Source: Hypanus sabinus
Lineage: Eukaryota
Length of the DNA: 64,000 nt
Direction of reading: 5' to 3'
NCBI RefSeq assembly: GCF_030144855.1
Contig: NW_026780455.1
Location: 1 to 64,000, forward strand
Shown here in pieces: positions 1 through 64,000 of the stretch. Each line of letters starts with the position of its first letter. Positions within the stretch are counted from its first letter, which is position 1. The notes beneath the pieces are model-generated. The model saw only the letters and a program-made list of their open reading frames with translations. It had not been told where the DNA came from and did no database searches. Position numbers and translations under genes: made by a program.

Positions 1-1339
1 TTTAGGAGCAGTTGTGACATCAAAATCATCAAGGCCATGAACAGGAATGGCTAGCTTCAATCACCCCTGCAGTGAAACAAGCTTAACCAAACACCCTTAT
101 TGCTAAATGACTCGGAGATTGGAGTATTCTAGAGATGTTTAATGTTTTAGCTTTCTTGAGATTTATAAACATATTTTGTCTGCATGGCTTTTTTAATGCT
201 GTTCTGTAATGACTGGGAGGATAGTCTTTGTGAATATTACTTTTGGGACATTATTAACCCTGTTCATGTGCTATCCTTTGTCACTTTCCTCTTTTAATTC
301 AGCATATGTTGGCCTATTCCCAGCATTGATTTCTGTATGATATCTGAGTTCGTAATGGCTTTATCTATTGGATAATTTGCTGTTCTTTGTCTACCCTGTG
401 TTGTCTTTATCCGGACGGTTATGATGTATTCTCTTGCCTGTAATCACTAATCGGTCGTCAGATAATTTGTAGGAATCTGATTGTTGTATTTAAAGTACGT
501 TTCTGTGCCCTTTATGTTTCTCAGCATCTGGTGAAACCTCATGTCCGGACACAACACATCGCGCTTATTTCTCATGTGCTCGGAACTATCAGACTATCTT
601 GCTGGTGCTTACTATTTTGGCCTTCTGGGGATGTCCATAAACATTACTGTGTAAGTAATTTTCTGATCGGACTCCGGTGATCAGTGGAGTTCCGTAGCAA
701 TCGGTGTTGGGACCGCTTCTAATCGCGTCGTGCGCACTAATCCGTGTGAACGATTTTTAATTTTTTTTTTGCTTTATGGCAGGGTTTAGGGATCATGCGA
801 AATTAGATGGCAGGTCAAATAGATTTGAGGATGCAGGTTTCTTGCAGAAGAAGGAAGACAGGCTGGGCAGTCAAGAAATAATTGGCAGCAGGAATGTAAT
901 GCAGAGAAGTGCCCAGTCTTACATGTTGGCACAGGGAATATAGGCCTGGATTATTTCAAAAATGGGGAAAAAAAAACAGCTGAATTGAAAAATCGGAGTT
1001 GCCGAGCCAAAAGACTATCTACAGACAGAGTCTGTGGTGAGGAAGACAGACACGTGTTCCAATCTATTTTCAGAGGACTGGTATATAAAAACAACTCCTT
1101 CGCCATATAATAAACTGTATACTCTTTGCAGTGGCCGAGATATTTTAACAATGAGGAGAACATTGAAGCAAGCAGGGGTGTCGAGACTTTTGGGAAGCTT
1201 TCATACAGGAAAATTTGCAGAATGTTGAGGAAACCAAATGCAATGTTAGTGTGACATTCGGCTCTATCAACCGACGTTCATCTTGGGGAAACTGCATTAG
1301 TCCATACCAAACTGCGTACTCATGTTTGCGTAGAAACTG

Positions 1340-1751
1340 TGTAGTGCACTCTGCTGCAAGCCCACAACGTAAAATATCAGAGACTACACAATGATTACAC
1401 ATAATAACTGTTATTTGGTGGTGTGGTTAGTAGAAGCAAATAAATCAAAGGCTCACGCCTCCCACGTTCGCCGATAAATGACCTCTGAACCTCCGATAAC
1501 TACCGAACTGTCGAATTCCGGTATCCACCGTCCTGGGATCGCCGAACGCTCCCGCACTCGTCCTTCCTCTTCACTCGCCTCGCCGAAATGACCGCGAACT
1601 CTCTCTGGTTTCCCATCAGACAATATAGAATAACAGGTCCCTCATTGGTTAGTTCCCCGTTATCTGCAGTTACAAACCAAACATCACAGCCACAGAAACC
1701 ATTGCCTCATCAGATAATATTACAGAGAAGCCATTCGATTACAACACTACA
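1340..1751. mobile_element. Possible solo-LTR-like element
   Basis: ~410 bp with inverted termini TGTAGTG...CACTACA. No TSD found. Confidence 0.3.
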
Positions 1752-3169
1752 GGTAAGCCATTTTATTAGCCTTAACAGTTGACATTACAGTCAATATTAC
1801 TGAGAACCTTACGTGTGCATCTATTTGCAAACGACGGGGATATAAAAGCAGCTTCTGAGAACTTGTCGATCTGTATATTCTTCCTGGTTGTGGCCTCATA
1901 AGCACGTACCACTGGCAGCAAATGCTGGAGGTCCTGTCTTTTAATTTCTCTCTTAACTGCCGGAACTGGTAGTGCAGTAAATCCTCACTCAACGTACCCA
2001 TGTCATTGGTACCTCAATGGGCCACGATGTTGACCTCTTAACTCTGCCAGGTAAGAATCCTGAGGACTCGATCCGAGATATCTCTGATGTTGCCGCCGAC
2101 AGAACCACCTGTCCGCACCACTAACGAATATCCTATCACCACAGCGTGACTTTCACACTTCCGCGTCTTCCCACCAACCCCATACACACAGACACCACTC
2201 AGAACCCACTGATCTTCTCAGTCACAGAGGCAAAATAACTGCTTGAGAGACGACTACTGTGACTGAACACTGCTAGTGGATATTGCCTCGCCCCCCAATC
2301 TTCCAAATGTTGAGGCAGATGGCCACGGGGGAAGTCTGCTCTGGTCCCTTCAGCCGTTTCTCATTCCAAACCGTTACGCAGTCTCTTGTGCCCTAAGCCC
2401 TGGGTGTAACTCCCTCTCTGTAGGTCTTGTTCATCACCACTTCAGCCTGCCGAATGATCAGTAGCTCATCCAGTTCCAGCTCCATCTCCGTACGCGACCG
2501 GTCAGAAGTTGCAGCTGAACGTAGCTAAGACAGCAGTCGCCGTCAGGGTAGCTGGAGTTCTCTATGCCTTCTCAAATCCCGCAAAAGGAGCATTCAGCTA
2601 CCCAGCCTACCCAGCTACCCAGCTACCTTCTGTTATCCCATATGATCAGATATTAAACGGTAAGGAAAAGAAAAACTCTTCGCCAAGTGTGTTTCTTTTC
2701 TTTGTCTACCTTGTCTGAAAACTCCCTGAGCTGTCGCCTCGGCGAGCAGAAACCTGCAGATCACCTGCTTGATGACTACTGCATTTGCCCCTGCTTTCCT
2801 CTTGATGATCAATGACAAACGCCGCCTGGTCGCTGGCCAACGCTGTTTTCACTGTAAGGATCACCTGTCGCTTTTTATACCCGTGCTGAGTGAAGTCCTC
2901 ACCTCCTAAATCACCCGACGTCCAGAGATGCCGCTCGACAGAACTCATTTTTTCTGAAAATCATTATTTTGGAATTATCTAAAGCAACGCTATTTTCAAA
3001 CTACCTATGCAATTATATATTTATATCCGTTTATATCATCATTATTGTTTGTTTTATTTATTATTTTTATTTTCTTCGTGTAGCTTCATTTCCAGACTTG
3101 TTGTATTACAGTGTCTAACTGGGTGCCAATAATTTTCTCAAATTTGTGTCCATTTTCAGAAACGGCACA

Positions 3170-3391
3170 TATCCGTGGACAGCGGACTGCTGGGATTATT
3201 GGACACACTTCCAATCTGCTTTCGTATCGCTTCTCTGTCGGTCTGCAAATAAAGGGTTAACTGCAGCTGTCATTCCGCAGAACCTAATTGAAGAAGTGTC
3301 CGTGGAGATTGTCGACGTCACAGCGGAGGTGTGGCTGCTGGTTACCTGGTCTATTAATATGTACGGTATCCCTCCCGACGACAGTTTCAGT
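3170..3391 (+). promoter_or_regulatory. Putative core promoter of GPCR copy 1
   Basis: Block conserved upstream of all four exon-1 copies: GACGTCA (3314-3320), TATTAAT (3352-3358), Inr-like TCAGT (3387-3391). Confidence 0.45.
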
Positions 3392-3485
3392 GAGAGCCGC
3401 CAGTCTGCGCTATCAGAGATAAGCGGCTGTAGACAGTGAGAAGACAGAGGCTGGATCGGGAACGGGGGTTTGGACTATCCCGGCA

Positions 3486-3657
3486 ATGGATCATAATCTT
3501 CAAAATACATCGCGCAATGCTGCGGCAATTGCGAAGAATTTTTTCTGGACGATTCAATTTATCATTGATGTGCTGGCGTGGGACTATGGAATTGCTGCGG
3601 CGCTTGTGACATTCCAAGACGTTTACTACCCTGTACTCGCCATTGTAGCTCTTCCTG
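3486..3657 (+). pseudogene. GPR139/GPR142-like GPCR copy 1, exon 1 (N-terminus + start of TM1)
   Basis: MDHNLQNTS...YYPVLAIVALP+G, then donor GTAAGT at 3658 (phase 1). Homologous to the three other exon-1 copies. Confidence 0.85.
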
Positions 3658-4356
3658 GTAAGTGTCTCGTCTCTTCCTCATGATGTTGTTGAAAAAATAT
3701 ATGTCAGCTTCTCTTTTATCCCCGTCCTCCCACAGCTCGCTAATTATAAGCCAGATCTTTCCAACTGGTATCGCTTTAGCAGACATGGTCTGAGTGTATT
3801 CGATACGGTACCCCATGCAAGGCAAATTGAGCACATGAGGAGCCATGCTATCCAAAGGGACTTTGCTTTGTGTCTCCAGAACTCGCTTCCCACTGAAGGC
3901 AAAGAGCGGATGCAGACGTGTCATATTCTGCAAGGAGCTCGGTGACCAGTAGTGACCTCAGTTATCATTGTGCTAACTTTACCCTTCCTGAGTTTTATAA
4001 AAAGGCCTGGATGAGGAAGTGGAGGGATGGTTCAGTAAATTTGCTGGTGACACAGAGGTTGAGCTTTTGTGCGTCGTGTGGAAGGCTGTCAGAGATTAGA
4101 GCGAGACATTGTTATGATGCAATACTGGGAGAGAATGTGGCTGATTAGAGTTCAACGAATCTTAGTCCAAAGTGGCTCAATTTGGTAGATCAAATATGAC
4201 GGCAGAAATATAGTATGAGTGGTTAAGACTCTTGGCAGTGTGGAGGATCAGAGGGTTTTGGCGGTCCGATTCCATAGGGCGTTCAAAACAGCTGCGCAGG
4301 GCGATTTTGTGAGTGAGAAGGAATATGGTGTATTGGCCGCTATTAATAGTTGAATT

Positions 4357-5638
4357 TGTTTTGAAGGATGAACAACCGCTTATGGGTAGAAGGGTACAGA
4401 ATTGCCCATATTTTTTCGCTTCCCTGGGAGAATTACAAACAGTTACTGTTGCAGTGCTGCTAATGAGAGAGAAAGGTATGAAACAAAAACATACTGGGAC
4501 TGGAACATTTGCTTCAGATAAGAGAGAGATAACACCGGGAGAGAGAGACTTGCTGTTCTACCATATTATGACTCCTGAAAGACTTATGGCTCCGGAGAGG
4601 GCTGTTTACTTGGTACCATTCTGTTCATTAAAATTCCTCAGTGGACATCCGGAGTGAGCTGGTTTGATGACTAAGCCATTCAAAAACCTGATTGACCCCT
4701 GAGACCCCGTGAGTATGGATAAAAGTGAAGACTGGGGAGACACCCCTCAGACACACCAGCAGACGCACCAGGATACAGACTAGTGAGCACTGCTTAAGTG
4801 TTGGAACCCACAAGAAAATTGTGGGGCATCGGAGGACCGAACTAAGGATCGGTCAATTTTAACTCACAGTGCTTATAGCGAGGCAAGAGGGGGCTTGTGT
4901 GTGTGTGTCCACCCTTGCCTGGGTGACGAGTCCACCATAGAAGAACGGTCTAGCTAAAGGCGAGAGGGATCATACTGATTGGCCACAACAACACATCGAC
5001 CGATCAAGAACGTAAAGGAAGGTTTGANNNNNNNNNNNNNNNNNNNNNNNNNNNNNNNNNNNNNNNNNNNNNNNNNNNNNNNNNNNNNNNNNNNNNNNNN
5101 NNNNNNNNNNNNNNNNNNNNNNNNNNNNNNNNNNNNNNNNNNNNNNNNNNNNNNNNNNNNNNNNNNNNNNNNNNNNNNNNNNNNNNNNNNNNNNNNNNNN
5201 NNNNNNNNNNNNNNNNNNNNNNNNNNNNNNNNNNNNNNNNNNNNNNNNNNNNNNNNNNNNNNNNNNNNNNNNNNNNNNNNNNNNNNNNNNNNNNNNNNNN
5301 NNNNNNNNNNNNNNNNNNNNNNNNNNNNNNNNNNNNNNNNNNNNNNNNNNNNNNNNNNNNNNNACATCGACCAGCAAATACCTAGGCCTGTATGAACTGA
5401 ACTGAACTTTATATTCACATATGAAAAATCATTATCCTCTAGACAACGATAGAGCTTGTTTATTGTTGATTATTATTATACCAACACTTTTGTGGGTAAC
5501 GTGTGTTATCTGTATATTTGCATTGTGGATATTGATTTGTATATTTTACTAATAAACATTGTTTTGAAAATAGTACCAGACTCAAACCGAATCCTTCTAT
5601 CTTTGCTGGAAAAACACCCAGTTACGGGCTACGTAACC
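4357..5638 (+). mobile_element. Solo LTR (Gypsy-like) with AATT target-site duplication; contains an assembly gap
   Basis: Starts TG and ends ...TACGTAACC. AATT at 4353-4356 and 5639-5642, AATAAA at 5551. Interrupts CR1 sequence. Confidence 0.6.
5028..5363. other. Assembly gap (N run)
   Basis: Run of N. Confidence 1.
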
Positions 5639-6479
5639 AATTGAATTAAGAGCCGAGAGGTAATGTTGCACCGATATTGGGCAATGATTTGGCCCTACGT
5701 GGAGTACTCTGCTCAGTTAAGGTTGCCTCACTTCAGGAAGGATGCAGAAACCGTAGTAAAGGTGCAGATGAAATTTGCAAAGATGTTGACTGGATGGGAT
5801 TGGGGAACTTGCCTTATGAAAACAGGTGAGTGAACACGGCCTATTCTCCTCGAAGCGACGAAGAATGAGAGGCGACCTGATAGAGGTGTATCAGATGATG
5901 AGAGATATGGATCGTGTGGATAGTCAGAGGTATTCTCCAAGTGCTGAAATGGTTTCCATAAGTGTGCACAGGTTTAACCTGCTGGTTTGCAGGTACAGAG
6001 GAGATTTTATGGGGAACTCACTCTTTTATGCAGAGAGTCGTGAGTGTGTTGAATGTTCTGCTGGCAAAAGTGGTGGAGAAGGATACGAGAGGGACTTTTA
6101 AAGAGACTTTTGGAGAGGTATTTGGAGGGTAGGAAAATAGAGGGCTGTGGGTAGTCCTAGTCATACCTAGGTTGGGACATGTTCGGCACAACTTGTGGGC
6201 CGAACGGCCTGCATTGTGCTGTTGGTTTTCTATGTTTCCAAATCGACAATCGTCACTTTCATTGCCGGATCATGCCAGTCTGAACAGATTGACTATTCCT
6301 GCTCCTATTGCTAATGAACATGCCACTCCCCAATATGCTCCTTTCCAACGAATATCAATGTCCAATCTCTCTCCGACTAGACAATCTCCAATCTATATCT
6401 CACTCACCATTTTGAGTTTCCAATCCGTCTGGCTCTCAAAAGACTAATTCTAACTGGCAAATTGATTTTAACCCAGATT

Positions 6480-7292
6480 GGTGTCAGGCAGTTGGAGTTT
6501 AACTCAGATAAATGTGAGGTGGTTAATTTTACTAGGTCAACTCTGAAGGCAGAATATAGTATTAATGGTAAGACTCGGCAGTGTGGAGGATCAGAGGGAT
6601 CTTGGAGTATGAGTCCACAGAACACTTAAAGCAGCTGCGCAGGTTGACTCTGTGGTTAAGAAGGCGTCCGGTGCATTGGCCTTCGTCAATCATGGGATTG
6701 CGTTTAGAAGCCGGGAGGTAATGTTCCAGATATATGGGACCCTGGTCAGACCCCACTTGGAATACTGTGCTCAGTTCTGGTCGCCTCACTACAGGATGGA
6801 CGTGGAGGCCATAGAAAGGGTGCAGAGGAGATTTGCACGGATGTTGCCTGGATTTGGGAACATGCCTTATGAAATCTGGTGGCGTGAACACGGCCTATTC
6901 TCCTCGAAGCGACGAAGGATGAGAGGCGACCTGATCGAGGTCTATCAGATGATGAGAGTTAAGGATCGTGTGGATCGTCAGAGGTTTTCGCCAAGTGCTG
7001 AAATGTCTGCCGTAAGAGGTCACAGGTATAACGTGTTGGGTTGCAGGTACAGAGGAGATGTCATGGGGAATTCGTTTAAGCAGAGAGTCCTGAGTGTGTT
7101 GAATGTTCTCCTGGCAACAGAGGTGGAAGCAAATACGAGAGGGTCTTTTAAGAGACTTCTGGAGAGGTACTTGAGCTTACAAAATATAGGGTTGTCGGTA
7201 AGCCTATCATTCCTAAGGTTGGGACATGTTCAACACAACTTTATGGGCCGAAGGTCCTGTATTGTGCTGTTGGTTTTCTATGTTTCTATGTT
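6480..7292 (+). mobile_element. CR1 LINE 3' fragment
   Basis: ORF 6652-7308: LVRPHLEYCAQFWSPHY..IERVQRRFARMLPG..RMRGDLIEVY. Tail ttctatgtttctatgtttct. Confidence 0.9.
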
Positions 7293-8053
7293 TCTAGATC
7301 CGCCATGATCACGTTCGTTGCCAAATCACGCCAATCCGAACAGATGGACGACTCCTGCTCCTATTGCTAATGCTCTTATGTTCTCATTGTTTCTCGTGTA
7401 TACCGTTGAGCGGACCTGGAATTATATCACTGTAATACATGGCATATTAATAAGTTTATTATTCTCTTAACACCTCCTCGTCTCAACTCCTTATTCTGAC
7501 GTCGAAGATCAGAATAATTCCAGGTATCCACTGATATCACTGATTAGTCCACAGGGTACGGCAGCTGAATTCAGCCATTCGAACACCGAGGCTTCTCCAT
7601 GATAGCTGATTTATCATCCCCCTGAACCACATTCTGCCGACCACTCCCAGTATCCATTGACACCCCGACGAATCAAGAGCCTGTCACTCTCCGCTGCAAA
7701 CAAACTGGCAGCCATAGCTGTCTGTGGCGAGAAATTCCACACATTTAGCAGCCTTCGAGTAACGAAATTGCTCCCCATCTCTGTTCCAACGAGATTGGTT
7801 TACTTTTGTGAAAACTCGTTCTCAGAAGCTACATATCCACGTCCATAATATCTCGGACGTTCAAAATTCGTTAGGTTTCACTGAGAATCCCCTCAATATA
7901 CTGAACTTCAGCGGGCATATTATACTCACTACCGAATTAGTAATGGGTCCCTTATTCATCTCTGTTCTCGGAAGTGTTGTCGATTAAAACAATAGTTTTT
8001 AAGGAATGTTTCATCAAAATATGTGTTAATGACCTTTATTTCTCTCCGCACAG

Positions 8054-8960
8054 TGAACGTGGTGACATTAGTCATCCTGTCGCGGGGAAAGTGCGGTCTC
8101 TCCAAAGGGGTCACAAGGTACCTGGTTGCCATGGTAGCTGCGGATCAGTTGGTCGTTTTCTTCGATTTGGTTTTGAGCAAGATTCCGATGACTCTCATTC
8201 CAGGAGAGGTTTTCCTCTGGTCCCGTCGTGTTCCTGTGTCCACGCCGTCGTGTTCTACGCCGCCACGGACTGTTCCGTCGCTTTCACCTTTGATCGATTT
8301 GTAGCCATTTGTTTTCAGAAGCTGAAACAAAAATACTGCACCGGGAGAGCGGCGGCTCTGGTTCTGGGGACAGTGACTCTGCTGAGCTGCTTAAAAAACA
8401 TGTTTTGGTACTTTTTTCTCGATGGGACATATTCGATATTCAGAACGTCCGTGTTGTGTTATAGCAGTAAACGCTTATTTTCCCCACCGAAGCTCGCAAC
8501 ATTTCTGATTATTCATTTCGTCTTCACCCCAATATTACCCTTTATCCTGATTCTGCTGCTAAACAGTTTAACCATCAGTCAGGTCTTAGTGGCCAGCCGA
8601 GCCCGGAGGAGACTCCGTGGTCTGCGCGATGGCGAGACGCCCGCCGATCCGGAGATGAAGAACCGCAGACAATCCCTCCTGTTACTGCTGGCGATGTCCG
8701 GGAATTTCATCCTGCTGTGGGCGCTGCTGACTGTGTCTTCCGTATGCGAGAGTCTCGGTGATTCCGTTCCCTTGACTCCCCCGAAATCTCTTCGGGATCT
8801 GGGCTACATGCTGCAACTGCTGAGCTGCTGCACCAACACGGCCCTTTACGCCGTGGTCCAGGCCAGGTTCAGGGTTCAGCTGCAGGAGACGGTGACATTT
8901 CCCTTCCGTCAAATGACAAATTTCACGCGTGGATGTCAGAGGAACATTAATCCTCAGTGA
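8054..8960 (+). pseudogene. GPR139-like GPCR copy 1, exon 2 (frameshifted)
   Basis: Acceptor cacAG|TG at 8053/8054, in phase with exon 1. 7-nt deletion at 8239/8240 (frameshift) and a 12-nt deletion at ~8279. DRF, NRRQS and CCTNTALY motifs; stop ends at 8960. Confidence 0.9.
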
Positions 8961-9559
8961 CGCCCCAAAATATCCTATTCCGTCAGTGGCATGTGCAGTT
9001 CCATTGGCGCTGTGGACGTCCCTGAATATCTCCCGCCCTCCACCCCTCGATGCACCAACAGGATCTGAGAGTATCCCCTTTCTACCTCCACACTGCTTGT
9101 TCCAGTTTACTTTCTTCACGAGTTCCCTGAAATGTCCCCCTCAGTACCACCAAGTGGGTTGTTCTAACCTTATTTGCATGCGAAGCTTTGCCATCACCAT
9201 CGCAATACGACAGTTGTGCCTTGCTTGTGTTCCGTGCAGACCGAATCCCAGTCTGGGTATGCCCGATGTAGCTCCATCTCTTTCATCTGTCGATGTCTAC
9301 TGGTTCAAACAGCCCCTGCATTTGAGCCGTTAAGGAAGACTTGTTACAGCGGTTTGAGCAAGGTCTTGGCCATGTTGACGGAGACGCTGTCAGGATTGAC
9401 TGCAGTACCGAAATGCGGTGAGTTTCTGGTGAAACAGAGGAGCATGCATAATACATGCATTCTAAAAACAAATAAATACTCAAATGACAAATTAGCACAA
9501 TCGTGGCAAAATGTAAAAACAAACGAGAAGGCATGTAACAAAGAAAGAAACTAGCGGGA

Positions 9560-10520
9560 AAACAGAGTATATGGCTGTTTTTCAGAAACTACAGAGAACA
9601 ACTAACAAAATCACTAGAAGGGAAAATATGAAATATGAAGCAAGACTGTGAAGAACATCAAGGTGGGTAGTGAAATCATTTTCAAGTATAGAAAAGTCAA
9701 ATAGAAATGAGAGTAGATATAGGACCGCTAGCAAATTAGGCAAGATAAATAAATTGAAAGCAAGGTCATGGCAGATGAACTAAATGAGTATTTGCAACAA
9801 TCATCACATTGGAAGACACTACCAGTTTGCCTGATGTTGCAGTGTGCGAAGGAACAGAAGTGGTGCGTTATTTTTCTTACAAGAGAGAAGTTGCTCAAAA
9901 AGCTGAAAGACCAAAGGGTACAAAATTCACCCGGAGCAGATAAACTCCACATTAGGGTTCTTAAAGAGTGAGCGGTAGAGATTGTGGATGCATTAGCAAT
10001 GAAATTTCTAAAGTCATTGGACTCTCGCATGGTGCCAGAGGACTGACAAATTGCAAATGCCGCTTCACCCTCTGGGAAGATAGCAGAAAGCGAATTATAT
10101 AACTGACAGCCTCATCTTAATGGTTAGGAAGAAGTGAGAAGAATGTTGTGAGATCGCATTTAAACATTTCTAATGTTGAAAAGCCTCGGCAGTGTGGGTG
10201 TGGAAAGTATGTTTCCCAAGGTTGCGGTGTCTAAGACAGGAGGACGTAGTCTCACAGACCAGAGGCGTCTTTTTAAAACATGGATGTGGAGAACTTCCTT
10301 TTTCTAGAGGGTGGTGAGCTTGGGGAATTTGTTTCCACGTTCAGCTGTGGAGGCCAGGTCATTCGGTGCATTTGAGGCAGAGATTTATAGAGTGTTGGCA
10401 TCAATCGTTACGGCGAGAAGACCAAAAATGGAAGTGAGAAAGTGAAATAGAGGATCAGCTATGACTCGATGGGCCAAATGGTCTAATTCTGCTCCGGTAT
10501 ATTATAGACTGATGGCTTTG
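9560..10520 (+). mobile_element. Degraded CR1 LINE fragments
   Basis: MADELNEY...SPGADKLHIRVLKE, a CR1 ORF2 linker motif, followed by a CR1 3' end. Confidence 0.7.
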
Positions 10521-10662
10521 TGGTCTTAAATCCGTGAGAGTTACGGGCATTATTTTTATCTGTTTTTGTTTAGGCTCTGAGCCATGCTGATTAGTGGGAA
10601 TGCCTATTATCAACAGGGAACTGATTGAAACGATGTAGAGAGAAAACATGCATTGTTGCTTT

Positions 10663-10762
10663 CAAGTCCGAATGAATGGTCTTGGCCCGAAACATCGAGC
10701 GCTTATTCATTTCCAGAGACGCTGTCTAACCTGCTGAGCTCCTCCAGCAATCTGTGCGTGAT
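10663..10762 (+). repeat. Penelope-type terminal repeat with degenerate hammerhead motif
   Basis: gtccgaatgaatggtcttggcccgaaacatcga...gctgtctaacctgctgagctcctccagca, similar to the terminus of the element at 13172-13270. Confidence 0.5.
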
Positions 10763-11029
10763 TCCGTTCTAAGTGCAAAATTCAATGCACTGTGTTTATC
10801 AAAATTATGTAATGTCCTGCTTTATATTTTTACTCTTATGTTTTACGTATTTCTTTCTGCAGTCTGTTCTACCGGCAACCTGCTTGCATTACTGTTGAAG
10901 TTAAGGAATGCGTGCGATCCAATTAGTATGGTCGAATTTGGGGCAGCTTTTCTTGTTGAAGGACAATAAGGTCGGTCTAGGTTTTGTTTTTGGTTCCTCT
11001 CAATGATAGGGCATTACTCAATACGCTAC

Positions 11030-12960
11030 CATTTACCATGTACGTTCTAGCTTGATTAGTCCTACCAAAATGTGGCACCTCATACTTATTAGCATTAAAC
11101 TCCATCTGCCATCTATCAGCCCCTCTTCTAACTGGCCTAAATCTCTCTGCAAGCTTTGAAAACCTACTTGATTATCAACAACGCTACCTATCTTAATAAC
11201 ATCTGCATACTTACCAATCCAGTTTTCCATCCCATCATCCAGAAAATTAATGTACAAACGTTTGTATATGACAAACAACACTGGACCCAGTACAGATCCC
11301 AAAGGCACACAACTAGTCGCCGGCCTCCAAAACTGACAAACAGTTTTCCACTTCTACTCTTTGGCATTGCCCATCCAGCCACTGTTGAATCTGTTTAACT
11401 GCTTAACTATTAATACCAAACCATTGGACTTTCCTAAATATCCTACCGTGTGGAACCTTGAAAATATAGACACGTCCATATAGAGAACATTAATATAACT
11501 GTAGAAACGCTTTGGATATATTTGCACTTTACTTGTCAAAACAACCCCTTAACTTCTTTTAGCATTTCTAATTATTTTTAAAGATTCTTTTTATATTATT
11601 TATAATCTTAGAACACCTCATTTCCTCCATGCTTCTTATATTTATTGTAGACCTCTCTCTTTTTTCCGAACCGATTTCCAATATCCCTAGAAATCCATGA
11701 CTCTCTCAAACGTTTAAACTTTCCTTTCAACCTTACAGGAACATAAAGATTCTGTACGCTAAAAATTTCCCATTTAAATTGCCTCCATCTCTCTATTACA
11801 TCCTTCGCATAAAACAAATTGCCCCAATCCACTTCTTCTAAATCCCTTCGAAATCTCCTTAGCGTTAGGCTTTATCTAATCAAAAATCTCAACCCAGGGT
11901 CGAGACCTATCTTTCTCCATAATTATTTCGAAATTAATGGCATTGTGATCACTGGGCCGGAAGTGCTCACCAACACATACCTCCGTCACATGACCTATCT
12001 CATTCCCTAACAGGAAATCCAGCACTGCCACTTCTCTAGTTGGTACCTCAATGTATTGCTGCAAAATAAAATATACCCTGCACACATTTTACAAACTCTA
12101 AACCATCCAGCCGTTTTACAGAATGGGTTTCACAATCGATGTGTGTAAAATTAAAATCTCCCACAATCACAACCTTGGACTTACTACAAATATCTGCCAT
12201 CTCCTCACAAATTTTCTCCCCCAATTCTCGCTCCCTATAAAGTGCTCTATAATCAATCCCTATAAGTGTTACTACACCTTTCGCATTTCTCAATCCCACC
12301 CCAGTAATCACCCTAGACGAGCCCTCTAATGTATCCTGCCAGAGCACCGCTGTAATATTTACTCTGACAAGCAGTTCAACACCTACTCCTCTTGTACCTC
12401 CGATTGCAGCAAACCTGAATAACCGAAAAGCAGGAATATTAGTTGCCAGTCACACCCCTCCTGCAACCATGTTTCACTGAGAGCTACACCATCATACTTC
12501 CAGGTATCAATCCAAGCTCTAAGCTCATCCACCTTTCTTACAATGCTCCTAGCATTGAAAAAAATGTATTTACGAATTTCTCCAACTCTTCTCTCTATTA
12601 ATCACTTACACAGCAAACAACTTTACTTTCTTCTTTTTCTGCCTTCTCCACTCCCCTTCCTTCCCTTCTTCCTCTGAGCCCTCACCTTCTCTATATCCTG
12701 ACTTCCCTCCCTCTCACACTCTCTAGAATATTTCCCTATAGTGAGCTCTCTCCTGGTCTCTTCAATATGATTCCCACCCCCAACCATTCTACCTTAAAGT
12801 CTCCCCAGTAGCTTTAGCAAATCTCCCTCAAAGATACTGGCTTCCCTATGATTTATATGTGCCCGTCCTTTTTGTACAGGTCACAGCAGCCCCAAAAGAG
12901 GTCCCAATGATCCGGAATGTTGAAGCACTGCCCACTGCCCTTGTTCCAATCCCTCAGCAC
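11030..12960 (-). mobile_element. CR1 LINE fragment (endonuclease + partial RT, internally deleted)
   Basis: VVIVGDFNF, PTREVAVLD, SDHNAI (APE endonuclease). PLGSVLGPVLF and KYAD (RT). Confidence 0.85.
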
Positions 12961-13171
12961 CTCAACGAGATTGGATTGATTTTTGCATAGTAGAGGACTT
13001 AAGAGTTATCGGGAAAAGACAACAAGGTAGATGTAATCTCTTTCCAGCTGCAGCAATTCAAAACCATCTCTGCTCTATGAAGTGCTATCGATTAACATAA
13101 TTGTTCAGAGAATACTTCCATCCAAATGTGTGTTAATGGTCTTTATTTCCCCCACAGTGAACATGGTGACA

Positions 13172-14349
13172 TCAAGAAGTACAAAAAAACTGGATTAACT
13201 CAGGAGGCAGGGCAGCATCCGTTGAAAGAAGCGGTCAACGTGTCGGGTCGAAACCCTTCGTCAGGACTAAAGAAGGAGGGGATAGGGGCCCGATAAAGAA
13301 GGTGGGGAGGTTGTGCAAAACCGATCAGAGGAAAGATCAAAGGGTGGGGGAGGTGGAGAAGGAATCATTATTGGTAGTAGCAGAACGCATAGTCATGAGA
13401 GGTGAAAGGCAGAAAGTAGAGGTGGGATGGGGAAGGGAGATTAAGTGTATTACTAGAAGTTGGAGAATTCTATGTTCATACCAAGGGACTGGAGACTACA
13501 CAGACGGTATATGAGATGTTGTTCCTCCAACCGGAGTTTTGCCTCATCATCACAGTAGAGGAGGCCATGTGTGGACATATCTGAATGGGAATGAGAGGGA
13601 GAGCTGAAGTGAGTGGCAACCGGGACATCCTGTCTGTTGTGGCGGACGGAGCGTAGGTGCTCGACGAAGCGGTCCCCCAATCTGTGTCGGGTCTCGCCGA
13701 TGGAGAGGAGGCCACACCGGGAGCACCGGATGCAATAGATCACCTCAACAGACTCACAAGTGAAGTGTCGCCTCACCTGGAAGGACTGTTTGGGGCCCTG
13801 AATGCTGGTAAGACATGAAGTGTAGGGACAGGTGTGGCACTTACGCTTGCAGGGATAAGTGCCAAGACGGAGAACTGTGGGGAGGGCAGTGTGGACCAGG
13901 CAGTCAAGGAGGGAGCGATCACTGCGAATAGCAAAGAGGGGTAGAGAGGGAAATACATCATTAATGGTGGGGTCCTGTTGAAGTTGTCGGAAGTTGCGGA
14001 GGATATTATGCAGGATCCGGAGGCTCATGTAGTAGCGGAGGGCTTTGAGTCCTTCTGGATGGGGAATTGAAGTGTATAAGGATTGGACATCCATTGTGAA
14101 AGTGACAGGGCATCTGGAAGTTATTGAAGTGTTGGAGGGCATGTGATGATACCCGGAAGTAAGTAGGGACGGAATGGAGTCGAGGTAGGCAGATACATGT
14201 TCGGTGGGACAGGAGCAGGCTGAAACTATAGGCCTACCAGGACAGTCCGCCTTATGGATCCTGGGGAGGAGCTAAAAGCGAGCAGTGCGGGATATGGGAA
14301 TTATGAGTTTTTTGGCTGAGGATGAAATGTCTCCGGAGTTGATACTCTT
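13172..14349 (-). mobile_element. Penelope-like retroelement (internally deleted RT + GIY-YIG endonuclease) with 14-bp TSD
   Basis: ORF 13453-14142: TMDVQSLYTSIPH (PLE RT) and VIYCIRCSRCGLLSIGET..RLGDRFVEH (GIY-YIG). TGAACATGGTGACA at both 13158-13171 and 14350-14363. Confidence 0.9.
13234..13267 (-). ncRNA. Minimal hammerhead ribozyme motif (type I, PLE-associated; A14>C variant)
   Basis: Minus strand reads GTC-CTGACGA-A-GGGT TTCG ACCC-GACA-CGTT-GAC: CUGANGA core, UUCG-capped stem II, GAAA mutated to GACA, stem I GTC/GAC. Confidence 0.6.
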
Positions 14350-16559
14350 TGAACATGGTGACAATCGTCAGCCTGTCGCGGGGAAAGTGCGGTCTCTCCA
14401 AAGGCGTCAAAAGGTACCTGGTTGACATCGCAGCAGCGGATCAGCTCGTCGTTCTCTTCAAACTGCTATTGGGCATGATTCTGATGACTTACATGCCAGT
14501 TGAGCTTTTACTCTGGTCGTTACGTGTTTCCATCTGTAATATCCACGCTGTCCTGCTCTTCGCCAACACGAACTGTTCTGTCTGGTTCACAGTCACTTTC
14601 ACCTTTAATCGATTTGTCGCCATTTGTTTTCAGAAGCTGAAACGAAAATACTGCACCGGGAGAGCGGCGGCACTGGTTCTGGAGACAGTGATTCTGCTGA
14701 GCTAACTGCAGAATATTTTCTGGTATTTTTTGCTCCATGGGACAGATACGTTGATAATGTCCACCGAGGTGTGTATGCGTCATTTTAGTTTATTCCCGAT
14801 CACAGAGACAACATTTCTAATGATTCCTTCCTTCCTTACTCCAATATTCCCATTTGTCCTCATTCTGCTGCTCAACCGTTTAACCATCAGACACGTCTTC
14901 GTGGCCAGCCGAGTCCGGAGGAATCTCCGTGGTTCGCGCGATGGCGAGTATCCCGCGGACCCGGAGATGAATAACCGCAGGCAATCTCTTCTGTTACTGC
15001 TGGTGATGTCGGGAAATTTCATCCTGCTCTGGGCGCTGCTGACGGTGTGTTCCGTATGGGAAAGCCTGTTTTTTAATGTCGGCTCCATTCCCCCGAATTC
15101 TCTGCTGGAGCTGGGCTACGCGCTGCAACCGCCGAGTTGCTGCACCCTTTACGCCGTGGTCCAGGCCAGGTTCGGGGCGCAGCTGAAGGAGGCGGTGAAA
15201 TCGCCCTTCAGTCTCATGTCAAAGCTTATTCGGCGTTGTCGGGACATCCTTCTTCCTCAGTGACCTGTCTTCCATACCGCCCCAAAATATTCCATTCCTT
15301 CACATCCATTGAGGCTCTGAACTGCCGTGGTTAGCTCCTGCCCTGCACCCTCGATACACTGACAAGTTCGGCGATATCTCCCCAGTCTGCTTTCAGCATT
15401 GCTCCTTCCAGTTTCGTTTCGCCTCTAGTTCCCTATAATGTCTCCCACAGTTGTACCAATTGGGTGATTCGCACTTTCTTTGCATGCCAAACCTTGCCAT
15501 CAAAATCTCAATGCGGAGTTGGAACCTGAGAGATTTCCATGCGGCCCTAATGGCTGCGCGGAATCCCGCAGTATCGCTCAATCTCTTTCCTCCGGCGATG
15601 GTCTAGTGGCTTCAAGATCTGCTGCCATTAATCGGTGCAGGCGGGTCCCTTGCCAAAGACTGACCGGGAACTCCGCTCTCGACTTTGATCTTTGGAGATC
15701 TGTCTGGCTGCCACCGCGAGAACATGTCATTACCTCGCAGTGGAAAAACCACTCATCCCATCGCCGCTCGTTCTTCCCAAGCAGGAATTGCCGTCCCAGA
15801 GCGTTTGGGAAATTAAAAAAAAAATCATGGACACTCAGTGCAGTGGAGGTCCAAACTGTCGATCTGGATTGAGTACTTTGGGTCTGTGGGGAAGGTGACT
15901 GCTGAGGAAAGGGCACCTGAACTTTTTGTATTTATTGAGATTCGGCACGAAATGTGAGATACTGTCAGATGTATGGCTCGAGCATAAACACGTTCGATTC
16001 GTTTGGATACATCAGAGCTTTTCCCCACTGACCCTTCAGGAACAGTGCATTGCGCTGGAGCATTCCAGTTGAGTTGCTGATTGGATCGTATCCTTTCCGA
16101 AACTTCGACAAACATCTTTGTTCGGTTTCCGAGAGTCTGTCATGTTTTTCCTTCTCTGTTTGATCATCCGGTGTTCTCCTCATTTCCCGCCGCTCTCTGT
16201 GACGGCCTAGGTTGCCTCCAACAGTTCAAATGCTAATACATTTATGTTGATAGCTTAATGGGTCACTGAAAATTGTCCCATGATTCGGGCTAGGGGAACG
16301 TGAAACATTTGCCAGTCATGGAAACGGACTGGAATTAAGGCATTTGAGAAGGACACGACCCGGGAGGCTTATCCATAAGACCGAGTTGCAGGAGAGAGCA
16401 TGAAATTTAATTTGCTCCGGCAATAGAGGGCGGAAAGCAGTGGTTGAGAGCAGCGATTCTGCATGTGACAAGTGCTGGAGATGTTCTGACGTTTGACTTG
16501 GATGAAAATAGGCATGATTCATTAATATGCTTGTGGACGACACAAAACGTGATGGCGAA

Positions 16560-16770
16560 GAGGTGGAGTTCGCACTGCACTGTCAACACCGGGTACAACA
16601 GGCGACACCGGCAGACTGGCGGGTGAAGTGTCACCTCAGCAGAAAGGCCGGTTTGGGACCCTGAGCGTTTGTGCGGGAGAATCTGTGCGGGCCGTCGCAG
16701 CGCTGGACTCGCTTGCAGGGTTCAGCGCCAGGAGGGAGATGAGTGTGGAGTCATTTAAAGCTGCTAGATC
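16560..16770 (-). mobile_element. Degraded Penelope GIY-YIG fragment (inverted paralogue at ~34790-35050)
   Basis: gtgaagtgtcacctcagcagaaaggccggtttgggacc resembles 13760-13800 of the Penelope insert. Confidence 0.5.
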
Positions 16771-16879
16771 GGGATCGGAAACGGTAATGCGGTAATATAA
16801 ATGCAAACAGTGTATAGCTTCTTGTACCGTCTGTTAAGATTTTATTTTTATATAACTAAACTGAATGTGGTCCAGTCTA

Positions 16880-17930
16880 TCACGGATAAAACCCTCCTCA
16901 TTATTGAGTACATCCGCAAGGACACGCAGTAGCAGGAAAGCAAAATCCATCATCCGGGATCCCCACACCCCAGGCTATGCTCCCCTCATGCTTTTGCCAT
17001 CTGGACGGAGCTGCAGGGGCGTTAGAACTCACACGACCATGATTAAAACAGTTAATACACTTCTAAAATGCGCCCTTTGTACCAGAATCGAGAATTTCAC
17101 TCACTCTCACTAGTCACAACATTGACGCTCACCCGTGAGGTATGGACTAATTTTCAAGGGCTCCTGATCTGATGTTCTCGGCAGTCATTGCCTATTTATA
17201 TTTTATATTATTTGTATTTTTTTTTAAATCTCAGCTGCTGAGGGACTCATTGCTCAATTACTCGGAACACAGAACAGTGCAGGGTAAGAACCAGTTACAA
17301 ATCAAATTGAAAATACCGAAGACCTCATCTGCCCTCCCTCCGCAATATCCACATCTCTCCAGCTTCTTTACATTCATAACACTACGCAGAGGTCTCAAAA
17401 AAGCATCGAAATTATTTACCTGCACCTCCGTACCAGGCAGCGCATTCCACTTATCCAGGGCTCTTAGAGTAAAATATACTATCCCTCACTTCCCGCTTGA
17501 AACCACTTCCTCTCATCTTCAATGCATGCCCTCTGCTATTAGATTTTTCAAAACTGGTGTACAGATGCTCCCTATTTACTCTATCTGTGTCTCTCATAAT
17601 CGTATAATCCTCTGCTAAATCTCCCCTCAGCCTCGGGCGCTACAGAGAAAACAATACTTTTGTCCAGCCTCTCGTCATCACACATCTCATCTGAAACAGG
17701 CCAATTAGCAGGAAAGCAACATCCATCATCCGGGATACCATCCATCCAGGCCCTGCTCTCTTCACCGCGCTGCCATCTGAAAGAAGCTACAGGGGTGTTA
17801 GCACTCACACCTCGCGATCAAAACAGTTAGTACACCTCAAAAATTCGCCTTTTGTACCAGGGGGGTGAGATTCACACAACCTCACTGACCCCGACAATGA
17901 TCTGCACCCATGAGGAATGGACTCAGTAGA
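16880..17930 (+). mobile_element. Rex1/Babar-type LINE 3' fragments interleaved with a minus-strand CR1 piece
   Basis: Two copies of a SIIRDPHTPGYA-type tail (~16940, ~17720). CR1-like 17270-17690. Confidence 0.5.
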
Positions 17931-17955
17931 GCTATCCCTCACATCCCGCTTGAAA

Positions 17956-18216
17956 CTACTTCCACTCCCCTTCGACGCATGTCCTCTGCTATTACATAAT
18001 TGTGAAAGGCCGTGATATGAAAATACTTCCTCTCCCCTTCGATGCATGCCCTCTGCTATTACATAATTGTGAAAGGCCGTGATATGAAAATACTTCCTCT
18101 CCCCTTCGACGCATGTCCTCTGCTTTAGATAATTGTGAAAGGCCGTGATATGAAAATACTTCCTCTCCCCTTCGATGCATGTCCTCTGCTTTAGATAATT
18201 GTGAAAGGTCGTGATA
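17956..18216. repeat. Minisatellite, 66-67 bp unit x ~4
   Basis: CCCCTTCGA recurs at 17967, 18034, 18101 and 18167. Confidence 0.95.
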
Positions 18217-19246
18217 GAGTGGATGCAGCAGTTTGTTTCCTCCGGTAACAGAGACCAATACCAGAGGTCACATCTCACAATACAGGGGGCGTCCATTTTA
18301 GATCGGGGATGAGGAGAGGCTTATTCAAACAAGAACTGGTTAAACTTTGAAATTTATGCCACAGGCAGCTGTCGAGGCCATTGTGTATATTCAAGGTCGA
18401 CGTTGATAGGTTCCTGATTGGTTCGATCATGAAGAGAAATGCGGAGAATTCAGAACCTGAGAGATTAGTGGAAAATTGTGTTAGTCTTTATGAAATGGTG
18501 GAGCATACTCAATGGGCGAAACTGTCTAATTCGGCTCCTATATTGTTTGGCTTTATAATAAGATGCATAGTTGAACAGAGAGCAGAGGAAGCTGAGGCAA
18601 AACAGCAGAATTAGAACATTCGCGACCATCGAGCCTTCTAGACTTTCCATGAAGCATCTTTTCAATTCCCGCCTTCTGTCTTCTCAACTTCCTTCCGAAA
18701 CACCGCATTGAATTTACCCAATGACGAGGCTTTCTCAGCCGTCAGGGTCAGGGAACTATTTAGATTATCCGCTCGATGGCTGTTAAAATTCCACCTCATC
18801 CCCGTTCTAAATGGATCAGTCTGTTCTGACGTTTCTGTGCTCTGTTCCCAGATTCCTACACATCCTCTCTATCTTGGTTCTTTTCACATTCGATAGAATT
18901 CAATGAGGATCCCCAGCTCCCCTCATTCTTGTTATCTCCATCGTGTACTGGCCTAGATCTTTAATCATTAAACTTTAATTTCCGGGGTCATTATCGTGAT
19001 CCTCCACTGGGCCCAAGAAAAATGCCTTTTGAACTGTTTTGGAAGGAGTGCGTGTTGACGGGACTGGGGTGGGTGGGTGTACAAGTGGAATCCTCTGAAA
19101 TTGATTTAGATGCTAGTCAAAACTAAAATGGTGTCTCATCGGCTTACATATCAGGGGGAGATTGAAAATCTCACTGAATAGATCCACACAACATCCTCTC
19201 GCTCGAAGCCAGCAGAACCGAGGATCCATCAGCCGATTTTCGTTAG

Positions 19247-19353
19247 GGTATCAGAGGTGGCAAGGGGCGGGAAACGTAAATTCCTGACTGTTATGGTATC
19301 AGAGGTGGCAAGGGGCGGGAAACGTAAATTCCTGACTGTTATGGTATCAGAGG
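19247..19353. repeat. Perfect 48-bp tandem duplication
   Basis: GGTATCAGAGG at 19247, 19295 and 19343. Confidence 0.95.
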
Positions 19354-19479
19354 ATCCGTTCTGGGTCAATCGCAGAAGTCATTAGGAAGAAGGAAAGACA
19401 ATACCTTTACTGTCTGACAAACACCTTTTCATGGCCTGTAAAACGTTCAGAAACCTCTACCCATGCACTGTCAAGAAGA

Positions 19480-20095
19480 CGATGAATGATTACGTCACGC
19501 CCTGTTATCGGTAAACCTGTGCACAGGAACAGAAAAACCTCGGGCCCAGTCCATCACAGTAACAGCCTTCCCCACTACTGAGCACATCTTCAAGGAGCGT
19601 AACCTGAAAACTGCAGCATCGATTATCCAGGACCTCCCCCATCCAGGGCATGCTTTCTTCTCGCTGCTGTCATCGGGAAGGAGGGAAGGGAGCAACATTT
19701 CCCACATAACAGCTTTGCACACAGTTGTTACCCTACAAACAGCGGGCTCATGAAACAGTCTGACTGACCTCATTAACTTCAATTCCGACATGCTTCCACA
19801 AACTATTGAATCGCTTTCGAGAACTCTACAACACATGTTCTATGTGTTTGTTTTTGTCTGTCCACCAGTCTAATTGTCTATCTATCCAGCCATTCATTCG
19901 TTCCTCATTCGTATATTTTATGTTTGCTCAGTTTGTCAGCTATTGCACATTTGTTGTTTGCATAGTACCATTGTCACACAGCACTACGATGTTTCAATTG
20001 CTCTTCTCGGTTGTGCTTTGGATGCCAGTAAGAAAAGTAACCTCAAGGCAGTATTTAGTAACATAACTGAGAATGATAATAAAATTAATCTGACT
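19480..20095 (+). mobile_element. Rex1/Babar-type LINE 3' fragment
   Basis: AQSITVTAFPTTEHIFKER..AASIIQDLPHPGHAFFSLLSSG. Paralogue at ~43900-44320 (-). Confidence 0.6.
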
Positions 20096-21622
20096 GATAC
20101 GTGACCACATGATCAGTGATCCGACTGACAAAGAGATTGAGAGTTCGGAGTTCACAGTTGAACATGTTGATAGATAGGACATTGATGTAACACGGGGAGA
20201 GAATACAGCACAGTGGGAAGATCACGTGGTCGAGAGAAATCGTGGCAGTGTGTTCCCTCGTGAGAAGAATAGACTAGAGTCTGGGGCAGGAGACGGGAGT
20301 CTACTAGGCTGTGCTCTTCAATCGTCCAGCCAATACGTGATTTGCAGAAGGGCTTCAGTAAGTTCTGAAGGTAAATGGCACAGACAAAAGCAAAACAACT
20401 GTAAAAAAACAGAGACATGCGAATAACATATTCAGACAGTCAAAAAGAAATTATCTTAAAGATGAAAATTTCATGAATAAAAAACCGAACTAAGCAAGAA
20501 AGGTAGGAAAACAATTACTGGCAGCCTGCCAGGTTATTGTCGAAGATTGCTTGCTATCCAATTAGTATGGTAGATTTAGGGAGAGCTTTCCGTGGCGAGG
20601 GACTTTTTATTACGAGGTCCAGTTTCTTGCTAGGATGCTAATAGAATTATAACCATGGCAGAATCGATGAAAGACTGCACCCACTTTGGCGTTCAACCGG
20701 TAAGAGTAGGAACAGCAGCTCGGAACTTTCAGAATATCCCGATGATGTTTAACATTGCGGCCCTCTGGAGATGTCCATAAACATTACTGCGTAGGCTCTT
20801 TTCTGATAAGACAGCGCTGACCAGTGGAATTCCACAGCACTCGGTGTTGTGATCACTTCTTATCCCGTTGAACGTCAATGATTTGAATAAAGGGTTTGAT
20901 TGTTTTGTGACAGGATTTGCTGATCCTGCGAAGATAGATGCAAGGAAAGGTAGAGCTGAGCAAGCAGGGTGCTTTCAGATGGAATTGGACAGACTAGAAT
21001 AATAGGAAAATAATTTGCAGAAGGAATATAATGTAGCTAAGTGCCCAGACTTTCTCTTGGGCGGACGAAATAAAGGCGTGGACTATTTTAACAACGGGAG
21101 AAAATTGAAGGGAGCGGACGTGCTGAGTCCCATGGGAGGATTTCCCACAGGAAATATGCAGGAAGGTGAGGATCATAAATGTAATGTCAGCATCCATCTG
21201 CAGAGGACAGGAATATAAAAAACACTCTTTCGCAACCTATTAATCTGTAAAATCTTCATGGTTCCGGCCTGATATCCACGTGGCATGGGTAGCAACCCCG
21301 AGATCAAAACTCTGCCGACCCGGCCCTTTACCTTTGCTCTTAACACCTTGAACTAATTGTGAGGATCATCGTCACTCATGTCATTGGCACCGACACAGAC
21401 CACGAAAACCGGCTGTTCATCCTCGCACTTAAGAATGCTGTAGACTGGATCCGAGATATCCACGATGTCGTCGCCGACAGAACTTCCTGTCTGCACCACT
21501 AACTAACGGATATCCTATTACTACTGAGTGCCTTCCGCATCCCCCCACACACACCGCCCACTTCCCTTCTTAGTCACAGCGGGAAACTGAGTATCAGAGA
21601 CCCGAGTACTGTGACTGAACTC

Positions 21623-22105
21623 TGTGAGGGCGCTGGATCAGGGATCCAATCGCAGACCCTGCACTGTGCACACTGTGATATTTATTGAGTAACAAATCCC
21701 AAGGTGCAAACAAAGCCGCGAGCTGAACACAGCGTTCAGGCAGAGATCAAAACCAGACAGAGAAATCCAAAAACCAGAAACGGGTAACGGGCAGAGTCGG
21801 TATTCAGACGGACAGAGTACAAATAAGAATGTTGCAAAAGCACAGGAAAATTTACTGGCACACTTTGACAACCAACAGGTGAGAACAGAGTCCTGAAATA
21901 CACAGAGTAATAAACAGAGAAGCAAATGATAGGTAGAACACAATGAGACAGAAGTTGCAGCAAGACAGGTCATAATGTGAAACTGATGAGAGACGGAGTA
22001 CTCAGTAATACAGGGACCGGAATAAAGTGGGATCGAGGACAGAAGCACATGGGGCAAGAAAACAAACAAGAGCACGTGGCAATACAAAGCCACAGACTGA
22101 CGGCT
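21623..22105. mobile_element. LTR-like element shared by both inverted arms (paralogue ~41885-42360)
   Basis: ~480 bp purine-skewed insert starting TGTGAGGG. Absent from the homologous region near 2270. Confidence 0.4.
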
Positions 22106-22769
22106 TGGCGGAAAACACACATGAAAAAAAAAACACCAAGTTCAATTAGAATTACTGACACCCGTTCAGACGTGACTGCAACCTGACTGTAATACTGTTT
22201 CACTGCCTCTCTGACTGTCCCGACTATCAAGTCGCCAGCGTCCCGAATGAATCTGGAACTCGTCCATTTCCAGCTCCCCCTCCTGAACGTGGATTTTTTA
22301 GAAGCTGCAGCTGACTGCACCTCTCGCAGCTGTAGTTGTCAGGGACACTGGAGGACGCCATCACTTCTCTCATCCCGCAAAGGAGCAATAAACTATCCTG
22401 CCTGGCATCTCTGGTACCCCATCTGAACAGATATAAATAAGAGAATGTCCCTCGTAATCACCCTTTTCATTGGTACGTACATTGGCCACGACGTCTTGCT
22501 ATTCAGCCTTCCACATGAGAGAACTTAGTTCAAAAAGATATCCTGGACGTCGCCCAGAGACCCTCCTGTCGCTTCCCGTAATAATGAGTCCCTTATCACC
22601 AGAGTGTGCTGTACCCCTTCCCCCTACTCCCACACCACATTCCCTTGTTTCAACTATTAGCTTCCAATACCGTAAACACGCATGCTCCGTTATCATTGGT
22701 CTACAGCTACCTGCATATGTATTTCAATAAGTTTATCAATGTTGTGTCCCCTTACAGATTTGACGCTCA

Positions 22770-22973
22770 ACCAATGACAGCCGACTGCTGGGATTACTGG
22801 GTACACCTCCAACCAGCATATGTGTTGCTTCTCTGAAGGTCTGCAAGGGTTAACTTCACATGTTATTCCGTAGAACTTAATGAAGTCCGTGGGGATTGTC
22901 GACGTCAAAGTGGAGATGTGTCTGCTGGTTGACTAGTCTATTAATATGTCTCCCTCACAACGACAGCTTCAGT
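22770..22973 (+). promoter_or_regulatory. Putative core promoter of GPCR copy 3
   Basis: GACGTCA at ~22900, TATTAAT at 22939, and TCAGT with its A at 22971 (32 nt after the TATA T). Confidence 0.5.
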
Positions 22974-23068
22974 CAGAGCCGCCAGTCTACGCCATCAGAT
23001 ACCAGCGGGCTCCAGATAGAGACAGGACAGTGGCTGAATTTGGAACGGGAATCTGGAATATCCCAGCA

Positions 23069-23249
23069 ATGGATCATAACCTGCGAAATGCATCGCGGAA
23101 TGCGGCGGGAATGGTGAAAAATAATTTCTGGTTTTTTCAATATCTTGTTGAAAATTATGAGAGGCTGTCGTTGAATTCTCGAATCATGTATGCTCTTTGG
23201 ACCATCCAACTGATTTACTATCCTCTACTCGCCATTGTAGCTGTTCCTG
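23069..23249 (+). CDS. GPR139/GPR142-like class A GPCR copy 3 (intact), exon 1
   Basis: gcaATGG start; MDHNLRNAS...YYPLLAIVAVP+G; donor GTTAGT at 23250, phase 1. Confidence 0.85.
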
Positions 23250-23974
23250 GTTAGTGTCTCGTCTAGTCCTCTTGATTATCGTTTAAAATGTGTCAGCTTC
23301 CCTTTCATACCTGTCCTCTAACGACGCGTTAATTGCATAGCTTCTTACTCAAACCGATATTGCTTTCTCAATCTTCGGCCGAGTGTATTTGATAAGGTAA
23401 CCTATACAAAGCTTACAGAGCAAGTAAAAAGTCACGTGCTGCAAGGGAACATTGCTTTAAAAGTCTGGAAATGCCTGTAGAATGCTGTTATATAACCACA
23501 GTTTGAACATGGGACAGTGGGATAATATAATAGTCCAGTGAGTGTGATGATGTACTGGTCTTGTGAGTGGGATGCTGTAACTGTCTCTTGACCGTGGGCG
23601 GATGTTTGTCACTTGATGGCATGTTCCAAGCCGTATTTAAACCAACCCGCGTTTTATGACGCTGCTCTCATTTCATTTTGAAGCAACATTGTTGCTGGTG
23701 GTCAGTGGTGTGAGGTTCCACCGGTGTTGCTTGTTGCACGTTTATTATTCCCTTAAAATCCAGAATCACAGAGTGAAGGTATTGCCGGAGTTACCCGAGT
23801 ACAAAGGATTGGAGAAAGTTAATGTCGTTTTGCGTTTTCGGGAATGATAGTCCTTTGACTTCGTTCAGGAATTGTGGCATGCGTATTCGAGTTAAACCCC
23901 TGCAAGGTCGGGAAGTTTTGTGCAGTGCCCACCCTCCAGTCAAAAGGTCATTTCTATTTATTTCCTCGTGAAAC

Positions 23975-24771
23975 TACCTGCGTCTCAATGTCAACAAGAC
24001 CAAGGAGATTGTGGTGGACCTTAGGAGATCTAGGCCTCATATGGAATCAGTGATCATTGTTGGAGGATGTGTGGTGCAGGTTAACACCTACGAGTATCTG
24101 GGAGTGCAGCTAGACGCGAAGCTAGACTGGACTGCCAACACAGATGCCCTCAGCAGGAAAGCACAGAGTCGACTGTACTTCCTCAGAAGGCTGGAGTCAT
24201 TCAATGTTTTTAGTGAGATATTGAAGATGTTCTATCGGTCCGTTGTGGAGAGCGCCCTCTTCTCTGTGGTGTTGTGCTGGGGCGGCAGCATTAAGACGCC
24301 TCACGTCTTAATAAGCTGGTAAGGAAGGCGGGCTCTGTCGCGGGCACAGAACTGGAGAGTATGACATCGGTGGCAGAGCGGAGGGCGCTGAGTTGGCTAC
24401 GGTCAATCATGGGAAACCCTGAACATCCTCTGCACCGCACCATCCAGAGACAGAGAAGCAGCTTCAGCGGCAGGTTGCTGTCAATGCAATGCTCCTCAGA
24501 CAGGATGTTGAGATCATTACTCCCCAACGCCATTCGGCTCTACAATTCAACCACCAGGGGCAAGACATGTTAAAGTGCCGGGGTTAGGACTGAGCTTAAC
24601 TTACCACTCAATGCACTTTAGTAAACTATTTAAGAACTTTTAAAAAGCTATTTATTAATGATTTTTTGGAGGGTGATTTTAGATGCATACCATATTTATA
24701 CGGAGTTAAATACTGTATGTAATTAGTTTTGCTACAATAAGCGTATGGGACACTGGAAAAATGTTGAATTT
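23975..24771 (+). mobile_element. Rex1/Babar LINE 3' fragment (RT C-terminal region)
   Basis: LNVNKTKEIVVD..YEYLGVQLDAKLDW..KAQSRLYFLRRL..MFYRSVVESAL..CWGG. Confidence 0.8.
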
Positions 24772-24918
24772 NNNNNNNNNNNNNNNNNNNNNNNNNNNNN
24801 NNNNNNNNNNNNNNNNNNNNNNNNNNNNNNNNNNNNNNNNNNNNNNNNNNNNNNNNNNNNNNNNNNNNNNNNNNNNNNNNNNNNNNNNNNNNNNNNNNNN
24901 NNNNNNNNNNNNNNNNNN
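24772..24918. other. Assembly gap (N run)
   Basis: Run of N. Confidence 1.
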
Positions 24919-25229
24919 CTCCCGGCTGTGGAATCGGCAGATCGTCGATACTCCGAAGGAACCCTTTGTTTCGGGGAAGTCTCTCATTACTGACTGTATA
25001 AATCACATGGAATTTTCAATTTATCACTTTAAGGCTGTGCCTGGATGAGAACTCGTTAAAAACAGTTTCTAAGTTTGAATGTTTGAACCCCCTAACTGTT
25101 AACGTCCGGTTAAGTTCGTCGTTTGAATACATTTCTCAGTTCGAACAGAGGTTAATAAATCTCCGGATTTGTTTTAAACCTTGGCTCAGTTACATATTCA
25201 TTGCTGCTGCATTCGTAACAATGTAAAGT

Positions 25230-27170
25230 GTGGTTGAAGACGGGAAATATTCGGCAAGAAGGTCGCTGCCTCAGGGATCTGTTGTGGGGCCACTGCTCAT
25301 TGTGATTTTCATTATTGACCTTGATGTATAAGTGGAGGGATGGATTAGTAAATCTACTGATGTCACAAATGTTCGAGGTGTTGTGGATCGTGTGGAGGGT
25401 TGTCAGAGGTTACAGAGTGACATTGATAGGATGCGAAACTGCGCTGAAAAGTGGCAGATGGAGTTCAACACAGACAAGTGTGACGTTGTTCAATTTTGTT
25501 GGTCAAATATGATGGCAGAATATTGTCTCAATGGACTGCTGCATGTCTGTGTGAAGTTTGAGAGGTATCTTGTGGGCCGAGTGGTTGGGACATTGCAAGC
25601 TTCTGCTCAGGTTGACTCTGTGGTTAAGAATTTCATCCGGTGTATTGGCCATCATCAATTGTGGGACTGAGTTTAAGAACCGAACGGTAATATTGTAGCT
25701 ATCTGGGACACTGTGTAAGTATTTTACGCAGAGAGTGGTGAGTGTGTGGAATGGGCTGCTGGCAACAGTGGGGGAGGCGGATAGGATATGGAAATTGAAG
25801 AGTCTCCTGTGTTGATACATGGAACTTAGAAAAACAGGGTAATTTCTAAGGGAAGGACATTTTCGGTACAGCATTCGGGCTGAATGGCCAGTGCTGAGCA
25901 GCAGATTTTCTATGTTTCGATGCATTGTTGAATTTCTCTTTCCAGTGTTGGTACTCCCGGTGTCCCGATTAATTCTCTGTCAGGCAAATATTATCTCTGC
26001 CTCTTCTCCTGTCAAATACTCCCACCATGTGCCCTCTCATGCACCTTCATTCCAAGAGAAGCAAATTTGAGCACACACAAACTTTCCTCACAAGGAATGC
26101 GCTCCAATCCAGTCAGCATTCTGATACATTTCATATGCACCCGCTGTGAAACTTACACGCCCTTGCTGTACTGAGGTGACCAGAACCAGATAGATAGATT
26201 GATAGATGGATAGATAGATAGATAGATAGCTTCAGCCTCTCAGCTGTTGAAGGGCATGAGGTCACATGGTCATCATCCCTGCCATGATTTATGCCGTCAC
26301 AAAGAATGCTAAGTAAACTGAGAGCCTGCTGAGGGATATGGTTAAGCGTTAAGCGAATTCACCAGCGTCTGGCCGATGGAGTACAAAGCTGGTGACTGTG
26401 TGGTCACCCAACTGGGGAGGACAAATGTAAGAAGAGAGTATTATTTAAGTGGGAACCGATTGCAGTATGCTGCTCAGCGGAGGGACTTTGGAGAGCTTGT
26501 GCTTGAATCACAAAATGTTTGTTTGCAGGTGCCGCAGGATATAAGTAAGACAAATGGGACATTGGCCTGCGTTGCCAGAGGAATTGAGATTAAGAGCAAG
26601 CGGACTGCAGATGGTAGTGGTCAGGCGGAGTCTGGAGTACAGTGTAATTCTGGTCTCCTACTTGAGGAAGGATCAATTGGATTTCTAGGCGGTTCACCAG
26701 TTGATTGCACAGATGAGGTGGTTCGATGATGAGGTGAAATTAACTGGCCCGGGCTCGTACTCGTTGGAAATCAGAAGTGTGAGAGAAAATCTTACAGAAA
26801 CATTTAAAGTTATTAAAGGGATAGATAAAATAGAAGTAGGGAAGTTGTTTCACTGATAGGTAAGTCAATAGTTCAGGCAAATAGCCTAAAGATTCTGGGT
26901 TATAAAATTGGGACGGAGATGAGGAGGCAATGCTTTTTCCCAGAAACAGGTGAATCCGTGGACTTCCCTGCACAATGACGCAATGGAGATTAGCTCGTTA
27001 AATATATTTAAGATAAGTTGGCATTGTTGTTTGCATAGTAGAATAATTAAGGGCTCTGAGGAAAAGGCAGGTATGCGGCGATGAGTCCGTGGACAGATCA
27101 GCCATGATCATCTTCACTGTCGGAGCATGCCAGACTGAATACGCTATTACTGCTCCTATTGCTATTATTC
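25230..27170 (+). mobile_element. Degraded CR1 fragments in the copy-3 intron
   Basis: PQGSVVGPLL; LQSDIDRM..KWQMEFNTDKC; further CR1 3' segments. Confidence 0.7.
26188..26229. repeat. (GATA)n microsatellite
   Basis: agatagatagattgatagatggatagatagatagatagatag. Confidence 0.9.
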
Positions 27171-27661
27171 TCCCATGTTAGCAGAGGAGTTGAACTTCCA
27201 TCACCGTGATACTTGTTACATTAATCAGTTCACTATTGTCTTAATACTTTGCATTTGTAACTCCAACTGGCACGAATGATCTGAGCACATTCCAGTCATT
27301 GGTTGATATCACTGCTTAGCGCATAAGACTTGGGAGCTGAATTCAGCCATTTGATCACCCAGACTTCTCCGCCATTCCATCAAAGCTGATTTACCATCCC
27401 TCCCAAAGACATTCTGGCGCCATCTCCCCGTATCCATTGAAACACCGACGCATCAAGGGCCGATCAATTCCCTCTACAAAATCGTCCCAATGAACTGGCC
27501 ACCGTAGCCGTCTGTGTCGATGAATTCCACAAAATGCACCAGCCTCATTCTTTCGCAATTGCTCCCCAGCTCTGTTCCAAAGAGCTAACGATGAAAAGAA
27601 TTGCAATTTGAGAATGTTTCATTCCAAAGGTTTTTAATGATCTTTACATCTCTTCACACAG

Positions 27662-28584
27662 TTAACGTGGTGACAATCGCCATCCTGTCACGGGGAAAGT
27701 GCGGTCTCTCCAAAGGCGTCACGAGGTACTTGGTTGCCATGGTAGCAGCGGATCAGCTAGTCGTTGTCTTCGATCTGGTATTGAGCAAGATTCTGATGAG
27801 TTACATGCTGACTGAGGTTTTCGTCTGGTCGTTTCGTGTTCCCGTGTGTAATATCCACGCTGTCGTGTTTTACGTCGCCACGGACTGTTCTGTCTGGATC
27901 ACCGTCACTTTCACCTTTGATCGATTTGTCTCTATTTGTTCTCCGGAGCTGAAACGAAAATACTGCACCGGGAGAGCGGCGGCTCTGGTTCTGGCGACAG
28001 TGACTGTGCTGAGCTGCGTAAAGAACATTTTCTGGTATTTTTTGCTCCATGGGAAATATTCGATGCAAGTTTCGTCCTTGCTCTGTTTTAGTTCTTATCG
28101 TTTTTCCCTATCTCTGGAGACAACATTTATTGTGATTCATTTCTTACTCACACCAATATTCCCCTTTGTCCTCATTCTGCTGCTCAACAGTTTAACCGTC
28201 AGACACGTCTTAGTAGCCAGCCGAGCCCGGAGGAGACTCCGTGGTTCGCGCGATGGTGAGACGCCCGCCGACCCGGAGATGAAGAACCGCAGGCAATCCC
28301 TCCTGTTACTGCTGGTGATGTCGGGGAATTTCATCCTGCTTTGGGCGCTGCTGACGGTGTATTCCGTGTGGGATATGTTGCTATTTTACATTAACTTGAA
28401 ACCCCCGACTTCCCTGCGGGAGCTGGGCTACATGCTGCAATTGCTGAGCTGCTGCACGAACACGGCCCTGTACGCCGTGGTCCAGACCAGGTTCAGGGTG
28501 CAGCTGAAGGAGACGGTAAAATCTCCTTTCAGTCTCATTGCAAAGTTCACTCGGCGTTGTCTTGACCCCATTAAACCTCGATGA
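27662..28584 (+). CDS. GPR139/GPR142-like class A GPCR copy 3 (intact), exon 2; spliced product 367 aa
   Basis: Acceptor cacAG|TT at 27661/27662 completes a GTT codon. Open frame with TM1-TM7: MVAADQL, CNIH, SVWITVTFTFDRFVSIC, ECL2 Cys, TPIFPF, LLWAL, NTALY. 181+923=1104 nt. Confidence 0.9.
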
Positions 28585-30289
28585 CGCTTTTCCATTCCGC
28601 GGCAACATATCCCATTTCGTCAGTGCTCCTTCCAGTTGGCTTTCTTTACGAGTTCTCATTATTGTCTCATTAGTTCCAGCAGGTGGATGATTCTACCATT
28701 AGCTGCATGCGCAGCTTTAACAGCACAATCGCAATACGACCGTTGTGCCGTGCCGGTATTCCGTGCGGCACGAATGTCTGCTCAGATACATCCGGTGTAG
28801 CTCCATCTGTTTCCTCAGGCGAGAGCTTTTGATTCCAAGAGCCCCAGCCTTTTATCTGTTTCGGGAAGACTGGTTACCGTGGACAGACTGCAAATCTCCT
28901 CTTGATCGTGGGTTCTTTGGAATCTGTCTGTCACCTTGAGAATAATTCGGCAACTCGCACTCGTAAAACCACTCGCCCAATGGCAGTGACAGCGCTTCTC
29001 CTGATAGATTCTGTCTGGTCTGCTGTGCTCCACCCAGCATTTTGTGTGTGTCACTTAATCGCCGTTCGTCCAGATCCAGCAGCAACTACAATCGCAATGC
29101 CTTATAGTAAATAAAATACGTTCATAGACACTTTGTGCAGCAATGGTCCAGTCTGTCTAATTGGAAAGAGTACAGTGAGTAGGTGGGAAGCTGATTGCTG
29201 AGGTAAAGCAAAGCATGGCAATGTATTTATTGAGTTCGGGACGAAATGTGAGATGCTCTCAGAAGTAAGGCTCCAGCCTTAATACTTTCATTTGTTTTGG
29301 GTACATCAGAGCTTTCTCCCACTGCTCCGTCAGGAATAACATCTTGCACTGGAGTATTTCTCCTGAGATAATAATTGGTACCGATCCTCTCCGAAACGCC
29401 GACGCGCATTTTTAGGTAATGTTCGACAGTGAGGTTTTTTTTTTCTTTTGTGATGTACTTCACTGCCTCGGATGTATGCAGCTTAGTTGACTAATAATCT
29501 TGCAGACAACACAAACAAAAACATTTACTTTGAGACATACACAAAGTGACGGAGGATCCTCGGCCATTAATTTCACATTAACTCAACAGAGCAAGATCTC
29601 TACACAGAGAGCAGTGGGTGCATGGGGTTCACTTCCTGATATGCTGGGAGAGACACTAGGACCAGTGACGTTGAAGAGATACTGAGACCGAGATGTGCCT
29701 TAGAAGAAGTCCTGATTGTCAATTACTTTTCATTAATCCTCCGGATTTCCTCATTTCCGGCAGATGTGGTTCCAGCGAAAACCTCTTCTGAATATTCATT
29801 TTAATAGGGTCAACCTGTCCTTCTGATTTCCTCCAGCATTTCCGGTGTTTTGCCTTGGAATTGCAGCATGTGCAATTTCCTCGTGTTTCTCCTCTAGTTC
29901 TTTTCTGGCTTCCGTTCACTCCTCTTGTTTCTCGTTCGCCCCGAACTTGCGAGAATTTTCATACATCCCCCTTTTTCACTTGAGTATATTCATCAAATCG
30001 CCACAGGCAGCTGTCAAAACCATTATGTATATTCAAGGCAGAATTTGATAGGTTCCTGATTGGTCAGGGCATGAAGAGATATGGGGCGAAAGCAGAGCCT
30101 GAGAGATTAGTGGAAAATTGGATCTGTCATGATGAAATGGTGGATTGCTCTGAATATTGTCACAGCCTACGACAATCTGCTGGAATGGCCATGAAATGTT
30201 TAAAAGTATCAGATACAATATCTGAGATTTACCTGGCCGGTTCCTCACAGAAACGTCACAAATAGAACCGAATGGGTAACTGAATCCGC

Positions 30290-31230
30290 TGGGAACCTAA
30301 TAGACAATAGGTGCAGAAGTAGACCATTCGGTCCTTCGAGCCTGCACCGCCATTTTGAGATAATGGCTCATCATCTACTATCAATACCCGGTTCCTGCCT
30401 TGTCCCCATATCCCTTCCTCCCCTATCCATAAGAGAACTATCTAGCTCCTTCTTGAAAGCATCCAGAGAATTGGCTTCCACTACCTTCCGAGGCAGTGCA
30501 TTCCAGACCACCACAACTCCCTGGGAGAAGAGGTTTTTGTCCTAAATGACCTACCCCTTATTCTCAAACCATGCCCTCTGGTACTGGACTTTCCCAGCAT
30601 CTGGAACATATTGCCTGCCTCTATGTTGTCCAATCCCTTAATAATCTTATATGTTGCCATCAGATCCCCTCTCAATATCCTTAATTCCGGCGTGTACAAG
30701 CCCAGACTCTCTGACATCTCTGCGTAAGCCAGTCCTGACATCCCAGGAATTAACCTTCCGAATCTACGCTGCACTTCCTTTACAGCCAGGATTCTCTTCC
30801 TTAACCCTGAAGACCAAGACTGTACACAATACTCCAGGTGTGATCTCACCAGGGCCCTGTACAAATGCAAGAGAATTTCCTTGCTCTTGTACTCAATTCA
30901 CTTTGTAATAAAGGCCAACATTTCATGAGCCTTCTTCACTGCCTACTGCACTTGCTCATTCACCTTCAGAGACTGACGAGCAAGGACTCCTAGATCTCTT
31001 TGTATTTCTCCCTTATCTCTCTACACTGTTCAGATAATAATCTGCCTTCCTGTTCTTACTCCCAATGTGGATAACCTCACACTTACTCGCATTAAACGTC
31101 ATCAGCCAAGTATCTGCCCACTCACTCAGCCTTTCAAAATCACCCAGAATTCTCCTAACATCCTCATCATATGTCACACTGCCGCCCAGCTTAGTATCGT
31201 CAGCAAACTTGCTGATGCTATTCTCAATCA
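30290..31230 (-). mobile_element. CR1 LINE 3' fragment
   Basis: ISKFADDTKLGG; WLMTFNASKC; LYRALVRSHLEYCVQ. Confidence 0.9.
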
Positions 31231-31329
31231 CAAGTGGTTTTGAATCGGCAAACCGGAGGGAGAGTGAAAATCTGACTGAATAGATCCACAACAACAACCT
31301 CACCCTCATATTGGCAGAATGGAAAAATG

Positions 31330-34300
31330 ATTATTGACAATAGTCGGAGTAGACTGAGTCAGAGTGTGACGGCTTTGGCTCAACAGGCTTCGGCGTGAAC
31401 AGGCAGAGGCAAAGGTAGGTTCCGGTAAGTTTTGATGTGTTTGTTTAGAGTATGAAGAATGCCAGGTAGTTTGTTGGAATGCTCCTCTTACAGGATGTGG
31501 GAAGTCGGGGAGACGTCCTGTGCCCCTGGCAACAATACATGCAAGATGTGTATACAACTGCAACGCCAAACAAACCGCGTTAGGAAACTGGAGAAGGAAC
31601 TGGATGACATCCGGATCATTCGGGAGAATGAAAAGTTTACACATAGTAGCTACAGGGAGGTAGCTACGCCAAAGGAGCAGCGCACATGTAATTGGGTTAC
31701 CGTCAGGCGAGGAAGGGGGAAGGCAGACAGAGCGACGTCCTCTTGTGGCTAATCAGCTCAACAGCAAGTATACCGATTTGGATACTGTTGGGAGGAATGA
31801 CATCGGGAACAAGCTGCGCAGCTGGGATCACTAGCATAGAGTCTGGTACTGCAGTGCAAATGACAGTGGGGAAGAAGAGGAGATCGGTAGTGACAGGGGT
31901 CACGATAATTAGAGGTAGAGACAGGATTTTCTGTGGTCGCGACAGAGACTCCGGGATGGTTTGTTGCCTCCCGGGTGCCAGGGTCAGGGACATCTGTGAT
32001 CGCGTCACAGCATTCGGAAATGGGAGGGTGAGCAGCTAGATGACATGGCATACATCGGTACCAATGACGTAGGAAGAAAAAGTGAGGAGGACCTGAAAAG
32101 TGAGGAAAGAGAGATTGGTAGGAATTTCTAAAACAACAGGGCCTCGAGGGTGGTAATCTTAGGATTTCTACCTGTGCCACGTGCCAGTGTGGGTAAGAAT
32201 AGGATGCTCTGGAGGATGGACACGTGGCTGAGGAACTGGTGAACGGTGTAAGGTTTCAGATTTCAGGATAATTTTTACCTCTTCTGGGGCAAGTGCAACC
32301 TTTACAAGACAGACTGTTTACAACGGAAATACTGGGGGACCAATATCCTTTCAGGGAGGTTTGTTAGTACGATAGGGGGTAAATTAGATTTGCAGGGGGA
32401 TGGAAATCAGAGCGTCAGAGTAGATAGTGGAGCGGGGGTGAAAATAATTGAGGTTAAAGTTTCATGTAAAGTCACAAATAGAAGGGGTGTGTGCGGTGGT
32501 AATTAACTTCTGAGGTGTGTCTATTTCAATGCGAGTATTGTGGGGAAGGCCGACGAGTTGAGGGCATGGATTGACACGTGGGATTATGACATTGTAGGCA
32601 TCAGTGAAACTTGGCGACAGGAGGGGTAGAACTGGCAGCTTAATTTTCCAGGGTTCCGATGTTTCAGCCGTGATAGCGACAGGAGGATGAAGGGTTGGTT
32701 GGGGGGTGATGAAATTGCTAGTCAGGGAAAAGGTTACAGCAGTGCCGAGGCAAGACAGATTAGATGGAATGTCTATCGAGGCCATATGGGTGGATCTCAG
32801 AAACAGGAATAATTTCGCCACATTAATGGGATTGCATTGTAGACCACCCAATAGTTCGTGAGAATCGGAGGAGCAAATCTGCAGAAATATAGCAGACAAC
32901 TGCAGGAAACATAAAGTTGTGATTGTAGGGGATTTTAAATTTCCATGTATTGATTGGGACTCCGACTACAGAGGATGCAGGATTAGATCTCCGATTTGAA
33001 CCGAGATAGGACAGGGGATGGATGTATGTGCAGGGGAACACTTTGGTTCCAGTGGTCATAATACCATTAGATTCAACTTGATCATGGATAAAGATAGATC
33101 TGCCCATCGGGTTGAGTTTCTCAACTGGAAAAATGTCCGATTTAACGAAATGAGAAAGGATCTAAAAAGACGGGATGGGGACATGTTGTTCTCTGGAAAG
33201 GATGTCGTTGGTAGTTGGGAGGATATCAAAGTTGAAATTTTGAGATTGCAGAGTTTTTATGTTCCTGCCAGTATTAGAGGCAAAGTGAATAAGAATAAGG
33301 ATCCTTGGATCTCTGGGGATATTGGAAATCTGATAAAGAAGAAGAGAGATATCTATGACATGCATAGGTAACAGGGAGAAAATAAGGTTCTTGATGAGTA
33401 TAAAAAGAGCAAGGAAATACTTAAGAAAGAAATCAGGAGGGCTAAAAGAAGACATGAGGTTTATTTGACAGGAATAAAGAGCGAAAGGATAGTAATTCAT
33501 TAAATTGTTCATCTTGAAGTTCATGGTGGTCGGGTATGCATGGAAAGAAAATAAATGGGAGAGATCTTAAATGTTTGCGTCTGTAATTACAAAGGAAACT
33601 GGCATGGAGTCAATGGAAACAAGGCAAACAAGTATTGAGTTCATGGAACTTATACAGATTGAAGAGAGGAGCAGCTTGCAATCTTGAAGCATATGAGAGT
33701 ACATAAATTAATAAGAACTGACAGGGTATTCCCTCGGGCGATGAAATAGATTAATAGTGGTATGGCAGGGGCTTTAGATATATTTAAAATGTCGGCATCT
33801 ACGGGCGGGTTGCCAGAGGATTGGAGGATAGCTCATGTTGTTTGGAAGGACAAACCAAATACAATGCAAATGGTAGGCCACTGAGGAGTACAGTAGAATA
33901 GAAGGATTTGGGAATACAGATACAAAATTCCGTAAAGGTGTGGTCAAATGTGGATAGGGTAGCAAAGAGAGCGATTGGTACATTGGCCTTTATAAATCAA
34001 AATACTGGGCATAAGAGTTGGAATGTTATCGTGAGGTTGTATAAGGCTTTGGTGAGGCCGGATTTGGAGTATTGCGTGAAGTTTTGGTCACCGAATTACA
34101 GGTGTATTAATATCGTTGGAAGAGTGCCGAGATGGTTTATAAGGATGTAGTCGGGACTACAGGAAATGAGTAACAGAGGAACGTTGCATAAGCTAAGACT
34201 TTATTCTTTGCAGGGCAGATGAATGAGGGGAGATTTGATAGAGGTATATAAAGTTATGATGGGTACAGACAGAGTGAATGTAAACAAGCATTTTACATTG

Positions 34301-34620
34301 AGACTAGGGGAGATTAAAAACCGACGGCATGGGATAAGGTTGCAGGTGGGAAGGTTTAAAGTACTGTAGGGGTTTCGAGGGGCTTCTTCACACCGAGAGT
34401 CGTGGGAGTGTGTAATAATCTGCAAGTTGATGCGTTAAATGCGGGCATTCTTTTAACATTTATGAAAAAACTTGGACAGGTGCATAGATCAAAGGAGTAT
34501 GAAGGGATATTGTCCGGGTGCAGCTCAGTGGGACTAGGCAGAATAATGGGTCGGCACAGCCACGCACGAAGGGCCAATAGGCTTGTTTCTGTGCTGCAAT
34601 GTTCTATGGTTCTATGGTTC
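31330..34620 (+). mobile_element. Near full-length degenerate CR1 LINE (ORF1 Zn-finger/coiled-coil + esterase-like; ORF2 internally deleted)
   Basis: ORF1 CSSYRMWE..CKMCIQLQ..VRKLEKELD, MVCCLPGARVRDI. Endonuclease region 32500-33100, RT 3' end, ttctatgg tail at ~34600-34620. Confidence 0.85.
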
Positions 34621-36873
34621 TGTTGCTTTGCTGCTTCTGCATTCTTGTCGATGTAGTCAATAATGAGGAGCCTTTTACCCGTGTTGGACTGGACTGTATT
34701 CAGTTTATACAACTTCACATTTTTCTCACGGCCGGTACAGGAAACCATACCCTGGTTTTATAACCATGACGACATTATGTGTTCGGATGACTCTCTAGCA
34801 GCTTTAAATGACTCCCCATTGATCTCCCTCCTGACGCCTAACCCTGCAAGCGGGACCAGTGCTGTGTAGGCCCGCACAGTTTCCCGCACCGACGTACCGG
34901 GTCCCAAACCGGCCTTTCTGCTGAGGTGACACTTCACCTGCCAGTCTGCCGGTTTCGTTTGTTGTACCCGGTGTTGCCAGTGCAGTGCGGACTCCACTTC
35001 TTCAGTGTAATCCGATTGAGATTCGGGGAACGTTTCTGCGAGTCCATTGGCACCGTCTTGCGTAATATCTAGAACTGCCTTCTGTTCTGCAAATCTACTC
35101 AATCTTCCCATTTACATTCTGGGAGTTTATTCTTGAACTATTTATCATATTTCCGCCCCAACAAAGTCAGGGAATGCGATATCACCCTAATCAAAAAGGG
35201 AATACACAAAAACCAGTTTACGTACCGGTTAGCTCTTTGGACTGCGGAGAGACACATGGAGAAAACTAGCAATTTCAACGAGCCGGACGTACAGTGTGTC
35301 CGTACTGAGGACCGGAAGTGATGTAAGTTCTGCGATGTTAATCGTTAGGCTAATTGCCTGACCACGCTCGGTGCTGCTGGAATGATACTTCGAGGGGAAC
35401 AGCTCATTTTCTGTCCGGGCAGTTTCCTACCTGGGGGTATGAACCTCCACATCTCCAGCAACAGCTTATTAGTCCCAGTTCACTAGTTTTTCCTATTCCA
35501 TCCGCTTTTCTGGATCCTCTCTGGTCTCTTCTGTCCTGTTCACTTAACCATCTTCTCCACTGGGAGAATCTCCTTACTTGCATTCATCCACTATCAAGTC
35601 TCCTGAGGTTCCCCACCTCCGTTTCCTTACCTCTTACACCTATCACCGCACAGCATCTTACATAACCCCGCTCGCCACTAAGGCGCCCATCACTTACTTT
35701 CATATTCCCCAGGTCAGTAGGTAATCTGCCAGATCATCTCCTCAGCTGGCCGCTCGTCCTTTCCAATGCAGAAAAAGAATCTCCAAAGTGTGAGTAGTTC
35801 GTCCACTTCATTGGAAGTTTGCAGCACAGGAACAGTCCTGTCGTCCTGCAGTCGTGCTCAACCAGTTAAATTGGTAATATAATCCCTAACTAATCCTCCC
35901 TGTCTGCATGATGTCCATGTCCTTCAATTTTCGTCATAGGCACATGTCTGTATCAGCTTTCCTTCAAGGTCACTCCTCCTTGTTCCTCAACCACCACAGT
36001 ATGAAATGCATCCCATGCACCCACTACTCTCTGTGTAAAGGTCTTGCTCTTTATAGTTCATTTGAAATTACCACCCGAAGATCCTCCGTCAATCTGTGTA
36101 TGTCTCAAAGTAAATGGGTTTTTTTTTGTGTCGATGCAAGATTATTAGTCAGATCATTTGTATACATCCGAATCATTTATGCATATCACAAACCCCGGAA
36201 GAACTCACTGCCGACCATTACCTGTGGACTGTAATTTCTCGGTTGTGATTAAAATTGGATTCCTGTGTGACAACACTGAAATCTCTGCACTGCCGACTGC
36301 CGCCTACTGGCGGCAAAGGAAACTGTTTTTTTATTGTTGCAGAGAGCATCAAACAGCAAAGGGGTCCGAGTCATTGAGTTACCTGTCGACGAGATATTCC
36401 CGTATTCCTCTATCGTTTCCAAATAACAGAGACTGAACTGTCGCATTACTTAAAAAAGAGTTATTACTTCATGACCACACTTTCAACCCGTCTTCACTTT
36501 TACCAAGGCACTTCAACATCCTCAACGCCATCACGTTTTGAGTTGCTGCAAGTATATTTATGAGTCATCCCATTTTCATCCAAGTTAAACGCCAGAACAT
36601 CTCCAACACTTGTCACATGCAGAATGGCTGACCTCCACCACTACACACTGTCCTCTACGTCCAGGACAAATTTGTATCCGTGCTATCCAATACAGCTCTG
36701 ACTCATGCATCAGCCTACCGGCACAGGTCAGCTCAAACGTCTTACTTCCGGTCGGTTCCCAACCGTCGGCCCTTGGCTGGTACAAAGCTTCACGGTCCCA
36801 GCGACTCTTCGATTTACAAAAAACAATTAACCCCTCAGACGAAATGGGTAATTTGATCGGTATTGGAGTATCC

Positions 36874-37758
36874 TCACTGAAAATTCATGCGGCACTGACA
36901 ACAGCGAGTCATCTTTGCTATGAGACATAGGGGCGATTTCACCGTCTCCTTCAGCTGCACCCTGAACGTGGTCGGGACCACGGCGTAAAGGGCCGTATTG
37001 GTGCAGCAGCTCAGCAGTTGCAGCATGTCGACCAGCTCCCGCAGAGAATTTGGAAGTATCACGTGAATGTAAACAAACAGGCTATCCCATACGGAATACA
37101 CCGTCTGCAGCGCACACAGCAGGATGAAATTCCCTGACTTCACCAGCAGTAACAGGACAGATTGCCTGCGGTTATTCATCTCCGGGTCTGCGGGCGTCTC
37201 GCCATCGCGCGAAAAAAGGAGTCTCCTCCGGGCTCAGCTGGCCACTAAGACGTGTCTCATGGTTAAACTGTTGAGCAGCAGAATGCTGACAAAGCGGAAT
37301 ATTGGGGTGAGGAGGGAATGGATCACAATAAAAGTTGTCTATAGAAATCGGGAATATCTATAAGAACTGAAACAGAGCAAGGATGAAGCTACAATCGAAT
37401 ATGTTCCATGGAGCAAAAAGTACCAAAAAATGTTCTTTACGCAGCTCAGCAGAGTCACTGTCCCCAGAACCAGAGCCGCCGCTTTCCCGGTGCAGAACTT
37501 TCGTTTCAACTTCGGAAAACAAATGGCGACAAATCGATCAAAGGTGAAAGTGATGGTGAACAAGACAGAACAGTCCGTGGCGGCGTAGAACACGACGGCG
37601 TGGATATTACAGACGGGAACACGAAACGACCAGAGGAAAACCTCCGATGGCATGTAACTCATCGGAACCTTGCTCAATACCAGATCGAAGAGAACGACCA
37701 GCTGATCCGCTGTTACCATGGCAACCAGGTACCTTGGGACGCCTTGGGAGAGACCGCA
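36874..37758 (-). pseudogene. GPR139-like GPCR copy 4, exon 2 remnant
   Basis: A ~69-nt deletion removes the acceptor and first ~13 codons (ccaagg-c-TGCGGT). In-frame TAG at 37339-37341; the frame continues to the stop at 36874. Confidence 0.9.
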
Positions 37759-40712
37759 GCCTTGGATGGAAACATTCTCAAATTGCAATTCTTTTCATCG
37801 TTAGCTCTTTGGAACAGAGATGGGGAGCAATTCGGTAAGAATGAGGCTGGTGAATGTGTGGTATTCATCGGAACGGACGGCTATGTTGGGCAGTTCATTG
37901 GGACGATTTGTAGCGGGGATTCATCGGCTCTTGATTCGTCGGGGCCTCAATGGATACGGGCAGAAGGCTCCAGAATGTGGATGGGAGGGATGGTAAATCA
38001 GTTTTGATGTAATGACGTAGAAGGCTGTGTGATCAAATGGCCGAAGTCAGCGAAGCATTGATATCAACCGATCGCTGGAATGGGCTCTGATTTTTCTCGC
38101 CAAAAGGAGTTGCAAACGGAAAGTGTTAAGAGAATAGTGAACTGATTAATGAACCAAGTATCACCGAGACGGAAATTCAACTCCTCTCCACTACAAACAT
38201 AAGAGAATAATAGCAATAGGAGCAGGAATAGTCCATCTGTTCGGTCTGGCATGCTCCGACAGTGAAGATGATCATGGCTGATCTGTCCACGGACTCATCG
38301 CCGCATAACAGTCTTTTCCTCAGAGCCCTTAATTCTTCTACTATTCCATCAACAATGACAACTTGTCTTAAATATATTTCATGAGCAAAACTCTATTGCG
38401 TCATTGTGCAGAGAAGTCCACGGATTCACCTGGTTCTGGGAGAAAAACAGTGCCTCCTCAGCTCCGTCTAAAATTTATAAACCAGAATCTTCAGGCTATT
38501 TCCCTGAATTATTGTCTTAACTCCCAGTGAAACAACTTTCCTACTTCTGTTTTATCTAACCCTTTAATACTATTAAATGTTTTTGTCAGATTTTTTCTCG
38601 CACTTCTGAATTCCAACCAGTACCAGCCCAGGCGAGTCAATTCCTCCTTATCGTCGAACCATCTCTTCTGTGCAATCAGCTGGTGAACTGGCTAAAAATC
38701 CAGTTGATCCTTCCTCAAATAGGAGACCAGAATTACACTGTCCTCCAGACACCGCCTCACCAGTACCTTCTGCAGACCGGTTGCTGTTAATTTCAATTCC
38801 TCTGGTAACGAAGACCAACGTCCCATTTGACTTCCTGAGAGCCTGCTACACTTGCAAATGAAACTTTTGTGTTCCAAGCACAAGTACTCCAATGTCACTC
38901 CGCACAGCAGCATACGGCAATCGTTTACCACTTAAATAAGGCACTTCCCAAGGAGGTGACCACGCATTCACCAACTTTGTGCTCCATCGTCCAGATGCTA
39001 GTGAATTCGCTTAACCCTTAACCATATCCCTCAGCAGGCTCTCAGTTTCCTAAGCACACTTTGTGACGGCATCAATCATGGCAGTGATGATGCCTGATGT
39101 GACCTCATACTCTTCAACAACTGAGAGGCTAGAGCTATTTATTTATCTATATAACCGTATAGCTATCGGTTTATTTATTTATTTAATTCATCGATGCTGC
39201 ACACACATACAAATTTTGGCAAAGCCAATTAATCCTGTGCTGACCCAAATTGACTCATCACTATGAGATTCAGAAAGAGCAGACGTTCTGGTCACCTCAG
39301 TACAGGAAGGGCGTGTAAGTTTCACAGCGGGTGCATAGGAAATGTATCACAATGTTGACTGGATTGGAGAGCATTCCCTGTGAGAAGAGTTTGTGTGTGC
39401 TCAGATTTGCTTCTCTTGGAATGAAGGGGCATGAGAGGTCACCATGGTGGGGGTATTGACAGGAGAAGAGGCTGAGATAATATTTGCCTGACAGAGAATT
39501 AATCGGGACACCGAGAGTACCAACACTGGACAGACAAATTCCGCAATGCATCGAAACATAGAAAACCGGCAGCACAACACTCGCCATTCGGACCGAATGC
39601 TGTACCGAAAATGTCCTTCCCTTAGAAATTACCCAGGGTTACGCATAGCCCTCTGTTTTTCTAAGTTCCATGTATCAACACAGGAGACTCTTCAAAGACC
39701 CTATCGTATCCGCCTCCCCCACTGTTGCCGGCAGCCCATTCCACACACTTACCACTCTCTGCGTAGAATACTTACACGACATATCCTCTGCACCTAATTC
39801 CAAATATAAAAATTGTGCCCTCTCGTACCAGCCGTTTCAGCCCTGAGAAAAAGCCTCTGACTATCCACACGATTAAGTCCTCTCGTCTTCTTGTACACCT
39901 CTAATCCTCCGATGCTCCACGGAAAAAAAAAAAAATAATTGAGTTCAGTCAACCTATTCTCATTCCCAATCCAGGTAAATCGCCTCTACACGCTTTCTAT
40001 GGTTTTCACATCATTCCTGTAGTGAGGCAAGTAGAAAAGAGCATAGTTCTCCAGGTGTGGTCTGAACAGAGTCCTAGATAGCTGCAACATTACCGCTCGG
40101 TTCTTATACTCAGTCCCACAATTGGTGATGGCCAATACACCGTATCACATTCTTAACCACAGAGTCAACCTGAGCAGCAGCTTTCAATGTCTCACCCAGT
40201 CGGACGACAAGATCCCTCTCAAACTTCACACAGCCATGCGTCTTTCCATTGAGACTATATTCTGCCATCGTATTTGACCAAGCAAATTGAACAACGACAC
40301 ATTTGTCTGGGTTGAAACCCATATGCCACTTTTGAGCGCAGTTTTGCATCCTATCTATGTCGCTCTGTAACCTCTGACACCCTCCACACTATCCACAACA
40401 TCCCGAACATTTGTGACATCAGTCAAGTTACTAATCTGTCCCTCCATCCATCAATGTCAATAATGAAATTCACAAAGAGCAGTGGTCCCACAACAGATCC
40501 CTGAGGCACCGCCCTCCACGCAGATTATTCCTCCTTATATTCTCAATAAGCCTTGCATGGGATACCTGATCACATTCACTCAGCCGAAGTTTCCGGAAGT
40601 GATACCGCTTTGAGAGAGCAGCTATGCAATTAGCGTGTCGTTAGAGGACAGGTATGAAAGAGAAGCTGACATATTTTCAACGATAATCAAGAGGATGAGA
40701 TGAGGAGCTTAC

Positions 40713-40893
40713 CAGGAACAGCTACAATGGCGAGTAGAGGGTAGTAAGTCACTTGGAAGGTCCAAAGAGCATACTCGATTCGAGAATCCAACGTCATCCA
40801 TTCATAATTTTCAACAAGATTTTGAAACGGCCCGAAAATATTCTTCGCGATTCCCGCAGAATTCCGCGAAGCATTTTGCAGATTATGATCCAT
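40713..40893 (-). pseudogene. GPR139-like GPCR copy 4, exon 1
   Basis: MDHNLQNAS...YYPLLAIVAVP+G, donor GTAAGC at 40712. Confidence 0.85.
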
Positions 40894-40988
40894 TGCTCGG
40901 ATAGTCCTGATTCCTGTTCCCGATTCAGCCTCTGTTCTCTTTCTATCTGAAACCCACTCGTCTCTAACAGCGTAGACTGTCGTCTCTA

Positions 40989-41200
40989 ACTGAATCTGTC
41001 TTTGTGAGGGAGACATATTAATAGACCAGGCAACCAGCAGCCACACCTACGCGGTGAAGTCAACCATCCCCACCGGCACTTTCTTCATTATGTTCGAAGG
41101 AATGACAGGTGCAGTTAACCCTTTATTTGCAGTCCTTCAGCGCAGCAATACAAATGCAGGCTGTAAGTGTATCTAATAGTCCCAGCAGTCTGCTGTCGAT
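40989..41200 (-). promoter_or_regulatory. Putative core promoter of copy 4
   Basis: TATTAAT (T at 41023) and TCAGT (A at 40991), 32-nt spacing. Confidence 0.45.
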
Positions 41201-44200
41201 GGATGCGTGTTGTATTTGTAAGAGGAACCAAAATTGAGAAACTTATTGAAATCCATATGCAGGTAGCTGCAGACAATTGTGAGTCCCTGATAACGGAGCA
41301 TGCGCGTTTGCAGCATTGAAAGCTCATAGCTCAAAGAAGGGAATGTGGTGTGGGAGCAGGGGAGAGGTGTAAAGCACAATCTGATGATGGGCGAATCATT
41401 ATTAATGGGAGCAGCAGGAGGGTCTCTGGAAAAAACGTCCAGGATATCTTTGATCGCACTAAACATTCATAAGTGGCAGGGTGAAAAGCCAGACGTCGTA
41501 GCCCACGAACGTACAAATGAAAAAGTTAGAACGAGGGACCTTATCTTCTTTATATGTGCTCAGATAGGGTACCAGAGACGCCAGGCAGAATAGCTGAATG
41601 TTTCTTTGCTGGATGCTGGAAGACATGCAGACCTCCAGTGTCCCTGACGACTACAGTTGCGAGAGGTGCGGTCAGCTGCAGCTACTGAATATCCGTGGTC
41701 AGGCTGGAAATGGGCGATCTCCAGATCATTTGGGAGGATGAAGTACGGACAGACAGAACATTTAGAGAGTCAGTGAAACCCAAGGTGCCGGACACAGGAG
41801 ACAGGATTTCAGTCAGGAAGGAGACACATCTGAACGGGTGTCAGTACTTCTATTTGAAATACTTTTTTTTCATGTGTGTGAACCTCCAAGCCGTCAGTCT
41901 GTGGCTTTGTTTTGCCATGTGCTCTTGTTTGTTTTCTTCCCCCATTTGCTTCTGTCCCCAATCCTACTCTACTCCGACTCCTGTATTACTGAGTACTCCG
42001 TCTCTCGTCTGTTTCACATTATGACCTGTCTTGCTGCCACTTCTGTCTCATTGTGTTCCACCTATCATCTGCCTCTCAGTTTATTGCTCAGTGTATCTTA
42101 GTACTGTGTTCTCACCTGGTGGTTGCCAGATTGTATCAATGAATCTTCCTGAGCCGTTCCAGCAATTGCATCCGTACTCTGTCCGTCTGAATATCGACTC
42201 TGCCCGTTCCCCGATTCTGAATTTTGGATTTGCATGCATGTTTTGATCTCTGCCTGAACTTTGACGGCGGCTTTGTTTGCTCTTCGGGATTTGTTATTCA
42301 AGTAATATCACAGTGTGCACAGGGTCTGCGATTGGATCCCTGATCCAGCGCCCTCACAGAGTTCAGTCACAGTGCTCGGGTCTCTATCACTCAGTTTGAC
42401 ACTGTGACTATGAAGGCAAGTGGGAGGTGTGTGTGGGGGGATGGGGAAGGCACTCTGTGGTGATGGAATATTCGTTAGGCAGTGGTGCAGACAGGAGGTT
42501 CTGTCGGCAACAACATCGTGGATATCTCGGATCCAGTCTGCAGCATTCTTAAGTGGGAGGGTGAACTGCTAGATGTCGCGTTCTCTGTAGGTGCCAATGA
42601 CATGAGTGACGATGTTCCTAACAAGCATTTCAAGGTGTTAAGAGCAAAGTTAAAGGGCAGGGCAGGCAGGGTTGTGATCTCCAGATTGCTCCCTCTGCCA
42701 CGTGCATGTCAGGTCGGAATCAGGAAGAGTTTGCAGATTAATAGGTTGCTAAAGTGTAATTTTTTTATATATATTCCTGTCCTCTGCAGATGGATGCCAA
42801 CATTGCAGTTGTGTTTCTCACTTTTCTACATACTTTCCTGTTGGAAATCCTCCCATGGGGCTCAGAAACTCTGATCTATTCAAAGTTCACCCCGTTGTTA
42901 AAATAGTCCATGCCTTTATTTCGTCCGCCCAAGTGTAAGACTGCGCACTACGCCACATTATATTCCTTCTGCAAATTCGTTTCCTATTACTCTAGTCTGT
43001 CGAATTCCTTCTGCAAGCGCCTTGCTTCCTCAGCTCTACCTGCCCGTCCATCTACCTTCGCAGGATCAGCAATTCCTGTCACAATACAATCAAACCCTTC
43101 ATTCAAATCATCGACGCACAACGGGATAAGAAGTGATCCCAACACCGAGTGCTAGGGAAGTCCACTGATCAGCGCTGCCCAATCAGAAAATCACCTTCGC
43201 AGTAATGTTTATGGACGTCTGCAGAGGGCCTCATTATCAAACACCACCAGGATAGTCTGAAAATTCCGAGCTGCTGCTCTTACTCTTACCGGTTGAACGC
43301 CAAAGTGGGTGCGGTCTTTCATCGATTCTGCCATGGTTATAATTCTATTAACAACACATTGAACATCCTAGCAAGAAAATGGACCTGGTAATAAAAAGAC
43401 CCTAGCCACGGAAAGCTCTCCTTAAATCTGCCATTCTAATTGGATAGTGAACAATCTTCGACAATAACCCAGCAGGCTGCCAGTAATTTTTTTCTCTCCT
43501 TTCTTGCTTAGCAGGGTTTTTTATTCACAAATTTTTCAGCTTTAAGATAACTTCTTTTTGATTATCTGAATATTTTATTCTCATGTCTCGTTTTTTTAAA
43601 GTTCTTTTGCTTTTGCCTGAGTCATTGATCTTTAGAACTTACTGAAGCCCTTCTGCAAATCACGTATTGGCTGGACGATTGAAGAGCACAGCCTGGTAGA
43701 CTTCCGTCTCCTGCCGCAGACTCCAGTCTGTTCTTCTCAGGAGAGAACACACTGCCACGATTTCTCTCGAACACGTGATCTTCCCATTGTGCCGTATTCT
43801 CTCCCCGTGTTATATCAATGCCCAATCTATCAACATGGTCAATGGTGAATTCCGAACTCTCCAGCTCTCTGTCAGTCGGATCACTGATCATGTGGTCTCG
43901 TATAAGTAAAATTATTTTTATTATCAAACTCTGTTACGTTACTAAATACTTCCTTGAGGTTACTTTCTTACTGGCATTCAAAGCACAACAGAGAAATGCA
44001 ATTTCTGTAACAACTGTGTGCAAAGCTGTTGTGTGGGAAATGCTGCTCCGTTCCCTCCTTCCCGATGACAGCAGCGAGAAGAGAGCATGTCCTGGATGGT
44101 GGAGGTCCTTGATGATCGATACTGCATTTTTCAGGTTACGCTCCTTGAAGATGTGCTCAGCGGTGGGGAAGGCTGTTACTGTGATGGACTGTGCCCAAGA

Positions 44201-46149
44201 TTTTCTGTTCCTAAGCACTGGCCTACCGATAACAGGACGTGACGTAATCAATGATCATCCTCTTGACGGTGTCTGGATAGAGGTCTTTGGATGTTTTGCA
44301 GGCCAGGAAAACATGTAGTCAGACAGTAAAGGTCTGTCTTTCCTTCTTGTTGCACTTGGCTTCCTAAACTTTCTGTAATTTTTCCTGCGCGGAATCCTCG
44401 CAAGGGGCTCTGCACCATTTCTTGTTTCATTGTTCTCCCCATTGTTAAAATAGTCCAGTTCTTCAAAGGTCAGGATCCTGCAAGGTATAAGCACAGATAG
44501 GGCAATCCACCATAACCGTCCGTGTTAAGGCATATGAACGGGGTTAATATTGTTCCAAATTAATAATTACAACAAGTATCCTCACAGTCTTTTCAGAGCA
44601 GTATTTCAATAAATAGCCAGACAAACAAAATATTTCTGTAGTTTTCCACAACGCGACAACTCTATGCATCTCTTGAATACTCCGAAAGCTCTGATTCATT
44701 GAGAAATGAGCGTGTTGTGGTCAGATTTCATCAGTGTTGGGGTGAGTGAAGCTGTCCACTCTGGTTCTAGAACTTGATGTTTGAAATGTCACAACCGCTC
44801 CCTAACCTGAAATAAGCGTCTGCATTACTGTGATATTCTGATACTGCTGCAACTAATTTTCTGCTAATAATCAATTTGATTCTGTTTTTCTGTTATTGTC
44901 TTGTTTTTATCTACCACTTTGTTTGATTGCGAGTAAGACAAACATAGTTTCATTGTGTCCATGTAAAATGACAACACAGATCATTCAATTCAGTTCATTT
45001 CAATTAAGTCCCCTATTCAAAGAAACATAAAACCAAACATAACACCAAAAATGCAGCAAGGTCCTGAGGAGCTGCGGCCAAGAAGGCATCCTTACTTCTT
45101 TATTTCCTGAAAGGACAGGAGAATCCACCAGGAATGCGAGACTCTCCGCAATACTTAAACGATCCTGTCCTTTCATAACCAATAGATAATCATTTTCCAG
45201 ACTATACTGTTACATAGAATATAACAACTTGTTGAAATAGATTGAAATCAGTCTGCATGTCATTCTGTTTAAAACAGAGGTTGGAAGGTCCTTATGTTAT
45301 GGCAGAGGTTGAACATCCGTTGATTACAAAGGGTTTCAATAGTTACCGATAGAAGGCAAGAAAATGTGGTTAAGAAGAATAATGTATCAGTCCTGAAGAC
45401 AAGAGAAACTTCCAGTGGGCGCCATTTCAATCAGAAAACGTCTTGATAACGGGAGAGCTCAGACGACAGTGGTCTTCTTACTCTTACCGCCTGAGCGCCA
45501 ATGTGTGTGCGGGCTTTCCTCGATTCTATCATGCTTATTATTTACTATTAGGTGTTTATTGTGTATGCTCGCAAGAAGATGCATCTCGTGGTATCCAGAA
45601 ACGTATATGTAGTGATTTCACCCAGTTTAGTGTTGCTGCTGTGTAATTTGCAAACTGTTACAAATTAGTAGCATGAAATAACAAACGATTAAAGGGATTA
45701 TATGTATGAATCTTAAGGTTAGTAATGAGGAACAAAAACAAAAAGAAAAGCACGTTCGAAATTAAAAAGTCGAACATGCACAATTTGAAGTTAATCGCTC
45801 TCAGTGCATCTCGGCCAGACGGGTCTCCCAGCGGATTAAATCCTCCGATCTGCTCTCCCAGCGTCTCCGTTCTTCATCTACAGCCGAACCAAAAAAAAGA
45901 AAAATAAAACAGCACCGGCTTTGGTTTCCCTCGCCAAGAAAAGCTCCCCCTAAATCTACCGTACCAATTCAAAAGCACGCATTCGTTTTCTTCAGCAGTG
46001 ATTCAAACATATTGTCAGCAGAACAGACTGCTCTTACGGAACCGTAAATAAAATACATACAACATGCCAATAAATGTATGAGGCAGGGCATGAAACTACA
46101 TTGATAATCATAGTGCTTTGAATTTTGAACTGAGAACGTAATCACGCGC

Positions 46150-46240
46150 AAAATGCTCGCGAAACTCATCAGGTCAGACAACATCTCCTGACGTGAATAA
46201 GCGCTCGACGTCCCAGGCCGAGACCATTCATTCGGACTTG
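46150..46240 (-). repeat. Penelope-type terminal repeat, degenerate hammerhead (paralogue of 10663-10762)
   Basis: Reverse complement caagtccgaatgaatggtctcggcctgggacgtcgagcgc. Confidence 0.45.
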
Positions 46241-46379
46241 ACATCAGCAATGTAGGTTTTCCCTCTACAAACTTTTAATCAGTTCCATGTACTTCAACGA
46301 CATTTGCAACTAATCAACGTGCTGCTGAGCCTAAGCAAACCGTATTAAAATATCCATAACTCGCTCCGTTTGAAGACCA

Positions 46380-47640
46380 TAGGAACTGAAGTCCATGATA
46401 TATAGGAACAGAATTAGACCATTTGGCTGTCTGCTCAATCATGGCTGATCCTTTCTTTCGCTTCCACACCGCCATTCCGCGGCCTTCTCCCCATAACGTT
46501 TAATGCCGTGTCCAATCAACAACCAATAGATCTCTGCCTTAAATAAGCCCAAGAAGATGGCCTCCACAGATGTATGGGCAAAAAAAAATCCACAAATTCT
46601 CCATCCCCTGGTGACAGAATGTTCTCCTCTTCTCTGTTTTAAATGGACGCTTCTCTATTCTGAGGCTGAGCCCTCTTGTCTCAGTCACCCGAACCTTGGG
46701 AAGCTTCCTATCCACATCCACTCAGCCTAGGATTTGCAACATTTGGCAGGTTGAAATGAGATCCCACCTCATCCTTCTGAAATTCCAGGAAGTACAGTCC
46801 CAGACCCCACAAGCAGTAAAAACATTATAATCATTTCATCCCTGGAATCAGGCTTGTGAACCAGCACTGGGACCTCTCCAATGCCGGCACACATTTTGTT
46901 AGATGAGGATCCGAAAACTGTTCACAATCCTCGCGCAGTGCTGCAGCACTGCCTTCTCCATCTTCAGCATCGTATCACCGTTCCTGTATCCTAGATCTCT
47001 TGAAATGAATGTTAACATCATAGTTTCCTTCCTTACATACGAATCCATCTGCATGTAAACCATTTCGGATTCTGACAATGACTCCGAATTCCCTTTTGCT
47101 CCGCAAATTTGTGGATTTTCTCCAAGATTAACAACTAATCTGCATATTTATTCCCGCCACCAAAGCGTATGCATATGCAGTTACTTGTACGTTGTAATTT
47201 CAGTAACCACCTCATTGCCAATTCTAATCGGTCTGAGGTCCTCTGCATAATAAGTATTTCCTCAGCAGCACCAACCCCGACACAAATATTTGGAGCATGT
47301 GCAAACTTGGCAACAAACCCATCTGCTCCAGCATCGATCTCGTTGACATCGAACAAAAAGAGGTGGTTCTTACATCGACACGTTCGGAACACCGCTCGTC
47401 ACTGGAAGCCAACCAGAAACGGATCCTCTAATTTCCACTCGATTGCTCCCACCGTTCAACCAATGATCACGGTATTTCTTGTAATACCATGGACTTTTAA
47501 TTTGGTAAGCAACCTCATGTGTGGCATCTTGTCAAAGATGTTTTGAACTTCCAAATACACAACATCTACTGTACTCCCTTTATCTACCCTACTTGTATTT
47601 TCTTCAAGGAAATCCAGCGGTTTCGTCAGGCAAGATTTTA
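46380..47640 (-). mobile_element. Degraded CR1 fragment
   Basis: KSCLTKPLDFLE..VDVVYLEVQNIFDKMPH; VAKFAH. Confidence 0.75.
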
Positions 47641-47769
47641 ACAAATTTCTGAGATAGGAGAGTCCCTTGGGCCTGATGATATCTGCGCAGATACTGAGGG
47701 AGACAGAAGAAGAATCAGCTTGCTCCTGTCTTGCCCTCTGTTACCTGAACCTTAAAAATTGAATCGAAA

Positions 47770-50700
47770 ATCTTCCGAATCACGAAGTCTATCAGGTGTG
47801 GGAGGTCTTGGAGTTTCCTATCCTCCCGGACGGCCATATCTGGACCCGGTGTGTCGAGCTGCAGTTGATGACCTTCGAATGGTCAGGGAGAGCGAGGAGG
47901 AGATGGAAATGAGTTATAGGCAGGTGGTAACACTGGGGACACGGGAGACAGACAATTGGACACAGTCAGGAGAGGGCAGTGGTAGGGTCAGGTACTAGAG
48001 AGTACCCCTATTGTAGTACATCTTCACAATAAGTACTCCTTTTTGAGTACTGTTTGAGGGTTGGGGACAACCTACCGGGGGGGGGGGGGGGAAGCAACAG
48101 TGGCTGTGCCTCTGGCACAGTCCGGCCCTGTAGCTAAGAAAGTGAGATAATGGCAGGGGAAGGCAGTAGCGTTAGGGGCCCCTATAGTCGGGGGTCATAA
48201 AGGCGATTCTGTGGACGCAGGAAATAAGCTCAGATGGTAGTTTGACGCCCTTGGTCCAGGATGTTTGAGATCGTATACACGAGAAGAGGGGTGAACAGCC
48301 AGAGGTAGTGGTACATACTGATACAAATAACATAGGTAGAAAAAGCTAAGAGGTCCCAGTAAAAGACTACAGAGAGTCAGGAAGTAATTGAGATGCAGGA
48401 GCGTAAAAGCAGTAATGTAGGTATTGCCTCTGCCATGCGACAGTGAATATAGGAGTAGAATGACGCGGTGGATAAATGCGTGGCTGAGGGTTTGGAGTAG
48501 GGGACAGAGAACCAGATTTCTGGACCACAGGGACCTAATTTGGAGTTGTGTGACCTGTACAAAGGACGCGTTTCACTTGAATCCCAGGGGGACCAACATC
48601 ATGATGGGGCGTTCTGCTGAGACTAATGCGGAGAGATCCTACTAGTATTGATGAGGGGCGGAACCCGAACTGAAGAGGATCCGAACCCGGAGACTGAAGA
48701 AGAGGAGGTGGCTCACAAATGGAAACAGCTTGTCGACAGTGCGTGAGGGAGGACAGACAGGTGAAAGAGAAGGGACGCTCTCAGAACGAAGTTTTGAGAT
48801 GAGTCTATTTCAACACACTGAGTATTGCCAACAAAGCGGATGAGCTCAGAGCGTGGATCAGAACTTGGATCTATGATGTGGTGGCCATTACAAGGACTTG
48901 TGTGGCTCAGGGACAGGGTGGGAGGCAAAGAGGAGGGGGTGTGGCGCTGCAGATCAGAGGGAGTGTCACGACTGCAGAGAAGTTGGACGTCATGTAGGAA
49001 TTGCATACGGAGTCTCTGTGCGTGGAGTTTAGGAACAGGAAGTGTGAATATCTCTACTGGGAGCTTTCAGAGGCCGCCGAATATAAACAGGGATAAAGAG
49101 GCGGAGATAGTGAACGAGATCCTGGAACGGTGTAATAATAGCAGAGCTATCTTGATTGGAGATTTTTAATTGCCCTCTTAGAGCGTTCAGTTCACTCCGT
49201 ATCTCAAAGGCATTGTAGGTCGATATGTCAATGATGTTATGGGAAATGGCGAGGGGCAAGCGGGCTGTTCTCCTCTTGCAGCTGTACGTACTTGTTACTT
49301 CGTCAAATCTGACCAATCCTTTTTTGGCATTGACGCAATCCCTGCAGCGAGTGTTTCGATGGGTTAGAGTTTGGTAGGTGTGTTCATGACGTTTTCTTTA
49401 CCAAATATGCAAATAAGCCTACAAGAGTGGAGACTGTACTTGGTTTTGTATTTGGAAATGAATCTAGGCGTATGTCAGAACACTCAATGGGAGAGCATTT
49501 GGAGATAGCGATCATAATTCTATCTCATTTACAATCTCATTGGAGAGAGGTAGGAACAGACAAGTTAGAAAAGCGTTTATTTGGACAACGAGGAATTGTG
49601 AGGATATCTGAGAGGAAATTTGAAGCATAAATTGGGAACAGGTTTTTTCAGGGAATTGTATGTAAGAAATGTGGCAAACGGTCAGGTTATATTTGCGTGG
49701 ACGCCTGCATAGGGACCTTACAAAGAGAGGGGAGGTATGCAGGGTAACGGAACTGTGGTTTTCTAAAGCAGTAATAAAGCCAGTCAAGAAGAAAAGAAAA
49801 GCTTACAAAAGTTTAAGAGAGCATGGTAGTGTTAGAGATCTATAAAATTATAAGACAAACAGCATGGAGCTTATGAAAGCAAATCGGAAGTTCAGTGGGG
49901 CTTATGTGAAGGCCTTGGCGGGCAGGAAGCAGGAAAGGCCCAAGGCATTCTCCAAGTATTTCAAGAGCAAGAGGATAAGACATGAATGAATAGGTCCTAT
50001 CACGTGTGACAGTGGGAACGTGTGTATGGAACCGGAGGGAATAGCACAGCTACCCAATGAATTCTTTACTTCAGTATTAACTATGGAAAAGGATTTTGGG
50101 GACTGTAGTCACGACTCGGAGCAAACTGAAAATCTTAGGCATCTACATATTAAGAAAGAGGATGTGCTGGAGCATTTGGAAGGCAGCACGTTGGAAATGT
50201 CGCCTGGGCCAGATGTGTTGGACCAGGTAACTGCGGAAGGCGAGGTAGGAGATTGCTCAGACTCTGTCGATGATGTTTACATCATCACTTGGGACGGGAG
50301 AGGTTCCGGAGGATGGGAATGTTGGGGATGTTGTTCCTTTATTCAAGAAAGGGACGAGAGATAGCACAGGAATTAATAGACCGGTGAGTCTTACTACAGT
50401 GGTGTGTAAGTTGATGATGACGATCCTGAGAGGAAGTATTTATAAACATTTGGATAGTTATAATATGACTAGTAATAGTCAGCATGGAATTGTCAAGGGC
50501 AGGTCATGCCTTACGAGCCTGATAGAATTTTTTGAGGATATGACTATATATGTAGGTGAAAGAGGTGCAGTAGCTGTCGTGTATAAGGGTTTCGGCAAGG
50601 CTTATAATAATGTACCCCATGCAAGGCGTAAAGTGGAAGTATGGTGGAATGGGATGCAAGGGGACTTTACTTCGTGGATTCAGAACTGGCATGTACACAG

Positions 50701-51710
50701 AAGGTAAAGAGTGGTTGTAGACTGGTAATATACTGCGTGGAGGTCGGTCACCAGTTGTGTGCCTCAGTGATCTGTGCTGACACCCTTACACTTCGTCATT
50801 TTTATAAATATCCGGTTTCGGGAACAGGAAGGATGGGTTGGTAAATTTTCTTATCACACAATGGTTGGAGTTGTTGTGCGGAGGGCGGAGTGCTGTCACA
50901 GGTGACTGCGGGACATTGATAGGATGGAAAGCTTGGCAGAGAAATAGCAGATTGAATTCAATCCAGGTACGTGTGAAGTGATTGATTTTGGTAGGTCGGA
51001 TATAATGGCAGAATATACTACTAATGGTAAGACACTTGCGGTCCGAATCCATAGGACGCTCAAAGCAGCTGCACAGGTTGACTCTGTGGTTAAGAAGGAA
51101 TACGGCACTTTCGCCTTCATCAATCGTGGGATTGTGTTGAAGAACGGAGAGGCAATGTTGCAGCTTTTGGACCCTGGTCAGACCCCACTTGTAGTACTGT
51201 GCTCAGATCTGGTCGCTTCACTAAAGGAATGATGTGCAAACTATAGAAAGGGTGTAGAGCAAATTTACAAGTATGCTGCCTGGATTGGGGGCATTCCTAA
51301 CGGGAATAGTCCTTTGCTCGTTGGAGCGATGGAGGATGAGTGGTGACCTCATAGAGCTGAATACGATGAAGAGAGGCTTTGATCATGTGGATAGTCAGAG
51401 GCTTTATCCCAAGGTTGAAATGGCTATAACGAGAGGACACTTCTTTACGCTGTCGGAAGCAGGTACAGAGAAGATGTCAGTTTATGTTTTCCACGCAGAG
51501 ATTGGTGAGTTTGTGGAATGGGCTGCCAGTAACGGTGGTGAAGGCGGATACGATAGGGTCTTTTAAGGGACTCTTGGATAGGCACATGGATCTAAATAAA
51601 TAGAGGCCTATCGATAACACGAGATAATTTATAAAGCAAGTAGTTGCTCGGTACTGCCGTGTGTTCCGAATTTCTTGTAATGTGTTGTAGATTTTCTATG
51701 TTTATGTAAT
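47770..51710 (+). mobile_element. Near full-length degenerate CR1 LINE
   Basis: ORF1 remnants (47800-48650), endonuclease ILIGDF, RT RPVSLT..QHGIVKGRSCLTSLIEFFE, 3' tail ttctatg at ~51695. Confidence 0.85.
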
Positions 51711-52225
51711 TGTTAACTAATATTTTCTGTTTGTCAACTGAGCATATCATTCCATTTCCTCAAAGGCACATGCCAGTCTCGACTTCTTTTAAAGGCCGCT
51801 TACTCTTTTGTCCCGACCACCACACCAGGAAGTGCATCCTATCTATCCACGACTCTCTGTGTAAACGTCTTGCCCTTTACAGTGCTTTGGAAATACCGCA
51901 TGTAATTTGCCTGGCATTTTGGGCATGTTTGTAAATAAATATTTTTGTTTTTGTGTCGTCTGCAAGATTATTAATCCGTTTATTTGCAGATATCCGAATC
52001 AGTTATATGTATCACAATCCCCGGAAGGTCTCACTCAAGCACATTAACTATGGACTATTCCTTATGTGTTGTGGTTAAAATGCGATACTTGGGTTACAAC
52101 ATAAATTCTCTGCATCACAATCTGTCATCTCCCGGCAGTATACATATATACGTTTGTATTTTTGCAGATGAGTGAATCAAACAGCAGAGTTACTGAATTA
52201 CCTGTCCACGAACAGGTGTATCGAC

Positions 52226-53300
52226 TGTTATATACCCCCAGGGCTCATTCTTTCTGTGGACTGTCACTTCAAAAAGGCCGAGAGAATGAGACGGACTTTT
52301 AGATACTGCTGGATTTCTACTGTTTATAAAATTTGCTCAATTGCTATGATGAGAGAGGTGGCGTTATTTGATGGAGAATGAATATTTACAGTTTATTCTG
52401 CGGCTTGCTTTGAATATACACGGACGCAGAGACAACACAGTCAGAGTTAATGTGCTCAATTTAAGACACCAGTGATTCGGCCGCATTTAATGATATAGTG
52501 GCCGTAATGGGTGAGTTGAGATGGATCGAGTGTATTCGTAAATGACTCTCACAAGTTGCTGAAACTAGGCGAAGTTTGCAGAGAGGAGAGGTAGGCTCGA
52601 AACAGAGGAAACCTTGTGACAAAGAGATTACTGTTTGTACGCTGTCTTCAAGCAACCGGGGAGGATGAGTGTGTTTCGATTCGGATAAGAAAGTGTTGTT
52701 GTGACAGAGATAATCCGCAGGAGTGGCTTCTCTGGTCAGGGGAAAACCTTTGTGGTTAACACGTGCGTGTTTGCCCTTTGTCTGCGTATGACAATTCACA
52801 GGCACCCCTGTGGGAAAACATCGTTAGAGTTATTTCGCAGGTTGTGGAACTGGATCAGTGGCTATCATATTGTGTGTGATTGGTATCACCTTGTGGAATC
52901 TACCGGGGTGTCGACTCTTACCTGGGTAGCGGTTCCCTTGAAGATGGTCACACTTGTGGTAAGCTACTGTTAGTGAGATTTCGTGTGAGGATTCGGAGGA
53001 CAACGGGAAGATCAACGACACCTGTTCGTTTGGATTACAAATATCGCTCTCTCACATCAAATGCTGTGCATTTGAACTGAACAGAAATTACGTATATAAC
53101 ATCGTGAGACGGTAACTCTTGCCACCTGAGTTTGAATACATTTGGATTTTTTTTACACACCTATTTATGCATAATACTGCTAACCCTTGGTTTACCCGGT
53201 TTAAGTTATATATTACGTAGTTCCGAACAGACAATTGTTGGTTAACAGCGAAACTGACTCCAGGTGTGTTCTTTTTCTGCTCAATCTTTTACAGTGTAAA
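52226..53300 (+). mobile_element. Probable solo LTR
   Basis: ~1.1 kb starting TGTTATATACCCC. Absent from the paralogous region near 36390. Organisation resembles the LTR at 4357-5638; 3' end uncertain. Confidence 0.45.
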
Positions 53301-54645
53301 CTTTTCCAACATAAGAGGTACTTTCCCCAGTATTGCGTTTCTCTAACACAACCAAGCTGAACTTTCTTCTGATATCTCAGCATCAACAGTCTTTTGTTCC
53401 CTCCATTTTCTCTATATTACAAATAATATTTCCTAATCTCGTATTTGACTTTCGTTCAAGACCGACCTGTCGTATTAGTGTGACAAAGTTGTCAATTCTC
53501 CGGCCACATTTCCAACTGGACTGTCAGCATGATCCCTCAACTTCGACAACTCCATCACGTTTGTTTCGACTGCAAGAGTATTTATGAGTCAAGTCCATTT
53601 TCATCCAGGTCAAACGCCAGGACATTTCCAACAATTGTCGCATGCAAAATGGCTGCCCTGTACCACTGGCATCTGTACACAATTTAAATCCATGCTATCT
53701 AATGCATCTCGGTCTCCTCACAGTCCACCAGAAGGAGTCCTTCACAAAAGGCTTACTTCCAGTCCAATCCAAACGGTCCAGCCTTCACTGGCGCCATGCA
53801 TCACCGTCCGAGCGACCCTACTAATGGAACAATGTGCTATGCCCAATTAGCATATCAACACATAGGTGTTTCGTTTGTGGGAGGAATCAAGAGTATGCCG
53901 AGGACACCGAAGTGGTCGCGCTTTCCAGACAGCGGCGGAAACTGAGCAGAACGGCTTATAAACAATCGGAGAAGGAGAGAGGCCAAGCTACGAGGGAATC
54001 AATAAATAAATAGACATCATGTGTCCTTTCCTCAGAAATCACCTTCCCCACATCCACAATGTACTAATTCAATTCGACAGAGAGCACCACCACTGCACAA
54101 GGTGTCCAAGATTTTTGTTTTACGTTTCCCAGAAACTTTGTGATGGAGTTTGCGACTAGGAACGGACCATTCGATGAGTTGTTTTAGGAGTGCGAGTTAA
54201 TAAATTATTTCCTCGGTGGCAGACAGATTTCCAAAGAAATCCGCTGCAAGCGGAGACTTGCTGTCTGCTCACGGTGACAAGCCTTCCTGAATGGTTCAAA
54301 GGCAGGCGCTTTTGGAACTAAATGACCTCACGAGAAGAAAGAGATGGAGCTACATCGGGCGAATCTGAGCGGGCAATCCGACCGCGCGGAATACCGGCAG
54401 GGCAGAATGGTGTTGGCAAGGCTTTGCATGCAAATAGGGAAAGAAGCAGCCACTTGATGGAACTGAAGGAGACTTTTAAGGGAACCCGTGAAAAAAGAAA
54501 ACTGGAAGGAACAGAGTGGAGCCAGACTCGGACAGTCGCTGATACCATTAGTGCCTGGAGGGGAGGGGGGCAGGAGTTAATGAGGGAAGTCTACAGCCCC
54601 CATGTAGCTGCACAAGCCATTGACTAAATAGAATATATTAGGACG

Positions 54646-55571
54646 TCACTGAGGATTAATGCTCGTGTGAAAACACCGAGCGAGCTTTGTCATTAGACGG
54701 AACGGGGATTTCACCGATTCTTTGAACTGCAGCCTAAACCTGGTCTGGGCCACGGCGTAAAGGGCCGTGTTGGTGCAGCAGCTCAGCTGTTGAAACATGT
54801 AGCCCAGTTCCACCAGAGAGGTCGGGGGATATGTTTCAAAATAAATATACAGGGTATACCATATGGAATACAGCGTCAGTAGCGCCCACAGCAGGATGAA
54901 ATTCCCCGACATCTACAGCAGTATCAGAAGGGATTGCCTGCGGTTGTTCATCTCCGGGTCGGCGGGCGACTGAACGTCACGAGAACCACGGAGTCTCCTC
55001 CGGGCTCGGCTGGCCAGTAAGACGTGTCTGATGGTTAAACTGTTGAGCACGAGAATCAGGACAAAGGGTATTATTGGGGTGGGGAGGACACGAATCGCTT
55101 GCAATGCTAACGACGGAAAATCGGAAAAGAAGCGGCGACTTTCCAGGCAGAGCAAGGGCATATTTGAAATCGAATAAAAACCATCGAGCGTAAAGTACAA
55201 GAAAATGTTCTTTAGGCAGCTCAGCAGAGTGACTGTCCCCAAAACCTGTGCCGCCGCTCTCCCGGTGCAGTAATTTAGTTTCAGCTGCGGAAAACAAATG
55301 GCCACACATCGATCAAAGGTGAAAGCGACGGTGAACCAGACAGAACAGTCTGTGGCAGCGTAGAGTATGACGGCGTGAATATTACACACTGGAACACGAT
55401 AACTCCAGTGTAGAACCTCAAATGGCATGTAGATCATCGGAATCTTGCTCAATACCAGATCGAAGAAAACGACCAGCTGATCCGCTGCTACCATGGCAAC
55501 CAGGTACCTTGTGACGCCTTTGGAGATACCGCACTTTCCACGCGACAGAATGACGATTGTCACCACGTTCA
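54646..55571 (-). pseudogene. GPR139-like GPCR copy 5, exon 2 (single in-frame TAG in TM6)
   Basis: Acceptor cacAG|TG at 55572/55571. Frame is open except for TAG at 54913-54915 (..LLILL*MSGNF..). DRC at the DRF position; stop at 54646. Confidence 0.9.
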
Positions 55572-57237
55572 CTGTGCGGAGGGAAGTCAAGATATTTAAA
55601 ACACATTCGGAATGAAATTTTCTCTGAAATCAACAATTTTAATCGACAGCATTTTCAAGAGCAGAGTTGGACTTGGAATCGATATAACTACTAAGGAGAA
55701 AATCGGAATCATTATTAAATGGGTAGTGACTATAATGTACCTGAGAAGTTCATGAGAATGACGGGAATCTTATTGAAACCTATTCAATATTGTAAGGACG
55801 ACATATCGTGGACGTGGAGAGCTGCAGCAGTGTTGGATTTACAATAGAAACCCATCACCTCAGAACAGATGTGGTTAGAAATTTGTTTCGACCGTGGCTG
55901 GTGAATACGCGGAATTCCTCGCCACAGACGGCTATGGGAGTCAGTTCGTTGGAATCATTTGTAGCAGAGAGTGATAGGCACTCGATTCGTCGAAGCCTCA
56001 ATGGATATAGAGAGTGGGCGCCAGAATGTGGTTGAGATGGATAATAAATCAGCTATGATGGAATGGCGGAGAAGCCTCCGTGCTCGAATCACGGAATTCA
56101 ACTCCCGAATCATATGGGACAAGCATTGATATCAGTGGATAGCTGGAATGTGTTCTGACCTTCGCCGGCAGGAGAAGGGGCTGAAAATGGAATGCGATAA
56201 TGAACTGATTACTGATTAAGTCCTGTATCACGGTGCCAGAAATTCAACTTCCTTCAACAGTAAACAGGAGAAAAAACTTAGAGCAGAAGAGGTAATGAAA
56301 TAGTAGCCAAAATAGTTCATCTGTTCGGACTGGCATGCACCGCCATTGAAGATAATCATTGCTGAGCTGACCATGGACATTTATTCAACTGCCTGCATTT
56401 TCCCCCAAAGCCCGTAATAGCCCTACTACGGATAAAATCAATCCAAACTTTTGTAAAATATATTTACTGAGGTAATGTCCACTTCTTCATTGGGCAGAGA
56501 ATTCCACAGATTCACCAGCCTCTGTGAAAAGCAGTTCCTCCAAATCTCCGTCCTAAATTCACTCCCACAAGCTTCAGCCTATGCCCCCTAGTTCTAGGCT
56601 CACCGACAAGTGGAAACAACTTTCCTGGCCCTGTTGTATCTATCTTTTCGTATTTTTTACATGTTGCTGAAATATCATTTCTGGTTCTTCTGAATTCCAG
56701 TGCGTGCAGTCGCAGGCGACAACATCTCTCCTGATAGTCTCGCCTCCTCTTGTCTGGAATCAAAATGGGGAAACGACTTCAAGGCCAGTAAAATCCTCCC
56801 CAAGTCACCGTACCAGACTTGCACGCAGTACTACAGCTGCCGCCTCACAAGTACCACGCGCATTTGCAGCATAATCAACTAACACTTAAATTCACGTCTG
56901 TAGCAATGAAGACCAATATCCCATCTGCCTCCTCGTTAGACTGCGACTGTTGCAAACAAACCTCTTTTGGTTGAAGAACAAACACTCTAAAGTGACTCCA
57001 CGTGGCAGTATACTGCAATCGTTTACCACTTAATAAAATTGTGTTCTTCAATTGGTCCTCTTCCATGGTAGATAACCTCGCTTTCATCAACATTTTCCTC
57101 CGTTCGACTAGACGCTAATACTTTCGCTTAAATAATTCCACTCCAATATTTGTGTAGGCGGTAGATCGTGGCAATAATGGTGGCCACGTGACCTCCTTCT
57201 TTTTCACAGCTGGGGCTTTGAGGTATTTATTTATATA

Positions 57238-57264
57238 TTCATTCATTCAAGCACTTATCCATTC

Positions 57265-57307
<43 letters not shown>

Positions 57308-57327
57308 TATTCATTCATTCATTCATT
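57238..57327. repeat. (TTCA)n/(TCAA)n compound microsatellite
   Basis: tcaatcaatcaa... flanked by ttcattca runs. Confidence 0.9.
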
Positions 57328-57784
57328 CTGGCGATGAAGTCCCCTCCAGCAGGGTTCGGGATAGCTGAATTATCCTACCATTTCCCAAATGGACTGTGGA
57401 ACATAAATCACTGGAAGCATGTCTATGCTTCACAGTGGTTGCAGATATAATTTGTCAGACTACTGCCTAGATTGGAGGCCATTTACTCTGAGGAGAGTTT
57501 GTGAGAGCTAGATCCTGCTTCTCAGGGAGTGAAGGTGCATGTGAGGTCACTTGCTGGCAGTGTTTGAGAGGTGAAGAGGCAAAGGTAACGTTTGCCTGAC
57601 GGAGAAGTAACCCGGACGCCGACAACCCCAAAGCTGGAGAGAGAAATCCTGTAATGCAATTAGCCGATGTTTGCTAAAGCGGTACCGGTTTGAGAGACGG
57701 GCCATGCAATGAGACGACAGGCATTAAAGAGAAGCTGAAATTCACTCTTCAACGTTAATCAGGAGGAAGGAGCCAAGCACTTAC

Positions 57785-57965
57785 CAGGAACAGCTACAAT
57801 GGCGAGGACAGGGTAGTAAATTACTTGGATGGTCAAAATCACATAAGTGACACGAAAATCCAACGGCAGCGTTTCATAATATAAAGAAAGAGATTCATAG
57901 GGCCAGAAAATATTCTTCTGAATTCCCGCAGCATTCCGTGATATATTTTGCAGATTACGATCCAT
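57785..57965 (-). pseudogene. GPR139-like GPCR copy 5, exon 1
   Basis: MDRNLQNIS...YYPVLAIVAVP+G, donor GTAAGT at 57784. Confidence 0.85.
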
Positions 57966-58059
57966 TGTTGGGATAGTCCAGAGTCCTGGTCCCGATTCAG
58001 CCTCTGTCCTCTCTCTATCTGGAGCCCGCTGGTCTCTGATAGCGGAGACTGGCAGCTTC

Positions 58060-58275
58060 ACTGAAACTGCCGTTGTGAGCGAGACACATTAATAGAACAG
58101 GTAACCAGCAGCCACACCTCCGCGGTGACGTTGACAATCCCCACGGACACACCTTTAATTAGGTTCTACGGATGACAGGTACAGATAACCCTTTATTTCC
58201 AGACTGTCAGAGAAGAGATACAAAAGCAAATTTGAAATGTAACTAATAATCCGAGCAGCCGGCTGTCCACGGATG
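58060..58275 (-). promoter_or_regulatory. Putative core promoter of copy 5
   Basis: ACGTCA; TATTAAT (T at 58094); TCAGT (A at 58062), 32-nt spacing. Confidence 0.45.
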
Positions 58276-58819
58276 CGTGCTGTGTCTGTAAACGGACACA
58301 AAACTGAGAAATGTAATGACACACAGCTAGAAACTGATATGGAACCAGTGTGGAAATGAAGATATACAGAGGAAATAAAAAAAAATAAGGATAAATGATG
58401 TGATAAACAGATTAAAATAATTATTGCAAAGATAGCTCTTAAAATAATATTTGCAGGGTTAGTTTGAAAAAGATATCGAGTTAGATATTCCAAAATAATC
58501 CAGTTCTGGCTGGTTGACGGATAACAGTGAAGTTCCACAGGGCTCAGAGTTTTGACAGAAACCTGTTTAAGATGTATGTCAATAGTCCGGGCAGCGGTAT
58601 TAAAGTAGTTGTGGCTAAAGTAGCACAATAATAGAAAGATAGGTGGAGAAGCGTGTTGAGGAAACACAGAGACTGAGATTGTTTCGGAGAATGGGTAAAG
58701 AAGTTGAAAGTGAAATAGAATGTTGTAAAGTGCATGGTGATGCACTTTGGTGGAAGCCATAAACGAGCAGGCTATTATTTCTGTGACGTGATGCTGTAGC
58801 TCGAAAAGGCACTCATGGG

Positions 58820-61800
58820 ACCATTTTTGTTGTCTTGTAGTATTGTGTGCAGCTTTGGGCTCCATATTTTAGAAAGGATATACTGACAGTGGTAAGGTTT
58901 CAGAGACGATTCACGAGAATGTTTCAAGGAGTGAAAGGGTTGCCGTATGAGGACTGGCTGGCTGATCTTGGGCTGTATTCCCTGGAGTTGAGGAAATTAA
59001 GGGCGGGATCTTACAGAAAAATTCCAAATGTTAAAATGCCTGAACAGATTAGATGTGAGATGGGGATTATATGGCTGAGGGCAGGATTGAAGGACATCCA
59101 TTTAGAACACAGATGCGTGGAAACTACTTTAGACAGATGGCCGTAAATCTGTGGGATTTGTTATAACGAGCTGCTGTGGAGGCCAATACATTGGGTGCAT
59201 TTAAGGCAGAAATGGATACGTTCTTGATTAGCCAGGGCATCAATATTCATATATTTCATTGCTTTAAAAGGGATAAAGAGGGGGAAAAAGTGGAGGAGGT
59301 GTGGCATTACTGTTCAGGGACTATTACAGTTGCAGAACGGGTGCTTGATGCAGCAGGATACTCTTATGAGTCTGTAAATGTGGAGGTCAGGAAGAGGAAT
59401 GGGACAGTTACTCAACTGTCGTATTCTATACGCAGCGGCAGAGATACCAAGGAGTAGAGTGGGAGGCAGATTTTGGAAAGGTGCAAAAATAACAGGGTTG
59501 TGATCATGGCTGACTTTAACTTCCCTAATATTGATTGGCACTTGATTAGTTCCAAGGGTTTAGATGGGGCAGTGTTTAGTAAGTGTGTCCAGGATGGATT
59601 CACGCAACAGTATATTGATAGGCCGACCAGGGTGAATGCCATACTAGATCTAATATTAAGTAAGGAACGGGGTCAGGTCACAGATCTGTCAGTAGGTGAA
59701 CATCTGGGGGACAGTGATCACCGCTCCCTCACCTTTAGCATTTTCATGGAAAAGGATAGAATTAGAGTACAGGAAAAAAATTAATTGGGGAAGGGTAAAT
59801 TATGAGGCTATAATGCTAGAACTTGCGGGTGTGAATTGGGATGATGGTTTTGAAGGGAAATGTACTATGGACATGTGGTCGATGTTTAACGATCTCCCGC
59901 AGGAATTTAGGGATAAGTTTGTCCCGGTGAGGAAGATAAAGAATGGTAGAGTGAAGGAGCCATGGGTGTCAAGTGAAGTGGAAAATCCAGTCTGGTAGAA
60001 GAACGCAGCATACATGAGGTTTAGGAAGTAAGGATCATCTGGGCCTATTGAGGAATATTGGGTAGCAAGAAATGAGCTTAGGAAGGGGCTGAGAAGATCA
60101 AGAAGAGGGCAGGAGAAGGCCCTGGCGAGTAGGGTAAAGGAAACACCCAAGGCGTTCTTCAATTATGTGAAGAACAAAAGGATGACAGGAGTGAAGGTAG
60201 GACCGATTAGAGATAAAAGTGGAAGATGTGCCTGGAGGCTGTGGAAGTGAACGAGGTCCTCAATAAATACTTCTCTTCTGTATTCACCACTGAGAGGGAA
60301 CTTGATGATGGTGAGGACAATATGAGTCAGGTTGATGTTTTGGAGCATGTTAATATTAAGGGAGAGGAAGTGTTGGAGTTGTTAAAATACATTAGGACGG
60401 ATAAGTCCACGTGGCCTGATGGAATATTCCCCAGGCTGCTCCATGGGGCAAGGGAAGAGATTGTAGAACCTCTGCCTAGGATCTTTATGTCCTTATTGTC
60501 AACGGGAATGGTATCGGAGGAGTGGAGGGATGCCAATGTTATCCCCGTGCTCAGAAATTAGTAGGTCTAGTCCAGGTAATTATAGACCAGCGAACCTTCC
60601 ATCTCGGGTGGGAATGCTGTTGGAAAAGATTCATAGAGATACGATTTAAGGACATTCATAAAATCGTGCTATGATCAGGGTCAGTCAGCATGGATTTGTG
60701 AAGGGCAGATCCTGCATAACAAGCCTGATAGAGTTCTTTGTGGAAGTGACCAGGCATATGGATGAGAGTAGTGCAGTGGATGTGATCTACATGAATTTTC
60801 GTAACGCATTTGACAATTTTCCACACGGTTGGCTTATTCAGAAAGTCAGAAGGCATGGGAGCCTGGGAAGATTGGCCAGGTGGATTCAGAATTGGCTTGC
60901 TCTACTTTTTGGGAATGTTATTAATGACCTAGATGTGGGGGTTGAAGGGTGGGGTGGCAAGTTTGCAGATGACACAAAGGATGGTGGTATTGTAGATAGT
61001 CTAGAGGATTGTCAAGGATTGCAGAGAGACATTGATAGGATGCAGAAGTGGGCTGAGAAGTGGCAGATGGAGTTCAACCCGGAGAAGTGTGAGATGGTAC
61101 ACTTTGGAAGGACAAAAAGCAAGGCAGAGTACAAAGTAAATGGCAAGATACTTGGTTGTGTGGAGGAGCAGAGGGATCTGGAGATCTATGTTCAAAGATC
61201 CCTGAACGTTGCCTCACAGGTAAATAGGGTAGTTAAGAAAGCATAGCTTTCATAAGTCTAGGGATAGAGTTTAAGATAGGTGATGTAATGATGCAGCTCT
61301 ATAAAACTCTAGTTAGGACACACTTGGAGTACTGTGTCCAATTCTGATCGCCTCACTCTTGGAAGGATGTCGAAGCATTGGAAAGGGTACACAGGAGATT
61401 TACCGGGATGCTGCCTGGTTCAGAGAGACATGATTATGATCAAAGATTAAGGGAGCTGGGGATTACACTTTGGAGGGAAAGAGGATGAAAGGAGTCATGA
61501 TAGAGGTGGACAAGATATTAAGAGGAATAGACAGAGTGGATAGCCAGCGTCTCTTCCCCAGGTCACCACTACTCAGTGCAAGAGGACATTGCTTTCAGGT
61601 TAGTGGAGGTCAGTTCAAGGGGGATATTAGAGGAAGGTTATTCACTCAGAGAGTGGTTGGTGCGTGGAATGCACAGCCTGAGTCAATAGTGGAGGCAGAT
61701 ACAGTATGAAGTTTAAGAGACAGTTAGATAGGTATATGGAGGAATTTAAGGTGGGGGGTTATATGGGAGGCAGGGTTTCTGGGTCGGCAAAGCATTGTGG

Positions 61801-61845
61801 GCTGGAGGGCCTGAAATGTGCTGTACTATACAATGTTCTATATTC
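58820..61845 (+). mobile_element. CR1 LINE ORF2 (endonuclease + RT), preceded by a separate CR1 3' fragment
   Basis: VVIMADFNFPNIDW, PTRVNAILDL, SDH, QHGFVKGRSC, KFADDTK, KWQMEFNPEKC. Confidence 0.9.
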
Positions 61846-62949
61846 AAAACGTATGGGATGAAGGCAATGAGTGGGAATGACTTGAAGAATTGGATCCGCT
61901 CGTGATAAAATGGTGCAGCAGACTCAACGGGCCGAATGGCCTACCGCTGTTACTATAACTTATAGTCTTATGGTCTTATAAGCACGTCATGAAATAGATT
62001 GAAATCAGTCTGAATGTCCTTACGTTCAAAGCTGAGGTTGAAAAGTTGTTATTGATTACAAATTTACAGAACTATTTCCAAAATTACGGGCGGAAGGTAA
62101 CAGAATGTCAAGAAAAACTTCCAATGATCACAATTTCAATACCGAAAAAGTTTGGTTAAGGAAAGAGTTTAGATGAGAGTAATCTTTTTACTCTTATCGG
62201 TTGAACGACTGTGGGTGCGGTCTTTCATCATTCCTGGAATTTATTAATTATCTTAGCAAGAAAATGAATTTCTTGGTATATAGAAGCGTTACATAGATAC
62301 CCGCCCCCGGTTTATTTAAAAGAACTATCGGATTTGTCCAAAAGTGGTGAGACTGAGATTGTTCGATCGCTAAGCAAATCCCGGTTGGTTTCTCTTCTGT
62401 AGTATTTGCAACCCCGTTACAAACTTGTGCCATGACATAACAAGCGGCATACAAATACAGAGATTAAATTTATAGATCTAAACTCAACTCTAGCAACGAG
62501 GAAGGAAAAGTAAGAAACCATCCTAATTATCTGTGAAATGGGCACCAGCTGAATCTCCTCTTGAGCTTACTTGAAACTCCTGGGCTCTCTGTCAACGCAA
62601 AATAACAAAGCAATACGTCTGGAATAAACAGGTCGCTCACCGGATTGTATCCTGCGATACGTTCTCCCAGCGTATGTTTTTTTTTCATCTCGCGGCGAAC
62701 CAAAATCAAAACCAAGACAGACCGTATTGTCCCTCATGAAGAATGTCTGCCCAGAATTCAACCATCCCAACTTGATCGCAGGCAGTTCTTATATTCAGCA
62801 GTAATCCAAACATTTTGCCAGCAGTACAGGCTGCTTTTTCTGAACTTCAGAATTAAATACATAGAACATAACAGTGTAAGTATAAAGCGGGACATTACAG
62901 CACTTTGATAAACTTTGTGCTTTGAACTTGGAACTTAAATGAGAATCAC

Positions 62950-63043
62950 ACACAAAACGCTGTGGAGCACAGCAAGTCAGGCAGCATCTCCGGAACTGAA
63001 TAAGCGCTCGAGGTTTCGGGGTGAGACCATTCATTAGGGCTTG
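62950..63043 (-). repeat. Penelope-type terminal repeat, degenerate hammerhead
   Basis: Reverse complement caagccctaatgaatggtctcaccccgaaacctcgagcgc. Confidence 0.45.
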
Positions 63044-63719
63044 ACAGTAGCAATGTACGTTCTTATTCTACAGAGCCACAAGACTCAAATATTTCTCGTT
63101 TATTCTCCCTTTCAATCCTGGAATTATTCGTGTGAAATTCCCATGGGCCCTCTCCAATGCCAGCACATTTTTTTTTGTGAGATGAGGATCTGGAATTTAT
63201 TCTAATATGGCATTTCACTTGCCATTTTCTTGCCAATTCTCCTCATCTTTCGAAGATCCTCTGCAAACGGCCCGTTTCCTCAACAGTACCTGCCCCTTCA
63301 GCAATATTCGTGCCATCTGCAACCGTCTGCTCCATCATCTGTATCATTGACATGCAACAGCGAAAAAATTGGTCTCTACACGGACACCGGCGGAAGATCC
63401 GTTTATACTCACTCAATTTTTCTTACTGTTCAGCCAATCCTCATTGTTCTTCTTGTAATACCATGGATCTAATTTGGTAAGCTGCCTGATGTGTGGCAAC
63501 GAGTCAAAGTTCTTTCAAAAGTCCAAATACACAACATAAACTACAACCCCTTTATGTATCCGACATGTATTCTCCTCAAGGAAATTCAGCGGGCAAGATC
63601 TCTTAATCAGGCGAGGTTTTAACACATTTGTGAGATGGGTGTGTCCCTTGGGCCTGATGATTTCTATGCAGGATATTAAGAGAGATAGCAGAGGGGTGTA
63701 ATGACTTTGTCATCTCTTG

Positions 63720-64000
63720 TCCTGCCTTACGCAGCTTAACAATTGAATCCTACCACCAAGATCAGGCTGTCAGGTATATAAACTCCTTTTTATTCTATCT
63801 TCCCCCTTTCCTAAAAAAGTGAGGTGGCATTTGCAATTTTTCTGACATCGGGCGCCATGCAGGAGTCCAACGATTTTGAGTGATCATTGCTAATGCCTCC
63901 ACTATCTCCAATGCACACTCTTTAAGAGCCCTGATGTGGAGTTCATGTGGTCCGGCTGACTTATGGACCCTTTGGTCTTTCAGCTTTTTGAGCACCTTCT
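63720..64000 (-). mobile_element. CR1 fragment paralogous to 9870-10130
   Basis: LKKLKDQRV..HIRALKE shares the diagnostic KDQRV variant with the 9768-9971 ORF. Confidence 0.7.

What the first reader, a model, noticed from the sequence alone, without database searches (positions are those of the whole stretch)
3486..57965. Birth-and-death cluster of GPR139-like receptors: candidate uncharacterised chemoreceptor family
Seen: five paralogous two-exon 7TM genes in 55 kb, one intact and four independently broken, in both orientations. Established: GPR139 and GPR142 are single-copy, conserved aromatic-amino-acid-sensing GPCRs in mammals. As I recall, GPR139 has a phase-1 intron at the equivalent TM1 site (..GLP/AN..). 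Inference: tandem expansion, high pseudogene load and extracellular hypervariability mirror OR/TAAR/V1R/T2R repertoires. This may be a lineage-expanded sensory (amino-acid or peptide detecting) or immune-surveillance receptor family.
Basis: partly seen in the sequence, partly recalled or inferred. Interest (0 to 1): 0.85.

Follow-up and report, generated by a model that had tools for sequence, protein, structure and literature searches.

The report
Stingray cluster of GPR139-related receptor genes
This stretch of stingray DNA holds one working and four dead copies of a receptor gene from a very large, unstudied family found only in sharks and rays; the copies vary on the ligand-facing side and stay constant on the signalling side, which fits a sensing repertoire, but nothing yet shows where the genes are expressed.

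Summary
The window carries five paralogues of a class A GPCR gene: three on the + strand and two on the - strand. Copy C is intact (367 aa, two exons, phase-1 intron in TM1). Copies A, B, D and E are each broken by different lesions. Both assembly gaps lie inside introns, and their flanks are collinear with the gap-free copy D.

The family is very large and, in everything sampled, confined to sharks and rays: 1219 clusters at 90% identity, and every named member is an elasmobranch. My tree places it as sister to a single-copy gene of amphibians and sturgeon. The next group out is a single-copy gnathostome gene that lies beside TMEM183A. Human GPR139 is the closest solved receptor (81 bits against 57 for the next), but identity is only about 20%. 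These genes are therefore GPR139-related, not GPR139 or GPR142 orthologues. I could not obtain true GPR139/142 sequences for the tree.

Across the family the extracellular side varies (2.24 bits) while the intracellular side is fixed (0.99 bits). The deep aromatic pocket of GPR139 is kept, but its polar ligand contacts are replaced.

A chemosensory-type role is the best guess, and it remains untested because no tissue-labelled RNA was available. I found no paper on this expansion. The scan had already noted the same family on other pieces of this genome.

The parts
3486..3657 (+). Copy A exon 1 (ATG to phase-1 donor CTG|GTAAGT); two in-frame deletions (9 nt in total) relative to copy C
5028..5363 (.). 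Assembly gap inside the intron of copy A (3658-8053); not in coding sequence
8054..8960 (+). Copy A exon 2, pseudogene: good acceptor (CACAG|TG), 7-nt deletion at about 8239 causing a frameshift, 12-nt in-frame deletion in TM3
13064..13171 (+). Copy B: last ~95 nt of the intron, the acceptor AG, and the first 14 nt of exon 2 (left copy of the target-site duplication TGAACATGGTGACA). No homology to the other copies further upstream and no exon 1
13172..14349 (-). About 1.18-kb inserted element splitting copy B exon 2, flanked by a perfect 14-bp direct repeat (13158-13171 and 14350-14363). Carries a 229-aa ORF on the - strand.
14350..15263 (+). Copy B, rest of exon 2, pseudogene: TAA stop at 14703-14705, 9-nt deletion removing NTA of NTxxY, D3.49N; 7 mismatches at family-invariant positions
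23069..23249 (+). Copy C exon 1 (N-terminus with an N-x-S sequon, and most of TM1); donor G|GTTAGT, phase 1
24772..24918 (.). Assembly gap inside the intron of copy C, within a ~1.8-kb repeat insertion that copy D lacks. Flanks are collinear with D
27662..28584 (+). Copy C exon 2. With exon 1 it gives an intact 367-aa receptor that keeps 68 of 69 family-invariant positions
36874..37758 (-). Copy D exon 2 remnant, pseudogene: ~70-nt deletion removed the acceptor and the first 13 codons; TAG at 37341-37339; TGA at 37236-37234; W6.48C; P5.50R
40713..40893 (-). Copy D exon 1, open, with a good donor (CTG|GTAAGC)
54646..55571 (-). Copy E exon 2, pseudogene by a single TAG at 54915-54913. The 95%-identical Hypanus sabinus protein P0006 has Leu at that position
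57785..57965 (-). Copy E exon 1, open, with a good donor (CTG|GTAAGT)

Best explanation
The window holds a small birth-and-death cluster of an orphan class A GPCR family that has expanded enormously in sharks and rays.

Shown:
- A segment of about 9-10 kb (upstream region, exon 1, a 2-4.4 kb intron, exon 2) was duplicated repeatedly, in both orientations.
- One copy (C) remains a complete 367-aa seven-helix receptor.
- Four copies decayed through different lesions.
- The family is co-orthologous to a single-copy gene of amphibians and sturgeon. It belongs to the wider GPR139 / protostome W/F-amide-receptor group without being GPR139 or GPR142.

Inferred mechanism:
- Every intact member couples to the same intracellular partner. 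This rests on the near-invariant ICL1 motif SRGKCGLSK, the DRF motif, ICL2, the DPEM..RRKS motif at the start of TM6, and NTxxY.
- Members differ in the outer pocket and extracellular loops, so each binds a different ligand.
- The deep aromatic sub-pocket inherited from the GPR139 lineage is kept (Y/F3.33, H5.43, W6.48). GPR139's polar contacts (R6.51, N7.38, E3.32) are replaced by hydrophobic or aromatic residues. This points to ligands with an aromatic or hydrophobic moiety rather than free amino acids.

Most likely role (inference, untested): a repertoire that samples many external or peptide ligands, that is, a chemosensory-type receptor family in animals whose OR, TAAR and V1R repertoires are tiny.
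For: - Five copies, their lesions and splice sites.
- Pfam 7tm_1 match at 69.9 bits.
- AlphaFold model of the full-length sibling P0006: pLDDT 90.4, seven helices plus H8.
- Copy C keeps 68 of 69 positions that are at least 90% conserved in 120 family members. At those positions A has 2 mismatches plus 4 deleted, D has 8 plus 6 deleted, B has 7 mismatches and E has 5.
- Family size and range: 1219 clusters at 90% identity with E<=1e-3; 95 clusters at 50% identity with E<=1e-30. All 30 representatives whose names I looked up are elasmobranchs, from sharks and batoids alike.
- Careful maximum-likelihood tree: S+E 98/89, S 100/100, L 100/100, E monophyletic 83/60. Several E subclades contain both sharks and rays.
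- Family profile against PDB sequences: GPR139 scores 80.9 bits, the next receptor 57.1.
- Same intron site and phase in a skate member and in a teleost L-clade gene.
- Column entropy 2.24 bits on the extracellular side against 0.99 bits on the intracellular side, p=1.6e-19. Among the five window copies, 70% of extracellular-side positions vary against 49% of intracellular-side positions.
- Pocket residue frequencies: with the GPR139 mutagenesis positions taken from PMC5430874.
- Small OR/TAAR/ORA repertoires in the catshark: PMC11979771.
Against: - No expression evidence. RNA runs carrying the species label of the best DNA holders show no coverage of copy C's exons, and tissue labels are hidden.
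- PMC11979771 reports no GPCR among the 50 most specific genes of its catshark 'brain & olfactory epithelium' library.
- An extracellular side that varies more than the intracellular side is seen in any paralogous GPCR family with different ligands, so it is not specific to chemoreceptors.
- Pairwise dN/dS among the copies is 0.46-1.0 with no region clearly above 1.
- 80% of the genes in this window are dead.
- True GPR139/142 sequences could not be placed in the tree.
- Monophyly of the elasmobranch clade has only moderate support (83/60).
Confidence: 0.45

Rival explanations
1. Internal peptide or neuromodulator receptors. The family keeps the ancestral job of the GPR139 / MIP / FMRFamide-receptor group, binding endogenous peptides with aromatic C-termini in brain or endocrine tissue, and merely has many paralogues.
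For: GPR139 is the nearest solved receptor. The deep aromatic pocket is kept. The ESM Atlas neighbours include 'FMRFamide receptor-like' clusters. PMC8557429 places GPR139/142 as sister to protostome W/F-amide receptors. The sister S and L genes are conserved single-copy genes, as expected of endocrine receptors.
Against: Hundreds of paralogues, a high pseudogene load and rapid turnover of ligand-facing residues are unlike any known endogenous peptide receptor system. A matching diversity of endogenous ligands would be needed.
Confidence: 0.2
2. Immune-surveillance receptors. The repertoire detects pathogen- or damage-derived peptides on leukocytes or at barrier tissues, as formyl-peptide or chemokine-type receptors do.
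For: Structural neighbours include chemerin, C5a, formyl-peptide and chemokine receptors. First-stage notes on other windows of this genome report family arrays abutting T-cell-receptor V segments (unchecked). Birth-and-death evolution is also typical of immune gene families.
Against: Structural matches are generic for class A peptide-type GPCRs, and by sequence GPR139 is clearly the best hit. This window contains no V segments or convincing recombination signal sequences. There are no expression data.
Confidence: 0.15
3. A largely neutral expansion. Segmental duplication in a repeat-rich, slowly evolving genome multiplied a dispensable GPCR gene. Most copies are dead or dying, and the few intact ones have no diversified function.
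For: Four of the five copies here are pseudogenes. The cluster is embedded in retroelement debris. dN/dS is 0.46-1.0. dS of 0.2-0.35 shows that old pseudogenes persist. The annotated protein P0007 probably derives from a broken locus.
Against: Copy C and most annotated members keep about 69 near-invariant positions, including all signalling motifs, across lineages that split before the shark-ray divergence. That requires long-term purifying selection on many copies. Variation is strongly non-random in space.
Confidence: 0.15

Closest known systems
Human GPR139 (PDB 7VUG, 9M42) and its paralogue GPR142
   Same: - Best solved match to the family profile, by 24 bits.
- Top AFDB Swiss-Prot match.
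- Shared TM1 motif YYxxL..G.P.N..T..ILS and shared AAAD in TM2.
- No proline at 7.50 in either (NFFLY in GPR139, NTxxY here).
- Aromatic 3.33, H5.43 and W6.48 of the deep pocket are kept.
   Different: - Only about 20% identity.
- GPR139 and GPR142 are single-copy genes; this family has hundreds to thousands of members.
- R6.51, N7.38 and E3.32 of GPR139 are replaced.
- The family has its own ICL1 (SRGKCGLSK) and DPEM motifs.
- GPR142 did not appear among the top 30 structural matches.
S clade: single-copy 'probable GPR139' gene of amphibians and sturgeon (e.g. P0231 Pleurodeles, P0405 Xenopus, P0421 Acipenser)
   Same: - Sister group of the elasmobranch family (98/89).
- Shares FTFDR(F/Y)V, the D/E-PEM..RR(K/R)SI motif before TM6, and an ICL1 motif ending in LSK.
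   Different: One copy per genome, about 70% conserved across amphibians, against a huge and divergent repertoire in elasmobranchs. Identity to copy C is 31-33%.
L clade: single-copy gnathostome 'GPR139-like' gene, annotated beside or fused with TMEM183A. It is possibly one of the GPR210A/B subtypes of PMC6504862; that mapping was not checked
   Same: - Same phase-1 intron at GxP|xN in TM1.
- ICL1 motif C.LSK.
- Also hits GPR139 best (70 bits against 44).
- Present in sharks too (P0305, P0306, P0311).
   Different: Has ERF instead of DRF and lacks the DPEM motif. It is conserved, single-copy and spread across bony vertebrates. It is a separate clade (100/100).
Vertebrate chemoreceptor repertoires that arose from ordinary class A receptors (TAARs from aminergic receptors; vomeronasal FPRs)
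   Same: Lineage-specific tandem expansion, many pseudogenes, a conserved transducer face with a variable ligand face, and origin from a single-copy non-sensory-type ancestor.
   Different: Not homologous to OR, TAAR, V1R or T2R subfamilies. The coding region has two exons. Sensory expression has not been shown.
Protostome MIP / proctolin / myosuppressin / FMRFamide-type-1 receptors
   Same: Reported sister group of deuterostome GPR139/142 (PMC8557429). Annelid and brachiopod proteins were the nearest non-vertebrate hits and served as the outgroup. The Drosophila sex-peptide (MIP) receptor is among the top structural hits.
   Different: Identity of 27-32%. Those receptors bind defined neuropeptides and are not hyper-expanded.

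Membership tests
Class A (rhodopsin-type) GPCR, Pfam PF00001 | Significant match to 7tm_1 above the gathering score | tested here: met
   Copy C scores 69.9 bits against a cutoff of 30.5
Class A (rhodopsin-type) GPCR, Pfam PF00001 | Seven transmembrane helices plus helix 8 | tested here: met
   AlphaFold model of sibling P0006, pLDDT 90.4, pTM 0.87, with TM1-7 and H8. Top structural matches are all class A receptors
Class A (rhodopsin-type) GPCR, Pfam PF00001 | Microswitch residues D2.50, D/E-R-Y/F 3.49-3.51, W6.48, N7.49, P7.50, Y7.53 | tested here: inconclusive
   D2.50 99%, DR 100%, F3.51 92%, W6.48 98%, N7.49 99% and Y7.53 98% in the family, and all present in copy C. However, 7.50 is Thr (95%), not Pro; GPR139 also lacks Pro there
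GPR139/GPR142 orthologue group | Falls inside the GPR139/142 clade in a phylogeny | not testable with these tools
   No referenced GPR139/142 sequence could be obtained, because the searches were filled by closer clades. Indirect evidence: GPR139 is the best solved hit (81 bits against 57), but the S and L clades are closer to the family
GPR139/GPR142 orthologue group | Single-copy, highly conserved gene | tested here: not met
   1219 clusters at 90% identity; members are 34-78% identical to copy C; five copies in this window alone
GPR139/GPR142 orthologue group | Ligand-contact residues F3.33, H5.43, W6.48, N7.38 and R6.51 (PMC5430874) | tested here: not met
   Y/F3.33 75%, H5.43 66% and W6.48 98% are kept. 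6.51 is F/L/Y (no Arg among the six commonest residues, about 90% of sequences) and 7.38 is F/Y (79%, no Asn among the six commonest). Copy C reads Y, H, W, L, Y
   The same site and phase are found in copies A, C and E (D keeps the exon-1 donor only; its acceptor is deleted), in a skate member (L002) and in a teleost L-clade gene (L001). GPR139 protein aligns GLP|AN there. The GPR139 gene itself was not examined
Birth-and-death chemosensory receptor repertoire (OR/TAAR/V1R/T2R type) | Large lineage-specific copy number in tandem clusters with many pseudogenes | tested here: met
   Four of the five copies here are dead. Other clusters in the same genome were noted by the scan
Birth-and-death chemosensory receptor repertoire (OR/TAAR/V1R/T2R type) | Variation concentrated at ligand-facing positions, with a conserved transducer face | tested here: met
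   Entropy 2.24 against 0.99 bits, p=1.6e-19. ICL1 is at 0.40 bits and ECL3 at 2.85 bits
Birth-and-death chemosensory receptor repertoire (OR/TAAR/V1R/T2R type) | Expression in sensory cells, typically one or a few receptors per cell | not testable with these tools
   RNA runs are few, small and without tissue labels. Copy C is not covered. One spliced-looking paralogue contig was seen in another organism's run
Birth-and-death chemosensory receptor repertoire (OR/TAAR/V1R/T2R type) | Sequence membership in a known chemoreceptor family | tested here: not met
   For copy C, Pfam gives only 7tm_1; copies A and D add weak, sub-threshold Srx hits. Nearest relatives are GPR139-type and peptide receptors

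The most novel reading that the evidence does not exclude
Sharks and rays possess a previously unrecognised chemoreceptor family of hundreds of genes. It arose from a single GPR139-superfamily gene that still exists in one copy in amphibians and sturgeon. It would supply the odorant or tastant receptor diversity that their tiny OR, TAAR and V1R repertoires lack.
Probability: 0.3. Interest if true: 0.9.

Novelty: new variant of a known kind. Interest (0 to 1): 0.7.

Why it matters
Elasmobranchs are known for an acute chemical sense, yet they have only a handful of OR, TAAR and ORA genes (PMC11979771). A class A receptor family with more than a thousand distinct sequences across sharks and rays has not been described in any paper I could find. 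It shows birth-and-death dynamics, a fixed signalling face and a variable ligand face.

If the family is sensory, it would be a new vertebrate chemoreceptor family. It would also be a second example, after the TAARs, of an ordinary receptor lineage recruited for sensing. If it is not sensory, it is still the largest known expansion in the GPR139 superfamily, and its single-copy relatives in amphibians and sturgeon offer a route to deorphanisation.

The question is directly testable with existing catshark, skate and stingray tissues.

Tried and rejected
1. Placing genuine GPR139/GPR142 in the tree. All three database searches returned closer clades (E, L, S), so no referenced GPR139/142 sequence was available.

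2. Expression. Two run searches and two read-laying runs gave no coverage of copy C's exons in RNA runs carrying the species label of the best DNA holders. Tissue labels were hidden, and the DNA runs gave only 40-80-nt unitigs. This could neither confirm nor contradict the stop codon in copy E, and no alternative letter was reported there.

3. Copy B as a processed retrocopy. Homology seemed to begin exactly at the exon-2 boundary, which suggested retroposition. I rejected this: about 95 nt of intron, the acceptor and the first 14 nt of exon 2 lie 1.18 kb upstream, separated by an insertion with a 14-bp target-site duplication.

4. Penelope class of that insertion. Pfam found no GIY-YIG or RT domain, even at E<=10.

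5. Structure search as a classifier. Foldseek ranks GPR139 first in Swiss-Prot but ninth in PDB, with near-equal scores for many peptide receptors, so it does not discriminate.

6. T-cell-receptor V segments in this window, as reported for neighbouring windows. None were found; there is one lone RSS-like match.

7. DNA of the P0006 locus, to decide between allele and paralogue.

8. Supplementary tables of the catshark sensory paper. None are held.

Full report
**What is in the window.** A tblastn search with the long open frame at 27601-28584 finds five copies of the same exon, with E values from 1e-111 to 0. They are A 8054-8960 (+), B 14349-15263 (+), C 27662-28584 (+), D 37758-36874 (-) and E 55571-54646 (-). 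A 60-codon first exon lies 2.2-4.4 kb upstream of four of them: A 3486-3657, C 23069-23249, D 40893-40713 and E 57965-57785. It starts MD(H/R)NL and ends ...AVP plus one base.

Donors are CTG|GT(A/T)AG. Acceptors are CACAG|T(G/T)AAC in A, C and E. Copy C therefore splices in phase 1 into a 1101-nt, 367-codon open frame.

Nucleotide self-comparison shows a duplicated unit of about 9-10 kb that includes the upstream region, the intron and the downstream flank. The copies therefore arose by DNA-level segmental duplication, not retroposition. The space between them is filled with LINE-type reverse-transcriptase fragments and other repeats.

**The gaps.** Gap 5028-5363 lies in the intron of copy A (3658-8053). 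Gap 24772-24918 lies in the intron of copy C (23250-27661). No reading frame crosses a gap. The sequence to the left and right of each gap aligns in the same order and orientation with the other copies. In copy C the gap sits inside a ~1.8-kb repeat insertion (about 23415-25246) that the gap-free copy D lacks, and D matches C on both sides of it. The pairing of exon 1 with exon 2 across the gaps is therefore supported by collinearity, though the true gap lengths stay unknown.

**The lesions.** Each dead copy is broken differently.

- Copy A has a 7-nt deletion at about 8239 (frameshift) and a 12-nt in-frame deletion in TM3.
- Copy B retains only about 95 nt of intron, the acceptor and the first 14 nt of exon 2 (13064-13171). 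A 1.18-kb element follows, flanked by a perfect 14-bp direct repeat (13158-13171 and 14350-14363). The rest of exon 2 carries a TAA stop at 14703-14705, a 9-nt deletion that removes part of NTxxY, and D3.49N. No exon 1 exists upstream. The insertion had been flagged by a first-stage note on this window (s1-188211), and I verified the duplication. Its Penelope assignment is not supported by Pfam.
- Copy D lost about 70 nt spanning the polypyrimidine tract, the acceptor and the first 13 codons of exon 2. It also has a TAG at 37341-37339 and a TGA at 37236-37234, plus W6.48C and P5.50R.
- Copy E has a single TAG at 54915-54913.

Against the 69 positions that are at least 90% conserved in 120 family members, copy C differs at one, and that difference is shared by all five copies. 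A differs at 2 (plus 4 deleted), E at 5, B at 7 and D at 8 (plus 6 deleted). 'One intact, four independently broken' is correct. The only amendment is that B is an exon-2 remnant, not a two-exon gene.

**What the protein is.** Copy C matches Pfam 7tm_1 at 69.9 bits. An AlphaFold model of the full-length sibling P0006, built on a 120-sequence family alignment, is confident (pLDDT 90.4, pTM 0.87). It shows seven helices, a beta-hairpin in ECL2 and a long helix 8. Structural neighbours are class A peptide-type receptors in general. GPR139 ranks first in Swiss-Prot and ninth in PDB, with near-equal scores for many others, so fold does not classify it.

Sequence does classify it. The single sequence hits GPR139 best (39.6 bits against 33.8). 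The family profile hits GPR139 at 80.9 bits, against 57.1 for the next receptor. The alignment shares the TM1 motif YY..L..G.P.N..T..ILS, AAAD in TM2, S.W.TV....DR in TM3, and an NxxxY motif without proline in TM7.

**How big the family is and where it occurs.** The search of the 90%-identity protein collection returned 1219 proteins with E<=1e-3. The top 120 all come from sharks and rays and are named 'probable G-protein coupled receptor 139'. The best is 78% identical (Mobula), and most are 55-60% identical. An exhaustive search of 50%-identity representatives found 95 clusters at E<=1e-30 and 147 at E<=1e-10.

I looked up names for 30 representatives. The 20 in the 34-49% identity range are all elasmobranchs: Scyliorhinus, Mustelus, Stegostoma, Chiloscyllium, Rhincodon, Heptranchias, Heterodontus, Pristiophorus, Mobula, Leucoraja and Hypanus. 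The 10 at 27-33% identity are not: they are bony vertebrates (coelacanth, salamanders, a frog, a teleost), invertebrates and unnamed sequences. No chimaera sequence turned up, but absence was not tested.

**Its place in evolution.** Two further searches defined the neighbouring groups.

The L clade is a conserved, essentially single-copy gene. It occurs in frogs, caecilians, salamanders, turtles, squamates, crocodile, sturgeon, bichir, bowfin, teleosts, coelacanth and sharks, and several annotations fuse it with TMEM183A. The S clade is a single-copy gene of amphibians (about 70% identical among them) and sturgeon. Its next-best hits are the elasmobranch genes, at 32-33%.

I built a careful maximum-likelihood tree of 73 sequences, rooted on annelid and brachiopod relatives. 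It gives L 100/100, S 100/100, S plus the elasmobranch genes 98/89, and the elasmobranch genes monophyletic at 83/60 (84% of bootstrap trees). S and the elasmobranch family share FTFDR(F/Y)V and a D/E-PEM..RR(K/R)SI motif before TM6, both of which L lacks.

Inside the elasmobranch clade, several subclades contain both sharks and rays. The expansion therefore began before that split.

The same phase-1 intron at GxP|xN occurs in a skate member (L002) and in a teleost L gene (L001). GPR139 reads GLP|AN at the aligned site. I did not examine the GPR139 gene itself.

I could not place true GPR139/142 in the tree. The literature puts GPR139/142 as sister to protostome MIP/proctolin/FMRFamide-type receptors (PMC8557429). 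It also notes extra GPR139/142-like subtypes ('GPR210A/B') in coelacanth, gar and fishes (PMC6504862).

The fair label is 'GPR139-superfamily, co-orthologous to the amphibian/sturgeon S gene'. It is not a GPR139 or GPR142 orthologue.

**The window's copies within the family.** All five fall in one well-supported clade with Mobula and Hypanus sequences (100/100). C and D are each other's closest relatives (99/91). E branches first. Mobula sequences sit among A, B and C/D.

Pairwise dS is 0.21-0.35 and dN/dS is 0.46-1.0. The duplications are therefore old, and the pseudogenes are long-lived.

Copy E is 95.4% identical to the annotated Hypanus sabinus protein P0006, which has Leu at E's stop. Copy B is 91.4% identical to P0007. 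The P0006 gene lies on a 248-kb contig of GCA_030144855.1 and spans 3328 bp, against 3320 bp for copy E. An earlier follow-up of this scan names the genome as Atlantic stingray. I did not verify that independently. Whether P0006 and P0007 are paralogues from a block duplication or copies on a divergent haplotype is open. P0007 starts at the Met inside the 14-bp duplication, so it is probably a model built on a locus that carries the same insertion.

**How it probably works.** Column entropy over the 120-sequence alignment was mapped onto the model's helices. The extracellular loops and the outer thirds of the helices average 2.24 bits. The intracellular loops and inner thirds average 0.99 bits (Mann-Whitney p=1.6e-19). 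ICL1 is at 0.40 bits, TM3-inner at 0.46, ECL3 at 2.85 and TM1-outer at 2.91. Among the five window copies, 70% of extracellular-side positions vary, against 49% on the intracellular side.

At the positions where GPR139 mutagenesis located the ligand (PMC5430874), the family keeps the deep aromatic sub-pocket: Y/F3.33 75%, H5.43 66%, W6.48 98%. It has replaced the polar contacts: 6.51 is F/L/Y rather than Arg, 7.38 is F/Y rather than Asn, and 3.32 is Leu rather than Glu.

I infer a common transducer-coupling face with many different ligand specificities, and ligands that carry a hydrophobic or aromatic group rather than free amino acids bound in the GPR139 manner. This pattern fits a sensing repertoire. 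It would also arise in any diversified receptor family.

**Function.** No tool result bears on tissue. RNA runs carrying the species label of the best DNA holders cover only repeats in copy C's intron, not its exons. One run from another organism holds contigs about 90% like exon 2. Their upstream sequence reads ...ATT CCA A|TG AAC..., which is an exon 1-exon 2 junction without the intronic AG. This hints that some family members are transcribed and spliced.

DNA runs show far higher k-mer depth over the conserved parts of exon 2 than over the variable parts, and runs from many organism labels share 31-mers with it. This fits a high copy number and slow evolution, but depth is not a copy count.

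The catshark sensory paper reports tiny OR, TAAR and ORA repertoires. It also reports no GPCR among the top 50 genes specific to its 'brain & olfactory epithelium' library (PMC11979771). Full-text searches pairing GPR139 or 'coupled receptor 139' with shark, skate, ray or elasmobranch terms found nothing on this expansion.

**Verdict.** The sensory or immune reading remains a reasonable but untested hypothesis.

The same family had already been noted by this scan on several other pieces of the same genome, once with a follow-up that reached a similar conclusion.

Noticed in passing
window 13158-14363: A ~1.18-kb element is inserted 14 nt into exon 2 of copy B, with a perfect 14-bp target-site duplication (TGAACATGGTGACA). 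Its 229-aa ORF on the - strand has no significant Pfam domain, so the 'Penelope' label from a first-stage note is unconfirmed.
   Followed up: yes
P0007 (Hypanus sabinus annotated protein) against window 14350-15263: The annotated 305-aa protein starts at the Met inside the 14-bp duplicated target site and lacks TM1. The sibling locus therefore probably carries the same insertion, and the model may describe a pseudogene.
   Followed up: partly
window, exon 2 of all five copies: Synonymous divergence is higher in codons for the extracellular side (dS 0.30-0.57) than in the rest (0.13-0.29). This could reflect gene conversion in the conserved half, or constraint on synonymous sites.
   Followed up: no
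window 23870-24840 and 25228-25809 (intron of copy C): Repeat sequences here have very high depth in RNA-run contigs from several organisms, so they are transcribed transposable elements. Assembly gap 24772-24918 overlaps the end of the first block.
   Followed up: no
window 27662-27700, run X1: Contigs from an RNA-type run of another organism continue upstream of exon 2 with ...ATTCCAA|TGAAC... rather than an intronic AG. This looks like a spliced paralogue transcript.
   Followed up: partly
window 54700-55600 (copy E exon 2): In DNA runs, summed unitig depth is thousands over the conserved exon-2 segments and tens to hundreds over the variable segments and exon 1. Runs from more than a dozen organism labels share 31-mers with this exon.
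   Followed up: no
window 50270-50707 and 60671-61246 (+): Reverse-transcriptase fragments (Pfam RVT_1) from non-LTR retrotransposons lie between and beyond the receptor copies. Blocks at 9886-12560 upstream of copy B match other repeats in the window.
   Followed up: partly
L001 (teleost Logan contig) 7910-9008: The L-clade GPR139-like gene has the same phase-1 intron, but the intron is only about 100 nt long, against 2.2-5.2 kb in the ray and skate genes.
   Followed up: yes

Follow-up and report, generated by a model that had tools for sequence, protein, structure and literature searches.

Introduction

The human receptors GPR139 and GPR142 are orphan class A G-protein coupled receptors (GPCRs) that are activated by L-Trp and L-Phe and for which cryo-EM structures exist (7VUG-7VUJ). 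The residues that vary among odorant receptors are found mostly within the TM3-TM6 pocket. For MRGPRs, Choi and Lahn reportedly found in 2003 positive selection on the extracellular parts of the receptor (cited in PMC3221663). Positive selection on extracellular parts has been described for the CC chemokine receptors as well (PMC2880985). The ligand of GPR139 is contacted by ECL2 residues and by positions 6x54, 6x55, 6x58, 7x30, 7x35 and 7x38, and an Arg at 6x51 that is critical in GPR139 is found only in GPR139/142 (PMC8807744). GPR139 has been described as highly conserved across vertebrates (PMC12208981). According to the whale-shark genome paper (PMC8455134), cartilaginous fish have few GPCRs and olfactory receptors and no MAS1/MRGPR relatives.

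Here we describe a 64,000-nucleotide stretch of DNA (the window) that holds an old tandem birth-and-death cluster of receptor genes, mostly dead, with one candidate functional gene. The receptors belong to a family that is expanded in elasmobranchs; we looked for a description of this family in the literature and found none.

A tandem receptor cluster with one intact copy

The window is vertebrate sequence with retroelement open reading frames interspersed across it. Using tblastn with the open frame at 27601-28584, we found in the window five members of a class A GPCR family of elasmobranchs. These copies, here called A to E, are arranged in tandem, have a two-exon structure and all match Pfam 7tm_1 (Table 1). 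Copy C alone is intact, the other four being disrupted by stops, frameshifts or deletions. An exon 1 of 180 nt lies 2.2-4.4 kb upstream of exon 2 in four of the five copies, as found by tblastn with homolog N-termini, and an upstream exon 1 is present at the Hypanus and Mobula loci too. In each of the four the exon starts with ATG and ends one base before a GT donor, yielding a phase-1 intron, and in the family this intron lies directly before N1.50. Exon 1 of copy B was sought in the window with the same N-termini and none was found.

Table 1. Coordinates of the receptor copies in the window and of the segments of copy C.
Feature	Position	Strand	Basis and remarks
Copy A, pseudogene	3486-8960	+	Exon 1 3486-3657; exon 2 ~8054-8960
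Copy B exon 2, pseudogene	14350-15263 (about)	+	tblastn
Copy C exon 1	23069-23249	+	tblastn with homolog N-termini; translation, flanks
Copy C exon 2 (feature under study)	27662-28584	+	Open frame; TM1 end to C-tail
Copy C ICL1	27685-27717	+	omega 0.31; near-normal synonymous rate
Copy C ECL1	27805-27840	+	Codons 109-120; candidate selected codons 110, 111, 115, 118
Copy C ICL2	27937-27969	+	omega 0.95; few changes of any kind; near-normal synonymous rate
Copy C ECL2	28045-28113	+	Codons 189-211; predicted beta-hairpin, invariant Cys202; candidates 192, 196, 197, 204-206, 210, 211
Copy C ICL3	28216-28290	+	Codons 246-270; nearly invariant; omega 0.39; near-normal synonymous rate
Copy C TM6 tip/ECL3	28369-28407	+	Codons 297-309; candidates 301, 302, 305, suggestive only
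Copy D, pseudogene	36877-40893	-	Exon 1 40893-40714, open; exon 2 37758-36877
Copy E, recent pseudogene	54646-57965	-	Exon 1 57965-57785, open; exon 2 55571-54646

Exon 1 of copy C supplies the Met, an N-terminus that carries an N-x-S glycosylation motif, and TM1 over its outer two thirds; the 3′ end of the exon has the one extra base of a phase-1 intron followed by a GTTAGT donor. The first base of exon 2 is 27662, preceded by a polypyrimidine tract and a cacAG acceptor ending at 27660-27661; the frame 5′ of this base is closed by a stop, and the stop codon of the gene is at 28582-28584. From the acceptor and the stop codon, the feature under study is exactly exon 2 of copy C. Spliced together, the two exons give an open CDS of 1104 nt, encoding 367 aa plus the stop. 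Exon 2 scores 69.9 bits against Pfam 7tm_1 (PF00001; cut-off 30.5), which places it among the class A GPCRs. The microswitch residues are present (N62, D91, D147-R148-F149, C123/C202, W288 and N327..Y331), with only Pro7.50 replaced, by Thr. As invariant we counted the 88 positions whose conservation among distant family members reaches 95% or more; 79 of these are unchanged in copy C, and five to six of its nine deviations occur clade-wide. Because most of its deviations are common to the clade, copy C is a plausible functional gene as judged from its sequence.

Copy A lacks 9 nt in exon 1, and its exon 2 is frameshifted near 8220-8244 and has lost 12 nt in TM3. In copy B, codon 179 in TM4 is a stop, 9 nt are missing from the TM7 motif and ECL2 contains a compensated frameshift (~14790-14805); the copy deviates at 18 of the 88 invariant positions, D3.49N among them. 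In exon 2 of copy D, a 69-nt deletion took the acceptor together with the TM1 end/ICL1 (13 codons), and two stops are present. Copy E has a single stop, in TM6, and is 96% identical to an intact Hypanus sabinus ortholog (HsE), with a dN/dS of 0.35 between the two. Copy B also has a Hypanus sabinus ortholog (HsB, 90% identical), which carries D3.49N and 18/88 deviations, and the Mobula sequence Mh3 has a frameshift in exon 1. Several of the sequences that appear open in our alignment, HsB and Mh3 included, are probably dead. The close identity of the two Hypanus orthologs to copies E and B marks the source of the window as a stingray-like batoid.

Paralogs have a pairwise dS of 0.2-0.35 and orthologs one of 0.04-0.05. 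From these values the data are not saturated, and the age of the cluster is several times that of the split between the two stingray species.

An elasmobranch family distantly related to GPR139

A word-index protein search gave 1735 proteins with E<=1e-5. The best 120 of these 1735 matches are all shark or ray proteins with 55-77% identity, of which 119 are named "probable G-protein coupled receptor 139" and one "C-C chemokine receptor type 3-like"; the closest among the matches listed is a 'probable GPR139' of Mobula, 77% identical to copy C. By identity, invariant residues and its two exons, copy C belongs to the expanded elasmobranch family that carries the NCBI name 'probable GPR139'. Each sampled shark or ray genome has many paralogs of this family in tandem arrays, and pseudogenes are frequent. 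Our search of sequencing runs found no RNA run that contains the gene; in a DNA run of a relative, many contigs of the family fell on conserved segments and few on ECL1, ECL2 or ECL3.

Among solved structures, GPR139 is the best sequence match (E 4e-9, with muscarinic M4 at 2e-7). It has the highest sequence identity among the fold matches (22%), yet is only 25th by fold. The resemblance includes the absence of Pro at 7.50 (NTALY in the elasmobranch family and NFFLY in GPR139; PMC8807744), acidic residues along TM2, TM3 and TM7, and a His that is 88% conserved in the family, H220 in copy C, which aligns with H187 (5x43) of GPR139. However, identity to GPR139 is only ~22-25%, and position 6x51, the critical Arg of GPR139/142, is Leu291 in copy C and F (59%), L (27%) or Y (12%) across the family. 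The family further differs from GPR139 in its invariant C3.25-ECL2 disulfide cysteines, and in having many tandem paralogs and frequent pseudogenes where GPR139 is conserved across vertebrates. In sequence terms, the elasmobranch-expanded family appears to be a distinct, distant relative of GPR139 and probably not its ortholog.

Variation is localized to the outer loops

We assigned topology from an AlphaFold2 model of the Hypanus ortholog, which has seven TM helices, helix 8 and an ECL2 hairpin (pLDDT 84), together with class A anchor residues. Over 119 family members, the mean column entropy is 2.0 bits in ECL1, 2.2 in ECL2 and 2.4 in ECL3, and 0.36 in ICL1, 0.20 in inner TM3, 0.47 in inner TM6 and 0.91 in ICL3. 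The paralogs differ at 47-59% of ECL codons versus 12-23% on the intracellular side. In these alignments, the localization of variation to the outer loops is far beyond chance.

A first-pass annotation of the DNA had noted strong divergence of ECL2/TM5 and ECL3 in four copies, near-invariance of ICL1, ICL2 and ICL3 and retention of the ECL2 Cys. All of the peptides that it quoted are present, in copies A, B, C and E by tblastn; the intracellular loops are near-identical among copies, and the Cys is kept in all five. The four copies are real, but three of them are pseudogenes and the fifth, copy D, had been missed. The ECL2 divergence is also real overall, except that part of the copy B string (LFPIT) is an out-of-frame read of its compensated frameshift. 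ECL1, absent from that annotation, matches ECL2 and ECL3 in variability.

The proposal that such localized variation is not neutral pseudogene decay is borne out by the ortholog pairs. Between copy B and HsB and between copy E and HsE, recent amino-acid changes are spread evenly, affecting 1/39 and 2/44 ECL codons, whereas the changes among paralogs are rich in the loops. This difference indicates that the localization arose after the duplications but before copies A, B, D and E decayed.

Probable diversifying selection on extracellular codons

We fitted region and site models with our own GY94-F3x4 likelihood program to an exon-2 codon alignment of 12 sequences (the five window copies, three from Hypanus and four from Mobula). 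The clade-wide omega is 0.69. By region, omega is 0.48 for the intracellular loops, 0.36 for the inner helix halves, 0.69 for the outer helix halves and 1.38 for the extracellular loops (p=0.066 against 1). At the codon level the intracellular face is clearly under purifying selection, with omega of 0.31-0.48. The ECL2/TM5 and ECL3 segments together have an omega of 1.11 (p=0.58), exon 1, encoding the N-terminus, one of 1.0-1.2, and whole-loop omega of 1.1-1.6 is not significantly >1 in either the window clade or the shark Heptranchias perlo (see below). The synonymous rate in the ECL2/TM5 and ECL3 segments is ~1.9x the gene average, and synonymous divergence is raised 1.5-3 fold in the loops of both clades, for which we found no explanation.

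These averages could reflect relaxed constraint only, with loops that tolerate any residue (omega ~1) and an omega >1 that is a model artefact. The whole-loop values of 1.11-1.55, the exon 1 values and a clade-wide omega below 1 with many members dead or degenerating all fit such a reading. So does the behavior of the plain site models: LRTs of 58-97 for M1a/M2a and M7/M8 are not decisive, since nulls with gamma rate heterogeneity give 12-51 (8 replicates). The plain site-model signal is nonetheless restricted to the extracellular half, with an LRT of 53 there versus 0.19 in the intracellular half. A site-wise alpha/beta grid test gave 11 positive sites at p<0.05, about the chance number, and was used for location only.

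Dual-rate models (M1a+G vs M2a+G), however, reject neutrality. We ran them in our own code with fixed relative branch lengths, 6-12 sequences and 30 null replicates, without multi-nucleotide changes. For the six genes with an open exon 2 the LRT is 27.9, with 5% of codons at omega ~7; the full set of twelve, its lesions masked, gives 27.1, and leaving out the ECL2 indel zone gives 16.1. In models of this kind the positively selected class holds 5-8% of codons at omega 4-7, nearly all in ECL1 and ECL2. The dual-rate test behaves as it should under the null, where the highest simulated LRT was 4.4 (22 replicates, shape 1.67) or 7.6 (8 replicates with stronger heterogeneity, shape 0.7). None of the 30 null replicates reaches the LRTs observed for the window clade (16-28) or for H. 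perlo (19). When each third of the exon is given its own tree, the ECL1 third yields an LRT of 17.3 and the ECL2 third one of 11.7; the ECL3 third alone gives 2.9, which is not significant, and its candidates 301, 302 and 305 have NEB values of 0.83-0.98. A further candidate is codon 217 at the top of TM5. The codon alignment is gap-free around 111, 118 and 301-305, between invariant flanks.

The pattern within the loops also argues against general laxity. With Cys202, Y193 and P199 invariant inside the loops, the other loop codons must lie above the average of the loops. At codons such as 118 and 196, 7-8 residues occur with almost no silent change; codon 118 alone has eight different residues and almost no third-position change. 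The strict i/i+2 alternation of variability on the ECL2 strand indicates one functional face. Relaxed constraint as the sole cause thus appears rather unlikely, and diversifying selection on a subset of extracellular codons is, from these sequence models, the likely one, a statement that we make with moderate confidence.

We used six intact, gapless paralogs of Heptranchias perlo (sevengill shark), 88-96% identical, as an independent replicate. Their M0 omega is 0.94 and their dual-rate LRT 19.0. About 20 of 24 candidate sites are located in ECL1, the top of TM4, ECL2, the TM6 top/ECL3 and the top of TM7, and the candidates include both ECL2 strands, 6.52, 6.58, 6.61, 6.62, 7.34 and 7.39. The intracellular half has an omega of 0.32; the loops have an omega of 1.55, not significantly >1, at a synonymous rate 2-3x average. 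This set bears on the concern that pseudogenes and misalignment created the signal, with frameshifted stretches and loop indels giving false amino-acid divergence. Beyond the out-of-frame string of copy B, ECL2 contains indels at codons 204-208, and the sequence Mb1 has a 3-codon gap at 107-109, on the TM2/ECL1 boundary. The signal nevertheless survives removal of pseudogenes, masking of lesions and deletion of the indel zone, and is also found in the gapless alignment of intact H. perlo genes. Such an artefact is largely refuted and we regard it as highly improbable.

Tandem paralogs can also be homogenized by gene conversion. If conversion between neighbors had homogenized the scaffold while the loops escaped, the result would be a mosaic in which the loops only look hypervariable. 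The synonymous rate is indeed 0.8 in the scaffold vs 1.5-3 in the loops, and in Mobula the third-position divergence of Mh2 and Mh3 is 0.03 at both ends vs 0.2-0.3 mid-gene, so that conversion probably acts in some clusters. However, a GENECONV-like run-length permutation test found no significant tract among the window copies, and the pairs it ranked highest were cross-species. The scaffold has a dS of 0.2-0.3 with an omega of 0.3-0.5, which points to purifying selection, and conversion cannot account for the fact that sharks and rays have these invariant scaffold residues in common. The test restricted to the ECLs, with its own rate scale, still gives an LRT of 27-36, and segment trees agree on all well-supported clades. 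A conversion mosaic is therefore quite improbable as the source of the pattern. Cassette exchange of ECL2 from distant paralogs was considered as well and is ruled out, as the ECL2 segment tree equals the gene tree.

A hypervariable lid over a constant pocket floor

We mapped positions by Ballesteros-Weinstein numbering through a HMMER alignment to human GPR139 and its cryo-EM pocket residues (PMC8807744). In a Foldseek search with the model, the top matches are all class A receptors; among solved structures, those closest in fold are peptide receptors, which have this ECL2 hairpin as well. The deep-pocket positions D2.57, H3.28, A3.29, L3.32, T3.36, D3.37, E5.39, H5.42, W6.48, E7.36 and Q7.42 show 88-100% invariance in the family. 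Higher up, positions 6.58, 6.61, 6.62, 7.32 and 7.35 have an entropy of 2.7-3.8 bits, and those at the TM6 tip/ECL3 (6.58, 6.61, 6.62 and 7.32) reach 3.2-3.8 bits. The upper-pocket positions that match the ligand contacts of GPR139 are thus the hypervariable ones in the elasmobranch family. Along the first ECL2 strand, entropy alternates (3.5, 0.3, 3.6, 1.3, 3.7, 1.0 and 3.6 bits), as expected if one face of a beta-strand is the variable one. By this mapping, the variable residues are on the lid and vestibule and the pocket floor is constant.

The first-pass annotation had ascribed the variation to diversifying selection on ligand specificity, acting on ligand-facing segments. Rejection of neutrality by the dual-rate models upholds the selection part of this claim for a subset of codons, though not for the two whole segments that it named or for ECL3 by itself. 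Ligand-facing likewise applies to the extracellular lid and vestibule but not to the deep orthosteric pocket, which is invariant. That annotation would have been abandoned for a dN/dS <=1 at the sites or for variable residues off the pocket and the extracellular surface; the candidate codons belong to a class with omega well above 1 and lie in ECL1, ECL2 and the TM6 tip/ECL3.

Discussion

Taken as a whole, the data are probably best explained by a birth-and-death cluster in which the lid was diversified by selection and the signaling face was kept constant. After each duplication, the copies diverged mainly on the lid, which comprises ECL1, the two strands of the ECL2 hairpin, the TM6 tip/ECL3 and the top of TM7, and a few lid codons gained amino-acid changes several-fold faster than silent ones. 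Purifying selection held the deep pocket and the inner halves of the helices, as well as the intracellular loops and helix 8. We infer that the lid may let each paralog recognize a ligand of its own, or its own variable portion of one, while the paralogs would have in common a polar pocket floor (D2.57, H3.28, D3.37, E5.39, H5.42, E7.36 and Q7.42) and one intracellular transducer. Such a layout would correspond to the 'message-address' arrangement of peptide receptors. The paralogs may in this way have distinct ligand specificity and a shared G protein. In the window this diversification is historical, four of the five copies having since died with only copy C open.

The family resembles several known receptor systems. 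It has in common with MRGPRs and CC chemokine receptors a lineage-specific tandem expansion, many pseudogenes and candidate selected codons in extracellular domains over a conserved signaling core; it differs in being a different class A clade with a cartilaginous fish host. Odorant receptors, TAARs and V1Rs also form birth-and-death tandem clusters with a high pseudogene fraction (4/5 in the window), and combine one conserved transducer interface with diversified ligand contacts, as the elasmobranch sequences suggest for this family. Unlike those genes, the elasmobranch genes have two coding exons, and unlike odorant receptors the family has an invariant pocket floor, with variability on the loops and lid.

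The genomic marks of a chemosensory repertoire, namely tandem birth-and-death, pseudogenes and probable diversifying selection, are all seen here (five copies, four of them dead; dual-rate LRTs of 16-28 for the window clade, and of 19 for H. perlo). We tentatively raise the idea, doubtful at present, that the family is an unrecognized sensory receptor repertoire of cartilaginous fish, with olfactory, taste/solitary chemosensory or skin functions. A constant floor under a hypervariable lid might then read a shared ligand moiety plus a variable part, as in peptides or conjugated amino acids, which is an equally speculative suggestion.

At the level of the window the result is more modest, a mostly dead old cluster with one candidate functional gene. 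The family provides concrete residues for deorphanization: the alternate positions of the ECL2 strand and 6.58, 6.61, 6.62, 7.32 and 7.35. More generally, a tandem family with a constant signaling face and a diversifying lid is the genomic signature of a repertoire that faces diverse or changing ligands, which could be chemical cues, peptides or pathogens. If the family is indeed a sensory repertoire, it would help to explain how cartilaginous fish achieve chemical discrimination with very few odorant receptors and no MRGPRs.

Copies B and D and neighbouring retroelements

The first-pass annotation had passed over copy D, a fifth family copy, on the minus strand. Its exon 1 retains an open frame; its exon 2 carries 2 in-frame stops and has lost the splice acceptor and 13 codons through a 69-nt deletion. 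Directly upstream of exon 2 of copy B, also a pseudogene, is a stretch that the first-pass annotation labeled a Penelope insertion, and the absence of copy B exon 1 may be due to this candidate insertion. The stretch contains a Cys-rich, 229-aa ORF of GIY-YIG-like appearance, for which a Pfam search gave nothing above threshold. Two retroelement ORFs lie amid the receptor copies; the one resembling a reverse-transcriptase tail had no match in Pfam.

Coordinates of features in the window and at the Mobula loci
Feature	Sequence	Positions	Strand	Remark
N run	window	5028-5363		
Retroelement ORF	window	6652-7308	+	resembles reverse-transcriptase tail
Candidate Penelope insertion	window	13158-14363		
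ORF, 229 aa	window	13453-14142	-	within candidate insertion
Compensated frameshift, copy B ECL2	window	~14790-14805	+	reference: Hypanus ortholog
N run	window	24772-24918		within copy C intron
Copy D exon 2 region	window	36877-37788	-	
Copy D exon 1	window	40714-40893	-	
Retroelement ORF	window	60671-61246	+	Pfam RVT_1, E 5e-11
Region of N-terminus correction	L003	7598-7774		
Region of N-terminus correction	L004	7170-7358		
Region of N-terminus correction	L005	7323-7495		

Gene models of homologs

Public gene models of close homologs have the wrong start (listed for proteins P0001-P0003 and P0024), their N-termini deriving either from read-through of the intron 3′ end or from a borrowed retroelement fragment marked by the motif KFADDTK. 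At three Mobula loci (L003-L005) the true exon 1 was found ~2.2-2.7 kb upstream, and that of Mh3, the family copy at L005, is frameshifted. The annotated N-terminus of the Heptranchias perlo protein (P0019) includes 14-residue tandem repeats, three full and a partial fourth, with an N-x-T glycosylation motif in every full repeat.

Uneven divergence along the receptor genes

In each of two independent clades, extracellular-loop codons show 1.5-3 times the synonymous divergence of the remaining codons, as compared over 28045-28113 and 28381-28407 of copy C, the sole intact copy, and the loop-coding parts of L006-L011, the second clade. Relative to the Hypanus ortholog, ECL2 of copy B has a +1 frameshift followed ~14 nt further by a -1 shift, and the five codons thereby read out of frame give a false appearance of loop hypervariability. 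Between the Mobula hypostoma copies Mh2 (L004) and Mh3, third-position divergence is 0.03 at codons 61-130 and 321-350 and 0.2-0.3 between these end blocks, an unevenness that suggests gene conversion among adjacent paralogs of this species.
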